Source: Deltaproteobacteria bacterium (GTDB lineage Bacteria > Desulfobacterota > Syntrophobacteria > BM002). From it: 53,860 nucleotides of DNA. Where the stretch lies: the NCBI GenBank assembly GCA_020347625.1, contig CP070735.1, positions 1,378,020 through 1,431,879 on the forward strand, in the 5' to 3' direction. The position numbers were made by a program, and so were the translations under genes. Numbering within the stretch: the first letter of the stretch is position 1; every line of letters begins with the position of its first letter. Under the pieces are notes generated by a model. That model saw only the letters and a program-made list of their open reading frames with translations, did not search any database and was not told the DNA's origin. Shown here one piece after another: positions 1 through 53,860 of this stretch.

Positions 1-20
1 CAATACTGCACCGATCCAAT

Positions 21-293
21 CTAATGTAGCTGATATTTCTCTTTTAGCAACCGGCGAAATCTGGGCAGATAAATGAGATCAAACGTCTCCTCCTTATCTG
101 GAAAGAGGCGCAGAGCCTGCTTTTTCACCCCTTCAACAACTGCTTGCGCCTCTTCCAGGGGCAATTTCGTCTGGGCCAGATAAGCCAGGGAGAAATCCAC
201 CAGAAGTCTCAAGGTCCTGATGCGACGGTTTTCCTCATCGGCCTCATCATTTATTGATTCTCTCTCATTTGGTTTCACCAAACCGTTCTCCAA
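21..293 (-). CDS. hypothetical small protein (90 aa)
   Basis: TTG-initiated ORF overlapping the stop of the upstream formyltransferase gene by 29 nt. An AAGGGA purine tract lies just upstream. No recognisable motif, so it could be a shadow ORF. Confidence 0.35.
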   Translation of the reverse strand: MENGLVKPNERESINDEADEENRRIRTLRLLVDFSLAYLAQTKLPLEEAQAVVEGVKKQALRLFPDKEETFDLIYLPRFRRLLKEKYQLH

Positions 294-1191
294 TTTTCAG
301 TCCCTTCTCGGATGCAAACGCAGCAGCGTCTACCTTGCCCCCTGTTTCGGGGCGAATTTTACTGACGGAAATTATGCCGCCATCAGCAGCCACTTGAAAT
401 CCATCAGGGTCTACCCGGATAACAGTACCTGGAGCTTCCTCTGTAGATTCCAGCAAGAGCTTGGCACCGTAGAAACGGATTTTTTCTCCCTGCCAATAGC
501 TGTAAGCCCCTGGTTGAGGATCACAACCTCTAATCAGATTGTAAATGTCCTGGACAGACTTGCCCCAGTCAATAGTAGCTACGCGATCATCACAGGGAGG
601 CTCGTAGGAAGCTCCTTCTTCCGGTTGAGGGATCTCAGGAGCCTTGCCCTCCTTTATCAAAGCAACAGATTCGACTATGGCATCGACCCCCATGGGAAAG
701 AGATGGTTGAAATAGAGTGAACCAGTCGTGTCATCGGGACCAATCTCAACTTCCTTCTGAAGTAAAATTGGTCCCGTGTCAATGCCCCCATCCGGCCAAA
801 AAATGGTGAGACCAGTCTTGCTGTCGCCCTCAATAACCGCCCAGTTAATAGCGCTGGAACCCCGGTGAAGAGGAAGGAGAGAGGGATGGTAACAAATAGC
901 GCCCCTGGAGGGTGCCTTGAAGTAGCTTTCAGGAATAATATCCGTAACAAAGGCCAAGATTGTCAAATCTGGGTCATGATTCTGGTATTCGGCGAATACC
1001 TGGTCGTCCTTATAGGTTGTTGGTTGAAAAACCGGAATTCCTTTGGCTATCGCTGCTTCCTTGAGTGGGTCCAATCGGCCTCCAGGTCTGTCGGGCGGTG
1101 TATAAACAGCCACCACATCCTCCCCTTTTTCAAGCAAGCTCTCCAGTACTTTTGCACCAAAAGGCGCTTGGCCTATGACTAGGATACGCAT
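265..1191 (-). CDS. formyltransferase family protein, resembling the N-terminal hydrolase domain of 10-formyl-THF dehydrogenase (not a typical Fmt)
   Basis: ATG start. N-terminus MRILVIGQAPFG, catalytic block HPSLLPLHRGSSAINWAVIEGD, then IFWPDGGIDTGPILLQKEVEI and EGKAPEIPQPEEGASYE. As I recall the family, this pattern tracks the FDH N-domain. Confidence 0.85.
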   Translation of the reverse strand: MRILVIGQAPFGAKVLESLLEKGEDVVAVYTPPDRPGGRLDPLKEAAIAKGIPVFQPTTYKDDQVFAEYQNHDPDLTILAFVTDIIPESYFKAPSRGAICYHPSLLPLHRGSSAINWAVIEGDSKTGLTIFWPDGGIDTGPILLQKEVEIGPDDTTGSLYFNHLFPMGVDAIVESVALIKEGKAPEIPQPEEGASYEPPCDDRVATIDWGKSVQDIYNLIRGCDPQPGAYSYWQGEKIRFYGAKLLLESTEEAPGTVIRVDPDGFQVAADGGIISVSKIRPETGGKVDAAAFASEKGLKIGERFGETK

Positions 1192-1363
1192 GACACACCT
1201 CCTACCTGCTCAATGGGGTTAATTTGCCTCTAGATGTTCCTCTCTGGTCTGTTTTTCTCTGAAATTCCATTTAAATCCAAGCATTAAAATCCTTTTAAGA
1301 ACGCCCAGGATGTAAGTCGCCCAGCTTGTCCATGGTGCAGAGAGAAACTTCTCCTTGTCAAGT

Positions 1364-1792
1364 TTATTTTTCACTCTCCTCAAGTTGCGGAGGGCGAAGC
1401 CCGATAAGTCCTCTCTTGCCCAGGTTCCGGATAAAACCAGTCATGGCAACTTCCGCCTCTCGTCTGTTTAGATGGTAACGGCGGCATAGATAGTCTACCA
1501 AATCTTGAACGGTGCGTTTACCATCCAGTAGTGTCCAGGTTAGGCTACCTATCTCATCCAGCTGCAGTTTCCGGGTCAGCGGCTCTCCTGAACGCAACCC
1601 CAAACGACTAGCCAGACTAATTAACCATGGTCGCAAAGTGAGAGGATAGGTGAGCACCACCTCGCCGCTCTCCAGTTTTTCTTCCAGTACTTCCCTGTTT
1701 TTCGTTGGCCGGTAGGATAATGCCTCTGACCGACTGGACGGCCCAGAGGCTAAATCAGCTTTTGATGGCTTCCTCTTTCTAGACCACTTCAT
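1364..1792 (-). CDS. PqqD-family (RRE-type peptide-binding) protein
   Basis: C-terminal half LDEIGSLTWTLLDGKRTVQDLVDYLCRRYHLNRREAEVAMTGFIRNLGKRGLI matches the PqqD pattern. I place the start at ATG 1792, overlapping the upstream stop by 14 nt. The track ORF extends to 1843. Confidence 0.6.
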   Translation of the reverse strand: MKWSRKRKPSKADLASGPSSRSEALSYRPTKNREVLEEKLESGEVVLTYPLTLRPWLISLASRLGLRSGEPLTRKLQLDEIGSLTWTLLDGKRTVQDLVDYLCRRYHLNRREAEVAMTGFIRNLGKRGLIGLRPPQLEESEK

Positions 1793-2687
1793 AATTACTG
1801 CATATTTCCTCAAGTGTTTTTTCATCCAATGGTTTGAGGCCACGTGCCGTCACGCCCAGGATCTGATTAGAGGTGGGTAGATGCCAGATTCGAATCCATA
1901 TATGGGGTAATTTTCTGGTCACTTGAGCCCAAAGCCTTGCCCCCGGTCCATTTGAACGTCGGCTCTGGCCGCCAATGGCCGGGTTTCCCCTAAAATTATG
2001 TTTCCTAAAACTTGAAGTCATGCACCAGCGAAACTCCCGGCAACGGTTCTCAAACCAGTCCAGCAAATCACCCTCTTTTAGCAAAATGTCAGCTGGACCC
2101 CAGCGACTGAGGGTCACATGCTCGTGGCCGTGCTGAAAGACCAGTTGGTAGTGGCCAGGGTGAAAGCTATGGCTTACCAGCACAAAACGATGCGGCATCA
2201 AAGCACGTAACCCGTAAAGAGACCAAGTCACCCAACCGTCCTCACTGTGGTCCCGAAATGAGTTCAGCACTTGCAGCGTGACCAGTGGATCGTTTACACC
2301 CATCCTCTGGTAGAACTGAAGAAGAGTAGCTTTTTGACACATGGTGCAATAGAGGATGACCCCTTCTCCCCCTATCTCCTGCCCATGCCATTCAAAAGAC
2401 TGAGCCTCAAAGCCTTGGAGCAACTGACGCCATCGCTCCGGTAGAGATCTCTGTTGAAAATTGACTCCAGACCCAGCTCCCGAAAACCGCGCCAGCTTTC
2501 TCATATGAGACTTGTGGGAAAACGAACCTTTTAGCTGCTGCCATTTGAGCTCCAGGACCGGACCATCCCCATCATCCAGTTGGAGATATGATGTGGCCAA
2601 GGAACTTACCTCCCAATGGGGAGGTACCCGCAAACTGATCCCATTCCAGGCCAGCAATTTCCACAGTTCTGGCGTCGAATCTGCCAT
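1779..2687 (-). CDS. hypothetical protein (302 aa), translationally coupled to the PqqD-like gene
   Basis: Long ORF with an ATG start and no motif I recognise. Its stop overlaps the start of the downstream PqqD-like gene. Confidence 0.6.
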   Translation of the reverse strand: MADSTPELWKLLAWNGISLRVPPHWEVSSLATSYLQLDDGDGPVLELKWQQLKGSFSHKSHMRKLARFSGAGSGVNFQQRSLPERWRQLLQGFEAQSFEWHGQEIGGEGVILYCTMCQKATLLQFYQRMGVNDPLVTLQVLNSFRDHSEDGWVTWSLYGLRALMPHRFVLVSHSFHPGHYQLVFQHGHEHVTLSRWGPADILLKEGDLLDWFENRCREFRWCMTSSFRKHNFRGNPAIGGQSRRSNGPGARLWAQVTRKLPHIWIRIWHLPTSNQILGVTARGLKPLDEKTLEEICSNYEVV

Positions 2688-2722
2688 GTTTCTCCCAACC
2701 CGGATATTTCATGACTAGAGAA

Positions 2723-3100
2723 TTAAAGCCAACTCAACAGAACAACCCCAAGTACCAACATGACCAGGCCGGAGGCTCGCAACGATTGTTCCCTCTCGGG
2801 AGCAAGCCACCAGTTCCATAGCCGTTGGAAACGGTCCGCTGGTAGAAGAAAAAAAATAACGGCCTTGGCAATTGCAATCAGACCGATGAGACGCACGAGT
2901 CCTACACCCTGGTTACTCGCAGGGGCAGCAAGGATTAACAATATACCCACCACCAGCGTAAGGATAGTGATCGGCAAGCGGTTGCGCATAATCCTCTCAA
3001 TGAGAGGGCGCAGTTTCGCATGCATTTGGGTGGGATAGAGGTTTCCCCAGGCACCCATGGCAATCCAGAAAACTGCAACAACGACAAGAAACCACTTCAT
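2723..3100 (-). CDS. small integral membrane protein (about 4 TM)
   Basis: ATG start. Four hydrophobic stretches: FLVVVAVFWIAMGAW, ITILTLVVGILLILAA, LIGLIAIAKAVIFFLL and LVMLVLGVVLLSWL. Confidence 0.6.
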   Translation of the reverse strand: MKWFLVVVAVFWIAMGAWGNLYPTQMHAKLRPLIERIMRNRLPITILTLVVGILLILAAPASNQGVGLVRLIGLIAIAKAVIFFLLPADRFQRLWNWWLAPEREQSLRASGLVMLVLGVVLLSWL

Positions 3101-3405
3101 GACTCAACCCTTTCTTCAGTTCCCGGTACTGTTTCTAAGTTTTGTAATCCCATCTTCCTGGGCTTTGAGTTTCGCGCAGAGCGGCAGGCTCAAGAAACAA
3201 GGCCTGGCCTTTCGGCCAGTTGCAGGTTGGTTGCTGATCTCTCGCTGCTTACTTCTTGCTGCTCACCGCTTACTGATTGCTGACTTTATCATCGCCCTAG
3301 ATTTAGCCTCAGAAAACAGAAGAGCGCAAGCAGAAAGTTATCAAACCATTCATCTCTGCCGCCCACACCGTTGCTGAGATATTGCCTCCGGTTACAATTT
3401 TCGAG

Positions 3406-3435
3406 TTGCCAACCAATCCTGATTTTTGCTAGTAT
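3406..3435 (+). promoter_or_regulatory. putative sigma70 promoter with extended -10
   Basis: TTGCCA (3406-3411), 18-nt spacer, TGcTAGTAT (-10 at 3430-3435), 40 nt upstream of ATG 3476. Confidence 0.35.
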
Positions 3436-3475
3436 CTGCCACCTGATAAACTACTCTACATTTGGATTTCGGGCC

Positions 3476-4240
3476 ATGGCAAAAGAAATTATCTTTCCAG
3501 TCTCAAATGCATATAAAACCCGCTACCTGATTTTGCCCAGCCTAGAAGACCGGCTGCATCGAATAGTAGTGGGCTGGTCGGATACTGGACCTTGCGACCT
3601 CAGCGTCTTCTGGGCAGAATTGACCAACGGCTTTATCGATCTTTTGGTAGTCGGAGGCGACAGAGGGTTACGCATTTTGGCCAATTCGGAAGAATCAGTC
3701 CCTTTCAACCCAGAAGAAATTGACCTGCCACCCGGTTGGATGGTCAGCCACGTATCTCTGGAACCTCGTGACCTGCCCCCTGATGTTTTGAAGGTAGTAA
3801 ACACCTTCTTCTATGATGTTGGCGTGGATACTTCCAAGAAAGAAAAGAAGGAGAAGGTCCGTCTGCTCTCTGACATTCACAAGACTGAGGAGGTCTGGCT
3901 CATTCTTAGTAAAGACCAGAAACAGCGCCGAGTGATCGGCTGGTCCAAAGAAGGTCCCGCCCAGGTTAACATTTTTTGGGCAAGGTTTGCTGACGACCAA
4001 GTGTCCGTCTGTGTAGCTGGAGGTAGTGAGGGAGTGCGTATCATCACCGCGGAACAGCCTGAAGGAGAGCCGATTAAATATGACAAGAACAAACCTCCCG
4101 GCATTGGGGCACCTTATTTACGAATTAACTATGGTGCTTTGCCCAACGACGTTAAAGAGAATATTGGACCTGAGCCAGAGATCGAGTTGGAAGACGATGA
4201 AGAGATCGCCAAGACCCCGCCCGATCTTGACCTAGATTAA
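3476..4240 (+). CDS. hypothetical protein with an internally duplicated domain and an acidic tail
   Basis: ATG at 3476 preferred over TTG at 3371. Two homologous modules: RIVVGWSDTGPCDLSVFWAELTNGFIDLLVVGGDRGLRIL and RRVIGWSKEGPAQVNIFWARFADDQVSVCVAGGSEGVRII. C-terminus IELEDDEEIAKTPPDLDLD. Confidence 0.6.
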   Translation: MAKEIIFPVSNAYKTRYLILPSLEDRLHRIVVGWSDTGPCDLSVFWAELTNGFIDLLVVGGDRGLRILANSEESVPFNPEEIDLPPGWMVSHVSLEPRDLPPDVLKVVNTFFYDVGVDTSKKEKKEKVRLLSDIHKTEEVWLILSKDQKQRRVIGWSKEGPAQVNIFWARFADDQVSVCVAGGSEGVRIITAEQPEGEPIKYDKNKPPGIGAPYLRINYGALPNDVKENIGPEPEIELEDDEEIAKTPPDLDLD

Positions 4241-4370
4241 GAAGATTGTAGATTTAGATTGCAGATTGTAATATTCCTGATTGCGAATTGTTGTGCTTTT
4301 AAATCTGAAATCTAAAATCTGCAATCTACCCTTCTCACTTTCCACATCGTACACCGCACATCACCCTTCC
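4233..4370. repeat. period-7 tandem arrays: AGATTGN arm, inverted AATCTNN arm, then a CACNNNN array
   Basis: TAGATTA AGAAGATT GTAGATT TAGATT GCAGATT (4233-4273). AAATCTG AAATCTA AAATCTG CAATCTA (4301-4328). CCCTTCT CACTTTC CACATCG TACACCG CACATCA CCCTTCC (4329-4370). Confidence 0.8.
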
Positions 4371-4495
4371 CTAGTTTCGGATGTAGAATTTCAACCAGCC
4401 TTGTGAGCTTCTTGACACCACGAATCTCATTCTTAAAGTTATGGATGTCAGTACATTTGGTTACCGATCACTTGGAGGCAGATTGTTAGATTTTT

Positions 4496-5083
4496 ATGAT
4501 GGATTTCATTGATTACTATGTCAGGTGCACCCATTGCAGTGCGAAGAATAAATTGCCATTAACGAGGCTCGGACGACGGCCATCGTGTGGGAAGTGCAAA
4601 CAAGAACTCTTTCCCGAAAGCTCTCCTATCAGCAGTGGGACGATCATCGTTCCCTGCAAACACTGCCAAACAAACAACAAAATCCCCCTCATAAAGCTTG
4701 CCGACCAGCCCCGCTGCGGCAAATGCAAAACTCTATTGGACTTAGATGTAAATACCCAAAGCACCCCTTTTATCTTGTCAGATCAAAATTTTGCTGAAAC
4801 TGTGCTGCGTTCACCCTTGCCTTTTCTGGTCAATTTTCATTCGCCCAACTGTGGTCCATGCAAGCTTCTCAATCCCATCATCCATAAAATGGCCAAGGAC
4901 TATGAGGGTCGCCTCAAGCTGGGCACCTTTAATGTTGACACACATCCACATATCCCCACCTTGTACAGAATAGGCGGAACGCCTACCCTACTCCTGTTTC
5001 AAGGGGGGAAAGAACGTGGTCGACTTGAGGGCTACCAGAGTTCAGGTGCGGTCGCTCAGTGGGTCCGCCCGTACGCCTGGTAG
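4496..5083 (+). CDS. thioredoxin with two N-terminal zinc-ribbon modules
   Basis: CTHC...CGKC and CKHC...CGKC modules, followed by a thioredoxin fold with active site SPNCGPCK and the cis-Pro region GGTPTLLLF. Confidence 0.85.
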   Translation: MMDFIDYYVRCTHCSAKNKLPLTRLGRRPSCGKCKQELFPESSPISSGTIIVPCKHCQTNNKIPLIKLADQPRCGKCKTLLDLDVNTQSTPFILSDQNFAETVLRSPLPFLVNFHSPNCGPCKLLNPIIHKMAKDYEGRLKLGTFNVDTHPHIPTLYRIGGTPTLLLFQGGKERGRLEGYQSSGAVAQWVRPYAW

Positions 5084-5091
5084 GGAATAGC

Positions 5092-5133
5092 AGGTAGGAG
5101 ACAGCAGACAGCTCGCAGCTGGCAGCTAGAGGT
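5092..5133. repeat. period-7 array (NGNCAGC)
   Basis: AGGTAGG AGACAGC AGACAGC TCGCAGC TGGCAGC TAGAGGT. It is the inverted partner of CTGCCCG CTGCCAG CTGCATG at 5267-5287. Confidence 0.8.
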
Positions 5134-5210
5134 ATACTTTGTTAGTTATGGCTTTTCAGTTATACGATATGATTTATATATTATAGATGATTGGTTTCAG
5201 GGTATTAAAC

Positions 5211-5292
5211 AATCCGCAATTCACAATCTGCCCTCTTATCTCTGATCTCCGACCTCTATCTTATTGCTGCCCGCTGCCAGCTGCATGCTGGA
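5211..5292. repeat. 12 consecutive heptamer units filling the spacer
   Basis: AATCCGC AATTCAC AATCTGC CCTCTTA TCTCTGA TCTCCGA CCTCTAT CTTATTG CTGCCCG CTGCCAG CTGCATG CTGGAC. Confidence 0.8.
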
Positions 5293-7266
5293 CTAATACG
5301 CCAGTTTACCAAGGGACTTAAGGATGAGCGTTATCCCCATAGCAAACATACCGGTGAGGCCCATGCCACAGGAAAATCCGGCCAGCAGTACCGGCGCATA
5401 CTGACGCCACATGGTGCCATAGCGCTTTAGAAAAAAGAAACGACCCAAAAACGCCCCCACCACTTCTAAAATCAAACCGTGGGGGGTACTCTGCCCCAGA
5501 CCCCTCACAACTCCGTAGACCAGCAGCACCGGCAGCCCCAACAGGTTAAGCAAAACATAGGTCACCAAGCCAAAGCCCAGACCGCTCAAGAGGTAGCTAC
5601 CTTTAAGCGCTTGGAAAAACAAAGAATCTCCCTCAAGCGTTGAGGTCTGCATCAAGAGGGTATTCAGGGCTTGCAGATGCCACAACTCTTGAGCGTATGG
5701 ATAGCTGCTGGAAGGAATGGGTGCTAACCGCCAGATGAATTGAGAAAAGAGGAGGCTCGCCACCATCACCACTGGAAAGACAACAATTTCCGCCTTGATG
5801 ATACCGCGAATACTTGTGCCAGTGAGTTCGATCTGGCGAAATTGAACGGTTGCCTCACCATAATTATGGATGGGAATTGGCGCATACCAGATCTCAATAC
5901 CTTGATAGCCAAAAAATTTTGCCCCGGCAATGAAGCTCGCTTCACGAACAAGGGGCAAACTGACAAACTGACCGGCGATCCCCTCCATACGGGCGGTGAT
6001 GTAGGAAATGACCGGGGTGTAAATGAACCCATAGATCAGAAAAAAGAACCAGGGGAAGTTGGGCACCAACAAGAGGCAGAGACCCGTGTAGGCCAGGGTC
6101 GAAAATACATAGATGCCGATAGATATCCAGAAATTGAAATCACCCCGCCCGGGTGGCGGACGAAAAAGCTCACGAAAACTGCCTCTCTGACCAACAGAAC
6201 TCTTACCAAAGGAGCGCAGGACATACCAGATGCCGATCACTCCGATGGCCAAACCCAGACCAATACCGAAACTCATGTAAAAATCAAAGTTGTTGGCGAA
6301 AACCGTATCAACGGTGCCCATGCCTGGGTGCCAGCGGTGCAATATTCCTTTGCTATACAGAATGGGATTGGCAACCACTGTTATGATCAACCCCAGCAAT
6401 CCACCCATCACCGCCCAGAATGGCAGAACCATGCCGAGGAAAATAAGCCCCAGATCAAACTGCAGGCCCGTTGCCACTGCCGGCAGCACGTCCTCGGTGT
6501 GCCGGGTAAGGTCAATCCAAGGAATGGGAATCAAACGGATCGGTTCGGTTAAGAGCAATCCAGAGACCGATGGGAGGAGTACATACAGAGCCCCAAAGCT
6601 AAGGCCGATTACACCGCCGATGGAGAAAACCCGCCATTTCCAACTCTTCTGCTTATCCTCGGTGGATTCGGCCAGAGCCATGGTCCCCAGCGCTCCCACG
6701 GGTGCCATAGGAAAGGGCAGCTTTTCCACATCTGAGGTGATGCGATACAGGGCGTAACCCAGACCAAAATGATCAACACGCTGAATGACCTGCGATCCCA
6801 CCAGCAACAGTATAGGAATCATCCAGTCGCGGTGAAAAAATGTCCTTTCGAGGAGTGACATGGAGGTGGCTTCGGGTGCCACCCACGTGGGTATAAATTC
6901 GGCAAGTCCCAGCATTTTTGCCGCATCGGACTGGACCAAATACTGATTCCACAGCAGACCCTGAAATGGTGATGCCAGAGCCGCACCGGCCATGTAATAC
7001 AGCAGAAAGATCTCCTGTTGTTTGAGCTCGGTGTAGGATCTCTTGGCAATCTCAGCGAAAAGAATGATTGTGACCCAGCGGGCCGCCGGGCCGATGCCTG
7101 TGCCAATCACCAACTGCAGGTACATACTGCCCGGCATCATCAGAAAACCGATGAAGATGGCCCCAACGATGGTCTTCCAGTCGAAGCCCTCCTCGAAATG
7201 ATCGGGTGTTTTTAGAAGATCTCGGTATTCCTGCAGTTCTTTGTCGTCGTACATTTCACTTCGCAC
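5293..7266 (-). CDS. large polytopic membrane protein (657 aa), family not recognised (possibly transporter-like)
   Basis: ATG start and many hydrophobic segments throughout. Last gene of the co-directional ABC/FtsX array. Confidence 0.75.
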   Translation of the reverse strand: MRSEMYDDKELQEYRDLLKTPDHFEEGFDWKTIVGAIFIGFLMMPGSMYLQLVIGTGIGPAARWVTIILFAEIAKRSYTELKQQEIFLLYYMAGAALASPFQGLLWNQYLVQSDAAKMLGLAEFIPTWVAPEATSMSLLERTFFHRDWMIPILLLVGSQVIQRVDHFGLGYALYRITSDVEKLPFPMAPVGALGTMALAESTEDKQKSWKWRVFSIGGVIGLSFGALYVLLPSVSGLLLTEPIRLIPIPWIDLTRHTEDVLPAVATGLQFDLGLIFLGMVLPFWAVMGGLLGLIITVVANPILYSKGILHRWHPGMGTVDTVFANNFDFYMSFGIGLGLAIGVIGIWYVLRSFGKSSVGQRGSFRELFRPPPGRGDFNFWISIGIYVFSTLAYTGLCLLLVPNFPWFFFLIYGFIYTPVISYITARMEGIAGQFVSLPLVREASFIAGAKFFGYQGIEIWYAPIPIHNYGEATVQFRQIELTGTSIRGIIKAEIVVFPVVMVASLLFSQFIWRLAPIPSSSYPYAQELWHLQALNTLLMQTSTLEGDSLFFQALKGSYLLSGLGFGLVTYVLLNLLGLPVLLVYGVVRGLGQSTPHGLILEVVGAFLGRFFFLKRYGTMWRQYAPVLLAGFSCGMGLTGMFAMGITLILKSLGKLAY

Positions 7267-7267
7267 A

Positions 7268-7423
7268 GCGCATGGCGCAGAGCGCTAAGCGCGGAGAGTA
7301 TTTAGGGTAGACGCATATGATCATCGAGGACGAGTTGCAGTCCTGCAAAGAAAATAAAAAAGCTACTATTCCATTTGGTTTTGTTTATTCACGCTATGCG
7401 CTATGCTCTATGCGCTTTGCGTC
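7268..7423. repeat. inverted pair of heptamer arrays (AGCGCNN / ATGCNCT) about 95 nt apart
   Basis: AGCGCAT GGCGCAG AGCGCTA AGCGCGG (7268-7295) against ATGCGCT ATGCTCT ATGCGCT TTGCGTC (7396-7423). Confidence 0.75.
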
Positions 7424-7425
7424 AA

Positions 7426-9465
7426 TTATGTGGGCAGCACCTGGTAGCTGGCATAGGTGAAAAGACCCACCAATGCCCAGCCTCCCGCCATCAGAAAATC
7501 GCCCAGAATTAAACCGATAAAGAAAAATCTTATTTTTTTAAAAAGGGATACGCCGCCGTATCTTAGACTCAAATGGTTGCAAAGCCAGCCCACCAGAAAG
7601 CTGAACCAGAGGATCCGCATGGCCGAACTATACGTGGTTAAATAGCCTATAGGGTGGATGGGCCACCAGTAAAAGCGTTGATAGAGAATCACCAGAACAA
7701 GCATGACCACAGCCCCCACACCTGAAAACACCAGCACCCAATGGCGTGGTCCTCCCGGCGCATCCAGGAGTCGCTGGACATTATCATACACACCAATAGT
7801 GGTTCGGGTGGCCCACTCCATCTGGAGTTCTCGAATCCCGTATTTGTGGCAAAGCGCCAGCATGGCCACAAAAGACGCCAACAACCCGGTGAGTATGGCC
7901 AGAAGAATAGCCACAAAGAAAATACGTTTATTGCGGATACCCTCTCCCACCTTGGCGCCATGAAACAGAGAGGGCATTATGGATTCCCTCAAGTCGACAA
8001 ACATTACCTTCTGCATGACCGCGGCCATTAGTAAACCCAAATTGGTAAAGAAACGGGAGCCAAAAAAGGCGAGCAGGCCATCGGTGGGTGCCACCGAAAG
8101 GGTAAAGTAGGCGATGCCTCCTTGGCATATCACCCTGGTCGCCACCAGCATAACAAAGAAGAAAGCGCCAAGGAGCAGAAGGGTCACCTTCAGGGACATA
8201 CCAAACTTGAGGCACCATAAAACCAGCAAACAGGTTCCCAACCAGAACCCCCAACCGGACATCCGCACAGAAAACATCTCCGATGCGGACATTTGCGCCT
8301 TCCCGGGAACAAAGCACTGCCGCACCACATCCCGGAGGTGGTAGCGTGCCAACCACAGCATGAAGAGAAAGAAAACCGCATAAGCCCCGATGATCTGCGT
8401 CTCTTCAGGGCGGGAAAGAGTGGGCCCGAAAGTAATACCCAGGGCAGCAGCAGGGATGTTGTAGCCCAGAATGGACAATAGCCCGAACAGCAGACCCCCT
8501 AGCAGAAAAAAGAACCAGAAGCTAAAGGAAATCTGGCGCGAGGTAAGAAAGGCAAAGCCAATGAAGGCGGGATAAATGTGAATCTTGAGCTTGTGGAAAC
8601 CTGAAAAAAGGCCATGTTTCGGGAAATAGGGACCGGCAAGAATCAGCGTGGGAATTTGGGGCACCTCGGGAAAATAGAAGTGGAGACCGTTGAGAAGGTG
8701 CAAGAAAAAAGTGGCCAGCACTCCGACAATCAGGAATCGATTGGCGAGAAACCGGCCGAAGCGTTTTTCGGCCAGGGCCTCCTCCATGAGCTGGGGCACC
8801 CGGAGGAGCGGAAAGTTCATCTTTTCGTTGGTAATCCATTGCTGGCTAAAAATATTCACCAGGCATAGCATCACCCAGTAGCTCAGAACAATAAAGCCGG
8901 CCCAGGTAAGTAGCGGCTGCAACCAGCGATCCCAAGGAATCTGCCGCAGGACCTCCAACCAGCCTAGCTGGCGCCCTCCCTCAAGTCCATTGTAGAGGAG
9001 CGCAATGGCATTCATATCGCCCGGATACCACCCCTTGGGTAAAAGGGGCTGAATCACCTCGTTCCAACGATTTCCAACGGTTGCGAAGTGGTAGGGCGCC
9101 GTGACATTGATGAAAAAGGTCCGAGCTAGGCCGGTGTAGGCAATTCCCGAGGCAATAACCGATATGATCCAGATCACGAAAAGCTCTCGACCACTCAGCA
9201 GCGATGATAGAAACCGTAGTCTACCCAAGGCCGCAATAGCCACGGAGAGCCAGAAAAAAATGAAAAATGGTGCGAGAGGAAAGTGACCGCCACCCAGCGG
9301 TGTGGCACTACGATAGGCGTTGTTGAATGGGGTTATGGCACAGATCAGTACTCCTAGTGCCACCCCCAATATCAAGGCTCGCAGTCTTACCCGACCTTGC
9401 ATCATCTTCACGTCCGCTTCGCTAATAACGGTCAACTCCACACAGAGACGATATTTCGTCGGCAC
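7426..9465 (-). CDS. large polytopic membrane protein (679 aa), family not recognised
   Basis: GTG at 9465 lies 12 nt after the stop of the giant upstream gene. Alternative ATG-ATG at 9405/9402. Hydrophobic throughout. C-terminal WWPIHPIGY...LRYGG block. Confidence 0.75.
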   Translation of the reverse strand: MPTKYRLCVELTVISEADVKMMQGRVRLRALILGVALGVLICAITPFNNAYRSATPLGGGHFPLAPFFIFFWLSVAIAALGRLRFLSSLLSGRELFVIWIISVIASGIAYTGLARTFFINVTAPYHFATVGNRWNEVIQPLLPKGWYPGDMNAIALLYNGLEGGRQLGWLEVLRQIPWDRWLQPLLTWAGFIVLSYWVMLCLVNIFSQQWITNEKMNFPLLRVPQLMEEALAEKRFGRFLANRFLIVGVLATFFLHLLNGLHFYFPEVPQIPTLILAGPYFPKHGLFSGFHKLKIHIYPAFIGFAFLTSRQISFSFWFFFLLGGLLFGLLSILGYNIPAAALGITFGPTLSRPEETQIIGAYAVFFLFMLWLARYHLRDVVRQCFVPGKAQMSASEMFSVRMSGWGFWLGTCLLVLWCLKFGMSLKVTLLLLGAFFFVMLVATRVICQGGIAYFTLSVAPTDGLLAFFGSRFFTNLGLLMAAVMQKVMFVDLRESIMPSLFHGAKVGEGIRNKRIFFVAILLAILTGLLASFVAMLALCHKYGIRELQMEWATRTTIGVYDNVQRLLDAPGGPRHWVLVFSGVGAVVMLVLVILYQRFYWWPIHPIGYLTTYSSAMRILWFSFLVGWLCNHLSLRYGGVSLFKKIRFFFIGLILGDFLMAGGWALVGLFTYASYQVLPT

Positions 9466-9476
9466 CAGGCACTTCG

Positions 9477-12400
9477 CTATGCCCAGCTCATTGCCGTCAG
9501 CCTTTCAGAGCTAAATTCGGTCTCCAACAATTTGCTATAGTGAGCCTGGGCCTCATCGTCCAGAGAACGCCACACCAACAGTTGTTTACGAAGATCATTG
9601 AGGAAGGCCTTGTTGATCCGTTTCCAGTAATTCGCCTCTCCTGCCTCCCGCTCTACCCGGACCTGGATTTCCAGGTAGTTGTCAGGATCCTCAACGGCAG
9701 GGCAAAATTGGAGGCTAACGAGCTGTTTCACGCCAAAATCAAAGGGTGCCAACCATACCCGGGTGTAAATCTGGATGCAGTCATTCTCACAATGTCCCGG
9801 GGCCTCGAGGCGAGATATCTCGTCAATTGGGCAGTAGAATTCCAGAGATATGTCGTCTGTGGTGAAAAGCCCGTGAGACACATCCCGATGTCCAAGATAG
9901 TATTCCCGCAAATAACCGCCAATACCCTTTTGTTCGCGATATTTCAACAGAAACGGCAAGGTGATCTTGATCTCGTTTTCCTCCGGTTCCGGCAATTTCC
10001 AGGCTCGGTATACGTCGGGAATGGCAATGTCTGCTGCCACCTTGGAAGGATAAATGACCGATACCAGTACGACCAACATCACCAGGATCATGGCAGCGAC
10101 TCCAGCCAACGAGGAGTAATTCACCGTAATTCCCTGCCACAGTGATGTGGTGGAAAAAATTTCTGCGGAGGTCTGGGCCAACAGGTAACCCAGCACCACG
10201 CTGAGCACTGCAAAGGCCATCGCTTCGGCTATGAAAAGAAAGGAGACATGAAAGGGCGCCAAGCCAACTGAAGTGTAAACACCGATTTCCCGTTTTCGCT
10301 CATAAACACTGCCAATCATGGTGTTGAGGACGATCAACACGGCAATGAGCAGGGGAATGAGTATATTGGGAACGCCACTGTAGCTCAAGGCGTCGGAGGC
10401 GTGATACATGAAAGTCCCTTCCTCTTCTCCACTGAAAAGGGTAAGGCCAAAGCGATCCACCAGGTTCATGGCTGTTGTCCTGGTTACCACCCCTGATTGG
10501 GGACTTATGGCAAGAGACTTGAGACTCCCGCCCAAGGCCATAAGGGTTTGATATGGAACGATCAGGGTGAGATCTCCGGCAACATGTTGATAGCGACTCT
10601 GGAAAGCCTGGACATCCTCGCCAGCCTCTATGGCCTCCATCTCGACCTCAGTGACCTCTTTGGCCGCCTCGCTGGGAAATATCACAGGTGTGAGCGGCTC
10701 ACCGTCTAAATCAAGAAAGCTCTGCAGGCTATCACCCCGAAACAGACCCACAACCTTAAAGGTCATGCCCCAGAGAGTCACCGTGGCTCTCTCAGGTCGC
10801 TCCAAAGAGACCCCGAGACTCTGAGCCAACCTTTCCGACAGGAGCACCACCCGCCGCTCTTCCGGTTCGAACCAACGTCCAGAACTGAGCACTGTTCCAA
10901 GGCCGCTGACCTGCGGTTCTCGATCACTCAACCCCACCGTCCCTCTTGCCAGAACTTCCCTACCCTCCCGCCGAAGAGAAACCACCATGGGCTGGGTGCG
11001 ATCTTCGTTTTCCAGCCAAGATCTGGGTACAACTTCCCCCTGGGCCTTAAACTTGTTTGCTACTGTGGTAAAAGCCTGAGGCGGCAGGCTCTCCCAGTTC
11101 AGAACTTTCAAGAGAAACCCTTCGTAGGGTGCCTGTTTCTGCAACTGCAACCGGCCTCGCAGGCGCAGACTCTTTACGGTGGTGAAACTCATGATGGTGA
11201 AGGTAAGTATGATCAAGGTCACACAGGTTAATACCGTACGAATGGGGCGGCGTCGTAGATTACTTACCCCCAGAACAAAAGCGGCGACGAATGCTTTGGT
11301 CTTGCTGATTTCGGAAGCCTTTATATGTCGGGCTCTTTGTTGGAGCTCCACCATTTCCTGTTCAAAGCGGTTCATGATGATCAAGGCTACCATCACCGAC
11401 AGACCCAGGATGAAAAAAGCGAGGATAACCACCACCGGACTGTACGTGAGCTGAAATGCTGGATGTACTTGGTAAATGAGAGCTATGACGAGACCCAGGA
11501 TCACCAGAAAAGCAATGATTCTGCGATGAATATCAACGAAAGAGAATAGCAACCGTTCTACACAATAAGCGAAGGGAACAAAAAGGGCCACGTAAAAGAG
11601 GACTCCGAACAGAACGTCTTTCTGCGTCTTTTCTACGTCGTCATAGACGCGGATTGCCAGAGCCCAAGATTTCTTGGCCTCCTCCACAAAGCGGTCATAG
11701 CGACGTTCGCTCAAGGCCTCTTCAGCCCGTTGCAGGGCCTCGACCCCCTCTTGTTGGAGTGAGCGAATCCGCTGATTATTGATCCCATGGCTCTCCAAAG
11801 CGGTTATCCTCGGCAGCAAGAGGCTCCACATATCGTGAGCTATCCGGTATTCAGTAGCCGGGATGATTGGCCAGTTCTCAACGCGATACCCCGTGCCGTC
11901 GGGCCGGGACTTTTTGGAATTGAGCAAGATTAGCTTCCGGGTGAGCACCGAGTCAGACAGGGTCAATTTGAACGGTGTGAGAGGCTCCAGGTAAATGCTA
12001 GCCAGAATGGAGGAACGGGTATCGATCCTGCTCCACCAGTAGCGCAATGGCTTGGCCTCGGTCCGCCCGTCTATCAGCTTTATCTTGGTCATGTAACTGA
12101 AGGTTCGCGGCTCTATTAGACTGAACAATGTACTCACCCTACATGCAAACATAATCAGTTCAGTCTCCATGAAGCGACGCCTCATCTTGACTCGATAGGC
12201 TGCCTTGCCGGTCATTGGTTTGTCGACGGCCCAAATAACCTCCCCGTTTTTGGGATCGAAGCGAAATCCTTCCAAAATTGCCTTGTGGATGGTGTGCTTG
12301 CTGTCGGCCAGACCCCGAAACTGAAATGAACCGGCAGTGTCCACCATGCTGTAGAATTGGCCAGGCCCTTGATAGGCAAGAATGAGCGTTCCCGAAGCTG

Positions 12401-14381
12401 GCTGATCAGGAAAGAGTTCTCCTTGACGGATAAAGTTGGCTTCACCGCTGAGTGTGGCAAATCCCTTCCGAGGCAGAAGGTCCGAAGCCAAACGGGGTTC
12501 GCGGCTTAACGCCTCCACCAGACTGGCAACCAGTTCACTCTGTTGATTGAAATAAGCCCAGTCCACCCTCTCCGGCTGATCATAGGGTGTTCCCCAAAAC
12601 GGGCGGGCGTCATTGAGCGTAACCAGGCTGAGACCGAGTATCCCGGCCAGTGCACTCACCTCACCACCTAAGAGAGGCCGATCAGGCAGGTAGCTCTGCC
12701 AGGTTCGCAGGGGGTTTGGCCGCAGCGTGTCCTGAAACAGCCGAGGCAAGCCAAGCCGCTTTTCCGCCTCGCGGCCAATGCGATTCAGTAGCTGGTCTAT
12801 ATGACCGTAAGTTGCGGTGCGGTTAATTTGCGGTTTCAAATCATACAGAAAGCCGTCGTTGAAGCCGCCAACACCGTCGCCGTGGCTGGAAAGGTGCAGC
12901 GAAACAAAAAGAGGGAGATCGTAATCACCGAGTAATCGGCGCAACCGTCGACTGCTCTTCAAGCATTTCATCTGCTCCCTGGAGTCCTCCAGAATCGCCT
13001 GGTTGGTGCGAATTGCCGCTGGAATGAGTGCCAGCAACGTGCGACGCTCATCAGGAGTAACATCCTGATAGGAACTTCGCCAGCTGAGTCTCCGCAGCAG
13101 GAACCGCCGGGCTGCCAGGTTCGCAATGAGCTGTTGGTCAGCGTCGTCCTGTTTTTCCAGACGGAGTTGCATTAGTCGCTGACTGAGCGAGTCGACTTCG
13201 CTTTTAACCTGGTCGTCTAGGACCTCACGCAAGCGCACCGCTTGTTCTCCACTCAGTTGATCCAGAGGCTTTGGAGAACTTAGAACCTCCAGCGCCGCCT
13301 CGGCCCCTTCGATCCTCTTTTTCAGCTCTTTATTCAGCTTTTTTTGTTCTTTACTTCTGGCATGGGTGGCCCAGATGAACTCCCGTATACCGGCAAGACC
13401 CTGGGCATGCCCGCTGGTCGCAACCAGAAGAACCGATCTGCCCGGCGGATGGCCACGCAACCTTCTTGCCAGGTGCAGCAGTGAAGCAATGCTACTTGCC
13501 TCATCAGTCCCTGGAGATACGCCAGTCACAATAGGAGTGCTGTCATAGAAAGCCTCCACCACGAGAAGCTGCTCTTTGAGCTGCGGATCATTACCCTCAA
13601 CTAGAGCATAAATGTTCTCGCTTTTGATCCTTTTCCAAGCGCCACTGGAGGTGACGACCACCCGGGGGACAACGACCCCGCCTGCTGCATTTTCAAAGGA
13701 ACCGAACAGGGAGCGCGCCTGGGTGAGGGGCATCCAAAAACGGGGAAAATTTAAGGAGGTGAGCTCGCGCTTCTCTGTGAAAAACCATTTGGCCGTAGGA
13801 CCCCGGTCCACATAAATCAGAGCTTTGGCGCCGAGCATGGCAGCATTTAACCAGTTCTTACCAGAATCCATCTCCATCAGGATAATGCTGCCGTTGACCT
13901 CCATGCCATTGAACTCGTGGGATCGGCCTGTGCCCACATAGAGGAGGGGGCCTTCTAGGCCTGAAGCAGGCGTGACTTCCAGACTGAGCGCATTGAGTTG
14001 GAGTGGTTTGATGGGAGTGCGGCGTCCGTTTATGGTGAGGCTCGCTTCCTGGTATTGGTTGACCGGTAGCAGGAATGGGTGGCGACCCACCTTTTGGAAT
14101 CCCAGGTCTGAGAAGGTCTGGTATATCAGGTCTGCTGCTTTCCGACAGCCTGGGGTTCCCGTGCTCCGGTCCTTGAATTCAGCAAATTGCTGGGCCAGGT
14201 CTCGACTAGAGTATGCTGCCTTGGCAGCCACAGGATGTAGCACGCATGAAGCCGTAATAAACAGGAGACCCGCCAGGGCCCACAGTAGGCTTCCGGCCAC
14301 TGCTTTTCTACGAATGATGGGCATCATCTTCATTGCGGTCCTGGAACCATTGGGGACGGCTGACCCTGACTGGAGGCTCAA
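9477..14381 (-). CDS. giant fusion protein: signal anchor, PA plus M28-like (degenerate) ectodomain, coiled coil, extra TM cluster, MacB-type FtsX permease, and a cytoplasmic C-terminal domain
   Basis: PA-like GPLLYVGTGRSHEFNGMEVNGSIILME. M28-like ENIYALVEGN...LLVVEAFYDS, GTDEASSIASLLHLARRL and LLVATSGHAQGLAG. FtsX N-terminal TM RRRPIRTVLTCVTLIILTFTIMSF. FtsX core YERKREIGVYTSVGLAPFHVSFLFIAEAMAFAVLSVVLGYLLAQ. TTG at 14381. In-frame ATGs at 14333, 14327 and 14324 are more likely starts. Confidence 0.85.
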   Translation of the reverse strand: MSLQSGSAVPNGSRTAMKMMPIIRRKAVAGSLLWALAGLLFITASCVLHPVAAKAAYSSRDLAQQFAEFKDRSTGTPGCRKAADLIYQTFSDLGFQKVGRHPFLLPVNQYQEASLTINGRRTPIKPLQLNALSLEVTPASGLEGPLLYVGTGRSHEFNGMEVNGSIILMEMDSGKNWLNAAMLGAKALIYVDRGPTAKWFFTEKRELTSLNFPRFWMPLTQARSLFGSFENAAGGVVVPRVVVTSSGAWKRIKSENIYALVEGNDPQLKEQLLVVEAFYDSTPIVTGVSPGTDEASSIASLLHLARRLRGHPPGRSVLLVATSGHAQGLAGIREFIWATHARSKEQKKLNKELKKRIEGAEAALEVLSSPKPLDQLSGEQAVRLREVLDDQVKSEVDSLSQRLMQLRLEKQDDADQQLIANLAARRFLLRRLSWRSSYQDVTPDERRTLLALIPAAIRTNQAILEDSREQMKCLKSSRRLRRLLGDYDLPLFVSLHLSSHGDGVGGFNDGFLYDLKPQINRTATYGHIDQLLNRIGREAEKRLGLPRLFQDTLRPNPLRTWQSYLPDRPLLGGEVSALAGILGLSLVTLNDARPFWGTPYDQPERVDWAYFNQQSELVASLVEALSREPRLASDLLPRKGFATLSGEANFIRQGELFPDQPASGTLILAYQGPGQFYSMVDTAGSFQFRGLADSKHTIHKAILEGFRFDPKNGEVIWAVDKPMTGKAAYRVKMRRRFMETELIMFACRVSTLFSLIEPRTFSYMTKIKLIDGRTEAKPLRYWWSRIDTRSSILASIYLEPLTPFKLTLSDSVLTRKLILLNSKKSRPDGTGYRVENWPIIPATEYRIAHDMWSLLLPRITALESHGINNQRIRSLQQEGVEALQRAEEALSERRYDRFVEEAKKSWALAIRVYDDVEKTQKDVLFGVLFYVALFVPFAYCVERLLFSFVDIHRRIIAFLVILGLVIALIYQVHPAFQLTYSPVVVILAFFILGLSVMVALIIMNRFEQEMVELQQRARHIKASEISKTKAFVAAFVLGVSNLRRRPIRTVLTCVTLIILTFTIMSFTTVKSLRLRGRLQLQKQAPYEGFLLKVLNWESLPPQAFTTVANKFKAQGEVVPRSWLENEDRTQPMVVSLRREGREVLARGTVGLSDREPQVSGLGTVLSSGRWFEPEERRVVLLSERLAQSLGVSLERPERATVTLWGMTFKVVGLFRGDSLQSFLDLDGEPLTPVIFPSEAAKEVTEVEMEAIEAGEDVQAFQSRYQHVAGDLTLIVPYQTLMALGGSLKSLAISPQSGVVTRTTAMNLVDRFGLTLFSGEEEGTFMYHASDALSYSGVPNILIPLLIAVLIVLNTMIGSVYERKREIGVYTSVGLAPFHVSFLFIAEAMAFAVLSVVLGYLLAQTSAEIFSTTSLWQGITVNYSSLAGVAAMILVMLVVLVSVIYPSKVAADIAIPDVYRAWKLPEPEENEIKITLPFLLKYREQKGIGGYLREYYLGHRDVSHGLFTTDDISLEFYCPIDEISRLEAPGHCENDCIQIYTRVWLAPFDFGVKQLVSLQFCPAVEDPDNYLEIQVRVEREAGEANYWKRINKAFLNDLRKQLLVWRSLDDEAQAHYSKLLETEFSSERLTAMSWA

Positions 14382-14393
14382 AAAGATGCTTCC

Positions 14394-15134
14394 CTAAGTG
14401 GGTCGGTGAGCAATTTCGCCAACCGAGATGGAGAGTTGTTCGCGCTCCTCGATCCTATCTATGCGACCGTCTCGAATCCAGACGACTCGATCCGACACAC
14501 TCAGCATCTTGAAATCATGGGTGGCAGAAATGACGGTCACACCCTGTTCCTCGCTCAGACGTTTGAGCAGTTCGATGATCTCTTCGCCGGTGGTTAGATC
14601 AAGATTACCCGTTGGTTCATCGGCGAGGATTATGGCTGGATCATTTGCCATGGCCCGGGCAATGGCCACTCGCTGCTGCTGTCCACCAGAGAGTTCGACA
14701 GGCTTGTGCCGAAATCGATCTCCCAACCCCACCAATTCCAGCAATTTGAGCCCCTTCTCCACCGCTGAATCGTTGTGCATCCCACCAAAAATCATGGGCA
14801 GGGTAACATTTTCCAACGCCGTCATGACTTGAATGAGATTGAATGTCTGAAATATGTAGCCAATCTTACGGCAACGCAACCAGGCCAGTTCGTAAGCGTC
14901 CAGCTGGGCAATATCCACCTCGTCGATAAAAACCTTCCCGGAAGTGGGCTTGTCCAGGCCACCAATCATGTTGAAGAGAGTGCTTTTGCCCGATCCTGAA
15001 GGCCCCATGATGGAAAGATACTCGCCTCCACGGATTTCCAGATCAACCCCGCGCAGTGCCTCCACGCTAATCTTTTTCAAGTGGAAAACCTTGGTAACTC
15101 CAGAGACCCGGACAATGTTGTGGACATCTGACAT
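14394..15134 (-). CDS. ABC transporter ATP-binding protein (MacB/LolD/FtsE-type)
   Basis: Walker [11 protein letters not shown]-loop IFQTFNL, signature [14 protein letters not shown], Walker [13 protein letters not shown]-loop SATHD. ATG 15134 is preceded by GGAG. The track ORF starts at TTG 15164. Confidence 0.9.
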
Positions 15135-15336
15135 AACCACACAACTCCACCGGCCATCACCCAAAGGAGTGGCCTATTAGCATCAGCCCGTAAAGTTACT
15201 TCTATTGTAGTGAGCTAAAATGTCTACAGTCAAAGAACTGCTCAACTGCAGAGTTAGGTTGACTGACTGGTGTTGCTCCCATTGCTGATCCAAAACTTTG
15301 AACACTTTAGCTCACTTCAGATCATTTGCAGCATGC

Positions 15337-16050
15337 TTAGTGTTCCACCCGCATGGCCTCCACCGGATGCATGCGGGCGGCGACTATGGCAGGATAGAGT
15401 ACACCAAGTAGACTTAGAATACAGCCGATCGAGGCTGCAAAAACCACGGACTTGCCCACCGCCAACCACGATAGGTGTTTCCAAGCGGTGAAGCCAAATC
15501 GAATCAGACCACTCAGCAGAGCAGCTCCGCCGCCCAGCAATGCGCCCCCACTGGCTCCCGCCAGCCCTTGCATACCCGCCTCCAGAACAAATAGGCGAAG
15601 AACAAAGCTGTCCAGCGCCCCTAAACACTTGATTGTACCAATCTCACGAAAGCGCTCGGTGACGGCCATCAGCTGAGCATTGACAATGCCTACCACACAG
15701 ACTAGCAGCGAGAGAAAAACGATCCAGCGCTCCTTGGCACTGCTTCCCGCGGATGTGGCACCAGGCTCAAGATCATAACCTGCTCGAACCAGGGCCTGAT
15801 ACAGTTGGGCGTCCTGCGTCTGCAGCATTCCATTGGCCAGATCCGCGTTCACCCGGACAAAACTCAGAAAGGAGACGGCCAACACCAGACTCATGGTTGT
15901 GATCATGGACCGGAAAAAACGAACACGGATACTCTGAAAGCTAATTTCCAGAGACTTTCTAAAAGGGAGAACCACCTGTCTGGCAATATCTGCCCCTTTA
16001 TCTGCAGAGGTCTTAAGATTCATCCGCTCGCTGTTAACTCGTTTTGGCAT
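15337..16050 (-). CDS. short FtsX-family ABC permease (237 aa, minimal periplasmic loop)
   Basis: ATG start. FtsX core TERFREIGTIKCLGALDSFVLRLFVLEAGMQGLAGASGGALLGGG, ending with YPAIVAARMHPVEAMRVE. Confidence 0.8.
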   Translation of the reverse strand: MPKRVNSERMNLKTSADKGADIARQVVLPFRKSLEISFQSIRVRFFRSMITTMSLVLAVSFLSFVRVNADLANGMLQTQDAQLYQALVRAGYDLEPGATSAGSSAKERWIVFLSLLVCVVGIVNAQLMAVTERFREIGTIKCLGALDSFVLRLFVLEAGMQGLAGASGGALLGGGAALLSGLIRFGFTAWKHLSWLAVGKSVVFAASIGCILSLLGVLYPAIVAARMHPVEAMRVEH

Positions 16051-16179
16051 AACGGTTTTTTTAATCCGAATAAAAATAACACAAAAGAAGCAGGTGGAAA
16101 ACTGTCAGTCCTCCCGATCAAACAAACGTAACATAACAGATACATTTAGGTGGTAGACAAATCCCACCCACGCAACGCT

Positions 16180-16995
16180 TTACCGCACCACCCCACGCTT
16201 CTCCCTGATCAGGGTGCCCAGGTGAACGATGCGGGCATGGTTCCAGTTCTGCAAGGCTGGCAAACGTAAGTTCAAGAAATCAAAAGCTGCGGTATTCATG
16301 CGCTGGTGGTGAATCATGATGCCGCAGAGACCACTGTTCAGGCCATCGGTGAGTTCTTTTAATAAGCTGTGCCAGCTTCTTTCAGCATCGTTTTCCTTTC
16401 TGGTGTGCAGATCTACACAGACCGAATAATCAGGAACCGCAGGTGGGGCTTCTGGTTGAGCGGTCCGATCTCGGGAGAGAGCCTTATAGCCCAGGTCTTC
16501 GAGAACGGTAAGAGTCTCCTGGTCGCAACGATTCCAGGGCGGTGTGAAAACTGGCAGCAGGGCTTCACCCATAAGTGCACTGAGTCGCCCGTAGCCGAGC
16601 CGCAAATCTCTTCGCTTCAGGGAAATTGGCCGAGTTGGCCCGAACTCCTGTTTCTTACCAACGGGTTCGTGGTTGAGATGACGCCAGCCATGCTGTATCC
16701 AGCCCCACAAAGTCCTGTCATTTCCGCAAACTTCCAGCAAACAGCTCCATCTTGCTCCCGTAAGCCAACTGGGAACCACACCGAGCGTCAGCGGTACCTG
16801 GTGACGACGAAAAAGGTCGATCAACCTGGAGAACCTGTTCCCGGGCACGCCCACGTCATCCGCCCTGAAGAAAATGATCATTTCGCCACCCCAAAACGGT
16901 TTGGCAGCAGCTCTGTGCAAACAGCGGCTCAATCTTAGTTGAATGTCGGCCGGAACTTTCAGCCATAGGTGAGATGAACTTGCAGCCGGGCCCAC
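16180..16995 (-). CDS. polysaccharide-deacetylase-like (NodB/DUF2334-type) protein
   Basis: IIFFRADDVG and QHGWRHLNHE motifs. GTG at 16995 overlaps the upstream stop by 1 nt. Alternative ATG at 16881. Confidence 0.5.
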   Translation of the reverse strand: MGPAASSSHLWLKVPADIQLRLSRCLHRAAAKPFWGGEMIIFFRADDVGVPGNRFSRLIDLFRRHQVPLTLGVVPSWLTGARWSCLLEVCGNDRTLWGWIQHGWRHLNHEPVGKKQEFGPTRPISLKRRDLRLGYGRLSALMGEALLPVFTPPWNRCDQETLTVLEDLGYKALSRDRTAQPEAPPAVPDYSVCVDLHTRKENDAERSWHSLLKELTDGLNSGLCGIMIHHQRMNTAAFDFLNLRLPALQNWNHARIVHLGTLIREKRGVVR

Positions 16996-18176
16996 TAGAC
17001 TCTACCCCCCCTCTCACCACCCCATGCCTCCAGCCACCGAGCTGTCTCCTGAGCACCATCTAAGCTTACTGGAGACGAAACGGTGGCCCTCGGCTTATTC
17101 AGAGATACCTTCATCAGAGCTGCCAGCCGCGATGGTTCCAAATCTTCATCGTCCACCACCGTCATACTGCCCACGGCGGCAAGTTTTTCCGCCCGCAACC
17201 GCTGCTCGCGGTTCTGCCCAAATGGGTAGACGAGCGAGGGAACACCGGCTGCCAGTAAATTCATGCTGGTATTATATCCCGCCATACTAATTGAGAGATC
17301 GGCGGCAGCCAAAAACGAGAGAAATTCCCTAGTGAAACGAGCCACCTCCACCCCTGGCAGTGAGGCGGCCCGTTGGGCAATCGAGCCAAAATCGCCCTCG
17401 GCCATGTAGGGCCCGGTAAAGATGTGGAGACGCAGTCGTCTTTCTTCAACTAGCTGAGAATGGGCTTCAAGCACTGCCATGAGCAGCACAGTACCCACCT
17501 TGCCTCCCCCAACGCTGGCAACGACTAGCGGTTCATCCTCGCTCATTCCCAACCGTTCCCTCAACTCTCTACCAGCGTTTTCACCTGGAACCGGAGTAAC
17601 AAAGCCGGTGTAAACAACCGGTATTCTTATTTCTGCCGCGCTCTCAAAAGTTTCCTCCAGAGACACCAATTTCGGATCTGCGTGGATCAGCAACGCATCA
17701 AAATAGCGGCTAAGCAAATCCACAACCCGCCGCTCGTAAGCCTCCTGACCTTCCTTCTCAACCAGGATGTCCCGAAGGCTGCAAGCCACCTTAACTGAAC
17801 CGAAATCACCCCGACGTATACTCTCTAACAGCGGAAGCAGTTCAAAACCAAAACGTTTACGCCCAAATGGAAAGAGTTCCACCAAAAATAGATCTTGACC
17901 ATTTTTTTCAAACAGTGAACGTAGTAATAGCCTTCTCTCATCTTGCACTTCCGGGGCAGAGCGCTTCGCATCAGTGGGAAATAGACCCGTGAAGTTGGGA
18001 TCCATTCTCAGGCCAGGAAGCTTGTATTCGTTCACATGCGGCGGCAATTCCACGTCCACGGGCGGTCCGCCCGTCACCAGCACTACCTGATGACGGTGCA
18101 GCGCCCTTGCAATCTCGACGCTGCGGAAATAGTGACCAATTCCCAAAACATGCTGGCAATAATGTATTATCTTCAT
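16995..18176 (-). CDS. glycosyltransferase, MurG/GT28-like (COG4671-type), paralogue of 22652-23887
   Basis: MKIIHYCQHVLGIGHYFRSVEIARAL N-terminus. C-terminal ADLSISMAGYNTSMNLL nucleotide-sugar binding block. Same architecture as the 23887 gene. Confidence 0.7.
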   Translation of the reverse strand: MKIIHYCQHVLGIGHYFRSVEIARALHRHQVVLVTGGPPVDVELPPHVNEYKLPGLRMDPNFTGLFPTDAKRSAPEVQDERRLLLRSLFEKNGQDLFLVELFPFGRKRFGFELLPLLESIRRGDFGSVKVACSLRDILVEKEGQEAYERRVVDLLSRYFDALLIHADPKLVSLEETFESAAEIRIPVVYTGFVTPVPGENAGRELRERLGMSEDEPLVVASVGGGKVGTVLLMAVLEAHSQLVEERRLRLHIFTGPYMAEGDFGSIAQRAASLPGVEVARFTREFLSFLAAADLSISMAGYNTSMNLLAAGVPSLVYPFGQNREQRLRAEKLAAVGSMTVVDDEDLEPSRLAALMKVSLNKPRATVSSPVSLDGAQETARWLEAWGGERGGRV

Positions 18177-18218
18177 TTGTTATTTGTCATCTGTTGTTGG
18201 TCATTGGTCATCTTGCGG
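18177..18218. repeat. period-7 array containing TTGGTCA units
   Basis: TTGTTAT TTGTCAT CTGTTGT TGGTCAT TGGTCAT CTTGCGG, directly upstream of the GT gene start. Confidence 0.7.
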
Positions 18219-18284
18219 TCTTTCCTCCTCACATCCGATGAAAAATCGGCAGAGTAAATAACCGGCCAACCAATAAGTACAATT

Positions 18285-18893
18285 TTAAATTCGCTCATTC
18301 AAATGCTGGATATGGAATTCTTCGCCATCGAAGGACAACCAGTGGAGCCTGTACGGCTCAATCAAACGGGGCTCCTCCGGCAGAAAATTCCGCTTGCAAA
18401 GCCGGTAAAGTAGACACCTAATGACGCCACCGTGGGTCACAACGAGAATATGGTCACCCCCTCGGTTTTGGGCTATTTCCGTAAGCGCTTGTCGACTGCG
18501 CTCCAGCACTTCCAGGCGGCTTTCTCCACCAGCTGGACGAAAGTGCCATCCCATTTTCACCTGCTCTTCCAGGTCATCGGTGCTGAGGTCGCCGAACTTC
18601 ATGCCCGACCACATGCCCCAGTGCTGCTCGCGCAGACGACGTTCCTCTGAAAAAGGAAGATTGAGACTTTGGTTTATTATATTTGCTGTAAGTTTCGCTC
18701 TCCCCAAATCGCTCGTCACTAAATGATCAAATTGATATCTGATAAGCACACGACCCCATTCCTCGGCCTGCTGCCTGCCGTCAGAGGTGAGAGGAGCGTC
18801 CTGCTGCCCCTGAATGCGCTTCTCACGGTTCCACTCGGTCTCCGCATGGCGCAACAAGGCGAACTGAGTTATGGAGCTTTTATCTGAGTTCAT
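18285..18893 (-). CDS. histidine phosphatase (phosphoglycerate-mutase-like) family protein
   Basis: FALLRHAETEWN (RHG motif) and VVTHGGVIR (second catalytic His). ATG 18893 overlaps the upstream GT stop by 14 nt. Confidence 0.8.
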   Translation of the reverse strand: MNSDKSSITQFALLRHAETEWNREKRIQGQQDAPLTSDGRQQAEEWGRVLIRYQFDHLVTSDLGRAKLTANIINQSLNLPFSEERRLREQHWGMWSGMKFGDLSTDDLEEQVKMGWHFRPAGGESRLEVLERSRQALTEIAQNRGGDHILVVTHGGVIRCLLYRLCKRNFLPEEPRLIEPYRLHWLSFDGEEFHIQHLNERI

Positions 18894-20016
18894 TCCTTTT
18901 AGCCAATCTGAGCAGAATATCTTCGACAATGCCATAGTTCTTTTGAAGATCGTGCCGACGGCGAACGTGACTACTTGCTGCTTCCCCCATGCGTTCCCGC
19001 AGGGTCGAATCCTCTAATAGCCGTGCAACAGCCTGGTCAAATGCGCTGGAGTCGAAAGGACGCACCAGATAGCCGCTCACGCCATTGGACACGACTTCCG
19101 GGATACCACCGTCAGCAAAGGCGACTACAGGCAGTCCACAGGATTGGGCCTCCAGATAAACCATACCTAAGGTCTCACGAATTCCTGGGAAAACAAACAA
19201 ATCTCCTGCGCTGTAGAAACGATACATCTGCTCCCGTGGCACCTTACCGAGAAAGCGGACCCGCCCTGGAAGCCATTCTGCGGCCAGTCGACGAAGTCGG
19301 GGCGCATCCTTCCCGTCACCTGCTATTACCAAATACAAGGGATATTCTTGGCGATAGAGCTCCCCGCAGGATCGGATCACCCAGGAAAGACCGTCACTCT
19401 TTACGCCCGGGCGAAACATGGCAGCACTAAGCACCACTACGGATTCACCCGTACCCCACTCTCGGCGCAGTTCTTCACGGTGCATCGAGTCAAACCTAAA
19501 ATGTTCCGGCAAAATTCCAGGCGCCACGTAAGTTAGCTTTTCCTCTGGTATGATTCTAACCAGATTGTTTAGATCCTCCTTCCTGTTGGTAAAGACGTGG
19601 TCAGCAGCCAGAAGAGCCTTACGGTTCAAGACAAAGCCCGCCCAGCTTCGCCAGTTTTTGCGCCTCTTGGTGGAATAAATGCCCTGAAAGATTGCGTAGG
19701 GCAAGCGGAGACGACGACTACACTCGGGACCGAGGAGATCAGGTGCCTTGTAGTAGCTATGGTAAGTCAACCAAAGGTTCGCGCCCATGCTGCGGCACCC
19801 TTTTAACGACTGACTTCTGGCCCAGGCCAACTGCGGCCAGAGCCACGGCTTCCAGTAAATCCAGCGGGCACGGAGACGACTGACCCTTTCGAGCTGATGA
19901 CCACGTCTTTCGAGAAAATGATACAGGCCGGTCCCTATTACTAGGTCTCCGGAAGGATGGGGGTGTCCCAGTGGTTTAAACGGGGCGTAAAAGGCAATGC
20001 GCATCTCTGGGGACAT
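18880..20016 (-). CDS. glycosyltransferase family 4 (GT-B, Glycos_transf_1)
   Basis: LFVFPGIRETLGMVYLEAQSCGLPVVAFADGGIPEVV, the E-x7-E type motif. Confidence 0.85.
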   Translation of the reverse strand: MSPEMRIAFYAPFKPLGHPHPSGDLVIGTGLYHFLERRGHQLERVSRLRARWIYWKPWLWPQLAWARSQSLKGCRSMGANLWLTYHSYYKAPDLLGPECSRRLRLPYAIFQGIYSTKRRKNWRSWAGFVLNRKALLAADHVFTNRKEDLNNLVRIIPEEKLTYVAPGILPEHFRFDSMHREELRREWGTGESVVVLSAAMFRPGVKSDGLSWVIRSCGELYRQEYPLYLVIAGDGKDAPRLRRLAAEWLPGRVRFLGKVPREQMYRFYSAGDLFVFPGIRETLGMVYLEAQSCGLPVVAFADGGIPEVVSNGVSGYLVRPFDSSAFDQAVARLLEDSTLRERMGEAASSHVRRRHDLQKNYGIVEDILLRLAKRNELR

Positions 20017-20126
20017 GGGTTGACCAACTATTCTTACCAGGCACTAGGCATATCTCTAATTTCGCATGTTGCATTTAATCATTAGGGATAAGGCGCAAAA
20101 ACTATAACGAATGTTATTCTCCACTG

Positions 20127-20161
20127 TTCAATGCGCAATGAGAAATGTGAGATGTGAATGG
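20127..20161. repeat. period-7 array (NNNAATG)
   Basis: TTCAATG CGCAATG AGAAATG TGAGATG TGAATGG. This is the complement-type of the CACATNN arrays at 4329 and 31660. Confidence 0.7.
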
Positions 20162-20201
20162 ACACTAGGCAGCATCCCATTTCTTAGTAGTGCTGTTTAC
20201 G

Positions 20202-21431
20202 CTATGCGTCCTTGAGGCCGGCTTGCTCGAAAAGTGCTGCTAGATTGCTAATCAGCTTTCTATTATCGAAATCGTCTCGAACCTTTTGGCGTGCACCCGT
20301 AATCACCCGATTGCGCAGATTAAGATCAAACAGCAAACGAGCCATACCCTCAGCCATGGCCTCAGGTTGACCGGGCTCCACCAATACACCGGTTCGGCCG
20401 TTTTCCACAAGCTCCGGGATAGCTGAAACGCGGGTGGCCAACACCGGTACTCCCATGGCCATACTTTCGAGAAAAACATTGGGAATACCGTCCCGGTCAC
20501 CATTTTTAGCCACCTCGCAACCCAGAACAAAGAGGTCGGCCTTCCTGTACTGATCCAGCACCTTTTCGTGTGGCTGGGTGCCCAACCAATCGCACATGTT
20601 ATCAAGACGTAACCGATGGAGGAATTTCAGGAGCGCTTGCCGTTCCTCCCCGTCGCCAATAAGGGTGTAGCGAAAGGAGTGTCCTTGATCTGCCAGATGC
20701 CTCAGGGCGCGGAAGACCGTGGGCAATCCCTTTTTTTCCACCAAACGGGCAATGCTCAATACCCGATATGGCGGGGAAGGTTTTCGCCCTTGGGAAGGGG
20801 TTGAGAAAAATCCCGCGTCTATACCATGGTAGATGCGGTAAATGGCATTTTTTCCGGGAGACAATCCCCGGAGAAAGCTCCGGTTGTAGTCGGTGCAGGT
20901 TACCACAAACTCCGCCAGTTCGATCTTTTCTTGGAGTTGACGAGGATCGGAGGTGTAAATGTCCTTGGCGTGGGCGGTGAAACTGAAAGGAAGTCCGCTG
21001 AGTTTATTGGCAAATAGTGCCACTGAGGTGGGCGAATGGGCAAAGTGGGCGTGCAGGTGTCGGACACCCGTACCAGGGAGGAGTGAGTGAACCAGGTATC
21101 CTGCCTGGAATAGGTGTTTGATGGTGGCCACTTTTTTGGTCCGTCGAAAGCGGGCGAGCATGAGTCGAAACGCCCGTGAATAATCAGCTGGACGCGACCT
21201 GGCCAGTAGTAAGTTATGATAGAGGAGACATGGCAGATGCGCGAGTAGCGTTTCGGGCAAATAGTCCACCTGGGCCCGAATCTGCTTCACGCTTCGGTGG
21301 GTAAAAGACTCACGCGGTTGGCGCATGGAAAAAAGATGCAGCGAAAAATCCAGGTTTTCCAGTAGGTGAATCTCGTTGGATATGAACGTCTCACTGATGC
21401 GGGGATACCCCTTAAGTATGTAACCTATCAC
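20202..21431 (-). CDS. glycosyltransferase family 4 (WcaL-like)
   Basis: GTG start. N-terminus IGYILKGYPRISETFISNEIHLLE. C-terminal GDRDGIPNVFLESMAMGVPVLATRVSAIPELV. Confidence 0.85.
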   Translation of the reverse strand: MIGYILKGYPRISETFISNEIHLLENLDFSLHLFSMRQPRESFTHRSVKQIRAQVDYLPETLLAHLPCLLYHNLLLARSRPADYSRAFRLMLARFRRTKKVATIKHLFQAGYLVHSLLPGTGVRHLHAHFAHSPTSVALFANKLSGLPFSFTAHAKDIYTSDPRQLQEKIELAEFVVTCTDYNRSFLRGLSPGKNAIYRIYHGIDAGFFSTPSQGRKPSPPYRVLSIARLVEKKGLPTVFRALRHLADQGHSFRYTLIGDGEERQALLKFLHRLRLDNMCDWLGTQPHEKVLDQYRKADLFVLGCEVAKNGDRDGIPNVFLESMAMGVPVLATRVSAIPELVENGRTGVLVEPGQPEAMAEGMARLLFDLNLRNRVITGARQKVRDDFDNRKLISNLAALFEQAGLKDA

Positions 21432-21639
21432 GCTTTTTTACTCTTGGGTTCGCTTGCATTGGGGAAAAACTTTCGCGCAATCTGACGAATCAAGTCTTGA
21501 ATGGGTCCGTCTCGTCGCCTAAGTCATGATATTAGGCAGAATCAAGCAATCTCTTTGGATCCACGATAGTATCACGCCTAACCTTGTCCAGTCCAGCGAG
21601 GGCACGGTGCGTCATCCTTTGGACCGGCGAGATCCTCAG

Positions 21640-22302
21640 TTATTCTTCTCCGCCCGCAATATTTAGAGTCATCTCCTGGCCATTTACCAGTAGGTAATAC
21701 GCTGGCCATTCGGTCCAACACCCCGTATTGATGTACCGAATTCCATCGAAAACTCTATCTTCAGCATTATGAGTATGCCCGCATGTAACCGCGGCGAAGC
21801 CATGTTGCCTGGCATAGCGCACAGCTTTCTGCATCAGATATTTGCAGTAATACTTGTAGAACATCTTGAACCGCTTAACCATTTGGGCCAGGTTCACATC
21901 CTGGCCCCCTAGACCCAACCAGATATTACCCATGAAGCGGACCGTATCCACTGCAACTTTGTTCCTCCCCCAGAGCCTATCGAAGACATCGCCGTGGGCG
22001 ATTAACAATTGATTGTCCAATCTATACATACCCTTGAAGTCTATTTTTCCCGGCTCTTCCAACAAAAAGTGACTGTCGTGATTTCCACGCACCCAAACGA
22101 CTTTTCTATGAAACGACTCCTTCTTGATAAGCGCCAGTATTCGTTGGTCTGACGGGGTCAGGCTCTTTCCGTGCTTATCGACGACATCTCCATTTAAAAT
22201 AAGATCCCACTCTTCTGGAAGGGCTTTCAAAAAGTTTTCAAAATGGCGTGATAAAGAAAATCTGGCTCCCAGGTGCAAATCACTAATAATAATCGCCTTC
22301 AT
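21640..22302 (-). CDS. calcineurin-like metallophosphoesterase with LpxH-like architecture
   Basis: ATG 22302. Motifs ISDLHLG, NGDVVD, RGNHD, AHGD and CGHTH. Confidence 0.8.
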   Translation of the reverse strand: MKAIIISDLHLGARFSLSRHFENFLKALPEEWDLILNGDVVDKHGKSLTPSDQRILALIKKESFHRKVVWVRGNHDSHFLLEEPGKIDFKGMYRLDNQLLIAHGDVFDRLWGRNKVAVDTVRFMGNIWLGLGGQDVNLAQMVKRFKMFYKYYCKYLMQKAVRYARQHGFAAVTCGHTHNAEDRVFDGIRYINTGCWTEWPAYYLLVNGQEMTLNIAGGEE

Positions 22303-22374
22303 TTCACCAACCAACCCATTGGTTCGTAAATTTGCTCCCGCGTACCCTTAGCTTTGAGCTGCCCCGGGGGGAGA

Positions 22375-22461
22375 GGTACAAGGTGCAGGGTATAGGGTTC
22401 AGGGTAGAATGAATCTTTAATACTCTTTATTTCCCTGCACCTTACACCTTGCACCTTTTAC
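22375..22461. repeat. inverted pair of heptamer arrays (GGTNNAG / CTTNCAC)
   Basis: GGTACAA GGTGCAG GGTATAG GGTTCAG GGTAGAA (22375-22409) against CCTGCAC CTTACAC CTTGCAC CTTTTAC (22434-22461). Confidence 0.8.
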
Positions 22462-22651
22462 CTCTTTTGTTTGCAAAGCCATTGAAACTTGACCTGGCCC
22501 GCAGGACCAGGTTTTCTTGCCCAAATAAAAGAAGCCCGCCGAAGCGGACCTCCCTGTTTATCCGTAACCCATCCAGCTTTAGAAAAGTCAATCCAACTTG
22601 TCTACCTTTTGAGCAAGACCTGCAAGAATCGCTCAATTTACTTCCGATCTA

Positions 22652-23887
22652 TTATTTCTTTCCTGCGACTCGTAATATTTTTTTCCGCTCACTGCCTCCC
22701 CAGCGAAACTCGGCCAACCGCTGGCGCATAACCTCAAGGCCGGTAAACTGAAATTCCTCTATTGCCTGATGATAGGGTTGTGGATTCTCGAGCATGGTGA
22801 GCAATTTTTCTTTTAATTTGCTGGCATTGAGTTCCTGCCATGGTATGAAGTCTGCCAATTTTTTCTCATGCAACACCTGTGCTCTGATCAACTGCTCCTG
22901 ACGCGGTTTTTCTCGAGGAATAATCAGTGATACCTTGCCCTGGCTCAAGATCTCGCAGACCGTATTATAACCACCCATGCTCACCACAACATCGCTGGCC
23001 CCTATTAGTCTCTCCATCCGTCGATAGAACCGATAGGCACGAATCTTGAGGGCTCTGCTCCTGGCAAGGACCTCCATCCGCTTTTTCTTAGCCAGGAAGG
23101 GCCCGGTAACAATCACGGTGCGAAAGGGTGGTGATCCTTCCCATGCCTCCAACATACTGAGAAATGCATCCAAATGGGCGTAGCCGTCACCACCGCCCCC
23201 GGTGGTGACCACCACCAACTTTTCCTCAGGACCGAGGCGCTGTTCCCTGCGCACATCTTTCAGTTCTCCAGGCTTCGGCACTGTCCGAGGAATATACCCG
23301 GTGAAGATCATCTTCCGACTCGTCTCCTCCGGGATGTTGTATTCGCGAATCGGGTCGTAAAACTCCCGATTGCCATAAACCCAAATCTCAGAATAATACT
23401 TGTCTAGCACGTCATAGACGCCCTTCTCTTCCCAATCTCGTTGGGTGCTTTCGGCATCGTCCATGATATCCCTGAGCCCGAGTATGGTCTGAGCGCGCGG
23501 GTGACAACGCCTGAGCCACTGCAAGGTCGGGATGATTTCCCGCTTGAGGCCGAGTGGTGCCTTGTCAACGATGAAAAGCTGAGGCTGGAAGGCCTTGGCT
23601 GTGCCCGTGATAATTGTCTGCCTGATTTTCAGGGCGTGCCGGGCGTTGATTTTGATTGAGAGGGGAAGATATTCCTCGTTGGTCATCTTGATCATGCCCG
23701 GCACCCGGACGAAATCGATCTGAGGTGGAAAATCGAAACGGCCTACGATTGGTGAACCTGTGAGAATCAGGATGTTTACGTTGGGATCTCGCAGTTGGGA
23801 GGCAATAGCCAGGGTCCGACGGATGTGGCCCAGGCCATAGGTATCGTGCGAGTACATCAGAATGTTGTAGGTGGTTTTACGGGCCAT
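22652..23887 (-). CDS. glycosyltransferase, MurG/GT28-like (COG4671-type)
   Basis: ATG 23887. YSHDTYGLGHIRRTLAIASQL N-terminus and SDVVVSMGGYNTVCEIL C-terminal block. Confidence 0.7.
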   Translation of the reverse strand: MARKTTYNILMYSHDTYGLGHIRRTLAIASQLRDPNVNILILTGSPIVGRFDFPPQIDFVRVPGMIKMTNEEYLPLSIKINARHALKIRQTIITGTAKAFQPQLFIVDKAPLGLKREIIPTLQWLRRCHPRAQTILGLRDIMDDAESTQRDWEEKGVYDVLDKYYSEIWVYGNREFYDPIREYNIPEETSRKMIFTGYIPRTVPKPGELKDVRREQRLGPEEKLVVVTTGGGGDGYAHLDAFLSMLEAWEGSPPFRTVIVTGPFLAKKKRMEVLARSRALKIRAYRFYRRMERLIGASDVVVSMGGYNTVCEILSQGKVSLIIPREKPRQEQLIRAQVLHEKKLADFIPWQELNASKLKEKLLTMLENPQPYHQAIEEFQFTGLEVMRQRLAEFRWGGSERKKILRVAGKK

Positions 23888-24019
23888 GCATACTTCCAAT
23901 CGAATCTGAGTTGGCGAAATATAGCATATGAAGTCGCGTCGATCGAAGGCCCAGTCAGTTCATTCTCTAAAACATGGCGACTCTACTAGATAAGCCTTCA
24001 AAGGTCAAGTGAAAGTCCC

Positions 24020-24047
24020 TTGACTGCAAATCAGGCTTTCCTATAAT
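24020..24047 (+). promoter_or_regulatory. near-consensus sigma70 promoter for the DUF1343 gene
   Basis: TTGACT (24020-24025), 16-nt spacer, TATAAT (24042-24047). This leaves a leader of about 115 nt before ATG 24168. Confidence 0.5.
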
Positions 24048-24167
24048 GGCGTAAACTCACACACGCTGCAAAGGGTCTAGTTCAGGCCAAAGTTATCGGT
24101 TGCAACTTGTACCATTTCATCAACGCTGCTATAACCATTACCCCGGAACCCGAACTCGGAATTAGAA

Positions 24168-25340
24168 ATGGCTTCAGTTCATCTCGGTATAGACAACCTG
24201 TTGTCAAGCCAACCAGCGTGGCTTCAAAGCGCTCGCTTGGGGCTCCTGGCCAATCAGGCTTCTGTGGATGGCCACCTTCGCCACACTCGAGATCGGCTAC
24301 TAGATGCCAACGTCAATCTCACGGCGATCTTTGCCCCTCAGCACGGATATTTTGGTGAATTGCAGGCCAACATGGTCGAGTCTGATCATTTTGTTGACGA
24401 TCAGCTTGGTATTCCCGTTTTCAGCCTGTACGGAGAAGCCCGCCAGCCCACTGCTGCCATGCTGTCACACATTGATGTCCTTGTTGTTGATCTGCAGGAT
24501 GTCGGTACCCGCGTCTACACTTTCGCTACCACCTTGGCCTTATGCCTCGAGGCTGCCCGAGACCACAATGTAAAGGTGGTTGTTCTGGATCGACCAAATC
24601 CCATTGGCGGCCAGCAAATTGAAGGAAACCTCTTGGAGATGGAGCTCCGTTCTTTTGTGGGCTATTTCCCGATCCCCATGCGACATGGGCTTACCATGGC
24701 CGAATTGGCCCGACTGTTCAATGAGGCTTTCGGCATTGGTGCGGTTCTGGAGATCTTTGCCATGAAAGGCTGGAGCCGTGCCATGCTTTACCCCCAGACA
24801 GGATTGTATTGGGTGCCACCTTCGCCTAATCTGCCAACCTCCAAGTCAACCCTGGTTTACCCTGGCCAGGTTATCCTGGAGGGTACAAATCTCTCAGAAG
24901 GAAGAGGCACCACCACACCTTTCGAACTCTGGGGTTCTCCCTATCTCGAACCCAAATTGGTTCTGGAGCACCTCGCCGAGGAAAACCTCAGTGGTGCGGT
25001 GCTGCGGCCGGTGCGTTTCCAGCCCTGTTTTGACAAGTGGGCTGGACAAAGCTGCGCTGGTTTCCAGATTCACGTCACCAATTCTGACGATTACCGACCC
25101 TACGCCACATCTCTCGCCCTGGTTCGGGCTGTGCTAACTGCACACCCGGAGGAATTCGCCTGGAGTGCACCACCGTACGAGTACGAGTTTCACCATCTTC
25201 CCATCGAGATTATCCTGGGCAGTGCTCATCTGCGCAGGCAGTTGGAAGCAGGAGTGACCATTGCGGATTTGGAGCAGAGCTGGCAAACACAGCTGAGTGA
25301 CTTTCGCCAACAATGCACCCCATACCTGCTCTATTCCTGA
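24168..25340 (+). CDS. DUF1343 family protein (NamZ/YbbC-like exo-beta-N-acetylmuramidase)
   Basis: ARLGLLANQASVD, IFAPQHGYFGE, IPVFSLYGE and DVLVVDLQDVGTRVYTF are characteristic of DUF1343. Confidence 0.8.
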   Translation: MASVHLGIDNLLSSQPAWLQSARLGLLANQASVDGHLRHTRDRLLDANVNLTAIFAPQHGYFGELQANMVESDHFVDDQLGIPVFSLYGEARQPTAAMLSHIDVLVVDLQDVGTRVYTFATTLALCLEAARDHNVKVVVLDRPNPIGGQQIEGNLLEMELRSFVGYFPIPMRHGLTMAELARLFNEAFGIGAVLEIFAMKGWSRAMLYPQTGLYWVPPSPNLPTSKSTLVYPGQVILEGTNLSEGRGTTTPFELWGSPYLEPKLVLEHLAEENLSGAVLRPVRFQPCFDKWAGQSCAGFQIHVTNSDDYRPYATSLALVRAVLTAHPEEFAWSAPPYEYEFHHLPIEIILGSAHLRRQLEAGVTIADLEQSWQTQLSDFRQQCTPYLLYS

Positions 25341-25647
25341 GTAAGCAGAAACCGAAAAGAACCTGGACGAGCTATCTTTACTCACCATACCAGCCCATTT
25401 AGCGGGAGCAATGTCGTTGTCCAAAACATTTAAATTCAACCGTTCAGTTGGGTCACATATTCGAACCGGCTGGCTTGCAACTTGCATTAAGTGTGGATTG
25501 GGAAAGACAGTCGATGAAAATCTGGTAATTGTTTCCTGGTGGCTATACATTAGTATTATGATTTTAATAAGCTTTTAGGTTCGCTTACAATTTTTGTCGT
25601 AGGTGCGGATATTTTTCCTCGATCGAGTAATCAGCGAATTCACGCTT

Positions 25648-26241
25648 ATGGCCTGTATATATCACCCTGATCACGACAGCGTTGCCTTCTGTGCCAAGTG
25701 TGAGGCCGACCTCTGTGAGGATTGCGTCATCCGAGTAGAAGACGGCCGAACGCTTTGCCACCGATGCATGCTGGCCCTGTCAATTGAGCATGTCAAAAGT
25801 GAAACCAGCATACTTATCCAGACAGAAGAAGACGAGCTTGTCGGCCTCAAGCGAGAGTGGCACCCCACCTACATTCACAAAATACTGCTAATTGGGGCTT
25901 TGCTCGTGCTAGTGCTCGGAGGTCTCTGGTTTCACTTGAGCCAAACTGAACAACCGCCCCAGATAACTGTGGAGTCCAGAGATCCGGTGGAAGTTCTCGC
26001 TGGTATACAGGCAGCATTGGAACGGTATGCCGTGGCACACTCCAATCGTTATCCTGACAGCCTCTACGATCTCTTGCCTGGTTTTTTAGCCGTTAGCTGG
26101 GAGAATCAAAGGGTATTGCGATATCTTGAATACGAGCTCGACCAACGTGAAGGTTACCGCCTTCGAATCCAGGCGGATTCAGGCTTGCCGGGAGCGGATC
26201 TAGTAGCCAATTCACAAGACATTAATCCGTTAAGTGAGTGA
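25648..26241 (+). CDS. hypothetical membrane-anchored protein with an N-terminal B-box-like zinc finger
   Basis: ATG 25648 preferred over GTG 25603. CIYHPDHDSVAFCAKCEADLCEDCV...CHRC, then one TM segment (ILLIGALLVLVLGGLWF). Confidence 0.55.
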   Translation: MACIYHPDHDSVAFCAKCEADLCEDCVIRVEDGRTLCHRCMLALSIEHVKSETSILIQTEEDELVGLKREWHPTYIHKILLIGALLVLVLGGLWFHLSQTEQPPQITVESRDPVEVLAGIQAALERYAVAHSNRYPDSLYDLLPGFLAVSWENQRVLRYLEYELDQREGYRLRIQADSGLPGADLVANSQDINPLSE

Positions 26242-26253
26242 AGTCAGCCCACG

Positions 26254-26859
26254 ATGTTTGGACAGCAACAGTTTCGAAAAGGCAAGGGCTTTACCTTGCT
26301 GGAGCTTGTGACAACCCTTGGTGTGGTGGCTGTACTTGCGGCAGTGGCGATTCCAACCTATATGGCCTACCTCAAGCGTGACAGGAAAGTTGAGTGTCAG
26401 GCCTCAGTACGCAACTTTTTGAGAGCCCAAGAGCTCTATTATTTGGATAATCAGAACTTCTATCCTCTTAGGCCGGGTGAGACCACCGAAAATTCAGGAA
26501 AGGTGGTTGAAATCGGCTGGAATCCAACCAACCGCCCCGCCCAGCCTCTCGAATACGTTCTTACGGACCTGGCAATGGAATTCCGGGCTGAGGGCCACCG
26601 CGGCTATAGAATCAAGGCGGTAAACGTCCAGCAGCCAGAACTGTTCAAGCAGTCGTTGGTTTTTAGCTTGCGGACCAACGAGGGTTTTCACAACGATGGC
26701 ACCACCGACTATCAATACCAGTTCAAGATGTTCAATCGGCAAGATTCAACCGGACCTCCCAGCTGGAACACACATGGTCAGTGGATGGTCCGCAATTGGT
26801 TCTGGTTTGACATCTTCGGATGTCCTGCATGGCGGTGGACCCCTAAATGCCAAAGATGA
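26254..26859 (+). CDS. prepilin-type N-terminal cleavage/methylation domain protein (type IV pilin-like)
   Basis: KGKGFTLLELVTTLGVVAVLAAVAIPTYMAY is the canonical G/FTLLE class III signal with Glu at +5. Confidence 0.85.
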   Translation: MFGQQQFRKGKGFTLLELVTTLGVVAVLAAVAIPTYMAYLKRDRKVECQASVRNFLRAQELYYLDNQNFYPLRPGETTENSGKVVEIGWNPTNRPAQPLEYVLTDLAMEFRAEGHRGYRIKAVNVQQPELFKQSLVFSLRTNEGFHNDGTTDYQYQFKMFNRQDSTGPPSWNTHGQWMVRNWFWFDIFGCPAWRWTPKCQR

Positions 26860-26871
26860 TCGGCCTGAGAG

Positions 26872-29769
26872 TCAATTTTGGTTGGTTTCGCGTAGGATGG
26901 CATCCAGATTCCAATCCACCGGCAACCGCACCGCCTGTCCCTCTCTGGCCTGATAAATCAAATAGCCATGGTTCAGACCGAACTCGAAAAGGTCTCTGGT
27001 AATAGCCACGTCATCTCTGCAATAATTGGTAACCTCACCCAAATTGCCCTCCCGAAACCAACGCACTGCCTGGATACCATCGGCCACTTTGGATTTTCCT
27101 AGGGTCTGCTCAGCCAGGTGGTTCAGACTGAGACGAAAGCCCAACCGGCTGTGAATGTCGTCGAGGATGTCGAAGGTAGGTACCTTGCGAAAATCGAAAT
27201 GGGTGTAGGCGGATAACACCCGGTAATCGAATCGCTTAATATTGAATCCCACAACCAAATCGAAGTGTTGTAGCCGGCCAATCAGATTTTCCGCCTGCTC
27301 TTCGGTAAAGACCTCGTAGCGATCGGAGCGGTTATCATAAAGCACCGCCACCGCCAGCCGCATGAGGTGAATGTTTCCCCAACCGCCCACTTCGTCTGCC
27401 AGCCTTTGGGTCTCGAGATCCATATATCCCACGGACGGATCGTTGCTGGTTGACGCCAACACCTCCCGCCGTTCCACTATAGCTGACCCTTCTATCAGAT
27501 CGCTCTGCTTCACTTCCAAAGCATGTTCGCCTAATAATGCTTGTGCCAGAAACTGGGCAGCCGTTTTGTCCAGGGGCTTGTTACCGGAGCCGCACTTGGG
27601 CGAATGGATGCAAGACGGACAGCCCAGATCGCAGGGACAAGATGTGATGAGCTCGTCAGTCTTCCGCAGGAGTTCCTCGATCATCTCGAAGCCACGAGCT
27701 GCAAGACCCACCCCCCCGGGGTAACCGTCGTAGATGAAAACCGCGCTCTTTTGCAACTGTAGATGTCGGGGCACGGCAATACCGCCGACATCATTCCGAT
27801 CGCACATAGCAAACAAGGGAAACATACTGATCAGAGCGTGCTCCAGGGCGTGTATGCCTCCCATGAAATGGAGCTTTCGTCTGCGCACCATTTCCTGGAT
27901 AATGTCCTCGATCTCCAGCCAGAGGCCAATGGTCTCAAAGCTCAGTTCTGGCAAATCCAGTGGTACTGTATCCAGGAGTTCCCCACTGTAAAGGTTGCGC
28001 TTTTCATATCCGACAACCTGCTCAGTGACCCGCAACCGGCCCAAACGGGCGACGAAATTGGCCACCGGGCGACTCTGATCCACCCCCAGGATTTCCGTCT
28101 CCTTTTCACTCAAGGCCCTGGTGTAGTAGCGCGCCTTGATGGGTTTTGCAAAGACATTCTGCCGCTCCAGATCCAGCCGGGTCACCAGGTATTGCTGACC
28201 TCTATGCAAATAAATCGCTCCCTGGTGGCATTCTTTAAACACCCGGACGCCGTCATTTTTCCCCAGCACTTTTTCGCTGGGTTCTTCGAAAATGACATAG
28301 CCCGGGCCCACACTCCGAATGTCCACCAGACGCTGGGGCTGACGTCTGGCAGCATACCAAACGTCGCCCTCTGCACTGCGCAACAGGTCACCCCTGGCCT
28401 CGAGCGCTGGCACCCTATCGGCAAGCAGCCCTTCCTTGGCGTAAAGGTCTTCAGCCTCACGCAAGGGTATTTCTGCTGCGGCACATGGCAGATGAGCGTC
28501 CACCACCTCATAGTTGTCCGGGTCAACCACCGCCGCCTCAAAAGAACGTTGGAAAAAGTCGTGAGGATTCCGCATGAAGTACTGGTCAAGAGCATCTGGC
28601 TGCCCGATAAGGATTACCAGGGAATCGCGACCCGAACGTCCAACCCTGCCACTGCGCTGCCAAGTGTTGATGATGGTTCCGGGGTAGCCCACCAAAATGC
28701 AGGCATCCAAACCGCCAATGTCAATACCCATCTCCAGGGCACTGGTGGAGATCACTCCGGCAACAGCCCCACTGGCCAGACCCCGTTCGATATTCCGCCT
28801 TTCCTCGGCGAGAAAGCCGGCCCGATAAGAGCTCACCCTAGAGGCCAGTTCCGGCGCAGCCTCGGCCACATTCATGTGGAGGATCTCGGTGAGCTTGCGT
28901 GCCTGAGTGAAGGCAATTGTTTTGAGTCCCCCCCTGAGAGCCTGGACAAACAAACGACCGGCAACGGATGCGGCACTGCTGTCCGGGTTGACGAAAAAGA
29001 AGTGCCGTCCTGCCTGAGGTGCGCCATTTTGCTCCACAGCCCGGAAATTCATCCCGGTCAAGCGACTGGCAAAATCTCTGGCATTGGCAATGGTGGCGGA
29101 AAGCAGGATGTACCTGGGGTTGGAGCCGTAAAGCTGGCAGACCCGCTGCAACCTCCGCAGAACCTGGACAACGTGAGAGCCGAAAATGCCCCGGTAGGTA
29201 TGAACCTCATCTATTACTACCAAACGCAAGTTTCTAAAAAACGCTTCCCACTGTTGATGATAAGGAAGAAACCCCAGGTGGAGCATATCCGGATTGGAAA
29301 TGATCAGGGAAGGCAGATTCTCCTTGATACGACGGCGATGACTCGAAGGGGTATCGCCGTCGTATACCGCCGCGTCCAGACGCAGATCTTTTGGCAGAAC
29401 GTCATTGAACGAGATAAAGGCCTGGTATTGATCCTGCGCCAACGCTTTGAGGGGAAAAAGATACAAACCATGTCCACCATTCCCCTGCCCCAGAAGTTCC
29501 ATGAGAGCTAAATTGTAGATCAGCGACTTGCCGCTGGCAGTTGGTGTAGCGATGACAACATTGTCACCATTTCGGAAGCTGGAAAGCGCTTCAACTTGGT
29601 GTTGGTAAAGTCGGGAAATTTCTTGCTTGGCCAAAGCTTCGCGCAAGGGAAGAGAAAGGGGTGGCTCCAAACTTCCATAGATGGCATTCCGACTTGGAAG
29701 AAATTCATGATGGACCAACTGCCCACCCGGCAGCGGCGCAGTCTTCAAAAACTCAATAAATCTCTGCAT
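26872..29769 (-). CDS. DEAD/DEAH helicase with a DUF1998/MZB zinc module (MrfA/YprA-like) fused to a C-terminal RNase-H-like DEDD exonuclease (MrfB/YprB-like)
   Basis: Walker A TPTASGKSL, DEVH box VVIDEVHTYRG, QRSGRVGR motif VI, Cys cluster CPCDLGCPSCIHSPKCGSGN. C-terminal YMDLETQRL, VGFNIKRFDYRVL and YCRDDVAITRDLF. Confidence 0.85.
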   Translation of the reverse strand: MQRFIEFLKTAPLPGGQLVHHEFLPSRNAIYGSLEPPLSLPLREALAKQEISRLYQHQVEALSSFRNGDNVVIATPTASGKSLIYNLALMELLGQGNGGHGLYLFPLKALAQDQYQAFISFNDVLPKDLRLDAAVYDGDTPSSHRRRIKENLPSLIISNPDMLHLGFLPYHQQWEAFFRNLRLVVIDEVHTYRGIFGSHVVQVLRRLQRVCQLYGSNPRYILLSATIANARDFASRLTGMNFRAVEQNGAPQAGRHFFFVNPDSSAASVAGRLFVQALRGGLKTIAFTQARKLTEILHMNVAEAAPELASRVSSYRAGFLAEERRNIERGLASGAVAGVISTSALEMGIDIGGLDACILVGYPGTIINTWQRSGRVGRSGRDSLVILIGQPDALDQYFMRNPHDFFQRSFEAAVVDPDNYEVVDAHLPCAAAEIPLREAEDLYAKEGLLADRVPALEARGDLLRSAEGDVWYAARRQPQRLVDIRSVGPGYVIFEEPSEKVLGKNDGVRVFKECHQGAIYLHRGQQYLVTRLDLERQNVFAKPIKARYYTRALSEKETEILGVDQSRPVANFVARLGRLRVTEQVVGYEKRNLYSGELLDTVPLDLPELSFETIGLWLEIEDIIQEMVRRRKLHFMGGIHALEHALISMFPLFAMCDRNDVGGIAVPRHLQLQKSAVFIYDGYPGGVGLAARGFEMIEELLRKTDELITSCPCDLGCPSCIHSPKCGSGNKPLDKTAAQFLAQALLGEHALEVKQSDLIEGSAIVERREVLASTSNDPSVGYMDLETQRLADEVGGWGNIHLMRLAVAVLYDNRSDRYEVFTEEQAENLIGRLQHFDLVVGFNIKRFDYRVLSAYTHFDFRKVPTFDILDDIHSRLGFRLSLNHLAEQTLGKSKVADGIQAVRWFREGNLGEVTNYCRDDVAITRDLFEFGLNHGYLIYQAREGQAVRLPVDWNLDAILRETNQN

Positions 29770-29783
29770 GACAACCTATCGGA

Positions 29784-29818
29784 GTAGCACTAGGCACTAA
29801 GAACTAGTCACTAGAAAG
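29784..29818. repeat. period-7 array (TAGNCAC)
   Basis: GTAGCAC TAGGCAC TAAGAAC TAGTCAC TAGAAAG. Related words ACTAGGC occur at about 20045 and about 20165. Confidence 0.75.
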
Positions 29819-29837
29819 TGATTTGTTATTCTGTATG

Positions 29838-31568
29838 CTAGACGAAAAGCTCCACATGGGAAAAACTATCCACGTCCACAAGCCCCTGGTCAGTCAGTTT
29901 CAGCTTGGGTATGACAGGCAGGGCCAAGAATGACAGGGCCATGAAAGGGTATTCCAGAGACGCCCCCAGTGCCAGAGCCGCCTGATTAACCTCCTTTTTC
30001 CAAGCCACCACCTGCTCCAAGGCGGCAGTGGCCATCAGGCCGGCAACAGGCAGGGGTAGCTGCGCTCGAATCTGGCCCCCCTCGACTACCACCAGACCGC
30101 CTCCCAACTCCCGCAGACCGTTCACCGCAACTACCATGTCCAAATCGCTGGCGCCAACAACCACCAAATTGTGAGAATCATGGGCCACCGTGGAAGCAAG
30201 TGCGCCTCGGCGGAGGCCGAGACCACGGACAAATCCCAACCCCTTGCGGCCACTGCCATGGTGTCGCTCAATCACGGCTAGTTTCAGCAAATCACGATCT
30301 GGATCACTGACGGCCTCACCGTCTCGAGCCGTCACTGCGACAATCTCCTCAGCCGTTATCAGCGTGTTCGGAGCTGCACGTATGGCCCTCAGCTGTGGCC
30401 CCTGGATATGAATGCGCAGGTCCTCCTGGCTGAGTTCCTCCAGGTTCATGGAAATCAGCTGAACCTCTTTCGCGGTCGGTGACTCGGATAACAACCATTT
30501 ACCGCTTTCCGCCACCAGTTTTCCTTTTTTGTACACCTGTCCAATTTTAAGAGGGTGCAGAGAGTCGAGCACCACCATATCCGCCTGATAGCCTGGTGCA
30601 ATAGCGCCGTGAGAGCGCAGGCCAAAATATCGGGCCGGATTGAGAGTTGCCAGTTGGATAGCGGTTATCGGCTCAATACCCAACTCCATGGCCCGGCTAA
30701 GGACCCTATTCATATGGCCATGTTCCAGCAGATCCTCAGGGTGACAGTCATCGCTGACCAGCATGCAGCGATGAGCGGTTCTTGATGTCACCAGTGGTGA
30801 TAAAGCCTTTAAATCTCTAGCCTGACTCCCTTCTCGCAGCATGATGTGCATACCCTTTGCCAGCTTCTCCCTTGCCTCCTCCAGCAAAGTACATTCGTGA
30901 TCGGATCCGATGCCGCCACAAAGATAGGCGTCTAAGGGAGCACCACTCAGACCGGGGGAGTGTCCATCAATTACTTTGTCCCGAAAACGCTCGAGTTTGT
31001 CCAAGATTGCCGGGTCTCCATAAATTACACCCGGAAAGTTCATCATCTCTGCCAGTCCCAGTACCCGGGGATGTCGGGCCAGTACTTCGAGATCTTCAGA
31101 ACTCAATTCAGCCCCGGCGGTCTCCATGTCAGTGGCCGGCACACAAGAAGGGGCCATGAAGAAAACCTCCAGCCCGATGTCTTCACTTGTCTCCAGCATA
31201 AACTGAACCCCAGGGATACCCGCGACATTGGCGATCTCGTGAGGATCGGCCACCACAGTTGTGGTGCCCTGGGGCAATACAGCCCTGGCAAACTGTGGAG
31301 GCACCAGCAAGCTGCTTTCTAAATGGAAGTGGCCATCGATAAATCCCGGGGAGAGGATACCACCTTGAAGATCGATGACCCGGTGGGCCTGATGTTCAGC
31401 GAAACTCACCACAGTACCATCAAAAACCGCCACTGGCGTAGGTACCAATTCCCCGGTAAAGACGTTCACCACCTGCCCGCCCCGGAAAAGAAGGTCCACC
31501 GGTCTATCACCCCTGGCCGCTTCAAGTCTTCTGGCTAGTCTTTGTTGCCACTCGGTCACAGCTTCCAC
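29838..31568 (-). CDS. ade: adenine deaminase
   Basis: GFIDGHFHLESS metal-binding motif. Amidohydrolase pattern with later DGHSPG and SDHE blocks. GTG start. Confidence 0.85.
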   Translation of the reverse strand: MEAVTEWQQRLARRLEAARGDRPVDLLFRGGQVVNVFTGELVPTPVAVFDGTVVSFAEHQAHRVIDLQGGILSPGFIDGHFHLESSLLVPPQFARAVLPQGTTTVVADPHEIANVAGIPGVQFMLETSEDIGLEVFFMAPSCVPATDMETAGAELSSEDLEVLARHPRVLGLAEMMNFPGVIYGDPAILDKLERFRDKVIDGHSPGLSGAPLDAYLCGGIGSDHECTLLEEAREKLAKGMHIMLREGSQARDLKALSPLVTSRTAHRCMLVSDDCHPEDLLEHGHMNRVLSRAMELGIEPITAIQLATLNPARYFGLRSHGAIAPGYQADMVVLDSLHPLKIGQVYKKGKLVAESGKWLLSESPTAKEVQLISMNLEELSQEDLRIHIQGPQLRAIRAAPNTLITAEEIVAVTARDGEAVSDPDRDLLKLAVIERHHGSGRKGLGFVRGLGLRRGALASTVAHDSHNLVVVGASDLDMVVAVNGLRELGGGLVVVEGGQIRAQLPLPVAGLMATAALEQVVAWKKEVNQAALALGASLEYPFMALSFLALPVIPKLKLTDQGLVDVDSFSHVELFV

Positions 31569-31659
31569 TCCAGTTTAGCTTTCGAACATCGAGAGGTTAT
31601 CCGCGAAAAGGGCTATGAATTCACCGATATGTGATGTGCCATAGGGATTTTTTAATGAT

Positions 31660-31708
31660 CACACATCCCACATCTCACATCCCCCATCTCTTCACCCTTC
31701 TTCCCTTC
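31660..31708. repeat. period-7 array (CNCACAT decaying to CCCTTCT)
   Basis: CACACAT CCCACAT CTCACAT CCCCCAT CTCTTCA CCCTTCT TCCCTTC. Confidence 0.8.
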
Positions 31709-31877
31709 AGCGGATACCTTTCGCCTAAATCTCTCACGGTAAAAAGAAATCAATAACCTGTATTCCCTTGCGAATCCCTCCAATGCGCTTTCAAAAGCGG
31801 GCCCACTATAACAGAATTGCATTTACCTAACAACAAGAGTCCCGTAGCCAATACTTTCGGCCCATCGGATCTGCTGG

Positions 31878-31912
31878 GACCTTTTCATGGTCGCGAAAAG
31901 GTCATTTTTACC
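31878..31912 (+). terminator. orphan intrinsic terminator (no upstream plus-strand CDS)
   Basis: GACCTTTTC (31878-31886) pairs with GAAAAGGTC (31895-31903) across an 8-nt loop, followed by ATTTTTACCCATTTTTTT. Confidence 0.5.
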
Positions 31913-31955
31913 CATTTTTTTACCCATTTTTGGTAAAGCCAGAAATGGGTAAAAA
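31905..31955. promoter_or_regulatory. three copies of a TTTTTACCCATTT box (two direct, one inverted)
   Basis: TACCCAT cores at 31909-31915 and 31921-31927. Inverted ATGGGTA at 31945-31951, each flanked by T/A runs. Confidence 0.4.
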
Positions 31956-32087
31956 GTGTTACTTTTTTTATCTGTTGGCATTGACAGAGAAAGATAACGG
32001 GGCAAGGTTGACAGAGTGGAAGTGAGGGAAGCGGAAACGACCGTTTCATGTGTGACTAATCGTTTGGTGATCAGATTAGAGTTTCTA

Positions 32088-32115
32088 TTGACAGGAATGA
32101 AAAGTTTGCTAAAAT
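32088..32115 (+). promoter_or_regulatory. near-consensus sigma70 promoter with extended -10
   Basis: TTGACA (32088-32093), 16-nt spacer, TGcTAAAAT (-10 at 32110-32115). Two further TTGACAGAG copies at 31981 and 32008. Confidence 0.55.
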
Positions 32116-32174
32116 GAAAAAAGATTAAATCATTGCGAACCCCAACCTCGCCAACGCGGCGAGAGGGGGTGTAA

Positions 32175-32360
32175 ATGGACTACAATGAGAAGATGATCAT
32201 CAAGACCATTGAGAGTCCTTGCCGCGGCTGTCCAAAATTAGAACAAGAGCGGGAACTGTGCATGCGAGATTGTGACAAACTGCAAGCATTTCAAGACGCC
32301 ATGGTCAGGGTCCAAGAGGAGAAAGTCCACTGGTTCTCTTCACGTCTCCGCGCTGCCTGA
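32175..32360 (+). CDS. small Cys-rich protein (61 aa)
   Basis: ATG preceded by GAGGGGGT. Cysteines arranged CRGC...CMRDC. Bracketed by a strong promoter (32088) and a terminator (32457). Confidence 0.55.
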   Translation: MDYNEKMIIKTIESPCRGCPKLEQERELCMRDCDKLQAFQDAMVRVQEEKVHWFSSRLRAA

Positions 32361-32456
32361 GACTACTTAAAATGCTCTAGCGAGCGGATTCCAAATCCGC
32401 CGAAGGCGGACTGCGGGGTTAGCAAGCGAAATACAACAAGATCGAATATCCTACGC

Positions 32457-32495
32457 AAGCTCCCTTAGCTATCAGCAGGGAGCTTCACTATTTTT
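32457..32495 (+). terminator. intrinsic terminator
   Basis: AAGCTCCCT (32457-32465) pairs with AGGGAGCTT (32477-32485) across an 11-nt loop, then CACTATTTTT. Confidence 0.65.
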
Positions 32496-32712
32496 CAGCA
32501 TTGGCCTCAGCACTGCTCACATTTTCAGTCAAGCCGTTGAGATTCTATTCTCTATAACTATTTGGAAAAATTTGGTTTTTATTTTCTCTGTGTGCAATGC
32601 GCCACGCGTGCTTCCCGTTGGCGTATGGGTGAACCTGTGATTCGGATCCGTCTTAGCTACAACCTGTATTCATCGTCCCGAGCACCGAATTTCATCTTGC
32701 CGTTTATACTCG

Positions 32713-32883
32713 TCAATGAAGGGTTTCCTCAATCTCCCAGTCTTCGGGTTTGTAGAAGGACCATGGATGCTGGCAAAGCGGGCAAGCCAGGGGCAGCTTT
32801 TCCCCGGGCTCAGCGGTCATACCATCCAACTCCAGGTCAAAGTAAAAGAACTCTCTGCACTCAGCACACTGGAAACGATCCAT
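32713..32883 (-). CDS. small zinc-ribbon protein (56 aa), below the ORF-track length cutoff
   Basis: My translation: MDRFQCAECRELFYFDLELDGMTAEPGEKLPLACPLCQHPWSFYKPEDWEIEETLH. Contains CAEC and CPLC pairs. GGAGAAGAGG lies directly upstream of ATG 32883. Same direction as the upstream lipase gene. Confidence 0.55.
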   Translation of the reverse strand: MDRFQCAECREFFYFDLELDGMTAEPGEKLPLACPLCQHPWSFYKPEDWEIEETLH

Positions 32884-32979
32884 CCTCTTCTCCTAACACG
32901 GTATTAGCAATAGCTATCACATCCGCTTGAACTTCAGAGCAACGGTTCGCAAAGTTACGCATCCGTTTTTCGGGTGACC

Positions 32980-33810
32980 TTACTCCTCCTCTAAACACTG
33001 CCTGACCAGACTCGCCGTTTGCTTGCAGAAAACTAGACCGACATGACTTACCGTTCGAGTTTCAATATTTTTCACCCCATCCCATGCTAGCTTGGGAGAG
33101 TCGTTGGGAAGCACCATGTTGTCCACAATGGTATAGATAGAGTAAAATCGGTTTGTTTCCGGAAGCTGAATGCCAGCCTGGTTTAGTTTCTCGAGGAAGG
33201 AGCTGCCCGGCCGCATTTCTTTTGTTGCCTCACCCACTCCAAACACGGTAAATTTTGAGCCGTGATGCGGGCTCCCCAAGGTAACCACCCGTCTGACTTT
33301 TTCCTTAGCGGAGTCATTGGCCAAATAGGAACGAATTACGAGCCCGCCCATACTGTGACCTACCAAATCAACCTGACTGCTACCCGTATCCGCCAACACC
33401 CGCTCAACCTCCTCAGTGAGCACTTGCACATAATTCTGGATGGAACGGAATTTTCCCCGAAGATTCATGGCCGTCGTATGTTCCCAGCCCCACCTACGAA
33501 ACCAACGTAGGTACAAGTACCAAGCTGTATGGTTGTGGTAAAGGCCATGGATGAAGATAATGGGCGTTCGCTCGGCTCTTCCGGTGGGCAAACGATAGAA
33601 TTTGCGGTGCAGACCGGTTGCTGCGGTCAGTACCATAAGTATATGGCTGTACATACTCCAGAGAAAACCATTGAGCAGGAACAGTGATACTTTACCGCGT
33701 GCTCGCAGCACCTCCAGGTGCGTCCCATTGGCAGCCTCGTAATAGAAAATCACGTAGGTCAAAGCGACCATGAACACCCAAAATAAAACCAATAATAGGA
33801 GCCAACACAT
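32980..33810 (-). CDS. membrane-anchored alpha/beta hydrolase (lipase/esterase-like)
   Basis: Two N-terminal TM segments. Oxyanion region IIFIHGLYHN and nucleophile elbow GHSMGG. Confidence 0.8.
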   Translation of the reverse strand: MCWLLLLVLFWVFMVALTYVIFYYEAANGTHLEVLRARGKVSLFLLNGFLWSMYSHILMVLTAATGLHRKFYRLPTGRAERTPIIFIHGLYHNHTAWYLYLRWFRRWGWEHTTAMNLRGKFRSIQNYVQVLTEEVERVLADTGSSQVDLVGHSMGGLVIRSYLANDSAKEKVRRVVTLGSPHHGSKFTVFGVGEATKEMRPGSSFLEKLNQAGIQLPETNRFYSIYTIVDNMVLPNDSPKLAWDGVKNIETRTVSHVGLVFCKQTASLVRQCLEEE

Positions 33811-33971
33811 ATTATCTCACCCTTTACTATTTATTGCTTCCTGCCTAAACTATAAACGCACACGCGAGGTACAAGGTGTACTTTCAGGCGCCAGACAGGA
33901 ATGAAAAAAAATTTTGAACAATTTTCCGTCTCCCGCGCCTGGCATACGTCCCGTGACTCTAGCGCTTCACA

Positions 33972-35012
33972 GTGATTCCGTTCCTTTTGACAAAAGGAGA
34001 AACTTTAATTAGCACACAATTGATGAAGCCGAAACCTCTTTATATTAAAACCCTCAGGGTTGACCCGCCCCTGGTCCTGGCACCCATGAGTGGACTGAGC
34101 CACACCGTATTGCGACAGCTTGTGGCGGAATATGGCGGCTGCGGTCTCTTTTATTCCGAGATGCTCAGCGCCCGCGCACTTCCCTTGGAGTCACCCGAGT
34201 CTTCAACATGGCTGCGCCGTAGTGCCCACGAGCGACCAATCATTTACCAGCTCCTCGTCTCAAGTGGTGAGGAATTACCCGGAGCCATAGAAAAGGTCGA
34301 CGCTTGTGGTGCGGATGGTCTAGACTTAAATATGGGATGCACCACCGCCCTCATCACCAAAAGGGGTGGCGGCATTGCCCTAATGAAGGATCTAAAACGC
34401 GCACAAGCGATCGTCACTGTAAGTCGCCAAGCCACCCAATTGCCGCTTACCGCTAAAATCCGTCTGGGCTGGACATTGAATTGGCACGCCCTCAGAGATT
34501 TTTGCTTGATGCTCCAAGAGAGCGGCGTTGATGCGATCTCTGTGCATCCCCGCCTCAAACAGGACCGACTCAAAAGGCCTGCCCGGTGGGAGTACATTGG
34601 CAGGATCAAAGGACTTCTCGATATCCCTGTAATTGGCAACGGCGACGTTGACTCGCCAGAAGCAGCCCTGCGGATGTTCAATCAGACCGGCTGCGACGCG
34701 GTTATGATCGGTCGCGCCGCAGTTCGACGCCCGTGGCTCTTCAGCCAGATAACCGGGTGGCTGTCACCTTCGCACCATAACGAAAGCCCTCCAGAACCGC
34801 CTGAGGCGTACAACCGTTTTGTCTCCCTCTTGAATGCCTCCATTGATCCTGAATGTGCGCTGCCGCTCCTGAAACGATTCACCTTTTATTTTGCGCAAAA
34901 CTATGCTTTCGGTCACACACTTTGGCGCTTAGTCCACAATGCCAAATCTACAACCGAGGCACTGGCACATGCCAATGATTTCTTCCAAACACAGCCTGCG
35001 AAGCCGGGTTAG
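33972..35012 (+). CDS. tRNA-dihydrouridine synthase
   Basis: LVLAPMSGLSHTVLRQL, DGLDLNMGC, TAKIRLGW and SVHPRL blocks typical of Dus. GTG 33972 or ATG 34023 as start. Confidence 0.85.
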   Translation: MIPFLLTKGETLISTQLMKPKPLYIKTLRVDPPLVLAPMSGLSHTVLRQLVAEYGGCGLFYSEMLSARALPLESPESSTWLRRSAHERPIIYQLLVSSGEELPGAIEKVDACGADGLDLNMGCTTALITKRGGGIALMKDLKRAQAIVTVSRQATQLPLTAKIRLGWTLNWHALRDFCLMLQESGVDAISVHPRLKQDRLKRPARWEYIGRIKGLLDIPVIGNGDVDSPEAALRMFNQTGCDAVMIGRAAVRRPWLFSQITGWLSPSHHNESPPEPPEAYNRFVSLLNASIDPECALPLLKRFTFYFAQNYAFGHTLWRLVHNAKSTTEALAHANDFFQTQPAKPG

Positions 35013-35022
35013 CACCAGCTGA

Positions 35023-36186
35023 TTAGCTCTGCTGCGGAGACTCCCAGATACCGGGTATAGGCTGGCCGCAACTACCACAGCTACCCTGTTTCAACCGCAG
35101 TACTTGAACCCTGTAACCCATTCGCCTGATGAGCTGGGCGTTGCATCGTGGACAATTGGTGTGTTCACCAGGGTGGCCCGGCACATTGCCGAGATAGACA
35201 AAATGGAGACCCTCACGAAGGGCCGTTGCTCTCGCCTGCTCCAGAATGGTCACTGGAGTTGGAGGCAGGCTTTTCAGTTTATAGAGTGGATAGAAACGGC
35301 TAAAGTGCAAAGGTACATCCGGCCCGAGTTCCTTCTTGATCCACCTGCACATTGCAGCTATCTGACCCATATCATCATTTTTCCCGGGAACAACCAGGTT
35401 AACGATCTCCGTGTGAATGGACGATCTTTTGAGCCCCTTCAGTGCCTCTAGCACAGGCCCCAGTGACCCCTCGGTGATCTCCAAGTAGTACTTCTCGCTG
35501 AAGCCCTTCAAGTCTATGCAAGCTGCATCCAGATACTTGCAGAGTTCTTGAAGCGGAGTAGTATTGATGTAACCATTGGAGTGCATCACTTTCAAGAGAC
35601 CCTTTTGTCTGGCCAAGGCGCCAATATCGATCATGTACTCCGTAAAAATGGTGGGCTCGACATAGGTGGATGCAATGGATTGGCACTGGTAGCGGCTAGC
35701 TAACTGGACCACCTTGTCGGGGGCCATATCATAATTTAGGGTCTCATCTGGTCGGGCTTGAGAGATTTCCCAGTTTTGACAGAATTTGCAGTCGAAATTA
35801 CAGCCCGCGGTGGCAATGGAGAAAGAGCGGCTTGTTGGCAATACATGATAAAATGGTTTTTTCTCGATGGGATCCACGTGGACTGCACAAGGATTGCCGT
35901 AAACCAGGGAGTAATAGCGCCCACCGATGTTTTCCCGAACCTCGCAGTAACCCCTTTCGCCCTCATCCACTTCACAGGCATGGGGACAGAGGTCGCAACG
36001 AATACGACCTTCCCCCAGCTGGGTGAAAAATGGAGAAAGTTTGCGACCAAGAAATCCCTTTTCCAGATCGAGAGAATGTGCCCGAGACGCAGTCGTGATC
36101 TGAAAAATGGGCTCCATGCTCGCACAGATAAGGGCACACCGCCCGCACTGTTTTAAGAATTCGCGCCTGCTAATTGAATGCTTCAT
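35023..36186 (-). CDS. AmmeMemoRadiSam system radical SAM enzyme with a twin-arginine signal peptide
   Basis: CNFDCKFCQNWEISQ radical-SAM cluster motif. N-terminus MKHSISRREFLKQCGRCALICA has the S-R-R-x-F-L-K Tat consensus. ATG 36186 (the track ORF starts at 36225). Confidence 0.85.
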   Translation of the reverse strand: MKHSISRREFLKQCGRCALICASMEPIFQITTASRAHSLDLEKGFLGRKLSPFFTQLGEGRIRCDLCPHACEVDEGERGYCEVRENIGGRYYSLVYGNPCAVHVDPIEKKPFYHVLPTSRSFSIATAGCNFDCKFCQNWEISQARPDETLNYDMAPDKVVQLASRYQCQSIASTYVEPTIFTEYMIDIGALARQKGLLKVMHSNGYINTTPLQELCKYLDAACIDLKGFSEKYYLEITEGSLGPVLEALKGLKRSSIHTEIVNLVVPGKNDDMGQIAAMCRWIKKELGPDVPLHFSRFYPLYKLKSLPPTPVTILEQARATALREGLHFVYLGNVPGHPGEHTNCPRCNAQLIRRMGYRVQVLRLKQGSCGSCGQPIPGIWESPQQS

Positions 36187-36262
36187 GCAGAATTTCCCTG
36201 GCCAAAAAGAGAGTGTCCCAGACATGTGGCGCGTTGGGAAGAAAGCCTAATTGCAGAAAAAA

Positions 36263-37789
36263 TCACATATTTTCGGGTGAGAACACATCAGCAGAAAAAA
36301 TGTAGATCTCCGTCTTCTTGTCCTTCCAGGCATCAACAGGCAGACCGGCCTTGGTACAGGTATGCTCCAGAAAGGTGTTGCGGTCCCAACCCCATTCTGT
36401 GGCTACCTGTGGCAACAGCAAACCGGCATGGCTGCCACGCTTCATATAGATGCCGTGTGTTCCCACTTGTATTTCTTCCACATTGGAGATGCGGTGCAGA
36501 GGCGTAAGAACAGAGATTTCATACTCCAGCTGTTCTAATTCCTCAGTGGTGACCGGTGGAAAGCGCGGGTCCTGAAATGCTGCGGCCTCTGCCATTTCGA
36601 CCACAGTTTTGACCAACGGCTTCTGACCTCGAATATGCCCAATACATCCCCTGAGCTTGCCATCTTTGTGGAGAGTCACGAAAGCGCCCCGCAATTCATT
36701 CAAAGTGGGGGAGGTCACCTTGGGTTCGACCATCTTTTCGCCTCTACAGCCCGCCTCCACCACCTCTCGAGCGATCTCCAGCAAAATTGTCTTCTCTTCC
36801 GAGGTGAGCCCCAGGTCGACCCCTACTCGCTTATGCATGGGTTCCTGGCCTTTGCTCTTCCCCGGATTAGACCAGAGTGCGGCGGCCATATAGCCGACCA
36901 CCCCACTGTGATCACCAGTAACATCGCCCGAGTTGGCATAGTGCAACACCCGACTCTTGTTGGCTCCCAACTTGCGTGCAATGAGCATGGCAGCGACCAT
37001 GGGGCCGCCCCCGCAAGCCTCGCATTTACCATTGGCCAGACTGTCGCTCAAACCGCGAGGATCAAACTCATTCACCTTGTCCAGCACTACCTGATCCAAC
37101 TGCTTTGCTTGCTGATACGGGTGAAAGTGGGAGAGATCGGAACTCGCAACGACCAGGACGGATCTGTTCTCCACGGTGTCGGCCACCGCTTCTGCTAACC
37201 AGCTGCAGGTGGTAAAATCCTGGTTACCCATGACCAAAGGCACAAGCTTGAAATCAGGCAGGACCACTTGCAGAAAAGGAAGCTGGATCTCCAGCGAATG
37301 CTCCTGGCTATGGGCTTCAGAAACGTACTCTATGCGGCTCTCGCACTTTTTCAGTGCGGAGATTAGCTCCCGGTCCAACTCCACCACCCCCAGTGGTGTG
37401 CGATACCCCCCCCGATCGTACACCGACACACCTCTGAAGTGAGCGCGGTGGCTGGGAGCAATGATCACCACGGTGGAGAATTTCCGCTCTTCCAGCAGTT
37501 TATAACCGTAGGCAGCCACCTGACCTGAGTAACGGTAGCCTGCATGGGGGGATATGAGGGCGACAAGCTCCCCCTGCAGGTCAGTAACTGAAACCCGGTC
37601 CAGAAAACCCTCGACTTCCTGTTGCAAGCGGGAACTGTTTCCGGGGTACCACGTCCCTGCAATCACCGATTCTCGGACTTGTTCCGAAGACATCATTATA
37701 CCCTCCACGGCGGCCGCATTCTGAATGCCATTGCGGGAACAGAAAAGAAGCGCGGCCAAGATGGTAAGAATTATCAATCGGCGAGCCAT
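36263..37789 (-). CDS. fused Memo-like (AmmeMemoRadiSam protein B) plus AMMECR1 (protein A), with an N-terminal signal peptide
   Basis: AGTWYPG...ISPHAGYRYSG (Memo) and GAFVTLHKDGKLRGCIGHI (AMMECR1). N-terminus MARRLIILTILAALLFCSRNGIQNAAA. Confidence 0.85.
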   Translation of the reverse strand: MARRLIILTILAALLFCSRNGIQNAAAVEGIMMSSEQVRESVIAGTWYPGNSSRLQQEVEGFLDRVSVTDLQGELVALISPHAGYRYSGQVAAYGYKLLEERKFSTVVIIAPSHRAHFRGVSVYDRGGYRTPLGVVELDRELISALKKCESRIEYVSEAHSQEHSLEIQLPFLQVVLPDFKLVPLVMGNQDFTTCSWLAEAVADTVENRSVLVVASSDLSHFHPYQQAKQLDQVVLDKVNEFDPRGLSDSLANGKCEACGGGPMVAAMLIARKLGANKSRVLHYANSGDVTGDHSGVVGYMAAALWSNPGKSKGQEPMHKRVGVDLGLTSEEKTILLEIAREVVEAGCRGEKMVEPKVTSPTLNELRGAFVTLHKDGKLRGCIGHIRGQKPLVKTVVEMAEAAAFQDPRFPPVTTEELEQLEYEISVLTPLHRISNVEEIQVGTHGIYMKRGSHAGLLLPQVATEWGWDRNTFLEHTCTKAGLPVDAWKDKKTEIYIFSADVFSPENM

Positions 37790-37964
37790 ATTCTCAGCGC
37801 AACCTTCTGTGTGCTTGACGGCAGGTTACAGGTACGGTGAGACAATCAACCAATCGTTCGTTTCAGCGCTGATACATTGATCCCATTCTAATAAAGAGCT
37901 ATGAACGATGTCAACAACGCGGCATGACTTCTCATCCAGCCAGAGCTGGAGTATACTACCACGC

Positions 37965-38040
37965 AGATTGAAGATTGCAGATTGAAGATTTTTCCTGAAG
38001 ATTGAGAAAACGCAACTTCAATCCGCAATCTACAATCTCA
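37965..38040. repeat. inverted pair of AGATTGN / AATCNNC heptamer arrays (same family as 4233-4328)
   Basis: AGATTGA AGATTGC AGATTGA AGATTTT ... AGATTGA (37965-38005) against CAACTTC AATCCGC AATCTAC AATCTCA (38013-38040). Confidence 0.8.
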
Positions 38041-38056
38041 AATGAGGTAAGGTACC

Positions 38057-38815
38057 TTGAGCTCAAACAATTATCTTGACCATGTCACTATCGTCTTGCA
38101 TAGGCCCCGGTTTCCAGAAAATATTGGAGCAGCAGCGCGGGCCGCTCTTAATATGGGCATCTCCAGGCTGGTTCTTGTAGCACCCGAGAACTGCGATCTC
38201 ACTCGCGTTCTCAGAATGGCCACCCATTATGCCGCTGACCTGGTAGAGAACATGGAGGTCTATGCTGACCTGACCACCGCCCTGCAACACTTTCACTATG
38301 TGGTGGGAACCACTGCACGCATCGGTGGTCATCGCCGCGAACTCAAAACTCCCCGAGAGATAGCAGCGGAGTTGGTACCCATCTGTGCCAACAACCAGGT
38401 GGCTTTACTCTTTGGCCCCGAAGATCGTGGTCTTACCAACGTCCAATTACGTTACTGTCACGCCCTGGTTAGCGTTCCCACCGCGGGTTTTTCCTCACTG
38501 AACCTGGCCCAGGCGGTGATGATTCTTTGTTACGAACTGTTACTGGCAGGTACCAAGCCGCTTGATCGATTTGTGTCTCGGCTGGCAACACGGCGTGAAC
38601 TGGACGGAATGTATGAACACCTCAAGGAGACATTGCTCAAGATAAATTTCATAAATCCAGAGAATCCTGACTACTGGATGCAAAATATACGACGATTCTT
38701 TTCCAGGGTTGGGCTTCGGGCTCGAGATGTCAAGATAATCCGCGGCATCTGCCGTCAGATAGATTGGTATACCAAGCAAAGACTGGAAACGATGCAACAG
38801 CTGGAGATGGAGTGA
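38057..38815 (+). CDS. trmJ: tRNA 2'-O-methyltransferase, SpoU/TrmH superfamily, TrmJ-like
   Basis: VLHRPRFPENIGAAARAALNMG, LLFGPEDRGLTN and SSLNLAQAVMILCYEL. TTG start after GAGGTAAGG. Confidence 0.75.
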   Translation: MSSNNYLDHVTIVLHRPRFPENIGAAARAALNMGISRLVLVAPENCDLTRVLRMATHYAADLVENMEVYADLTTALQHFHYVVGTTARIGGHRRELKTPREIAAELVPICANNQVALLFGPEDRGLTNVQLRYCHALVSVPTAGFSSLNLAQAVMILCYELLLAGTKPLDRFVSRLATRRELDGMYEHLKETLLKINFINPENPDYWMQNIRRFFSRVGLRARDVKIIRGICRQIDWYTKQRLETMQQLEME

Positions 38816-38837
38816 TCATCCCTGCTCTTGAGACAGC

Positions 38838-39803
38838 TCAATACTTCAATCCCACTCGCTCTCGCACCAGTTGTAGGGTGGGAAGCGCCTTGGCTCTAGC
38901 TTTGACAGCGCCAGCATCGAGAATTTTCCGAACATGCTCGGGATCAGCCGCCAACTGCTGACGCTTCTCGCGTGCTCCGCCGAAATATTCCCATATTCTT
39001 GCAAAAAGCTCTTTCTTTACGTCGCTGTATTTGAGCCCACCCCGACGGTATTGCTCAGCCAACTCAGACTTTTCCGCTTCATCCAGAAACAGAGAAATGA
39101 TCGCAAAGAGGTTACATTTATCCGGGTCTTTGGGATCGGCCACGGGTGTGGAGTCGGTGACGATGCTCCCTATGTTTCTCTGGAGCTGCTTTTCACTGGC
39201 AAAAATGTCTATGGTGTTATTGTAAGATTTACTCATCTTTTGGCCGTCTATACCCACCACCGTAGGAATGTCGGGATTGATCTCAGCCTCGGGAATCACG
39301 AAGGTCTCCCCAAAGGTGTGATTGAACTTGATGGCGATGTCCCGGGCAATTTCCAGGTGTTGTTGTTGATCTTGCCCCACTGGAATCCTCTCTGACTGGT
39401 AGAGTAGAATATCAGCGGCCATGAGCACCGGGTAAGAAAGGAGACCATGATAGGGGGAAATTCCCTGGGCGATTTTATCCTTATAGGAGTGGGCCCTGAG
39501 CAGAAGCCCCACGGGGGTGACGTTGTTCAGAATCCAGGTCAGCTCGGTCACCTCCGGTACATCTGACTGTACCCAAAAAATGGCCTTCTCCGGATCAAGA
39601 CCTAGGGCGAGGAAATCAAGGGCTGCCTCGATGGTCCCACGGGCAAGCTGGTCCCGGTCTGTCACTGAGGTCATGGCATGGTAATTGACGATAAAGCAGT
39701 AGAGCTCAGATGTTTCTTGATAGGCGATCATTGGCCTCATCATGCCGAAATAGTTGCCGATATGAAGGCTTCCTGATGGTTGGATGCCAGAAAGTACGCG
39801 CAT
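38838..39803 (-). CDS. trpS: tryptophan--tRNA ligase
   Basis: SGIQPSGSLHIGNYFG (HIGH region), KMSKS, about 320 aa. AAGGAG RBS. Confidence 0.95.
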   Translation of the reverse strand: MRVLSGIQPSGSLHIGNYFGMMRPMIAYQETSELYCFIVNYHAMTSVTDRDQLARGTIEAALDFLALGLDPEKAIFWVQSDVPEVTELTWILNNVTPVGLLLRAHSYKDKIAQGISPYHGLLSYPVLMAADILLYQSERIPVGQDQQQHLEIARDIAIKFNHTFGETFVIPEAEINPDIPTVVGIDGQKMSKSYNNTIDIFASEKQLQRNIGSIVTDSTPVADPKDPDKCNLFAIISLFLDEAEKSELAEQYRRGGLKYSDVKKELFARIWEYFGGAREKRQQLAADPEHVRKILDAGAVKARAKALPTLQLVRERVGLKY

Positions 39804-40067
39804 GCTGATAAGCTCCTTGTCCCGATGGAAGTCGAATCATTCTTTTACCCCATCTGTAGAAATATTCAACCCCAAAATGATTCACGTTTTAGTCCGGAGT
39901 TTAGAAAAAATCGTCTTATGTGATAGCACTCTCCGCCCTTGCAAGATGTTACCCGGTTAAGGTAAACTCCCCGGAAGTCATTCCCGTGCCGGTATGGATT
40001 CTCCAATTGCCCTCGTTTCGCCTGTTTTGAGCTGAAACCTACTTTACCGAAGAAAGGATGGATTGCC

Positions 40068-40481
40068 ATGGCAGAACACAAGTGTAGAGCCTGTATAGTC
40101 TATTGCATGGATTTTCGTCTTCATGAGCCTCTTGACAACTTTTTTGCAGATCAGAAACTGGACGGAGACGGAGCCGATGTCATCCGGGTGGCGGGTGCCA
40201 TCAAAAGCATTTCCCGGCCCAAGGAAGCTAGGGACAGGGAGTTCTTGCTGGAACAGCTCAAGGTAGCCTACGAACTCCACGAGGTGCGCCAGTTTTATCT
40301 GGTCAATCATGAGGACTGCGGGGCCTACGGCTTAGAGGACGTCGTGGATAGCCCGGAAGAGCTTGCCACCCATCGAGAAGATCTTCGCGTTGCCAAGGCT
40401 CTGCTCAAAGATCGTTTTCCCGGCACCGAGGTTTATACATACTTCATGCGACTCAGCGGCAAAGCTGATTTAGTAGACTAG
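40068..40481 (+). CDS. small protein with beta-carbonic-anhydrase-like zinc motifs
   Basis: CMDFR (C-x-D-x-R), ADVIRVAGA and NHEDCGAYG (H-x-x-C-G), in the order seen in beta-class carbonic anhydrases but in only 137 aa. Confidence 0.5.
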   Translation: MAEHKCRACIVYCMDFRLHEPLDNFFADQKLDGDGADVIRVAGAIKSISRPKEARDREFLLEQLKVAYELHEVRQFYLVNHEDCGAYGLEDVVDSPEELATHREDLRVAKALLKDRFPGTEVYTYFMRLSGKADLVD

Positions 40482-40501
40482 ATGTGTTCCACCCAACCAG
40501 C

Positions 40502-40537
40502 AGAGGCGGCCTGCTCGAGGTCCGCCTCTTTTTTTGT
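40502..40537 (+). terminator. intrinsic terminator of the 40068-40481 gene
   Basis: AGAGGCGG (40502-40509) pairs with CCGCCTCT (40522-40529) across a 12-nt loop, followed by TTTTTTTG. Confidence 0.75.
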
Positions 40538-40625
40538 TGCCAAATCCTTCCACAATGAATATAACCTTCCAACGCGGTTCTCTGCGGTGAGACGGGTATT
40601 TTGCCCAAAAATACTTTGACAGTCC

Positions 40626-40653
40626 TTGCAGGATTTTCTAGAATTGTTATAAT
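40626..40653 (+). promoter_or_regulatory. sigma70 promoter with extended -10 upstream of the U32 gene
   Basis: TTGCAG (40626-40631), 16-nt spacer, TGtTATAAT (-10 at 40648-40653). Confidence 0.5.
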
Positions 40654-40781
40654 TATCACGAGCTCTGAGTGGTTGCCAAAGGGGTCTCTTAGGGCTATTT
40701 GTGCTCGTTATTCTGCGCTGGACCCATAATTCTTGCGAAGAAACAGTATGGCAACCATATTCGTAAGGAGGATCTTTTAGT

Positions 40782-41822
40782 ATGAATGAGTTGCTGGCAC
40801 CGGGTGGCAGCCTTGAAATGGTACAAGAAGTCTTTGCCAATGGCGCTAATGCGGTATATGTGGGAGCAAAAGGATTGAGCCGAAGGAAATGCGCCTGGGA
40901 GTTGGAAGATAGCCAGATCAAGGAAGCAATAGGGATTGCTGCCGATTATGACGGTAAGGTTCGCGTGGCCATCAACATCGACGTCCCTGAAGATCAATTC
41001 ATTCGCGTGCTCAACAAGGCATCCAAATGGGCCCAATGTGGGGCGGAAGGCGTCATTGCCAAAACAGCTGGCCTCATGCGGCTCATTAAGAAGAACTTCC
41101 CGGAATTGATTATTCACGCCAGCGTTGGCTGTAATATCCGCACCAGAGAAGAAATGGAATATTACCGGGAAGCCGGAGCCTCCCAGATTGTGGCAAGTAC
41201 CGAAATCAACACCGTGGAAAAATTGCAGCGCTTCAAGAGGGAGGCGGATACAGTCGGCGTCTTAACTGAAGTGCTCATCCATGGCAACCGCTGCATAGGT
41301 GGTGTGGGTAATTGTCTGTTCCATGAACTCACCAGTGATTCTTACATCAAGAAGGTTTACAGGGACGAGGAAGGCAACGAAATCGTTGAGTACGAGGGTT
41401 GGCCCGATAAAAGTGGCAGCTGCTTCCGTTTCTGCTTGCTCACCGAGGCTCAGAGAGAAAAACTGATGCGCCGCAAGGGCAAGAGCTCAAAAGAAATTAC
41501 CCAGATCAATAAAAAAATTCGCCATCAGCCTAACGTTGCCTTCGCTATTCAGGGTGAGGAGCTCGGACAATACATCGATTTGGGTCTGCAAACTCTGAAG
41601 GTCCAGGGCCGGGAGTATCCTGTCGCGCTCATCGGCAAGATGATCCGCGATTATCGGACCCTAATCGATGCTCATATTCAGGGGAAAGACCCGCTTAGCC
41701 TTGAACTGATCGCGGTGGAGGAAGATCTCCAAGGTCTGGTTAAAGACCGCGACCGAGCCAGGATGGAAAAAACTCGAGAACTGCACCAGCAGATCAAGGG
41801 GTTCTCCGAGATGGAGTTATAA
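40782..41822 (+). CDS. peptidase U32 family protein
   Basis: [35 protein letters not shown] is a typical U32 N-terminus. Cys-rich [15 protein letters not shown]...GSCFRFC. AAGGAGG RBS. Confidence 0.85.
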
Positions 41823-41825
41823 TTC

Positions 41826-42461
41826 ATGTCTCGAGTCTACTTGGTGCGTCACGGTCAAACAGCCTGGAACGTGGGGGAGATTTTTCGCGGCCGTGTGGAT
41901 ATCCCGCTTGACGAGACCGGAAAACAGGAGGTGCACCTGGCCGGTGAGGCACTCAAAGATGAAACCCTCCATGCCGTTTATAGCAGTCCCCTCTCCCGAT
42001 CCATGGAAACAGCTGAGAATATAGCAAAGTTTCACAATATTTCAGTAACACCCCTGGATGCGATTGTTGATATCAGCTATGGAGAGTGGGAAGGTCTGGA
42101 GAATCAGGAGGTGCAGAAAAAATACCCTGAACTCCACGGTCTTTGGCTTCGGGAACCCCATAAGGTTAAGTTTCCCAAAGGTGAGAGTCTGGATGAAGTC
42201 CGCTCTCGCATCATGACGGCTTTGGACGAGTTGATAGTCAAACACAGAGATGAGAATTTTGCTCTGGTCGCGCATCGGGTTCCCAACAAAGTGATCTGCT
42301 GTGCTCTGCTGGGACTGGATAACAGCCATTTCTGGCGTATTCAACAGGACACCGCCTCTACAAATCTTTTCACTTATCAAAACGGGCAATGGATCATTTC
42401 CTTTCTGAACGACACCTCCTATCTAAAGTCTCTTGGGAAGGAAGCTCTTGCTGATTTTTGA
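41826..42461 (+). CDS. histidine phosphatase (phosphoglycerate-mutase-like) family protein
   Basis: RVYLVRHGQTAWN and ALVAHRV catalytic His motifs. Starts 4 nt after the U32 stop. Confidence 0.85.
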   Translation: MSRVYLVRHGQTAWNVGEIFRGRVDIPLDETGKQEVHLAGEALKDETLHAVYSSPLSRSMETAENIAKFHNISVTPLDAIVDISYGEWEGLENQEVQKKYPELHGLWLREPHKVKFPKGESLDEVRSRIMTALDELIVKHRDENFALVAHRVPNKVICCALLGLDNSHFWRIQQDTASTNLFTYQNGQWIISFLNDTSYLKSLGKEALADF

Positions 42462-42762
42462 GAGCTCATACTTCACAGAACTGGCAGGCTGCGTAACCGA
42501 CGTTTAGTATTTTTCGCTCACCCCTCTTTATCTTTCATCCTTTGGGACAGTTGTCGAAATTCAGCATTGCGTCTTCGGAAACGTTTCGATAACGTAGTAG
42601 CCCCGTTAAGCTTCAGCAGACGGCTGGATTTACCTTTATAAGCCGCAGCACCAAAAATCAAGAATAGGAGGACCCGCCTTCGCCCAGGCGACGGCGCGGC
42701 AGGCCCTGGCTTTGGACTGCCCTCTGTGAAAGGTACAGGGTTCAAGGTGCCTGGCCTATGTT

Positions 42763-42871
42763 AGGCAGCAGCAGACAGCAGGCAGCAAAAAGAATCACAG
42801 TGTCAATGTTCCAAAGAACTTCATGCCCCATGCTCTATGCTCTATGCTCTATGCCCTATGCTCTATGCGCT
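42763..42871. repeat. two heptamer arrays (AGCAGNC x4, then ATGCNCT x7)
   Basis: AGGCAGC AGCAGAC AGCAGGC AGCAAAA (42763-42790). ATGCCCC ATGCTCT ATGCTCT ATGCTCT ATGCCCT ATGCTCT ATGCGCT (42823-42871). Confidence 0.85.
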
Positions 42872-42929
42872 CTGACCTGGCTTAGAGGACCAGGTTATCT
42901 ACGATTAATAGATTTTCACTTGAGATGGA

Positions 42930-42956
42930 GAACTTTTTCCATCTTCTGTTGTCTAA
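42930..42956 (+). promoter_or_regulatory. ECF (sigma-E-type) autoregulatory promoter candidate
   Basis: GAACTT (42930-42935), 16-nt spacer, TCTAA (42952-42956), immediately upstream of the ECF sigma gene. Confidence 0.45.
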
Positions 42957-42965
42957 TGACGACAA

Positions 42966-43589
42966 ATGGGTACTGGATCATTGGTTCAGAAAAGTTCATC
43001 TGCTCAGCGCGAGGAAGACCGAGTCCTAGTGCACCGCTGCCGCAGTGGTGACAAGGAGGCCTTTGCCCGGTTGATGCGAAGACACGAAAGGCAGATATAT
43101 AACTTTACCTATAGGATGTTGGGCAGCGAAGAGGAAGCCGAAGATCTGACGCAAGATATATTTGTCGCCGCTTACAGGGGTATAAAGGGTTTCCGAGGCG
43201 AGGCCAAGTTTTCCACCTGGTTGTATAGGATTGCTCTAAATCAAGCTCGGAATCGTATCAAGTACTTATCGAGGCGGAACTTTTTTGCCAAACAAAAAAG
43301 TAGAGCTGGGCCTGCCTGGAAGATCTCGTCGGAAAACCTGGAGGCTCTGCCTGACAGTGCTCCTACCCCTGAACAGTGGACCATGACCAGGGACCTGGCT
43401 GCACAAGTACAGCAGTGCCTGAATCAGCTGCCCCATGCGGCACGGCAGATTTTGATACTCCGGGACGTGCAAGGCTTTTCCTATGAAGAACTGAGTCAAA
43501 TGCTCTCCCTGAACCTTGGTACAGTAAAATCGCGTCTTCACCGGGCCAGAATCGCTTTACAGGAATGTTTGACAAATAGACTAGAGTAG
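42966..43589 (+). CDS. RNA polymerase ECF sigma factor (sigma-70 group 4)
   Basis: Region 2 DLTQDIFVAAYRGIKGFRGEAKFSTWLYRIALNQARN. Region 4 ILILRDVQGFSYEELSQMLSLNLGTVKSRLHRAR. Confidence 0.9.
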   Translation: MGTGSLVQKSSSAQREEDRVLVHRCRSGDKEAFARLMRRHERQIYNFTYRMLGSEEEAEDLTQDIFVAAYRGIKGFRGEAKFSTWLYRIALNQARNRIKYLSRRNFFAKQKSRAGPAWKISSENLEALPDSAPTPEQWTMTRDLAAQVQQCLNQLPHAARQILILRDVQGFSYEELSQMLSLNLGTVKSRLHRARIALQECLTNRLE

Positions 43590-43592
43590 CTC

Positions 43593-44381
43593 ATGGATTG
43601 CCTAAAGTACCACGCACAGTTTACCGCCTACCTGGACGGTGATCTTCAACCAGAAGAGCGCAAGGCAATGGAGTCTCACCTTAAAGAATGTTTGCTCTGC
43701 TACCGCAAATGGCATTCCCTGCAAAAAATGCAGGCAGTTTTAAGCCGGTTGCCGGATCTTGATCCTCCCGAGCACCTCAGTGGACTGGTAATGGCGAGGC
43801 TGAGGGAGCGCCAGTTCCGTCAAAGCTTCTGGCCAGTTGCTATCACCCCCCGTTGGTTGCCCCTGGGGGTTGGTGTAGCGGCACTATTGTCTGTTTTCCT
43901 CATAATTTGGCAGCTCGTGCCCTCACCATTGCCCGTGCCAGCACCTGCAGACCAGAAGAGAATGATCACGAGAACCGGTCCCTCCGAGCAGTCCGTAGCT
44001 ACAGTCAAGACAACTGAGCGCAATCTTGGCTCCACTGGCCCGGTGATGGTCCTCAAGGTCAAGGACTTCTCCAGGGTGAATCAACAATTGGAAGCTATGT
44101 TACGGGCGTTTTCCCAATCCATGGCGCAGGAGCGGGAATCGATCCGGCCTGTCCGTTCTAGCTCAGCTCGCCTGATTGATGTTCAGGTTCCAGGCCAACA
44201 ATTTCAAGATCTGATCCGCGAATTGCATAAGATGGGCCATCTGGACCCAGGCCAGCTAGATAGCCAGGAGTTTTCTTCTCCCCGCCAGACTAAGGCCATT
44301 TCCATTCGTATCATTGTGGTCAGTAACGGAAAGGACACTGAGGTCCTGAGGCAGGTCCATACCGCTCCAAATCAGGAATAA
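43593..44381 (+). CDS. anti-sigma factor (zf-HC2 type, single TM)
   Basis: H-x3-C-x2-C motif in MESHLKECLLCYRKW. TM segment WLPLGVGVAALLSVFLIIW. Starts 4 nt after the sigma stop. Confidence 0.8.
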   Translation: MDCLKYHAQFTAYLDGDLQPEERKAMESHLKECLLCYRKWHSLQKMQAVLSRLPDLDPPEHLSGLVMARLRERQFRQSFWPVAITPRWLPLGVGVAALLSVFLIIWQLVPSPLPVPAPADQKRMITRTGPSEQSVATVKTTERNLGSTGPVMVLKVKDFSRVNQQLEAMLRAFSQSMAQERESIRPVRSSSARLIDVQVPGQQFQDLIRELHKMGHLDPGQLDSQEFSSPRQTKAISIRIIVVSNGKDTEVLRQVHTAPNQE

Positions 44382-44558
44382 ACAATCCAGGTCAAGAAAA
44401 CCCAGCTTTGATCTGCCCCGCAAGGAAGCTCCCCGACCCGACCGCTGATTGAGAAGGAGTCAGCCCTTCTACGAGACCTGTCGACGAGACTTGTCGACGA
44501 GCTCAAGTCGTGTCGCTCAGGGCAGGTAGCTAGAATTCAGGAGACAGGAGAAACCATA

Positions 44559-44699
44559 GGAATATTGGAAGGTTGGAATAATGGAATGATGGGGTAAGGA
44601 TCATTTCAGTTTGTAGATTGCGGATTTCAAGAAAGGCTACCTCTTCCGTTTACCTCTCACGATTCACGATTTAACGCTTGCCGTTTACGCTTTATCGTT
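44559..44699. repeat. period-8 GGAANNNT array, an AGATTGC word, then a period-7 CACGATT/TACGCTT array
   Basis: GGAATATT GGAAGGTT GGAATAAT GGAATGAT (44559-44590). GTAGATTGCGGATTTC (about 44611-44628). CACGATT CACGATT TAACGCT TGCCGTT TACGCTT TATCGTT (44658-44699). Confidence 0.8.
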
Positions 44700-47011
44700 T
44701 ACTCTAATCGCTTCCACCGTGTGCCCTCCGGAGTGTCGATAACCTGGATACCACAATCTAGTAGCGCCTGCCGAAGACGGTCGGCTTCGTCCCAGCGCTT
44801 GTCACGCCTGGCCTCAATCCTGGCCTCCAAAAGTCGGCAAGTATCTTCATCCAATTCCGCTTGGACTCGGTAGATGAGATTGAGCACTGAATCCAACCGT
44901 TCCATAGCCTCCAGCGCAGCTTCCCTCTGGCTCTCACTCAGAAGTCCCCTTGAAATGAATGGATTGAGTTTGCGGATAAAACTGAAGACGGCAGCAAGTG
45001 CTGAAGAGATGTTCAAATCGTCAGCCATCGCCTCGTCAAAATTTTGCTCAACTTCAAAAATGAACTGGTCAACCTCTTCGCCAGCCTCTCCGGTCGACCC
45101 ATGTTGCAGTCTCTGGATAAACTCATCCAAACGTTCCAGGCTCCGGGCTGCTTCCCGCAATCGATCCTCCTCAAAATGCAGGGCTTTGCGGTAGTGGGTG
45201 GCCAGCAACCAGTAACGAATCTGTCTGCCGCTGTAGCCTCGATCTGAGAGCTGCTGGATCGTTACCCTGCCCTCGCCTTCCTTGGACATCTTCTTGCCAC
45301 CCGGCAATACCCGTTCGCAATGGATGAAGTAGTTGGCAAGCGGTTTGCCGCTGGCTGTCTGGCCAATGGCAATCTCGTTTTCATTGTGAGGGAACAAAAA
45401 ATCCAAGCTGCTGGTGTGTATATCTATGGTCTCCCCTAAATATTTCTTGGCCAACGCTACTGTCTCAAGATGCAGTGATGGCAACACATTACCCCAGGAA
45501 GTTTTCAGATAGTTCCCGCTTTTCAGTTCGGCTAAAGTGGCCCGTCTGAGCAGGGTGAAGTCTCGGGGATTCTCTTTCTCGTAGGCTTCAAGATCAACTG
45601 TCTTCCCGAGGCGAATCTTCTGGAGATCCACCCTAGACAGCCGCCCATAGTCCTCAAATTTGGAGATATCAAAATAGACCGAGCGTAACTTCTCGTAGGC
45701 GTAACCTTTTTCCATGAGGCTCTTACTGATCTCCAGTATGTCATCAACATGCTCGCTTGTGCGTGGATAGTAAGTGGCTGGCTGCACACCCAAAATGTCC
45801 AAATCTCGATTGCAGGTCTCAATGCATTGCCTGGCAGCAATGTCAAAAGTCACGCTGTCCACCGCCGAATCCAGAACCGCCTTCTCTCCCATGTCGGTGA
45901 TATTGATCACCTGGGTTACCTCGAAACCCTTCTGCTCCAAATATCGCCGCATGAGATCAGCCACCACAAAACGGCGGCTGTCTCCCAGGTCGAGGGATTC
46001 GCCTACGGTTGGACCGGTGGTGAACAGTGAGATCTTGCCCTCAAAGATCGGCTTGAAGTCTTCTTTTTGGCGGGAGAGTGTATTGTAAAAACGGAAATCT
46101 GGTTCTGAGAGGGTAGTAAACAGATTGGTGCTTAGATAACGCTCGCCACCGTCTGGAAGGATGGCAACAATTGTGCCCTGCTTTAATTCGCTGGCCTTGC
46201 GAAGTGCAGCAGCCATGGCAGCCCCGCCGCTCATTCCCACAAACAAACCCTCCTGTCGGGCCAACCGCCTTGCGGTCTCGAAGGCTTCCGCATCTTCGAT
46301 ATGCACGATCTCATCCAGGATCTCTTTGTCGAATATCCCAGGAACGTAAGACTCTTTCATATTCTTGAGCCCCTGAATCTTGTGCCCCATATATGGCTCA
46401 ACAGCGATCATACAGACGTCTTCTAGATATTCCTTCATGCGTCTGGTAAGGCCAATGGCCGTACCGGTAGTACCAAGAGTCGTTACGACGTGGGTTACCC
46501 TCCCCTCGGTTTGCTCCCAAATTTCGCGGGCGGTGCCAAAATAATGCGCCTTCCAGTTATCTTCGTTGTTGAATTGATCGGGCATGTAATACCGGTCAGG
46601 AAATTGCCGCACAAGCTCATAAACTTTTTCTATGGCTCCGTCAGTACCAAGGGCGCCAGGGGTCAACAGGATCTCCGCCCCCAGTGCCTTGAGTATTTTC
46701 TGGCGTTCTTGGCTGGCGGTCTCGGGCATGGCCAATGTAATAGTGTAGCCTTTCACCGCAGCGACCATAGCCAGGCCGATGCCGGTATTGCCACTTGTGG
46801 CCTCGATGATAGTCCTATCGGGAGTCAACTCGCCCCGTTGTTCGGCTTCCTCGATCATCTGAAGCGCAATTCTGTCCTTTACTGACCCGCCGGGATTCTG
46901 GGCTTCCAGCTTTGCGTAAATCCTTACCTGGGGATTTGGATTGAGGCGGTTGATCAGGATCAGCGGCGTGTTGCCAATCAACTGCAGGACATTATCATAG
47001 ACATTTCCCAT
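44699..47011 (-). CDS. cysteine synthase (CysK/CysM-type, PLP) fused to a full-length but signature-degenerate cysteinyl-tRNA-synthetase-like module
   Basis: N-terminal GGSVKDR (PLP Lys), EATSGNTGIG, LGTTGT and GMSGGAA. From about residue 305, FYNTLSRQKEDFKP (CysRS N-terminus), but DLGD replaces HIGH and KMSKE replaces KMSKS. The CysRS-like anticodon-binding and C-terminal helices are retained. Confidence 0.85.
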   Translation of the reverse strand: MGNVYDNVLQLIGNTPLILINRLNPNPQVRIYAKLEAQNPGGSVKDRIALQMIEEAEQRGELTPDRTIIEATSGNTGIGLAMVAAVKGYTITLAMPETASQERQKILKALGAEILLTPGALGTDGAIEKVYELVRQFPDRYYMPDQFNNEDNWKAHYFGTAREIWEQTEGRVTHVVTTLGTTGTAIGLTRRMKEYLEDVCMIAVEPYMGHKIQGLKNMKESYVPGIFDKEILDEIVHIEDAEAFETARRLARQEGLFVGMSGGAAMAAALRKASELKQGTIVAILPDGGERYLSTNLFTTLSEPDFRFYNTLSRQKEDFKPIFEGKISLFTTGPTVGESLDLGDSRRFVVADLMRRYLEQKGFEVTQVINITDMGEKAVLDSAVDSVTFDIAARQCIETCNRDLDILGVQPATYYPRTSEHVDDILEISKSLMEKGYAYEKLRSVYFDISKFEDYGRLSRVDLQKIRLGKTVDLEAYEKENPRDFTLLRRATLAELKSGNYLKTSWGNVLPSLHLETVALAKKYLGETIDIHTSSLDFLFPHNENEIAIGQTASGKPLANYFIHCERVLPGGKKMSKEGEGRVTIQQLSDRGYSGRQIRYWLLATHYRKALHFEEDRLREAARSLERLDEFIQRLQHGSTGEAGEEVDQFIFEVEQNFDEAMADDLNISSALAAVFSFIRKLNPFISRGLLSESQREAALEAMERLDSVLNLIYRVQAELDEDTCRLLEARIEARRDKRWDEADRLRQALLDCGIQVIDTPEGTRWKRLE

Positions 47012-47225
47012 TTTTTTCCCTGTCAGAAAAGCCTTTGCTGTATTCCACCCGAGTTTCCAGTGGAAATACCCTCTGTGTTCCTACCCGTAGAGGTGAAAAA
47101 ACCATACTCAATAAGCGAAACACTTGCAACAACAAAAGATCTAACCCGCATCTACTTCACTTAAGCTCCATAAATGATTATTATATCCTCTATTGTTCAT
47201 TCATTAATAAGGAGATTTTTGACCC

Positions 47226-47492
47226 ATGCTCATGGATCGGAAGATTTTCAGCCTGAATTTATCCGTGGAGGCCACTTCGGCCTACATTCTCATATGCACC
47301 CTGGCCGATAGCGGTACACCGGTCACCATTGAATCAGCGGAAACATTTTGGAATGGTAGCCCGGAAGCATTGACCCGGGCAATTGAAGAACTCAACCGTC
47401 ACCACATAATCTACGAACAGCTCGACGCTAACAAAATGCGACAGTACTTCGTCAATCCATCCGATCTTTGGAAAACCTCTGTTGTCCAATAA
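47226..47492 (+). CDS. hypothetical small protein (88 aa)
   Basis: ATG preceded by AAGGAG at good spacing. No recognisable motif. Confidence 0.5.
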   Translation: MLMDRKIFSLNLSVEATSAYILICTLADSGTPVTIESAETFWNGSPEALTRAIEELNRHHIIYEQLDANKMRQYFVNPSDLWKTSVVQ

Positions 47493-47503
47493 CTCGTCGA
47501 GAC

Positions 47504-48037
47504 TTATCTTCCAATCTTCGTGGCCAGCTGCTCCTGGCGGTAAATTTCGGCAAGCTCAATGTAATGAGAGGCAGAAGATCTGGCCCGCGCCAGTTCTTTA
47601 TCGTTAACCTCTCGACGTGGCTCGGCAGGCACACCCATGGCCAAGGTCCGAGGAGGGATGCGAGTGGTTTCGGCTACCACAGCCCCGGCAGCAACGACTG
47701 CTTCTGATCCCACGTAACAGCCATCCAACAGAACAGCACCCATACCAATGAGACAGCCGTCTTCAATTGTGCAGCCATGAATGATGGCACGGTGTCCCAC
47801 AGTAATCCGATTTCCAACGTGCAATGGATGTCTGCCACCTGTTACGTGGAGTACACACTGGTCCTGGATGTTGGTCTGGGACCCGATTCGGATATAGTGC
47901 ACATCAGCTCGAACAATAGTACCGAACCAAATACTTGATTCAGGGCCGATGACCACATCTCCAATAATAACAGCTCCCGGAGCGACGTACACAGTAGGAT
48001 CAATAGCTGGCTGAATACCTTTAAACGAGAGGTTCAT
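47504..48037 (-). CDS. gamma-class carbonic anhydrase family / left-handed beta-helix hexapeptide protein
   Basis: VAPGAVIIGDVVIGPESSIWFGTIVRADVHYIRIGSQTNIQDQCVLHV with hexapeptide periodicity and the conserved His positions. Confidence 0.85.
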   Translation of the reverse strand: MNLSFKGIQPAIDPTVYVAPGAVIIGDVVIGPESSIWFGTIVRADVHYIRIGSQTNIQDQCVLHVTGGRHPLHVGNRITVGHRAIIHGCTIEDGCLIGMGAVLLDGCYVGSEAVVAAGAVVAETTRIPPRTLAMGVPAEPRREVNDKELARARSSASHYIELAEIYRQEQLATKIGR

Positions 48038-48040
48038 CCT

Positions 48041-49597
48041 TCACTCCGCGGTTTTCTCTTTCAGCCCCAGTTGTCGGGCTATTTCCCGGGCAGTAGCTTC
48101 CACAAAGGTTTTGAACTCGTCCGGAGGCAATACTTTACCTGGTGCTGGCAACTTCTTCAATCCCGGAGCCTCAACCAGCGTGGGGAAATTTCTCAACTCT
48201 GTTTTGGGTAGAACCTCATAAGCCGAATCCAGTTCATCGGCAAAGTAACTCTCCTGGAATCCGGAAAATTTAAGGGCGTGTGCTGTGGCATCCAGGATCG
48301 CCACTTCTTCTGCTGTCACAATCCCCGCTTCTCGGGCCCGGCGCAAGCCTGCCAAACACTCACCGCCCTGGGTGCAGGCAATATGCCCGTTCCGGTTGGC
48401 GATAAGTTGGCAGTCCATAATCTCCTGCTCGCTTACCTGGACTACAAATACCCCCGGGCTCCCAGCTACCCTCTCGTAGGCTTCAACCAGCCGTATAACT
48501 CTAGGCATGGAGACAGGATTCCCGATCATGGCCGCCTGGGCAACGCTGGGTCGAACCGTAACCGGGCGGAATACCCGTTTGTTCGGATCCGATTCTTGAT
48601 AGTAGCGGTAAACTGGATCAGCGTGTTCTGACTGTACACCAATAATTCTTGGCAGTTTTTCAATCACCCCAAGATCCTGTAGCTTCAAAAACCCCCCCAT
48701 CACCGCAGTAATATTCCCGGCATTGCCAATGGGTACCAGTACCACCTTACCCTCAAGCTCGTAATCAAAGCTCTGGGCTACCTCGAAAGAGTAAGACTCC
48801 TGTCCCTGGATGCGCCAAGCGTTTTTCGAATTGAGCAGGGCTACATTGTAGTGGTCGGCAAGGTGTTCCACCACCTTCATACAATCATCAAATACTCCGG
48901 GAATCTCAAATACCTGGGCGCCACTGCCCAAAGGTTGGGAAATTTGCTGAGGTGTTACTTTCTTGTGGGGCAGCAGGACGGCCGACTTGACGGTATCGCT
49001 CATGTAGGAAGAGTACAGCGCTGCGGCAGCCGAGGTATCCCCGGTGGAGGCACAAATAGAGAGCACTTCGGTCAATCCCTGACTGCGAACCAGATAGTTC
49101 AGATAACTCAAAGCACAAGCCATACCCCGGTCTTTAAAGGAGGCGCTCGGGTTCTGCCCGTCATTTTTAAAACAAAAATCCAGCCCCGCCCACTCCCGCA
49201 ACGCAATATTAGCCCTGACTATTGGGGTATGGCCCTCCCCTAGGTAGATAACGTCCTCCAAAGGTATCACCGGTGCGATCAGTTCATGAAATAGGAAAAT
49301 CCCCCTCAGTGGTGGTATGTTGAGCATCCTGCGGTAGTCAAAAAGACGTCGCCAGAAGGCACCACTGCGCTCTTTCAACTTTTCCCACTGAAGATCTTCG
49401 ATCAGCAGGACGCTCTTGCAATCGGGGCAGGTATAGAGGAGAGACTCGATGCCAAAGGTTTCTTCACACTCCAGGCACCTATAGATGAGTTCACCTACAG
49501 GCTGGGGCAAAAGGTATGGTCGAATCTCTTCGGGAAAATCTTCAACCCTCATTGACAGCCTCCCAGAACACACTGCACATCGTTTGGTGCGCAGCAT
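48041..49597 (-). CDS. thrC: threonine synthase with an N-terminal zinc-ribbon region
   Basis: NPSASFKDRGMACALS (PLP Lys). N-terminal YRCLECEETF...YTCPDCKSVL plus an extra CAVC pair. ATG start. Lies 3 nt upstream of the gamma-CA gene. Confidence 0.75.
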   Translation of the reverse strand: MLRTKRCAVCSGRLSMRVEDFPEEIRPYLLPQPVGELIYRCLECEETFGIESLLYTCPDCKSVLLIEDLQWEKLKERSGAFWRRLFDYRRMLNIPPLRGIFLFHELIAPVIPLEDVIYLGEGHTPIVRANIALREWAGLDFCFKNDGQNPSASFKDRGMACALSYLNYLVRSQGLTEVLSICASTGDTSAAAALYSSYMSDTVKSAVLLPHKKVTPQQISQPLGSGAQVFEIPGVFDDCMKVVEHLADHYNVALLNSKNAWRIQGQESYSFEVAQSFDYELEGKVVLVPIGNAGNITAVMGGFLKLQDLGVIEKLPRIIGVQSEHADPVYRYYQESDPNKRVFRPVTVRPSVAQAAMIGNPVSMPRVIRLVEAYERVAGSPGVFVVQVSEQEIMDCQLIANRNGHIACTQGGECLAGLRRAREAGIVTAEEVAILDATAHALKFSGFQESYFADELDSAYEVLPKTELRNFPTLVEAPGLKKLPAPGKVLPPDEFKTFVEATAREIARQLGLKEKTAE

Positions 49598-49606
49598 TTT
49601 TTTAAG

Positions 49607-49750
49607 TATTGGAATGATGGAATGTTGGAATAATGGGTTTAAAGGAATAAATTCCCTATTCTATATACGGCGCGACGAAACCATTAAAGATTTAGACGTT
49701 TTCGATTTAATCCCATCATTCCATTGTTCCATTATTCCACTATTCCAATT
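49607..49750. repeat. inverted pair of period-8 arrays (TNNTGGAA / ANNNTTCC) with a spacer of about 75 nt
   Basis: TATTGGAA TGATGGAA TGTTGGAA TAATGGGT (49607-49638) against ATCATTCC ATTGTTCC ATTATTCC ACTATTCC (49715-49746). Confidence 0.8.
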
Positions 49751-50010
49751 GCATTTAGCCGCATATCTCTGAGTTTAGCTCAGAGGTAGGTCCTCCGAGC
49801 CTGGATTATTTGCCACTAACACCTTAGCATACCCAATTCTGGTGGTAATAGCCAACCCGTGGCAGAGGTGGTAAACTTGCACTGCATTTTTTATTCTGGG
49901 GGCAGCAATTCTGTCAAGCGCATTTGCACTGTGTGGTTTTGTCTTGAACAACGACAACCAAACCCACTATACTTGACACCAGACTGACGAACCCTTTAAA
50001 AGGAGAATGT

Positions 50011-50397
50011 ATGATAGACCTGCTTTACATCCGCGATGAGGAAACGCATCCAGAAGGCTCGATCATTTTCGAAGAGGGAGGATTCAGTGATTGGGTCTAC
50101 GTCATCTTGGAAGGCGAGGTCAAAGTCAGCAAGAATACGCCCAGAGGACAAGTTACAGTGGCAAAGCTGGGGGAGGGAGATTTTATCGGTGAACTCGAAT
50201 TCCTGGACATGGGCAAAGAGCCCCGTTCCGCTACTGTGACCGCTGTGGGTGAAGTGAAATTGGGAGTTGTTGATCGCGACAAACTGAGGCGAGAATACGA
50301 CAGTCTTTCCCCAGATTTTCGAAAAATCATCCGCACCCTGGTTCAGCGGCTACGGCGCATAACCATTCAGGCTGCTGCCCTGGCCAGTTCCCGATAA
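50011..50397 (+). CDS. stand-alone cyclic-nucleotide-binding domain protein
   Basis: IFEEGGFSDWVYVILEGEVKV, GDFIGELEFLD and RSATVTAVGEVKL (phosphate-binding cassette). AAGGAG RBS. Confidence 0.85.
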   Translation: MIDLLYIRDEETHPEGSIIFEEGGFSDWVYVILEGEVKVSKNTPRGQVTVAKLGEGDFIGELEFLDMGKEPRSATVTAVGEVKLGVVDRDKLRREYDSLSPDFRKIIRTLVQRLRRITIQAAALASSR

Positions 50398-50407
50398 TTA
50401 CTCGGCT

Positions 50408-51379
50408 ATGGCTTTACTTCCTGTCCTCCCCTCTTGCCAAGCGGTCGTAGAACAGAGCCAATCTGTTTATATCGACCCTACTGCCATATCATACTTTCTC
50501 GACACCAATGCAGCCCTGAAAATACCCCCCCTGCCACAAGGTCCGGCACCATATCATTATTTTGACTCTACAGCCGTCACCGTTCAATGGCTCCTTGTCC
50601 TGGACACTCTCAATCATTGTTTTTGGTCCGAGGTGGGCTCTCCCCTTTGGGAAATCCACTATGAAAATGAGAAACTCTCCGGCTACTGGGCTCTGGCGGC
50701 CAGTCTCAAACGTGCCATGGAGGAGGGGATTCCTCTCACGGAGGCGAAAACCTTGGCCACACTAAAACGTGACACTCTGGTCCACGTCTTTCGAGGCAGT
50801 GGCAAGATCCCTCTTTTCGACGAGCGTTTGGAAAATCTGCGCCAAGTAGGAAAGGTTCTGCTGGATCGATTCCAGGGCAGCTTTATACACGCGCTGGAGG
50901 AAGCCAGGGGCTCGGCCGTCAAACTTGTCCTTTTTCTGGCGGATGAATTTCCCAGCTTCAACGATACAGCCAATTATCATGGAAATACAGTATGTTTTTT
51001 CAAACGAGCTCAGCTGCTTGTCCAAGATTTGTGGTGCACCTTTTCAGGAACCTCCTGGGGAAATTTCCACGACCTGGACGAGCTTACCGCCTTCGCTGAT
51101 TATAAGCTGCCCCAGGTTCTCCGCCATCTGGAAATCATCCGGTATGAATCAAAACTGGCTGCGCAAATCCAAAGATTGGCTCACATTTTGCCAGGCAGTG
51201 CTGAAGAGGTGGAGATCCGAGCCGCGACCATTTGGGCAGTGGAATTGCTCCGTCAGGAAATGGTCAGACGAGGTCAGGAAGTTAACTCCGCCCAATTGGA
51301 CAGCTGGCTCTGGCATTTGGGGCAGAATGATATGTACCGCAGCCTGCCATACCACCGAACCCGGACAATTTTTTATTAA
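50408..51379 (+). CDS. queuosine salvage protein (DUF2419, Qng1-like)
   Basis: LDTLNHCFW, FFKRAQLLVQDLW and LTAFADYKLPQVLRHLEII blocks characteristic of DUF2419. Confidence 0.75.
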   Translation: MALLPVLPSCQAVVEQSQSVYIDPTAISYFLDTNAALKIPPLPQGPAPYHYFDSTAVTVQWLLVLDTLNHCFWSEVGSPLWEIHYENEKLSGYWALAASLKRAMEEGIPLTEAKTLATLKRDTLVHVFRGSGKIPLFDERLENLRQVGKVLLDRFQGSFIHALEEARGSAVKLVLFLADEFPSFNDTANYHGNTVCFFKRAQLLVQDLWCTFSGTSWGNFHDLDELTAFADYKLPQVLRHLEIIRYESKLAAQIQRLAHILPGSAEEVEIRAATIWAVELLRQEMVRRGQEVNSAQLDSWLWHLGQNDMYRSLPYHRTRTIFY

Positions 51380-51438
51380 TCATAGAAAACCTGGGCCAAG
51401 TCAGAACTCAACAGCTTTGCCAGCCTAAGAGGTATCTA

Positions 51439-51459
51439 GCATAGGGCATCGGGCATCGG
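51439..51459. repeat. short period-7 array
   Basis: GCATAGG GCATCGG GCATCGG. Confidence 0.6.
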
Positions 51460-51534
51460 GTAAAGACGGAGGGGGGGCGCAGAGAAAAAACCAGAAAAAT
51501 GTCCTGTTTATGTGAAGTTCATGCAAGTTCCCCC

Positions 51535-51579
51535 AAAAAAAGATCCCCTATCGGCCCGGCGCACAGTGGCCGATAGGGG
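51535..51579 (-). terminator. strong intrinsic terminator oriented for minus-strand transcripts
   Basis: Perfect 12-bp stem CCCCTATCGGCC (51545-51556) / GGCCGATAGGGG (51568-51579) with an 11-nt loop. On the minus strand it is followed by ATCTTTTTTTGGGG. Confidence 0.7.
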
Positions 51580-51801
51580 CAAGGGGCACCAAGGGAGACT
51601 GGCATCTCCCTTATGATGTGTAATTTACATTATTGAGATTTTTTGGTCAAGAAAATTATTGTATCTCTCTGAGAATTTTCCTCATCCTTTTTTAAATTCT
51701 TATAATTCCGATATAATGTTAGCCCGCTGCTTAGCTGGTTATTTCTGCCCTCAGCTGTCCAGTTTGGCATCACCTCAGCAAACCCATCCGCAGCATAGCA
51801 A

Positions 51802-52398
51802 TCAAGCCAGACTTTCAAGTAGCCGACAGAATCCAGTGGCGCTAAAATATGCCATTCTGGTCTCGGGACCGAATGAGATGACATCTTCATCCTCCAAGTT
51901 CATCTTTACAGACGGCGATATTTTCTTGCCGTTGATAAAGGTGCCATTGGTGGAGTTCATGTCCACCAACTGAATTATTTCACTCCCGGGAACCTGACAG
52001 AAGTAAGCGTGAAGTTTTGATACCATTTTGTTTAGAACGACAATGTCGTTGTTGGGCGATCTCCCTACAAACAACATCCTCTCAGATGAGCTTTTATCTC
52101 GCTTTTCCAAGGGGATAACTCGAGCCTGAAGCAGGGGTCCGTTTTCATGACTCTCTGTTTGCGAATCGAGGTCATTTATGTCCAGTTCTGCGATAGTTTC
52201 CACTCTGCCCAATTTTGTTCTGCTGGAGGGTGCCAAGTAACTTTCCAGCAAAAGCGCATGCGGATACGTTGCCAAGAATTCCTCAGGGCCCAATTTTTGA
52301 AGGCTCTTCAGGTAGTCAATGGCCTTTTGGTGATGCACTTCCTCCACAGACTTCTCCTTCGGCTTACCCTCGACGTTCGACATCCTCATACAAAGCAT
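51802..52398 (-). CDS. FHA domain-containing protein
   Basis: C-terminal FVGRSPNNDIVVLNKMVSKLHAYF...VDMNSTNGTFINGKKI...DEDVISFG. Alternative ATGs at 52389 and 52383. Confidence 0.8.
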   Translation of the reverse strand: MLCMRMSNVEGKPKEKSVEEVHHQKAIDYLKSLQKLGPEEFLATYPHALLLESYLAPSSRTKLGRVETIAELDINDLDSQTESHENGPLLQARVIPLEKRDKSSSERMLFVGRSPNNDIVVLNKMVSKLHAYFCQVPGSEIIQLVDMNSTNGTFINGKKISPSVKMNLEDEDVISFGPETRMAYFSATGFCRLLESLA

Positions 52399-52893
52399 GA
52401 TTCATGCCAGAATTACAGAATTCGAGCTCGCCCAGTTGCAGGATATCCACGCCTAAAGCGCGGAACAGGCGGCTTCGATTGACCCCAGGTGGGAAGGTCA
52501 TCGCCAACTCGATCATAGCCAACGTGTTAAATCGCTAAATAGCATACCATTGGTGCACACTTCAATACGGTCTGGTATCCACCACGCCCCTGATATTGCA
52601 ACTTGTTTCACCACATGACACTCCAGCCTTATGAGGTAAGTATTGACCTCTTTGGGGAACAAGGTTTAGCTTGTCGGAAGTGGAAGAAATAGATAGTAAT
52701 TGCGAGGGGTAAACCGTAGACCAAATGCATATAAGCCAGCAATCGCTGGCCAGAAAGAATCATCCCAGTTGTTATCGTTATGTATGCTGGATTCTAAATC
52801 CTCGATTCTCTCTCCTGAAAACTTAGGATTCGCCTTGCCGGCCGAGCAAAATTGACCAACGATTAGGGGAAAGAGGGCTTTATGACCGTTGGC

Positions 52894-53226
52894 TCAAAAC
52901 TCATTTACCGCATCGTCCACAGATGAGACTATGGGAAAGAGCGAAACAAATCCTGCTATCTCAAAGACCTCTCTAATGTACTCTTTCATTGACGATAGTA
53001 CGATTTTTCCTTGTGATCGTTTGATTTCCTTAGCTGCCTTCAGAAGTACGCGTAGGCCGGCACTCGAAATATAATCTAAACCTTCGAAATCCACTACAAC
53101 ACTAGTTGTGCCGTCATCAATAATTTCAAATATCTTCTTTTCAAAGTCTGGAGAAGTATTTGAATCAAGCCTTCCAAGAAGTCCTAAGATAAAAATTCCG
53201 TTTTGTTGTTTCTCGATGACCTCCAT
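52894..53226 (-). CDS. STAS-domain anti-sigma-factor antagonist (SpoIIAA/RsbV-like)
   Basis: GRLDSNTSPDFEKKI...VVVDFEGLDYISSAGLRVLL, with the phosphorylatable Ser context DYISSAGL. GGGAGGAGAG RBS. Confidence 0.85.
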   Translation of the reverse strand: MEVIEKQQNGIFILGLLGRLDSNTSPDFEKKIFEIIDDGTTSVVVDFEGLDYISSAGLRVLLKAAKEIKRSQGKIVLSSMKEYIREVFEIAGFVSLFPIVSSVDDAVNEF

Positions 53227-53284
53227 TTGCTCTCTCCTCCCTATATCGTATTTTCTTAAATTAACTGTATATGAATATGTATTC

Positions 53285-53510
53285 AGCTCCGCTTATAGCG
53301 TGCTTGAGGGCTGGGATATTCCCGAAGCGGCGTATGTAGTCAGCCTTCGCCAGCTGCCATGGATAGCCCTTCCCGCATGATGCCGCGAAGGCTGGCAATC
53401 CCGCGTGTCGCGGGACTCGGGCTGCCTCTGCCTCCGGTTCGAAGGACCTCCGCCCGGCAAGGTCGGCAGACTGAGCGTAAGCGGAGGGAACAGCTCAGCC
53501 CTCAAGTGTA
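53285..53510. other. GC-rich structured element of unknown class (ncRNA, leader or MITE-like insert)
   Basis: Perfect complementary pairs: 53287-53295/53478-53486 (9 bp), 53303-53313/53496-53506 (11 bp), 53341-53350/53385-53394 (10 bp), and hairpin 53400-53414. Set in AT-rich flanks between the kinase and STAS genes. Confidence 0.4.
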
Positions 53511-53611
53511 CGCACAGAGTTAAAGCAATAGGTATTCTACCTTTATTGATAAAGCCTAATATATCAGGATTAGGCTAACCGACAAGTCTATGCCTACAGT
53601 TTAGAAAAAAA

Positions 53612-53860
53612 TCATGATTTCTCTAAACGCTTCCTTAAAATAAGAATGTTATTGTCACCTCGCCTTTCATAGATCATATCATCAACATATTTCTTGGTGA
53701 GGTGAATGCCGAGGTTGCCGACTCTGCGCTCTTCCAGAGGACATTCACAGTCCGGTTCCTCAGCCTTTAGCGGGTTAAAGGGCATGCCATCGTCCTCTAT
53801 CCGTATGGTGAGAGTACCATTTTCATGTGAGATGGAAATTTTGATCCAATGTACACCATC
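53612..53860 (-). CDS. anti-sigma regulatory factor (HATPase_c serine kinase, SpoIIAB/RsbW-like), 3' part only, truncated by the window edge
   Basis: My translation of the minus strand from 53860: DGVHWIKISISHENGTLTIRIEDDGMPFNPLKAEEPDCECPLEERRVGNLGIHLTKKYVDDMIYERRGDNNILILRKRLEKS, with the stop at 53612-53614. Confidence 0.75.
   Translation of the reverse strand, partial: DGVHWIKISISHENGTLTIRIEDDGMPFNPLKAEEPDCECPLEERRVGNLGIHLTKKYVDDMIYERRGDNNILILRKRLEKS

Follow-up and report, generated by a model that had tools for sequence, protein, structure and literature searches.

The intergenic spacers of the 53,860-nt window (the whole stretch of DNA analyzed here) carry short tandem arrays of drifting heptanucleotides that, on balance, are probably slippage-prone repeats of the STRR/LSSR type, organized in part as small dispersed hairpin elements and mostly selfish or neutral. 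Such repeats have been described before, in cyanobacteria, Geobacter and other bacteria. Their host here, an uncultured and sulfate-reducer-type member of the Desulfobacterota, lives in the sediments of mangroves, estuaries and wetlands, and both the relatives of its TrpRS and its same-species MAGs are Desulfobacterota, in keeping with the original prediction that the gene content is not cyanobacterial.

Over 8.6 kb of spacers, identity at lag 7 was 0.293, whereas 200 dinucleotide-shuffled controls gave 0.252 +/- 0.005 (z = 8.5), the predicted period-7/8 excess, and at lag 14 z was 6.5; lag-7 identity in coding sequence was 0.242. A strict scan for arrays (16 or more matches among 21 at the given lag, periods 4-12) flagged 4.5% of the window's spacer bases at period 7, 1.3% at period 8 and none at periods 4-6 or 9-12, while coding bases were flagged at period 9 only (0.07%) and never at 7 or 8. 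With the threshold lowered to 15/21, arrays occur in 12 of the 29 spacers (41%) and cover 692 of 8704 spacer bases (8%), the value for array-bearing shuffled spacers being 0.04, and the claim that most spacers resolve into heptamers was therefore overstated.

Each unit consists of an invariant core of 4-6 nt and 1-3 drifting positions, units are 7 nt long (in a minority 8 nt), arrays hold 3-7 copies, and at least 12 word families are present within 54 kb, in spacers between convergent, divergent and tandem genes and, within the window, beside genes of no common class. TRF recovered period-7 repeats at 4243-4270, 4301-4328, 5109-5127, 5233-5261, 5265-5290, 7392-7421, 18197-18211, 20137-20158, 22375-22406, 22438-22457, 29787-29814, 31658-31690, 37965-37990, 42823-42868 and 51439-51460, and period-8 repeats at 44559-44592, 49610-49636 and 49713-49747 (Table 1). 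All arrays listed in the original prediction were located where it had placed them, word families do return at loci far apart (families D1 and D2, and blastn matches), and no Rfam family, tRNA, terminator consensus or CRISPR layout accounts for the arrays, the last two as it had stated.

Table 1. Repeat arrays and hairpin elements of the window, with their state in other genomes.
Position	Strand	Feature	Parts, basis and fold	Setting	Other genomes
4243..4328		AGATTGN-arm hairpin	arms 4243-4272, 4298-4328; TRF, inverted repeat I13; RNA fold -27.3 kcal/mol	starts 3 nt past stop codon of gene 3371-4240	same-species MAG: about 9 arm substitutions, equal stability
5096..5293		array-filled spacer	NNNCAGC x4 5096-5129; CAATCNN x3 5211-5231; YCTCTNA x4 5232-5262	convergent genes	MAG L099: one additional GCTGCAT unit at about 5281, spacer otherwise identical
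5265-5293		GCTGCNN x4	inverted partner of NNNCAGC x4 array
7262..7425		intra-cluster spacer	GCGCNNN x4 7262-7295; inverted TATGCNC x4 7388-7423	inside an ABC-type gene cluster, between two of its genes	sister MAG: whole spacer swapped for different 64-nt inverted-repeat sequence, flanks 99% identical
9466..9480		short NNGGCAC units		span 11-nt gene junction	sister MAG: one more 7-nt unit (TAGGCAC TAAGCAC GAGGCAC)
18184..18211		GTCATNN / TTGGTCA units	2-4 copies; TRF		sister MAG: one more unit, GTCGTTA
20040..20170		TAGGCAC array split by 112-nt hairpin element	element 20051-20162, arms CATTNNN 20062-20085 and AATGNGN 20128-20158; fold -26.3 kcal/mol		sister MAG: TAGGCAC x3, unbroken; 112-nt element window-specific
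22351..22520	+	composite element, four parts	head GCTTTGAGCTGCCCC 22351-22373; GGTNCAN arms 22372-22404 and 22433-22465 (inverted repeat I2, 85% complementary); tail GCAAAGCCATTGA..TGACCTGG..CCAGGTTTTC 22470-22520; fold -52.4 kcal/mol		sister MAG: segment 22346-22527 absent
29784..29818		TAGGCAC-family array		68-nt spacer, adenine deaminase / helicase gene	sister MAG: 22 nt more, about 3 units
31654..31691		CACATCN x4 array		upstream of adenine deaminase	sister MAG: unrelated direct repeat; L005 (another species): GCGCATA array at this position
37961..38040		AGATTGN-arm hairpin	inverted repeat I3, 91% complementary	between divergent Memo-AMMECR1 and SpoU-methylase genes	identical across four Logan assemblies; sister MAG: 14 nt (2 units) more, left arm only
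42710..42912	+	degenerate composite element	head 42710-42725; orphan GGTNCAN half-arm 42731-42752; NNNCAGC array 42763-42790; ATGCNCT x7 42818-42871; tail 42873-42912		sister allele: head, complete GGTACAG/CCTTGNG hairpin and full tail retained
44406..44710		mosaic spacer	head motif 44406-44421; period-13 repeat 44463-44528; TGGAATNN x4 44556-44600; AGATTGC remnant 44611-44626; heptamer arrays 44645-44710	convergent genes; heptamer arrays overlap stop codon of CysM-CysRS fusion gene	sister MAG and RNA-run contig: 13-, 7- and 14-nt indels
49601..49752		octamer TGGAATNN-arm hairpin	arms 49601-49641, 49707-49752; inverted repeat I1	divergent genes	sister MAG: see text
51385..51466	-	GCATNGG x3 array and conserved tail module	array 51432-51466; tail module 51440-51385		sister MAG: one more unit, GGACAAG

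Inverted partners were confirmed at 4255/4313, 5109/5273, 22372/22433, 37965/38016 and 49608/49705, and in a hairpin the drifting positions of the units give, in sequence and folds alike, a stem mismatch at every seventh base. Six inverted pairs had been proposed to form hairpins at gene ends. Four of these fold far better than shuffles, namely those at 4243 (z = -6.1), 22351 (z = -7.9), 37961 (z = -5.9) and 49601 (z = -4.5), but 5092/5267, whose long-range fold is weakly better than shuffles (z = -1.9), and 7268/7396 (z = -1.3) are not significantly stable, although the two arrays of each pair share inverted words; arrays lacking a partner are less stable than their shuffles (z = +2). Nor are the hairpins tied to gene 3' ends: arrays begin 12 nt or less from a stop codon at 4243, 5096, 5293 and 7423, but the hairpins at 37965-38038 and 49605-49751 separate divergent genes. 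Alignments further show that several hairpins with different arm words are composite dispersed elements in which a common head (GCTTTGRNCTGCCCC) and a common tail (GGCAAAGCYATTGA..TGACCTGG..CCAGGTTWTCTAYGATTAATA, with a small stem followed by TTTTC) enclose arms that vary in word. These composite elements, the presence or absence of whole units described below and the earlier descriptions outside cyanobacteria were overlooked in the original prediction.

Comparison with MAGs of about 95% identity to the window revealed how quickly these sequences change. Coding identity to the sister MAG is 95.4% and that of aligned spacers 92.1%, several spacer segments being unalignable, and array indels come in steps of 7, 14 and 22 nt (unit-step changes at 9468, 18200, 29814, 37970, 44655, 44689 and 51444), so the unit-number variation that had been suggested as a check is present. 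Among the 11 arrays comparable with the sister, five are lost or replaced, three differ by whole units and three have the same length. Entire hairpin units of 112 nt, about 175 nt and 293 nt occur in only one of the two strains compared, the last of these, which has terminal inverted repeats, being specific to the sister MAG at the site corresponding to window position 25430, and some spacers carry different words at the same site. In L005, a different species, arrays lie in partly the same spacers with other words. In four metagenomes contig depth rises 50-100 fold at arrays while the flanks vary, as at 42710..42912, where summed contig depth is 50-100 times the neighboring level. The arms of the 49601 hairpin have co-evolved: in the sister MAG they are almost perfectly complementary (-57.8 compared with -42.8 kcal/mol in the window), and five right-arm substitutions there agree with the left arm.

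Unit number thus shifts through slipped-strand mispairing, as the 7-, 14- and 22-nt strain indels show, and the arms of an inverted pair correct each other, for which the 49601 hairpin is the one clear case, presumably through intramolecular template switching at quasi-palindromes; whole hairpin units, in addition, are gained, lost and swapped inside otherwise conserved spacers. It is because of slippage, arm correction and whole-unit turnover that I read the arrays as fast-evolving and largely selfish or neutral DNA in the manner of REP/BIME, Correia or MITE elements, rather than as the binding sites of one regulator, and I find nothing that points to a sequence-specific role in regulation. 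If transcribed, the imperfect stems of 22-35 bp would by analogy act like REP and Correia hairpins, each a potential RNase III substrate or 3' exonuclease block that could alter the stability of neighboring cistrons. The conservation of unit cores and of head and tail could also reflect selection, for example for protein binding, in place of homogenization, and where both strains possess a hairpin built of different words, as at 7255-7429, the structure itself could be selected.

How do other explanations fare against this record? Chance periodicity and assembly artefact merit practically no credence and are refuted, the former by the shuffle comparison (z = 8.5, with enrichment at periods 7 and 8 only) and the latter by the recurrence of the arrays in independent MAGs and in Logan contigs of many runs. 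That a nucleoid-associated protein or a global regulator binds the arrays, with each 4-6-nt core as one contact, would suit the constant cores with their 1-3 variable positions, the paired opposite-strand layout resembling classes 1-3 of G. metallireducens, and the similarity of the TCTCTGA-like array at 5232-5262 and of CTCCTGA arrays in L005 and L023 to the Geobacter class 3 word MTYCTGA; however, at least 12 unrelated words in 54 kb, adjoining genes without a common class, and arrays that are lost, replaced or re-worded in the same spacer when strains of about 95% identity, or different species, are compared make this improbable. Slightly more improbable still is that the hairpins serve as selected RNA structures at transcript ends, such as terminators or attenuators, despite the four very stable folds, the arrays starting so close to stop codons and the stem-TTTTC tail module, since no hairpin is followed by a U-tract, the terminator scan picks up none of them, a classical GC-rich terminator stands apart from the hairpin at about 22528-22550 and is kept between strains, two hairpins sit where genes diverge, the two-unit expansion in the sister MAG affects one arm only, and arrays without a partner are less stable than shuffles.

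A more serious contender, though I still consider it unlikely, is that the hairpins are chiefly mobile and non-autonomous cassettes that insert into spacers, with the inverted arrays as their functional ends and slippage being secondary; the full form would bear a gene, the candidate being the PF05635 four-helix-bundle '23S rRNA intervening-sequence protein', and the gene-less copies would be MITE-like. Units that are all-or-none between strains (including the hairpin nested in a TAGGCAC array), the terminal inverted repeats of the 293-nt unit, conserved heads and tails around variable arms, and the high copy of arrays in metagenomes all point this way. So does the finding that an array abuts a PF05635 gene in 3 of 120 metagenome loci: it sits tightly between inverted GCGCATA/TATGCNC arrays, the very words of window positions 7262-7425 and 42818-42871, in L125 (E = 9.5e-25) and L207 (E = 1.6e-25), whereas in L192 a GCATAG array flanks one side of the gene and a GIY-YIG ORF interrupts it. 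Arrays flank three of five PF05635 ORFs on both sides compared with 6.5% of all genes in these loci, an association test that is biased, however, since the loci were retrieved by the ATGCNCT-array pattern alone and thus chosen by arm word. Against the cassettes stand the 117 of 120 metagenome arrays not beside a PF05635 gene, the absence of any PF05635 gene or remnant from the window and sister MAG loci in Pfam searches, hairpins of the same family with unrelated loops, the lack of a clear target-site duplication and the failure to identify a transposase.

Several known systems come close to the window arrays. The likeness to the STRR of heterocystous cyanobacteria, which the original prediction had drawn, is apt in that both are tandem heptanucleotides, intergenic, dispersed and divided into many word families within a genome; however, the host is a member of the Desulfobacterota, the window arrays are short (3-7 units) and often form inverted pairs and hairpins, and the words differ except for TTGGTCA, once taken as a shared word, whose two units are probably a coincidence. 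A further shared trait is that small elements can nest in the arrays, as Elhai's 2008 work on the SDR elements of Nostoc reportedly described for STRR. As summarized in PMC4679880, Mrazek, Guo and Shah (2007) described heptanucleotides as the commonest LSSR in many prokaryotes and proposed polymerase slippage as their origin; the window shares their preference for period 7 and their sporadic phylogenetic distribution, and its 7-nt-step indels fit slippage, but the LSSR work, as summarized there, concerns direct tandem repeats, to which the window adds inverted pairing, head and tail modules and unit presence/absence. Intergenic heptamers are also found as TAACTGA direct repeats in marine Beggiatoaceae, cyanobacteria and Bacteroidetes (MacGregor, 2015; PMC4679880), in 2-6 copies and sporadic across phyla, but these have one dominant word, are mostly placed directly before start codons and form inverted pairs in hardly any case.

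The REP/BIME/REPIN elements of enterobacteria and Pseudomonas and the Correia elements (CREE) of Neisseria are, like the window elements, small, high-copy, strain-polymorphic extragenic hairpins located between genes and inside operons, and their transcripts form RNA stem-loops that lead to mRNA stabilization or RNase III cleavage. Their arms, however, are unique palindromes and not tandem heptamers, and REPINs have a RAYT mobilizer and Correia elements TA duplications, neither of which could be shown for the window hairpins. The intervening sequences of 23S rRNA, whose inverted repeats form a stem cleaved by RNase III (PMC4990558), and the PF05635 (S23p/IVP) cassettes are likewise small elements bounded by stem-forming inverted repeats, but the window has neither a PF05635 gene nor an rRNA context and its hairpins are therefore gene-less. 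The same architecture as in the window was catalogued in Geobacter metallireducens as paired inverted sites of classes 1-3 and Gmet_H4## elements, which comprise 4-5 tandem octa- or heptanucleotides (GTTGCTYN, MTYCTGA), mostly as opposite-strand pairs at variable distance, and are intergenic, multicopy and absent from a sister species (Aklujkar, 2009; PMC2700814). The likeness is one of layout, the words being different, and whereas those sites were interpreted as IHF/HU-type 'putative global regulator binding sites' (PMC2700814), the strain comparison in the window speaks for fast turnover rather than conserved regulation.

Tandem Repeats Finder returned 37 rows for the window (53.9 kb, ~51% G+C, ~42 genes), 16 of them with period 7 and four with period 8, and nearly all lie between genes. 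This periodicity is a property of the spacers only, as identity at lag 7 over their 8.6 kb was 0.293 versus 0.252 +/- 0.005 in 200 dinucleotide-preserving shuffles (z = 8.5), accompanied by a rise at lag 14 (z = 6.5), whereas the coding sequence gave 0.242 and no signal; the predicted enrichment of periods 7 and 8 is thus present. A strict scan demanding at least 16 of 21 lag matches flagged 4.5% of spacer bases at period 7, 1.3% at period 8 and none at periods 4-6 and 9-12, and in coding sequence it flagged period 9 only (0.07% of bases), with none at period 7 or 8. At a threshold of 15/21, arrays of these degenerate tandem units occur in 12 of 29 spacers (692 of 8704 bases; shuffled spacers, 0.04), so the original prediction that most spacers hold arrays was too strong, although every example array that it named was found where it had been placed. 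Its observation that word families recur at distant loci is also real, which makes the arrays dispersed and multicopy. However, the tie to gene ends that it proposed was overstated, since convergent, divergent and tandem spacers carry arrays alike.

Arrays also occur as inverted pairs, in which 24-146 nt separate the two arms, and these pairs had been expected to fold into long imperfect hairpins. When folded as RNA, four are far more stable than their shuffles (see the table), but the long-range pairs 5092/5267 and 7268/7396 were rejected as significant structures on their z values, and arrays without a partner fold worse than shuffles. Within the stems every seventh position, where the unit varies, is mismatched. 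Between two divergent genes, 37885-37964 contains a pair of outward-facing promoter-like sites: TTGACA-18-TAGAAT on the minus strand (11/12 matches) would serve the Memo-AMMECR1 gene, and TTCTCA-17-TATACT on the plus strand would put the 37965-38038 hairpin at the extreme 5' end of the SpoU-methylase mRNA.

Array pairs, predicted folds, tail-module copies, strain indels and unalignable spacers (window coordinates unless a locus is named; z relative to shuffled sequence; indels relative to sister strains)
Feature	Position	Value
Inverted array pair	4255/4313	
Inverted array pair	5109/5273	
Inverted array pair	22372/22433	
Inverted array pair	37965/38016	
Inverted array pair	49608/49705	
Fold as RNA	4236-4332	z = -6.1
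Fold as RNA	22368-22470	z = -7.9, -52.4 kcal/mol
Fold as RNA	37960-38042	z = -5.9
Fold as RNA	49604-49752	z = -4.5
Fold as RNA (pair 5092/5267)	5084-5295	z = -1.9
Fold as RNA (pair 7268/7396)	7280-7426	z = -1.3
Fold as RNA, unpaired arrays	42755-42880, 44552-44698	z about +2
Tail module	22470-22520	
Tail module	42873-42912	
Tail module	51385-51440	minus strand
Tail module	L093:2600-2690	
Tail module	L085:6545-6630	
Unit-step indel	9468	+7
Unit-step indel	18200	+7
Unit-step indel	29814	+22
Unit-step indel	37970	+14
Unit-step indel	44655	+7
Unit-step indel	44689	-14
Unit-step indel	51444	+7
Unit-step indel	about 5281	+7, spacer otherwise 100% identical
Unalignable spacer, flanks conserved	7255-7429	
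Unalignable spacer, flanks conserved	22346-22527	
Unalignable spacer, flanks conserved	31639-31743	
Unalignable spacer, flanks conserved	42681-42872	

Natural strains of the same species show how these arrays change. A sister MAG (contig JASFEM010000011.1) was rebuilt over ~46 kb from its loci L085, L093 and L096, and a second such MAG (L099) was compared over the first 12 kb of the window; coding identity between the window and the sister is 95.4% and that of spacers, where alignable, 92.1%. The anticipated variation in unit number is seen at this ~95% identity as 7-, 14- and 22-nt indels inside arrays, and four spacers with conserved flanks do not align at all. In one of these (7255-7429), where the window has the GCGCNNN/TATGCNC pair, the sister MAG has another inverted repeat, and elsewhere a 112-nt hairpin element (20051-20162) sits inside a TAGGCAC array that runs without interruption in the sister. 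Among 11 comparable arrays, five are absent or replaced, three differ by whole units and three are unchanged in length. The arms themselves are informative too: in the sister, the two arms of the 49600 hairpin are near-perfect complements including the variable positions (-57.8 versus -42.8 kcal/mol in the window), with five right-arm substitutions agreeing with its left-arm state, and the 4243 hairpin has taken ~9 arm substitutions with its stability unchanged (-27.3 versus -27.9), whereas at 37970 the 14 extra nucleotides are confined to a single arm. These data fit a process in which one arm is corrected against its partner at quasi-palindromes while slippage goes on unconstrained; strict structural selection does not fit them.

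The same strain comparison brought up several further observations. Two stretches, 6890-7254 and 5084-5292, are 99.5-100% identical between strains that average ~95% coding identity, a pattern in the alignment that suggests recent recombination; the latter spacer itself has arrays, and the former adjoins the replaced spacer 7255-7429. At 39877-40450 the window encodes a 137-aa putative carbonic anhydrase (Pro_CA_2) and the sister an unrelated protein of 250 aa that belongs to no Pfam family. A segment of ~300 nt (32394-32700) is missing in the sister MAG as well as in three metatranscriptome contigs, in which 32393 is joined to 32701 with seven other letters between them, and as this variable segment takes in the 5' part of ORF 32562-32930, that ORF is doubtful as a gene. 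Repeats of other periods are found as well, namely a period-12 repeat at 31905-31956 (TTTTTACCCATT x2.2, within a 17-19-bp hairpin with a T-run after it, one 12-nt unit fewer in the sister MAG) and a period-13 repeat at 44463-44528 (ACGAGACCTGTCG x2.4, with GTCGAC palindromes and one 13-nt unit of difference between strains), the latter falling in a depth bin raised 50-100 fold in metagenomes, and this may be a separate high-copy REP-like element.

Some hairpins are part of larger composite units. A tail of ~55 nt, GGCAAAGCYATTGA..TGACCTGG-(loop)-CCAGGTTWTCTAYGATTAATA, is common to three hairpins with different arm words (GGTNCAN, TGGAATNN and GGTACAG/CCTTGNG) and recurs after the arrays at 42818-42871, reduced there to its second half, and at 51432-51466 on the minus strand. 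The 3' half of this module, ACCAGGTTWTC, is invariant across its five copies, its small stem has no compensatory changes, and the ECF sigma-factor gene has a copy 66 nt upstream of it. The module could act as a promoter or weak terminator, or mark the end of an element. In front of the left arm stands a head, GCTTTGRNCTGCCCC, at 22352 and 42710 as well as in the sister's allele of the 42681 site, and a further copy at 44406 lies ~150 nt ahead of the 44556 octamer array; GCTTTG of the head and CAAAGC of the tail are mutual inverted copies, and the window-specific segment 22346-22527 extends almost exactly from head to tail. Furthermore, the sister carries a 293-nt unit (L093:2608-2915) that is missing from the window at 25430, in the spacer after a NamZ-like gene. 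This unit has terminal inverted repeats (ends TCAAGAATCTGG / CCAGGTTTTCGATCTTGA) and holds the TGGAATNN octamer hairpin, of the family also seen at 49601-49752 and 44556-44600, plus the tail module. A TA target-site duplication is possible at 25430 and not clear, and at 20051 the flanking ACTAGGC units are indistinguishable from array units; no parent element for the hairpin units was seen. Duplications of a 7-bp target were entertained as a conceivable source of the units. The head/tail module was not found among the metagenome loci listed (at least 120) and on that account appears lineage-specific.

The gene content of the window is not cyanobacterial, as originally noted: it includes AmmeMemoRadiSam genes, a CysM-CysRS fusion, glycosyltransferases, an ECF sigma factor and a queuosine-salvage gene, and its TrpRS has Deltaproteobacteria or Thermodesulfobacteriota MAGs as closest named relatives. 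Against GTDB species genomes the best TrpRS matches are two MAGs at 81%, followed by Desulfarculaceae, Desulfurivibrionaceae and Desulfobulbaceae at 64-67%; MAGs with proteins in the same 90% clusters go under the label 'Syntrophobacterales bacterium', and the runs in which the window sequence turns up are metagenomes of mangrove, estuary, sediment and wetland. Strict period-7 segments number 2.0 per 10 kb in the window versus 0.22 in other species (78 loci around TrpRS, 1.2 Mb) and 4.4 in L005, the closest other species among these loci, where arrays lie partly in matching spacers, upstream and downstream of adenine deaminase, with different words, and also in spacers that measure just 22-37 nt in the window. 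Summed over contigs, depth in four DNA metagenomes climbs from ~10-15 to 500-2000 in the bins of the ATGCTCT array and 44452-44735, where contigs end and flanks are heterogeneous. Metagenome contigs scanned for ATGCNCT x3.5 gave at least 120 loci (G+C 0.32-0.68), with 306 strict period-7 segments versus 4-45 at any other period.

What, then, are these arrays? The original claim that neither terminators nor CRISPR account for them held up, since a consensus terminator scan of the window matched none of the heptamer hairpins, which have loops of 24-146 nt and no T-run or U-tract after them, unlike an intrinsic terminator with its GC-rich stem, short loop and U-tract, and since units of 7-8 nt that directly adjoin one another rule out a CRISPR array with its 24-48-nt repeats and unique spacers of similar length. 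One hairpin does adjoin a classical GC-rich terminator, as a separate feature kept between strains. Rfam (at gathering thresholds) and a tRNA scan of the window gave no matches. The GGA-containing octamers invite comparison with a CsrA-type sponge, which was rejected because other word families have no GGA and the arms pair together, and a phase-variable promoter before the ECF sigma gene was likewise rejected, as the array lies upstream of a conserved promoter-like motif whose spacing is unaltered. The metatranscriptome material with this organism consists of low-depth Logan contigs only; a 4.2-kb contig of this kind from an RNA run spans 42000-44885 including arrays, and because it crosses convergent genes too, DNA carry-over is possible.

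A more ambitious alternative is that the array hairpins are gene-less members of small insertion cassettes found across phyla, the full form having a gene for a PF05635 (23S-rRNA-IVS family) four-helix-bundle, Avd-like protein between inverted arrays that act as functional ends. Six PF05635-like ORFs occur among the at least 120 metagenome loci, and in L125 (E = 9.5e-25) and L207 (E = 1.6e-25) the gene sits tightly between inverted GCGCATA/TATGCNC arrays whose words are those at 7262-7425 and 42818-42871 of the window. In L192 (977-1710) the ORF has a GCATAG heptamer array on one side and on the other is apparently interrupted by an 89-aa GIY-YIG nuclease ORF; this has the look of a selfish gene sitting within a second small cassette. 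Arrays flank three of five PF05635 ORFs on both sides versus 6.5% of all genes in these loci, a comparison biased by the choice of loci by arm word. However, 117 of 120 arrays among the metagenome loci listed have no PF05635 neighbour, none of the ten small ORFs of the window has a Pfam hit, and tblastn with the six ORFs against the window and sister MAG found nothing below E = 0.1. Two ORFs between inverted arrays at TrpRS loci of other species were also rejected as cassettes, that of L072 resembling a transposase fragment by eye and that of L023 (257 aa) looking like an ordinary gene. The link is therefore supported as an association and not as an explanation of the window's arrays, and we consider the cassette origin unlikely. 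If it is true, cyanobacterial STRRs, the paired sites of Geobacter and rRNA intervening sequences would share an origin and gain a candidate protein partner, and the association of TATGCNC arms with PF05635 provides a testable lead toward such a partner.

The arrays are most likely slippage-prone repeat DNA, partly organised as small dispersed hairpin elements, and by analogy with REP or Correia elements we infer that the hairpins might affect RNA. The window adds a well-resolved case from an uncultured sediment member of the Desulfobacterota with several near-identical natural strains, where unit-step slippage, co-evolution of hairpin arms, all-or-none gain and loss of hairpin units and a composite head/tail element can be seen in one place. 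For annotation, this means that long spacers in this genome region need not conceal genes or regulators; also, the arrays explain the assembly breaks at their sites.

Knowledge of heptanucleotide repeats dates from 1990 for cyanobacteria and from 2007 for prokaryotes at large, and we know of no established origin, function or reason for the period of 7. The canonical cyanobacterial STRR words are CCCCAGT, TTGGTCA and CAACAGT. With STRRs and heptanucleotide LSSRs the arrays share 7-nt tandem units longer than chance, a non-coding and dispersed location and variation in unit number, but they are not strict cyanobacterial STRRs, given a Desulfobacterota host and only two TTGGTCA units (18197-18210); the original likening to STRRs was thus right in kind and overstated in extent and in the gene-end link. 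According to Mrazek et al. (2007, as summarised in PMC4679880), heptanucleotides outnumber any other class of long simple-sequence repeat in many prokaryotes, and polymerase-dependent slippage was proposed; TAACTGA repeats are described by MacGregor (2015; PMC4679880), and in the literature on cable bacteria no paper linking them with heptamer repeats was found. Stable hairpins and high copy in metagenomes liken the arrays to the extragenic imperfect palindromes of REP/BIME/REPIN, and no RAYT (IS200/IS605-like Y1) transposase gene lies within the window. Inverted heptamer arms of the same family are shared with the PF05635/23S-rRNA-IVS cassette, but the gene between the arms is lacking in the window. 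The terminal inverted repeats and all-or-none strain presence of MITEs (e.g. Correia) are found in the 293-nt unit and at 22346-22527. Finally, Geobacter metallireducens has sites made up of four octanucleotides or five heptanucleotides in tandem and paired on opposite strands, read as global-regulator sites (Aklujkar et al., 2009; PMC2700814), and this architecture of four to five tandem 7/8-nt units in intergenic, opposite-strand pairs at variable distance is that of the arrays described here; among its words GTTGCTYN, TCTCCGTS and MTYCTGA, the last is resembled, by word alone, by the TCTCTGA-like array at 5232-5262 and by the CTCCTGA arrays of L005 and L023.

Follow-up and report, generated by a model that had tools for sequence, protein, structure and literature searches.

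Organization of the locus

The window analysed here, a stretch of 53,860 nt from a Deltaproteobacteria bacterium (contig CP070735.1), carries five genes on the minus strand, all of them present as open reading frames. They encode a short FtsX-type permease (15337-16050, 237 aa), an ABC ATPase of the LolD/MacB/FtsE clade (14394-15134, 246 aa), a giant fusion protein (9477-14381, a single intact ORF of 1634 aa) and two polytopic membrane proteins, one of 679 aa with DUF6785 and DUF6784 domains (7426-9465) and one assigned to the OPT superfamily (5293-7266). The ATPase ORF spans 14394-15164 (256 aa), and the ATG at 15134 is preferred as its likely start because relatives are mostly about 245 aa long; by the same reasoning the 657-aa ORF of the OPT-like protein is taken to start at the ATG at 7254, which yields the 653 aa seen in its relatives. 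The database copy of the giant begins 22 codons downstream of the ORF start, and the spacer between the giant and the 679-aa gene is 11 nt, one less than initially reported. Outside the five-gene region, the same strand encodes a soluble protein of ~300 aa with conserved CxxC, DH and RW motifs (1779-2687) and a 142-aa PqqD-like (RRE-type peptide-binding) protein (1364-1792), the two reading frames sharing 14 nt, from the PqqD-like ATG to the stop codon of the ~300-aa gene. A minus-strand glycosyltransferase island (16180-23899) contains, according to Pfam matches, two GT28-like and two GT4-type genes, a histidine phosphatase, a metallophosphoesterase and a 271-aa protein that weakly matches DUF2334.

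Profile HMM searches matched FtsX, Peptidase_M28, PA, ABC_tran and DUF6785/DUF6784, in agreement with the proposed complement of one ATPase and two FtsX genes. The short permease (Pfam FtsX at residues 110-229, E 9.9e-11) has four predicted transmembrane (TM) helices and a TM1-TM2 loop of only ~37 aa, and hence, in line with the near-absent loop of the initial annotation, no periplasmic domain; its Armatimonadota counterparts are 210-234 aa long. The ATPase (ABC_tran, E 5.9e-34) retains intact Walker A, signature, Walker B and H-loop motifs in its translation, and its best NCBIfam models are LolD (7.9e-67), DarD, MacB and FtsE, all of them scoring under their equivalog cut-offs. The spacer between these two genes (15135-15336) does contain the inverted repeat noted earlier at 15210-15219 and 15306-15315, which extends into imperfect 25-nt arms with 80% complementarity (15206-15230 and 15295-15319), together with a sigma-70-like consensus match at 15233-15204. 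The predicted RNA fold of the spacer is no more stable than that of shuffled sequences (z -1.33). In close relatives (L006, L008, L012 and L033) the corresponding spacer carries repeated copies of an RTGNCTAAA-type unit, arrayed in both direct and inverted orientation, and across loci the spacer ranges from 0 to 606 nt and is not conserved in distant ones.

Architecture of the giant fusion protein

Hydropathy analysis of the giant predicts a TM helix at residues 26-53, an ectodomain (54-920), three TM helices (921-1004), the first FtsX helix (1046-1072), a periplasmic domain (1073-1330), three further helices (1331-1454) and a cytoplasmic tail. The first part of the ectodomain (residues 54-640; 12462-14222, minus strand, as are all segments below) is a predicted periplasmic PA plus M28-like domain, with a partial Pfam Peptidase_M28 match at residues 256-341 and a weak PA match. 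Its AF2 model (pLDDT 85.7, pTM 0.85) retrieves 2ek8, BSAP 6hc6, PaAP 8acr, TfR1 and GCPII as top Foldseek matches (E 1e-19 to 1e-14), so that the modelled fold matches those of PA-domain M28 peptidases, the transferrin receptor and GCPII. In all four phyla examined, the catalytic Glu and the majority of the metal ligands of canonical M28 enzymes are missing, which does not sit well with the earlier description of this ectodomain as effector-like; judging from these motif states, the domain resembles a binding or scaffold module more than a hydrolase. The residues found in place of the M28 ligands differ among phyla, and a shared binding site is thus only putative. Within this domain, the helices of the model (286-440) delineate a long, coiled-coil-like insertion at about residues 338-485 (12927-13370), whose length is 143 aa here, ~25 aa in Armatimonadota, ~180 aa in Lentisphaerae and ~450 aa in Poribacteria.

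The following segment (residues 641-920; 11622-12461) has no match in a Pfam search and is conserved across phyla; DSSP analysis of the model describes it as a beta-rich periplasmic domain with a helical hairpin that runs on into the membrane. It precedes the extra cluster of three TM helices identified by hydropathy (921-1007; 11361-11621), which is highly conserved, with many invariant columns. Residues 1046-1454 (10020-11246) make up a MacB-type FtsX module, comprising TM1, a periplasmic core and TM2-4. Pfam FtsX is matched at residues 1342-1449 (E 9.4e-11) and MacB_PCD in relatives of the giant; PDB sequence matches include MacB, YtrF, FtsX and LolC, and Foldseek retrieves MacB (5gko, 2e-9; 5xu1) and the MacB periplasmic domain (5c59/5lj8) from a C-terminal model whose TM part is of low confidence (pLDDT 40-60). 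These fold matches bear out the original reading of the locus as a MacB/FtsX-type (type VII) ABC module in which a PA/M28-like ectodomain is covalently fused to a MacB-like permease. The conserved tail (residues 1455-1634; 9480-10019) is about 180 aa long, and not about 220 aa as first estimated. Its predicted secondary structure is beta-alpha-beta4-alpha2 (model pLDDT about 70-86), and motifs such as APFDxG and LRKQxLxWR are invariant in four phyla; a PDB sequence search with the tail gave no match, and Foldseek returned only weak START/Bet v 1-like folds (E 0.008-0.04). The membrane part of the giant already has an entry in PADLOC, 'CARF_m8--CARF_LolE_TM' (PDLC01991), which it matches at residues 873-1484 with an E value of 5.9e-54.

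Membrane and cytoplasmic partners

Both polytopic proteins had been described as members of no recognised family, a view that can no longer be held. The 679-aa protein matches Pfam DUF6785 (E 4.1e-166) and DUF6784 (E 1.3e-34), and a weak, collinear profile match to the OPT-like family along its full length hints at a possible, very distant relationship to OPT proteins. The 653-aa protein has no match in its own Pfam search, and is homologous over its full length (E about 1e-50 to 1e-62) to proteins scoring above the Pfam OPT threshold. Within its family, for which 1014 representative relatives were retrieved, 19 of 42 distant members match Pfam OPT, and three (P0335, P0338 and P0360) score above the gathering threshold across nearly the whole profile. 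By homology, then, this protein is a divergent member of the OPT superfamily. It is also the most conserved product of the cluster, with a median identity of 85% versus 55% for the giant (the median for the ATPase is 81% in distant loci), a pattern that would fit a protein constrained by many contacts. As for the cytoplasmic candidates, the PqqD-like protein clears the Pfam PqqD cut-off (39.4 bits against 23.4; E 7.6e-10) and shows weak NCBIfam matches to lasso and SCM PqqD-type chaperones, and the ~300-aa protein yielded no match in Pfam, NCBIfam, PADLOC or PDB searches.

Distribution and conservation of the gene cluster

Relatives of the giant are encoded by 416 GTDB species, and all source genomes seen are MAGs. 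Full-length relatives share 55-93% identity, and those in three other phyla 26-34% over about 1460-1590 aa. In the best 80 loci of the Desulfobacterota, counting only those with enough flank, adjacency is retained for the ATPase (63/65), the short FtsX next to it (56/60), the DUF6785 gene next to the giant (51/57) and the OPT-like gene (42/47), whereas the DUF6785 and OPT-like genes lie away from the ABC genes in four of ~47 loci (L020, L030, L039 and L045). Since the five-gene order is kept in most related loci with enough flank, it cannot be ascribed to chance, and the synteny of the two polytopic genes with the ABC genes extends across hundreds of genomes. The ~300-aa and PqqD-like genes occur as a pair in 30 of 38 Desulfobacterota loci.

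Examination of loci from Armatimonadota (L085-L088), Poribacteria (L089) and Lentisphaerae (L090) revealed a common core composed of the giant, the OPT-like protein, the ~300-aa protein, the PqqD-like protein and the ATPase. In all three phyla the OPT-like gene directly follows the giant, so that its membership of a known transporter superfamily is accompanied by synteny with the ABC genes in four phyla. Also part of the cross-phylum core, then, are the ~300-aa and PqqD-like proteins, whose genes in Armatimonadota are tightly packed or overlapping with those for the short FtsX and the ATPase. The DUF6785 gene, on the other hand, is absent from the examined loci of the three phyla. The five genes originally delimited are therefore real and syntenic, but the module they were taken to define must be redrawn. 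The pairing of a short with a giant FtsX, evident in the window, is not universal either: Armatimonadota and Lentisphaerae have a second FtsX, 492 aa long in the Lentisphaerae locus, and no second FtsX gene adjoins the Poribacteria cluster. The glycosyltransferase island lies upstream in most Desulfobacterota loci (divergently in L052, L056, L062 and L076), GT28b and the histidine phosphatase being neighbours in 34/43 and 30/43 of them. The association suggested by the initial annotation thus persists within this group, but the island is not found at the examined Armatimonadota and Lentisphaerae loci, which retain the core genes. DUF6785/DUF6784 and the island are consequently additions seen only in Desulfobacterota.

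Discussion

No characterised counterpart of this system, and no paper on it, was found, in line with the initial failure to map its architecture to a known one. Tentatively, as the reading we favour while granting it somewhat less than even chances, we propose a type VII ABC mechanotransmission machine that would act jointly with the OPT-like protein on an envelope ligand containing a peptide. By analogy with MacB, LolCDE and FtsEX, an ATPase dimer would sit on an FtsX pair, here short and giant, and ATP binding and hydrolysis would move the MacB-like periplasmic domain and, through it, the attached ectodomain, transmitting mechanical work instead of passing a substrate through the permease. 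Given the loss of the catalytic Glu and most metal ligands, the M28-like domain would most likely act as a receptor or clamp, comparable to the transferrin receptor or to the degenerate LytM domain of EnvC, and not as an aminopeptidase.

A different use of the same machine, possible if rather unlikely, is the export of a glycoconjugate or glycolipid, in keeping with the envelope-glycoconjugate role raised in the initial annotation: the glycosyltransferase island would build a glycan linked to, or anchored by, a lipid, its translocation would fall to the OPT-like and DUF6785 proteins, and the ABC complex would pull it out of the inner membrane's outer leaflet, much as DevBCA extracts heterocyst glycolipids and LolCDE lipoproteins. 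The conservation of the island in Desulfobacterota, divergent cases included, is consistent with this scheme, as are the Wza/Wzz-type polysaccharide export genes that follow the Poribacteria cluster, the good match of the ATPase to the NCBIfam model DevA and the weak matches to the lipid-binding START-like fold, which probably concern the tail of the giant. Nonetheless, core genes persist without the island in Armatimonadota and Lentisphaerae, the known substrates of OPT proteins are peptides and metal chelates, not lipid-linked glycans, the PqqD-like protein indicates a peptide ligand, and the window yielded no partner of the membrane-fusion or outer-membrane kind.

It is likewise unlikely that the complex is an FtsEX-like regulator of cell-wall remodelling, whose motor would switch the dead peptidase-like domain and its coiled coil, much as happens with EnvC or PcsB, so as to activate a separate periplasmic peptidoglycan hydrolase, the OPT-like protein then taking up the released peptides. 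EnvC combines a dead LytM domain with a coiled coil, and the degenerate domain of the giant with its long helical insertion resembles it; a partial LysM match in the Poribacteria giant (E 1.2e-8), the NamZ (exo-MurNAc-ase) gene that adjoins the island both here and in loci of the Syntrophobacterales type, and the SPOR and FtsZ genes near the cluster in L085 also point to the cell wall. However, the insertion is nearly missing in Armatimonadota, a hydrolase partner is not conserved in the cluster, the suggestive neighbours vary by lineage and could be there by chance, and the ~300-aa and PqqD-like proteins are left unexplained.

The latter two would find a role in a RiPP-like maturation and export pathway, with the PqqD-like protein binding a leader, the ~300-aa protein acting as a new modifying enzyme, and the MacB-type pump and OPT-like protein exporting the product. 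The PqqD domain, its weak similarity to lasso and SCM chaperones, the export of peptides by MacB-type pumps, the good match of the ATPase to the darobactin exporter ATPase DarD and the radical SAM genes within 10 kb of two Armatimonadota loci all lean this way. We deem it improbable all the same: the cluster contains no known maturase or conserved precursor gene, the radical SAM neighbours are not conserved, and the very slow evolution of the OPT-like protein and the ATPase, along with a broad, vertical-looking distribution, is unlike that of typical RiPP clusters. Finally, a nucleotide-sensing defence effector, as implied by the PADLOC name (CARF_m8 plus a LolE-like TM domain), is barely credible despite the PDLC01991 match and the alignment of the Armatimonadota tail with profile positions 533-683, for the match spans the TM/FtsX part and leaves positions after about 684 of 810 without counterpart, the secondary structure of the tail is not Rossmann-like, neither the window nor the related loci examined contain CRISPR or cyclic-oligonucleotide genes, PADLOC gives no match for the remaining proteins of the cluster, and the strong sequence conservation is atypical of defence genes.

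In the mechanotransmission machine that we favour, an envelope role is suggested by the LysM match in the Poribacteria giant and by the envelope or glycan genes that adjoin the cluster in several lineages, and a peptide ligand by OPT membership and a PqqD domain above the Pfam cut-off. More speculatively, a peptide-containing envelope molecule would be handed over to the neighbouring OPT-like transporter or accepted from it, and the PqqD-like protein and its ~300-aa partner might handle the peptide, or the tail of the giant, on the cytoplasmic side. OPT proteins (TC 2.A.67) are normally autonomous, proton-driven importers; here, again speculatively, one of them may partner an ABC complex. Several observations weigh against the favoured reading: neither a substrate nor a precursor-peptide gene nor a known maturase is conserved in the cluster, RiPP enzymes, the usual partners of PqqD-like proteins, are absent from it, the DUF6785 and OPT-like genes are separated from the ABC genes in the four Desulfobacterota loci named above, the Poribacteria locus lacks a second FtsX gene, the residues in place of the M28 ligands vary among phyla, and the TM part of the C-terminal model is of low confidence. 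More generally, the comparative analysis shows the five genes to make up most of a conserved envelope system that has been held together in at least four bacterial phyla.

Results

Organization and conservation of the gene cluster

The segment at 5293-16050 of the window contains five minus-strand reading frames which, when re-read from the sequence, lie at the positions assigned to them in the initial annotation. They encode a short FtsX permease, an ABC ATPase, a giant ectodomain-permease fusion of 1634 aa and two polytopic membrane proteins of 679 and 653-657 aa. The short FtsX (237 aa; 15337-16050, minus strand) matches Pfam FtsX (E 9.9e-11), and the FtsX-type domain with four transmembrane segments (TMs) is found in both permeases (Pfam FtsX, E about 1e-10). 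According to hydropathy, the gap between TM1 and TM2 of the short permease is only ~37 residues, so that it lacks a large periplasmic domain at this position. The ATPase (14394-15164, minus strand, with a probable start at 15134) shows intact Walker A, signature, Walker B and H-loop motifs in its translation, and its best-scoring NCBIfam models are LolD (E 7.9e-67), DarD, MacB (2.4e-62), FtsE (6e-60) and DevA. Since every score lies under the corresponding equivalog cut-off, the protein is a member of this clade and none of those named proteins in particular. The spacers measure 12 nt between the ATPase and giant genes, 11 nt between those of the giant and the 679-aa protein (12 nt in the initial annotation) and 159-171 nt between the two polytopic genes.

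Relatives of the giant were surveyed in the Desulfobacterota using one genome per GTDB species, yielding 416 loci; the window proteins were mapped onto the best 80 of these. All 80, and all named cluster members as well, come from MAGs, so that no cultured host was found; the 80 belong to Syntrophobacterales, Desulfobacterales, Desulfarculia and Desulfatiglandales. The neighbourhood is conserved: the order short FtsX, ATPase, giant, DUF6785 (the 679-aa protein) and OPT-like (the 653-aa protein) is kept in almost all of the best 80 loci with sufficient flank. The ATPase is present in 63/65 loci with enough flank, the short FtsX in 56/60, DUF6785 in 51/57 and the OPT-like gene in 42/47; in four loci the ABC genes occur without adjoining polytopic genes. 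A glycosyltransferase (GT) island lies upstream in most Desulfobacterota loci (GT28b in 34/43), in some of them in divergent orientation, and two small genes coding for a ~300-aa and a PqqD-like protein are found downstream in 30 of 38.

A relative with 41% identity to the OPT-like protein led to other phyla. Two Armatimonadota loci (L085, L086) carry, in this order, the giant, OPT-like, ~300-aa, PqqD-like, short FtsX and ATPase genes, the last four overlapping or almost abutting in this phylum. A third (L087) has the same gene set with a 5-kb insertion at the OPT-like/~300-aa junction, the site of an insertion in the window as well, the two insertions being different; a fourth, on a partial contig (L088), begins at the OPT-like gene and stops within the gene following PqqD. 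The Lentisphaerae locus (L090) is ordered ~300-aa, PqqD-like, 492-aa FtsX, ATPase, giant and OPT-like; its partner FtsX (1449-2927) is 492 aa long as opposed to the usual size of about 230, and behind the OPT-like gene lies a second gene for an ABC ATPase. The Poribacteria locus (L089) comprises a 2335-aa giant, a 58-aa ORF and the OPT-like, ~300-aa, PqqD-like and ATPase genes, the second FtsX not being adjacent. DUF6785 and the GT island are in none of the Armatimonadota, Lentisphaerae and Poribacteria loci examined. From these gene sets, the core of the system consists of the giant, OPT-like, ~300-aa and PqqD-like proteins, the ATPase and, usually, a second FtsX.

The observation made in the initial annotation is borne out as a whole and is more general than it supposed; the core gene set is conserved in four phyla. 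Its interpretation stands in part, with four changes. The first concerns the borders of the five-gene unit, since the ~300-aa and PqqD-like proteins belong to the cross-phylum core whereas DUF6785 and the GT island do not; the others concern the polytopic proteins, the ectodomain and the earlier cataloguing of part of the giant.

Against loci whose giant is less than 60% identical to that of the window, median identities are 85% for the OPT-like protein, 81% for the ATPase, 66% for the short FtsX, 63% for DUF6785, 55% for the giant, 45% for the PqqD-like protein and 35% for the ~300-aa protein. Given how far the giant has diverged, the cluster cannot have been transferred recently as a whole. 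Over the orders of the Desulfobacterota, the OPT-like protein is better conserved than the ABC ATPase, an unusual constraint for a transporter-like polytopic membrane protein.

Architecture of the giant permease

Hydropathy analysis of the giant (9477-14381, minus strand) reveals an N-terminal anchor (residues 26-53), a periplasmic part of about 870 residues, three extra TMs (921-1004), FtsX TM1 (1046-1072), a second periplasmic domain of about 260 residues (1073-1330, seen also in the structural model) and three further TMs leading to a tail of 180 residues, shorter than the ~220 aa of the initial annotation. With this arrangement, the linker preceding FtsX TM1 and the tail both come to lie on the cytoplasmic side, as they do in MacB. 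Pfam matches are limited to Peptidase_M28 (256-341, partial), a weak PA and FtsX (1342-1449).

An AlphaFold2 model of residues 45-925, obtained from 47 homologues, is confident (pLDDT 85.7, pTM 0.85), and Foldseek places its first ~580 residues among PA-domain M28 proteins (E 1e-19 to 1e-14), headed by 2ek8, BSAP (6hc6) and PaAP (8acr) and followed by transferrin receptor 1 (TfR1) and GCPII/III. The giant thus has an M28 fold with an inserted PA domain, shared with these proteins over residues about 60-625. Unlike them, it is tethered to the membrane at both ends of the domain as part of an ABC permease, and long helices are inserted within its M28-like domain (about 330-485 in the model). Beyond them lie a domain rich in beta structure (about 641-834) and a hairpin of helices (about 843-924), for neither of which a fold assignment was obtained. 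The model of the C-terminal part (905-1634) is weaker overall (pLDDT 68), with a confident periplasmic domain, and its Foldseek matches are MacB (5gko, 2e-9), the pneumococcal MacB-like 5xu1 and the MacB periplasmic domains 5c59/5lj8. MacB_PCD Pfam matches are present in relatives of the giant, and PDB sequence matches of its FtsX part are to MacB, FtsX, YtrF and LolC. The tail is modelled as beta-alpha-beta4-alpha2. Its matches in a fold library are weak and of START/Bet v 1 type (E 0.008-0.04), a likeness that we take as a lead and nothing more, and a PDB sequence search with the tail family returned nothing usable.

The FtsX module is kept in all four phyla, together with the three extra TMs before it and the tail behind it. 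The length of the helical insertion varies, from ~25 residues in Armatimonadota through 143 in the window and ~180 in Lentisphaerae to ~450 in Poribacteria; being almost missing in Armatimonadota, the coiled coil is ruled out as a defining feature of the core. The 2335-aa Poribacteria giant (2751-9758 of its locus), with the longest insertion, also has a partial LysM match above cut-off (E 1.2e-8).

The M28 active site was aligned between the window giant and 2ek8 and BSAP, 25 Desulfobacterota homologues, and the giants of Armatimonadota (three), Poribacteria and Lentisphaerae. None of the four phyla retains the full canonical set of a catalytic Glu and five metal ligands (His, Asp, Glu, Asp, His). 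The first ligand His is replaced by Phe, Tyr or Leu (HxD to (F/Y/L)xD); the bridging Asp is Asp, Glu or Arg; the catalytic Glu becomes Gly, Ala or Gln (EE to GH, AH or QE); the ligand Glu is His in three phyla and Glu in Lentisphaerae; the second Asp is His in the window, Asp in Armatimonadota and Poribacteria and Met in Lentisphaerae; and the last His is missing in every lineage, with A, S or S-L instead. Read in this way, the motif states across the four phyla would rule out an active M28 aminopeptidase, and the effector-like ectodomain of the initial annotation is probably no enzyme. Since no lineage keeps a working catalytic set, the ectodomain is more likely to serve for binding or as a scaffold than to act as an aminopeptidase, and the transferrin receptor provides a case in which the same fold is likewise retained without the catalytic set.

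Residues 873-1484 of the giant match the PADLOC model PDLC01991 ('CARF_m8--CARF_LolE_TM') with an E of 5.9e-54 over profile positions 25-584 of 810, a stretch that runs from the helical hairpin through the three extra TMs to the FtsX module; a weaker match is obtained with PDLC01990 ('CARF_Beta-galactosidase_LolE_TM'). The tail of the Armatimonadota giants aligns to positions 533-683 of 810 in PDLC01991 and relatives reach 684, so that nothing in these proteins corresponds to the last ~125 positions of the profile. The membrane part of the giant family had hence been catalogued before, together with sister proteins bearing other ectodomains; PDLC01990 points to sisters in which the hydrolase-like ectodomain is of another kind. 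Both models presumably stem from Makarova et al. 2020. A Rossmann-like CARF fold in the tail finds no support in the predicted structure, given its beta-alpha-beta4-alpha2 arrangement and weak START-like matches.

The polytopic proteins

Neither polytopic protein remains unassigned in the sense of the initial annotation. The 679-aa protein consists of Pfam DUF6785 (E 4e-166) and DUF6784 (E 1e-34), a Pfam family without any paper: neither name is mentioned in the literature searched. Profile searches, which recover FtsX, a partial M28, a weak PA and the two DUFs elsewhere in the cluster, give no Pfam or NCBIfam match for the 653-aa protein, and Pfam OPT (PF03169) is not detected in either polytopic protein at E <= 0.1. 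Orthologues of the 653-aa protein carry the NCBI label 'peptide transporter'. An exhaustive search gathered 1014 representative relatives, of which those at ~30% identity align with it end to end (E 1e-50 to 1e-62). Three distant relatives (P0335, P0338, P0360) pass Pfam OPT over profile positions about 104-622 of 623 while aligning to residues about 20-653 of the window protein, and an OPT match is found in 19 of 42 sampled members of the family. Judging from this full-length homology to OPT-passing relatives and from the OPT matches within the family, the 653-aa protein is a divergent branch of the OPT superfamily. As opposed to OPT/YSL proteins (PF03169, TC 2.A.67), it is itself under the Pfam OPT threshold, is fixed in synteny with an ABC system and changes far more slowly than its neighbour genes; we know of no studied member of this branch.

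BLASTP reveals no significant direct similarity between the 679-aa and 653-aa proteins. The hhalign alignment of the DUF6785 and OPT-like families is collinear over 556 columns, with a score of 31.1 and a probability of only 4.7%, whereas ten reversed or block-shuffled controls score 19-25 over 16-70 columns. An E-K/R-L/M-x-F-P motif is common to both proteins. The profile comparison is no more than suggestive, and remote homology between DUF6785/DUF6784 and the OPT-like family is possible. PDB sequence searches with the 679-aa protein, the 653-aa protein and the OPT-like family profile returned nothing usable.

The PqqD-like and ~300-aa proteins

The ~300-aa (1779-2687, minus strand) and PqqD-like (1364-1792, minus strand) genes lie outside the unit delimited in the initial annotation, and in the window the start of the latter overlaps the stop of the former by 14 nt. 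The ~300-aa family has no match in Pfam, NCBIfam, PADLOC or PDB; its invariant positions are Trp, Gly, Pro, Cys (CxxC), Asp, Arg-Trp and Asn. Like the PqqD-type RiPP recognition elements, the PqqD-like protein exceeds the Pfam PqqD cut-off (39.4 bits against 23.4), but it differs from them in having an N-terminal extension, in being paired with the ~300-aa protein rather than with a known maturase, and in being encoded beside an ABC system with no precursor gene in sight.

Two plus-strand genes separate this pair from the OPT-like gene in the window: a 289-aa gene without family match (3371-4240) and a thioredoxin-2-like gene (4496-5083). Both are kept at this junction in Syntrophobacterales-type loci, with 79-82% identity for the 289-aa protein (97% in L005, the closest relative). 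A transcription-unit border is predicted between the OPT-like and ~300-aa genes. A hydrophobic ORF of ~125 aa (2725-3100, minus strand) lies immediately upstream of the ~300-aa gene and has a tblastn match in L005 only.

Intergenic repeats and other genes

The inverted repeat reported initially in the spacer between the short FtsX and ATPase genes is real, its arms growing to 25 nt with 80% complementarity. It is made of an RTGNCTAAA-type unit, which forms direct and inverted arrays in the same spacer of close relatives (L006, L008, L012, L033), conservation being lost in distant loci. A structured RNA or riboswitch was considered and rejected, the spacer being unconserved farther out and its fold (z-score -1.33) being no better than that of shuffled sequences; an Rfam search of the window, this spacer included, gave no match. 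Short tandem repeats are common in the window, many with a 7-nt unit and several in intergenic spacers. Those of 7-nt units, with 3-6 copies each, occur in many such spacers (4243-4328, 5233-5290, 7392-7421, 22375-22406, 31658-31690, 37963-37990 and 42823-42868), and some are paired as inverted copies (e.g. 4243-4270 and 4301-4328). The inverted repeat seems to be the same kind of element, and looks like one among the many short intergenic repeats of this genome.

At higher coordinates on the minus strand, the window encodes a DEAD-box helicase of 965 aa, which has a Zn-binding domain of MrfA type and an RNase_H_2 domain at its C terminus (26872-29769), a Memo and AMMECR1 fusion adjoining a radical SAM protein (35023-37789), which we take to resemble the 'AmmeMemoRadiSam' trio with two members fused, and a 770-aa protein that joins a PALP (cysteine-synthase-like) domain to a complete class-I cysteinyl-tRNA synthetase (44699-47011). 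A STAS/HATPase_c_2 pair (anti-sigma antagonist and kinase; 52906-53851, minus strand) is located some 50 kb away from the cluster. In three Desulfobacterales loci (L001-L003) such a pair, a cNMP-binding protein and an ABC exporter are found just downstream of the PqqD-like gene (about 21.3-22.8 kb), with one methyltransferase gene in between in L003.

Discussion

Type VII ABC systems comprise few well-studied machines (MacB, LolCDE, FtsEX, BceAB, HrtBA), each with its own way of performing mechanical work outside the cytoplasm. The cluster analyzed here encodes a machine of this kind with an unprecedented set of conserved partners. Literature searches returned no papers on FtsX with M28 in Desulfobacter, on PqqD with FtsX (with or without M28) or on CARF with LolE, and nothing relevant on FtsX, the OPT family and M28 together. 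As in MacB (MacAB-TolC), LolCDE and DevBCA, the giant has a four-TM FtsX permease with a MacB-like core between TM1 and TM2 and is served by an ATPase of the same LolD/MacB/FtsE clade, and, as in LolC/LolE/LolD, two unlike permease genes accompany one ATPase gene. In contrast to MacB-type systems, the giant carries ~1000 extra N-terminal residues (PA/M28-like ectodomain, beta-rich domain and three TMs) and a 180-aa cytoplasmic tail, the partner permease is devoid of a periplasmic domain, and the constant partners are the OPT-like, PqqD-like and ~300-aa proteins. The MacA-type adaptor and TolC-type genes of MacAB-TolC are absent nearby: no MacA/HlyD-type membrane-fusion or TolC-type outer-membrane partner gene was found among the ORFs scanned in the window, nor in the related loci listed with Pfam.

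By analogy with MacB, LolCDE and FtsEX, the ATPase dimer and the FtsX pair would form a mechanotransmission motor, and this motor would move the periplasmic core and the ectodomain attached to it. More speculatively, the ectodomain may bind a peptide-containing envelope ligand, functional coupling may exist between the motor and the OPT-like protein, and in the cytoplasm the cargo or the tail of the giant might be the target of the PqqD-like/~300-aa pair. In its fullest form, which we put forward tentatively and regard as rather unlikely to hold in its entirety, this proposal describes a hitherto unrecognised multi-phylum envelope machine in which an OPT-superfamily channel is physically linked to a type VII ABC motor. 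The fused pseudo-peptidase receptor, set in motion by ATP, would load or gate the secondary-transporter-like protein, and the PqqD-like/~300-aa pair would receive or deliver peptide cargo in the cytoplasm.

Several other explanations have to be weighed against a motor coupled to the OPT-like protein. Glycoconjugate export is suggested by the GT island of the Desulfobacterota and by the export genes at the Poribacteria locus, neighbours that are nonetheless missing elsewhere. FtsEX and its partners EnvC, PcsB and RipC follow a similar logic, in which an ABC motor is combined with a peptidase-derived, apparently non-catalytic periplasmic domain and a long helical element, and the dead peptidase with its helices, LysM and NamZ point to a cell-wall regulator of this type. 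Yet the helical element of the giants differs between phyla, with lengths of ~25 to ~450 aa, and no hydrolase is conserved. The giant also differs from the FtsEX systems in having no known target hydrolase and in its domain, which is M28-like instead of LytM/CHAP and is covalently fused to the permease; the locus is not a division locus. A RiPP-like pathway would call for a precursor gene and a maturase, and the loci of the four phyla contain neither a conserved small ORF nor a known maturase. The name of the PADLOC model is all that speaks for a defence effector, which we reject: only the giant and the short FtsX match a PADLOC model, through their FtsX/TM part, and no defence context was found around the cluster.

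If true, the coupling of the motor to the OPT-like protein would represent a new way to combine primary and secondary transporter architecture, and would give a bacterial OPT branch and the ~300-aa family their first function, as it would DUF6785/DUF6784 in the Desulfobacterota. More generally, solving the cluster would assign functions to this OPT branch, to two Pfam DUFs and to the ~300-aa family, and would put to the test the coupling of an ABC motor to a secondary-transporter fold. The cluster adds to the type VII ABC systems a further architecture with fixed partners, present in hundreds of Desulfobacterota species and in Armatimonadota, Poribacteria and Lentisphaerae.

Follow-up and report, generated by a model that had tools for sequence, protein, structure and literature searches.

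The stretch of DNA analysed here (the window, 53,860 nucleotides from a Deltaproteobacteria bacterium) encodes, at positions 44699-47011 of the minus strand, a 770-residue protein that consists of a CysM-type cysteine synthase (residues 1-300) and a full-length cysteinyl-tRNA synthetase (CysRS) module (residues 306-769). Our tentative explanation, to which we assign a probability of roughly 40%, is that the CysRS module is a dead pseudo-synthetase that binds tRNA(Cys) and thereby couples the cysteine synthase to the pool of this tRNA. We infer that the pseudo-synthetase probably serves as a sensor or a tether, and the fusion points to a tie, not described before, by which sulfate-reducing and syntrophic bacteria would connect their cysteine supply with tRNA(Cys). 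No published account of a CysM/pseudo-CysRS architecture was found in the literature searched.

Results

Architecture of the fusion protein

Pfam placed PALP at residues 9-287 of the 770-residue protein (E 1.2e-74) and tRNA-synt_1e at residues 319-622 (E 7e-69), followed in the C-terminal part by DALR_2 (residues 657-710) and CysS_C (residues 719-766). Using HMMER, residues 307-768 were aligned end to end with residues 3-460 of E. coli CysRS (1li5). The Pfam domains, the motifs, and this alignment bear out a sequence-only reading of the same DNA, which had described an intact cysteine synthase fused to a full-length CysRS scaffold. The regions of the protein are as follows.

44699..47011 (-): whole ORF of the CysM/pseudo-CysRS fusion (ATG start, TAA stop, 770 aa)
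46112..47011 (-): CysM-type PLP cysteine synthase domain, residues 1-300 (PALP, TIGR01136, TM 0.93, motifs)
46058..46111 (-): conserved short linker and start of the CysRS module (LSEPDFRFYNTLSRQKED), residues 301-318 (within-clade mean pairwise identity 86%)
45146..46057 (-): CysRS class I catalytic region (Rossmann and CP), catalytically degenerate, residues 319-622 (tRNA-synt_1e)
44882..45043 (-): DALR_2 helical-bundle domain, residues 657-710 (Pfam)
44708..44866 (-): CysRS anticodon-binding alpha/beta domain, residues 716-768 (CysS_C)

The sequence-only reading had raised the concern of an assembly chimera with a read-level break near position 46100. This could be ruled out: over 130 independent sequences, some of them from complete genomes, have the fusion architecture, as do the best 120 database matches. 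A protein identical to that of the window is also encoded on independent Logan contigs, and the complete genomes CP070692.1, CP070843.1, and D. amnigena BSDR01000001.1 carry the fusion.

The model of the window protein superimposes on canonical bacterial CysRS with a TM score of 0.82-0.91 (0.82 for tRNA-bound E. coli CysRS), and the fold of the CysRS module matches 1u0b and 8qhp. AF2 prediction of the fusion gave a pTM of 0.62 with a low-confidence linker (pLDDT <50 at residues 300-302), and therefore yields no fixed inter-domain interface to support allostery.

The N-terminal domain resembles free-standing CysM

All PLP and substrate motifs of the CysM/CysK O-acetylserine (or O-phosphoserine) sulfhydrylases are present in the window protein, which is unlike these enzymes in carrying a 470-residue CysRS-like C-terminal module.

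46871-46885 (-): SVKDR motif, residue 43, with the Schiff-base lysine K45
46781-46798 (-): TSGNTG motif, residue 72, Asn/carboxylate loop
46460-46474 (-): GTTGT motif, residue 180, PLP-phosphate loop
46217-46234 (-): MSGGAA motif, residue 260

Among 117 family members, the catalytic motifs of this domain are invariant, nearly so, or conservatively varied. TIGR01136 (cysKM) matches residues 9-298 with 381.5 bits, above its cutoff of 344.15, and the domain falls just under the equivalog cutoffs for cysM (374.2 bits, cutoff 394.2) and cysK (340.4 bits, cutoff 350.95), so that the profiles assign it to neither subtype and to no particular sulfur donor. E. coli CysM is 45-47% identical to the domain and superimposes on it with a TM score of 0.93 (2bhs). 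When the domain was compared to 62 free-standing CysK/M genes, almost no family-specific positions were found, and its GHxIQGLKNM loop also occurs in many free-standing enzymes. A CysE-like C-terminal Ile tail able to plug the synthase site is absent from the window protein. The best reading of these sequence comparisons is that the N-terminal domain is an ordinary, intact CysM-type cysteine synthase that is predicted to be active.

The CysRS module is catalytically degenerate

The positions of the catalytic motifs are given below with E. coli CysRS numbering, which was confirmed on the printed alignment.

46004..46024 (-): FTTGPTV, equivalent to E. coli YVCGITV; Zn ligand C28 replaced by Thr332 (alignment)
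45980..45991 (-): DLGD, residues 341-344, degenerate HIGH motif (37-40) with both His replaced by Asp (alignment)
45458..45472 (-): HLETV, equivalent to HIECS; Zn ligand C209 replaced by Thr517, and W205 before it by Leu (alignment)
45374..45391 (-): PHNENE; Zn ligands H234 (H542) and E238 (E546) kept, H235 replaced by Asn (alignment)
45278..45292 (-): KMSKE, residues 574-578, KMSKS loop with both Lys kept and the final Ser replaced by Glu (alignment)

The Zn site of CysRS selects the cysteine thiolate, and its two Zn-binding cysteines hold the thiolate of the substrate. In the E. coli enzyme we take the four Zn ligands to be C28, C209, H234, and E238, an assignment that reportedly goes back to Newberry et al. 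in 2002. The window protein lacks this canonical four-ligand site, with Thr at the positions of C28 and C209, while H234 and E238 are kept; H542, the equivalent of H234, is invariant across the fusion family. The HIGH/HIGN ATP-binding signature of canonical CysRS is likewise missing, its place being taken by DLGD. Both replacements had been noticed in the sequence-only reading and agree with the E. coli alignment. Two further claims needed correction. The KMSKS motif, described there as gone, does read KMSKE, but both lysines are kept and the final Ser alone is changed. The change of PHHENE to PHNENE is real, but it falls at H235 and spares the ligands H234 and E238, such that two of the four ligands are lost and not the whole site. 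Near KMSKE, the position of N273 in E. coli CysRS is occupied by Gly.

As a measure of this decay, we used 72 positions at which 107 canonical CysRS show conservation of 90% or more. The window protein departs from the canonical residue at 22 of these, and 21 of the 22 lie in the catalytic core (Rossmann-N, CP, Rossmann-C, and the KMSKS region); the conserved positions kept amount to 14/19 in Rossmann-N, 11/18 in CP, and 11/19 in Rossmann-C. Each catalytic half has thus lost 5-8 of 19 positions, and losses reach 11/19 in the D. amnigena class. The module is matched over its full length by TIGR00435 (cysS equivalog), with 342.1 bits marginally above the cutoff of 340. Judged from these substitutions, the CysRS module probably cannot activate cysteine or form Cys-AMP.

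The same losses bear on a suggestion that the protein might carry out chemistry like that of MshC, an ATP-dependent ligase that has ATP and Zn signatures and is without an anticodon domain. The window protein scores 144.3 bits with the MshC (mycothiol Cys ligase) model TIGR03447, whose cutoff is 485.1, and its ATP signature is degenerate. As the loss has struck precisely the ATP motifs, ATP-dependent ligation is an unlikely activity.

Anticodon contacts are kept and the CP domain is remodeled

Two C-terminal and central regions of the module show a different pattern.

44771-44821 (-): anticodon contacts R731, R735, W740, D744, and R747 (alignment)
45473..45706 (-): remodeled CP (connective polypeptide) domain, residues 436-513 (dN; signature positions)
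45515-45532 (-): AELKSG, a family-specific insertion in CP (family comparison)

The E. coli anticodon contacts R423, R427, W432, D436, R439, and D451 correspond to R731, R735, W740, D744, R747, and D759, all of which are kept, and the window protein accordingly has the GCA anticodon-recognition residues of canonical CysRS. The retained residues are documented contacts to G34 and the anticodon in structure 1U0B (PMC12684709, PMC13449415). In alignment A1, R731, R735, D744, R747, and D759 are invariant and W740 is conserved at 90% or more. The equivalents of R423, D436, R439, and D451 are retained in every fusion examined, and 6/6 canonical-conserved positions of the anticodon domain are kept in every class. 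This retention extends to Desulfovibrionales proteins without HIGH, KMSKS, and any Zn cysteine, and the anticodon-reading residues are kept in fusions with module identities as low as 26-30%. In principle, residues of the anticodon domain might also serve fold stability.

The CP domain is the most constrained region of the protein, with a dN of 0.05-0.06 that is below that of the CysM domain. Family-specific signature positions cluster here and comprise partly basic substitutions and the insertion. The CP1 acceptor-recognition motif differs from that of canonical CysRS in that R168 is Thr in the fusions examined, and therefore binding of the acceptor end may be altered or lost.

The window protein lies at the degenerate end of a large family

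The more than 130 independent sequences with the fusion architecture are spread across the Desulfobacterota. Its basal relatives are split cysM-cysS' operons, in which the genes are 2-4 nt apart, the CysM has 64% identity to the domain of the window protein, and the CysRS-like protein stays a separate polypeptide. From these sequences we conclude that the partnership of CysM and the CysRS-like protein is ancient. Near-canonical fusions and split operons (class A, e.g., P0079 and P0121; L090 and L091; and P0132) have the same modules in the same order as the window protein, and differ from it in that the Zn cysteines, a HIGN/HLGN-type motif, and KMS(K/R)S are kept; because of this retention, these relatives may be genuinely bifunctional. 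The bacterial ones belong to the same CysRS subfamily as the window protein and are its putative evolutionary precursors. P0132 (Nanoarchaeota) is the exception, a fully canonical CysK-CysRS fusion that arose from a separate fusion event. Long CysK matches at L034, L036, L042, L056, L071, and L084 proved to be tandem cysK paralogues and not fusions.

Across the family tree, the catalytic motifs decay stepwise and differently by lineage, and the window protein lies at the most derived tip. The KMSKS equivalent of close relatives is KMSRE or no motif at all, and sister clades without KMSKS altogether remain under selection. With a dN/dS of about 0.06, the CysRS module evolves under purifying selection, and within-clade mean pairwise identity is 81% for Rossmann/CP versus 87% for CysK. 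The proposed origin would run from a cysM-cysS' operon to a fusion with a near-canonical CysRS and on to the degenerate end represented by the window protein.

Motif loss, retained anticodon contacts, and purifying selection support the central proposal of the sequence-only reading, a tRNA(Cys)-recognition scaffold that is probably unable to activate cysteine joined to an intact synthase. The phylogenetic distribution that it asked about has turned out to be wide within Desulfobacterota, with lineage-specific motif decay. What that reading could not reveal is the wider family, which starts with near-canonical fusions and split operons and has the window protein at its degenerate end.

Gene context and upstream region

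A tblastn search of the window for a second CysRS recovered the fusion alone, and at about 25 fusion loci the flanking DNA held no standard cysS. Among canonical representatives the closest is P0135, whose relatives belong to Omnitrophota and Aminicenantes, and the other canonical CysRS representatives include archaeal/DPANN ones. Neither a tRNA-Cys gene nor a conserved pathway partner is located near the fusion, no neighbor gene is conserved beside it family-wide, and the window contains no tRNA or selB-like genes. The tRNA-Arg and tRNA-Ser genes that adjoin fusion loci of the family were considered as linked partners and are explained by local synteny. Upstream of the gene, two features were noted.

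47101..47129 (-): promoter-like TTGCAA-17 nt-TATGGT (consensus match; kept in two related complete genomes)
47226..47492 (+): divergent 88-aa ORF (beside the fusion in all four genomes of the clade)

The 88-aa ORF has no Pfam or NCBIfam match. An Rfam search gave no match to a regulatory RNA upstream of or near the fusion gene, and the region upstream of it showed neither a conserved structured element nor a mimic of the GCA loop.

Discussion

In the explanation that we favor, the dead CysRS module would bind tRNA(Cys) and thereby link the tRNA(Cys) pool to the attached synthase. As a sensor, the module would dock uncharged tRNA(Cys) and cysteine synthesis would be modulated in response; at the level of protein, this would parallel the control of cysES by T-boxes or the role of the HisRS-like domain in GCN2. 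As a tether, it would place cysteine production beside tRNA(Cys). Cys-tRNA(Cys) for translation would be supplied by a separate standard enzyme, presumably a second CysRS encoded elsewhere in the genome. Among the functional suggestions of the sequence-only reading, sensing is the most compatible with the data. Counterpoints to coupling with tRNA are that no tRNA-Cys gene or conserved partner is nearby and that no RNA element is found near the gene.

Modules of this kind are known. HisZ, the HisRS paralogue of ATP-PRT, and the HisRS-like domain of GCN2 are pseudo-synthetase modules, and that of GCN2 senses uncharged tRNA. The window protein likewise has an aaRS-homologous module that is without catalytic signatures, is under selection, and is tied to an enzyme of the same amino acid. 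The likeness is only in how the proteins would work, since the window module derives from class I CysRS and not class II HisRS and its partner is a PLP synthase. The CysRS module may bind tRNA or an amino acid and regulate the synthase. With canonical CysRS (E. coli CysS; 1li5, 1u0b) the protein shares the Rossmann, CP, SC-fold, helical-bundle, and alpha/beta anticodon domains, the anticodon contacts, H234, E238, and both KMSKS lysines; it differs in DLGD, C28/C209 to Thr, W205 to Leu, H235 to Asn, R168 to Thr, a 3-4-residue CP insertion, and the fused cysteine synthase. CysRS* (Mukai et al. 2017) lacks the anticodon domain, occurs in Desulfobacterales, and is linked to selC*/selB*; it was proposed to charge selC* tRNA(Cys), as inferred from an engineered D. 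tiedjei CysRS mimic, and native CysRS* had no activity in E. coli. The window protein is the opposite, with the anticodon domain kept and catalysis lost, and is accompanied by no tRNA or selB-like genes in the window.

Among the alternatives, the one that survives best, though we consider it unlikely, is that only the synthase matters and that the CysRS module is the leftover of a bifunctional enzyme, kept without a tRNA role for the folding, solubility, or oligomerization of the fusion. In favor of this, the synthase half has nothing unusual about it and is better conserved than any other large domain, the gene neighborhood is not preserved across the family, AF2 gives no confident inter-domain geometry, and the catalytic motifs decay in many ways, as relaxed selection would give. 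However, a relic would hardly keep exactly the anticodon-reading residues in all fusions examined while the catalytic ones go, nor would it make the CP domain the most constrained region or fix new basic residues and an insertion there. The maintenance of the CysRS-like protein of the split operons as a separate polypeptide also speaks against a mere folding aid.

It is improbable that the scaffold holds Ser-, O-phosphoserine-, or O-acetylserine-tRNA(Cys) on which the PLP domain makes Cys-tRNA(Cys), as a fold-type-II analogue of SepCysS or SelA. Such a role would suit the pairing of a PLP enzyme for beta-replacement with a module that recognizes tRNA(Cys), both as a fusion and as an operon, the kept anticodon contacts, and the unusual tRNA(Cys)/Sec biology of the family's taxa (selC* tRNA(Cys) and SelB* are known from Syntrophobacterales and Desulfobacterales). 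The resemblance is to SepRS-SepCysS(-SepCysE), where a tRNA(Cys)-recognizing protein is coupled with a cysteine-making PLP enzyme. There, however, SepRS is an active class II enzyme and SepCysS a PLP enzyme of fold type I acting on Sep-tRNA, whereas the PALP domain of the window protein is of fold type II with an unmodified site for free substrate and its tRNA module is catalytically dead. SepCysS-like action on aminoacyl-tRNA, which the sequence-only reading had entertained, is disfavored: the synthase domain cannot be distinguished from free-standing CysM, not even in its TSGNTG loop, which binds a free alpha-carboxylate. In addition, near-canonical family members most simply use free cysteine, no enzyme that would pre-charge the tRNA is linked to the locus, and Parcubacteria and Chloroflexi are the only bacteria with a known SepRS (Mukai et al.).

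Similarly improbable is a regulator in which the module binds an mRNA mimic of the anticodon arm, as E. coli ThrRS does at its own operator, and the synthase acts as metabolite sensor, as CysK does for CymR, in post-transcriptional control of sulfur or cysteine genes. Anticodon-reading residues retained without catalytic capacity would fit, as would the moonlighting of CysK-type proteins as sensor subunits, of which CymR-CysK, CysE-CysK, and CdiA-CysK are examples. Against this, the region upstream of the gene has no structured element or GCA-loop mimic, its conserved block is plainly promoter-like, and no target is known.

We give slightly less credence still to the proposal that genomes with a degenerate fusion are without a standard CysRS and that the fusion lies at the heart of a tRNA-dependent pathway, not described before, in which the PLP domain would make Cys-tRNA(Cys) on a pre-charged tRNA(Cys) held by the scaffold; if true, this route would be a bacterial functional analogue of SepCysS/SelA built from entirely different parts.

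Least probable is a working bifunctional enzyme that charges tRNA(Cys) by non-canonical catalysis with cysteine channeled from the synthase domain: the cysS equivalog score (342.1 versus 340), the kept KMSKE lysines, H234, and E238, and the existence of canonical CysK-CysRS fusions such as P0132 (Nanoarchaeota) are outweighed by the replacement of both HIGH His by Asp, the loss of the Zn cysteines and W205, the 22/72 changed positions with 21 in the catalytic core, and sister clades that lose KMSKS entirely yet stay under selection.

A 2022 review listed MshC and CysRS* as the only CysRS paralogues, to which the fusion family would add a third class. Coupling of a dead, tRNA(Cys)-binding module to the synthase, as we favor, would make the window protein a rare bacterial class I synthetase turned pseudo-enzyme with its tRNA recognition kept. 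The family preserves a natural series from split operon through near-canonical fusion to loss of the ATP motifs and of the Zn site, and therefore lends itself well to the study of how a synthetase turns into a domain that binds tRNA. There is also a hazard for annotation: many database entries of the fusion protein are labeled cysteinyl-tRNA synthetase, and with a score just above the curated cysS cutoff, a dead enzyme may be taken for the CysRS of the genome when pathways or completeness are called automatically. If the module senses tRNA(Cys), the fusion would be a protein-level counterpart of the T-box that acts directly on the biosynthetic enzyme, in organisms that are central to sulfur cycling and syntrophy.

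A cysteine synthase fused to a CysRS-like module

The gene at 44699-47011 of the window, on the reverse strand, is one open reading frame of 770 codons that starts with ATG and ends with TAA. The following Pfam domains were found in the encoded fusion protein.
Residues 9-287, PALP
Residues 319-622, class I CysRS catalytic domain
Residues 657-710, DALR_2
Residues 719-766, CysRS anticodon-binding domain

The cysKM cysteine synthase model scores 381.5 bits on the N-terminal part (curated cutoff 344.15), the cysS equivalog model scores 342.1 bits on the C-terminal part (cutoff 340), and the MshC model, at 144 bits, stays below its cutoff of 485. The synthase half is intact, ordinary-looking, and CysM-type. 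The motifs SVKDR, TSGNTG, GTTGT, and MSGGAA, which had been picked out in the sequence-only reading, are all located where that reading had placed them. Across 117 full-length homologues, the synthase motifs show no changes or only conservative ones. A comparison with 62 free-standing CysK/M genes revealed hardly any family-specific positions in the synthase domain, and many of those genes share its GHxIQGLKNM loop.

The C-terminal part was aligned with Escherichia coli CysRS using HMMER, and the E. coli numbering was checked against this alignment. As had been proposed from the sequence, the match runs end to end (fusion residues 307-768 to E. coli residues 3-460), HIGH is replaced by DLGD, and both zinc-ligand cysteines are Thr (C28 corresponds to Thr332 and C209 to Thr517). 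The alignment also places Leu at W205. The changes of PHHENE to PHNENE and of KMSKS to KMSKE, which had been counted among the lost signatures, are present as well, but the His changed in the former is H235 and both lysines of the latter are still there. Since H234 (H542) and E238 (E546), which we take to be zinc ligands of the E. coli enzyme along with the two cysteines, are both kept, the zinc site has lost two of its four ligands. The window protein has a full-length CysRS fold from which the ATP signature and the cysteines that bind the thiolate are missing and in which the anticodon-reading residues are kept.

An AF2 model of the fusion has a mean pLDDT of 84 and a pTM of 0.62; its confidence is low in the linker (300-302) and in one loop of the synthase (208-225). 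Superposition of the C-terminal module on CysRS gives TM scores of 0.91 (8qhp) and 0.82 (tRNA-bound 1u0b), and that of the N-terminal module on CysM gives a TM score of 0.93 (2bhs). No chain in the PDB spans both modules, and the AF2 prediction of the domain interface, which the sequence-only reading had suggested as a check, contains no confident inter-domain geometry.

Distribution and origin of the family

A search of 5.8 billion proteins was carried out and the best 120 matches were considered. All 120, from NCBI, JGI, ENA, and Logan assemblies, have the same synthase-CysRS architecture at 54-100% identity, and their named sources are Syntrophobacterales, Syntrophobacteraceae, Desulforhabdus amnigena, and Desulfofervidaceae. 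The possibility of an assembly chimera can be excluded, because the identical fusion protein occurs on two independent short contigs and relatives are present in the complete genomes CP070692.1, CP070843.1, and BSDR01000001.1 (D. amnigena). Among the matches listed from GTDB species genomes, full-length fusions were found in Desulfobacterales, Desulforapulum autotrophicum, Desulfatibacillum, Desulfobulbus, Desulfocapsa, Desulfopila, Desulfovibrionaceae, Desulfocurvus, and one Polyangiaceae MAG. The fusion belongs to a large family. With regard to the earlier question of whether the substitutions are conserved, the CysRS motifs, DLGD included, differ by clade.

Table. Motif classes of the CysRS module among 117 full-length homologues
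Class with both zinc cysteines: 27/117; most also with HLGN, HLGV, or HLGT, with PHHENE, and with KMSRS
Clade of the window protein: 70/117; FTTGP; DMTE, DLGE, or DLGD; HLETV; PHNENE or PHTENE; KMSRE or nothing
D. amnigena clade: 18/117; TLQE, HIAAA, PHLENV, without KMSKS
P0103 and P0107 (two homologues): 2/117; fit no class

The class with zinc cysteines is canonical in type, because many canonical CysRS carry HIGN instead of HIGH. The Desulfobacterales and Desulfobulbales fusions keep the zinc cysteines and have variously lost HIGH and/or KMSKS, and in the Desulfovibrionales fusions all of the catalytic motifs (HIGH, KMSKS, and the zinc cysteines) are gone. Taken over the whole family, the catalytic motifs are thus lost by degrees.

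In a rough neighbor-joining tree, the window protein is the tip of the most derived branch. Each of the two basal standalone CysRS-like members of the bacterial family follows a cysteine synthase gene at a distance of 2-4 nt, and one of these synthases has 64% identity to the synthase domain of the window protein. In each of the two split operons, a cysM-like gene comes first, and the standalone CysRS-like gene behind it belongs to the same subfamily.
Locus L090, 4209-7293
Locus L091, 5108-7455

This arrangement indicates that the partnership of CysM with the CysRS-like protein is older than the fusion. The L090 operon is followed by a gene for a MoeB/ThiF-type E1-like adenylyltransferase, a hint of a thiocarboxylate sulfur-carrier donor for its CysM subfamily. 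A 768-aa CysK-CysRS fusion from a Nanoarchaeota MAG (P0132, MFW6014224.1) has fully canonical CysRS motifs (HIGN, GWHLECS, and KMSKS) and is probably bifunctional; it nests among ordinary CysRS in the same tree and thus represents an independent fusion event. Two further proteins, from the search of representative sequences, have other CysRS architectures: P0182 (711 aa) joins a hexapeptide-repeat (serine-acetyltransferase-like) domain to a canonical CysRS, and P0166 (858 aa) is apparently a CysRS in tandem or partly duplicated form. The named canonical CysRS that were recovered are from Omnitrophota, Aminicenantes, and archaea, which suggests that the module was not copied recently from the cysS of its own host.

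Gene context

Neither a tRNA gene, nor an Rfam match, nor a second CysRS was found in the whole window, and the flanks of the fusion loci examined have no standard cysS. In the clade of the window protein, the gene order is a thrC-like gene, usually a gamma-carbonic-anhydrase-like gene, a divergent ORF of 87-88 aa, and the fusion, and then the genes for an anti-sigma and an ECF sigma factor; upstream of the fusion there is a promoter-like block. Two of these neighbors in the window are as follows.
47226-47492, forward strand, 88-aa ORF divergent from the fusion gene and beside it in four of four clade genomes
48041-49597, reverse strand, threonine-synthase-like PLP protein of 518 aa (thrC score 172.4, cutoff 167.1)

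The 88-aa ORF has 49-76% identity across the clade with the stretch LSVEATSAYILIC invariant and no match in Pfam or NCBIfam; it could be a small regulator. The thrC-like gene, conserved in the clade two genes upstream of the fusion, encodes an N-terminal extension of ∼100 residues that is CxxC-rich and Zn ribbon-like. Otherwise the content of the window is ordinary for a chromosome, and three other loci were recorded in it.
35023-37789, reverse strand, Memo + AMMECR1 fusion beside a radical SAM gene (AmmeMemoRadiSam-type trio)
7426-9465, reverse strand, DUF6785/DUF6784 protein
9477-14381, reverse strand, 1634-aa ORF

Across the family as a whole the gene context differs. The fusion gene of D. 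amnigena stands alone. On a contig of the near-canonical class (L006, 390-3690), it overlaps the end of miaA, which encodes a tRNA isopentenyltransferase, by 8 nt, suggesting that it is co-transcribed with this tRNA-modification gene. In Desulfobacterales, a poorly conserved protein of ∼320-330 aa with the N terminus MxPxxFPFT is always encoded immediately downstream; it has no NCBIfam match and is absent from the window. A tRNA-Arg(TCT) gene directly downstream of the fusion in three other loci is probably plain synteny.
Downstream ∼320-330-aa protein: L012, 12282-13253; L013, 12275-13267; L016, 7169-8260; L017, about 7752-8711; L018, 2647-3645; L020, 1707-2669
tRNA-Arg(TCT): L011 (Desulfocapsa), 5762-5838; L014 (Desulfopila), 2523-2599; L009 (MAG deposited as 'Pseudomonadota bacterium'), 8347-8423

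Selection on the CysRS module and its proposed role

Retention of canonical residues was scored at 72 positions with a conservation of at least 90% among 107 canonical CysRS.

Table. Canonical positions retained (window protein; D. amnigena class)
Rossmann-N: 14/19; 8/19
CP: 11/18; 13/18
Rossmann-C: 11/19; 8/19
KMSKS region: 6/8; 3/8
Anticodon domain: 6/6; 6/6

Every class, the Desulfovibrionales proteins included, has 6/6 positions of the anticodon domain. R731, R735, D744, R747, and D759 (E. coli R423, R427, D436, R439, and D451) are invariant in the family alignment, and W740 (W432) is at least 90% conserved. In structure 1U0B, G34 is contacted by Arg427, Asp436, Trp432, and Arg423, and anticodon specificity has been re-engineered by mutating Arg427, Trp432, Asp436, and Arg439 (PMC12684709, PMC13449415).

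The CysRS fold is under purifying selection, which is strongest in a remodelled connective polypeptide (CP) domain. Within the clade of the window protein, pairwise identity averages 87% in the synthase domain, 81% in Rossmann/CP, and 75-76% in the helical and anticodon domains. Codon comparison with CP070692.1 and CP070843.1 gave a dN/dS of ∼0.06 for the CysRS module, a ratio that is approximate because dS is saturated. In these comparisons dN is lowest in the CP domain (0.05-0.06, against 0.08 for the synthase) and highest in Rossmann-N (∼0.2). The CP domain has a cluster of family-conserved positions that are unlike canonical CysRS (K441, K465, D473, L474, T486, R490, L493, and T504, with L496, K497, and G499 in a family insertion); such positions outside it are R347, I549 (canonical Q241, 99% conserved), and K609.

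Our leading interpretation, at a probability of roughly 0.4, is that the module would no longer aminoacylate, would still bind tRNA(Cys), and would couple cysteine synthesis to the pool of tRNA(Cys); a sensor for uncharged tRNA or a tether are its most plausible roles. The proposed coupling resembles in its logic the T-box control of cysES and the HisRS-like domain of GCN2. That the module is a relic scaffold with no role with tRNA is the next candidate; the varied loss of its catalytic motifs speaks for this reading and an anticodon domain kept in every class speaks against it, and we consider it rather unlikely. Synthesis of Cys-tRNA(Cys) on the tRNA itself, for which an intact synthase sits next to a CysRS fold, and an mRNA-binding regulator are both improbable. 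Residual non-canonical charging, with both KMSKE lysines present and HIGH gone, is the least credible of all.

A full-text literature search, in which Mukai et al. 2017 (NAR, mBio) and reviews of tRNA (2020) and of aaRS paralogues (2022) were covered, revealed neither a CysK/CysM-CysRS fusion nor a CysRS paralogue associated with CysM; the 2022 review gives CysRS* and MshC as the only CysRS paralogues. We class the module with the pseudo-synthetase modules, with a putative function. Family members are named 'cysteine synthase' in the databases or, in many entries, 'cysteinyl-tRNA synthetase' or 'cysteine--tRNA ligase'. Because of these names, and because the degenerate module passes the cysS equivalog cutoff, automated annotation may count it as the CysRS of the genome, which is a practical hazard for this family.
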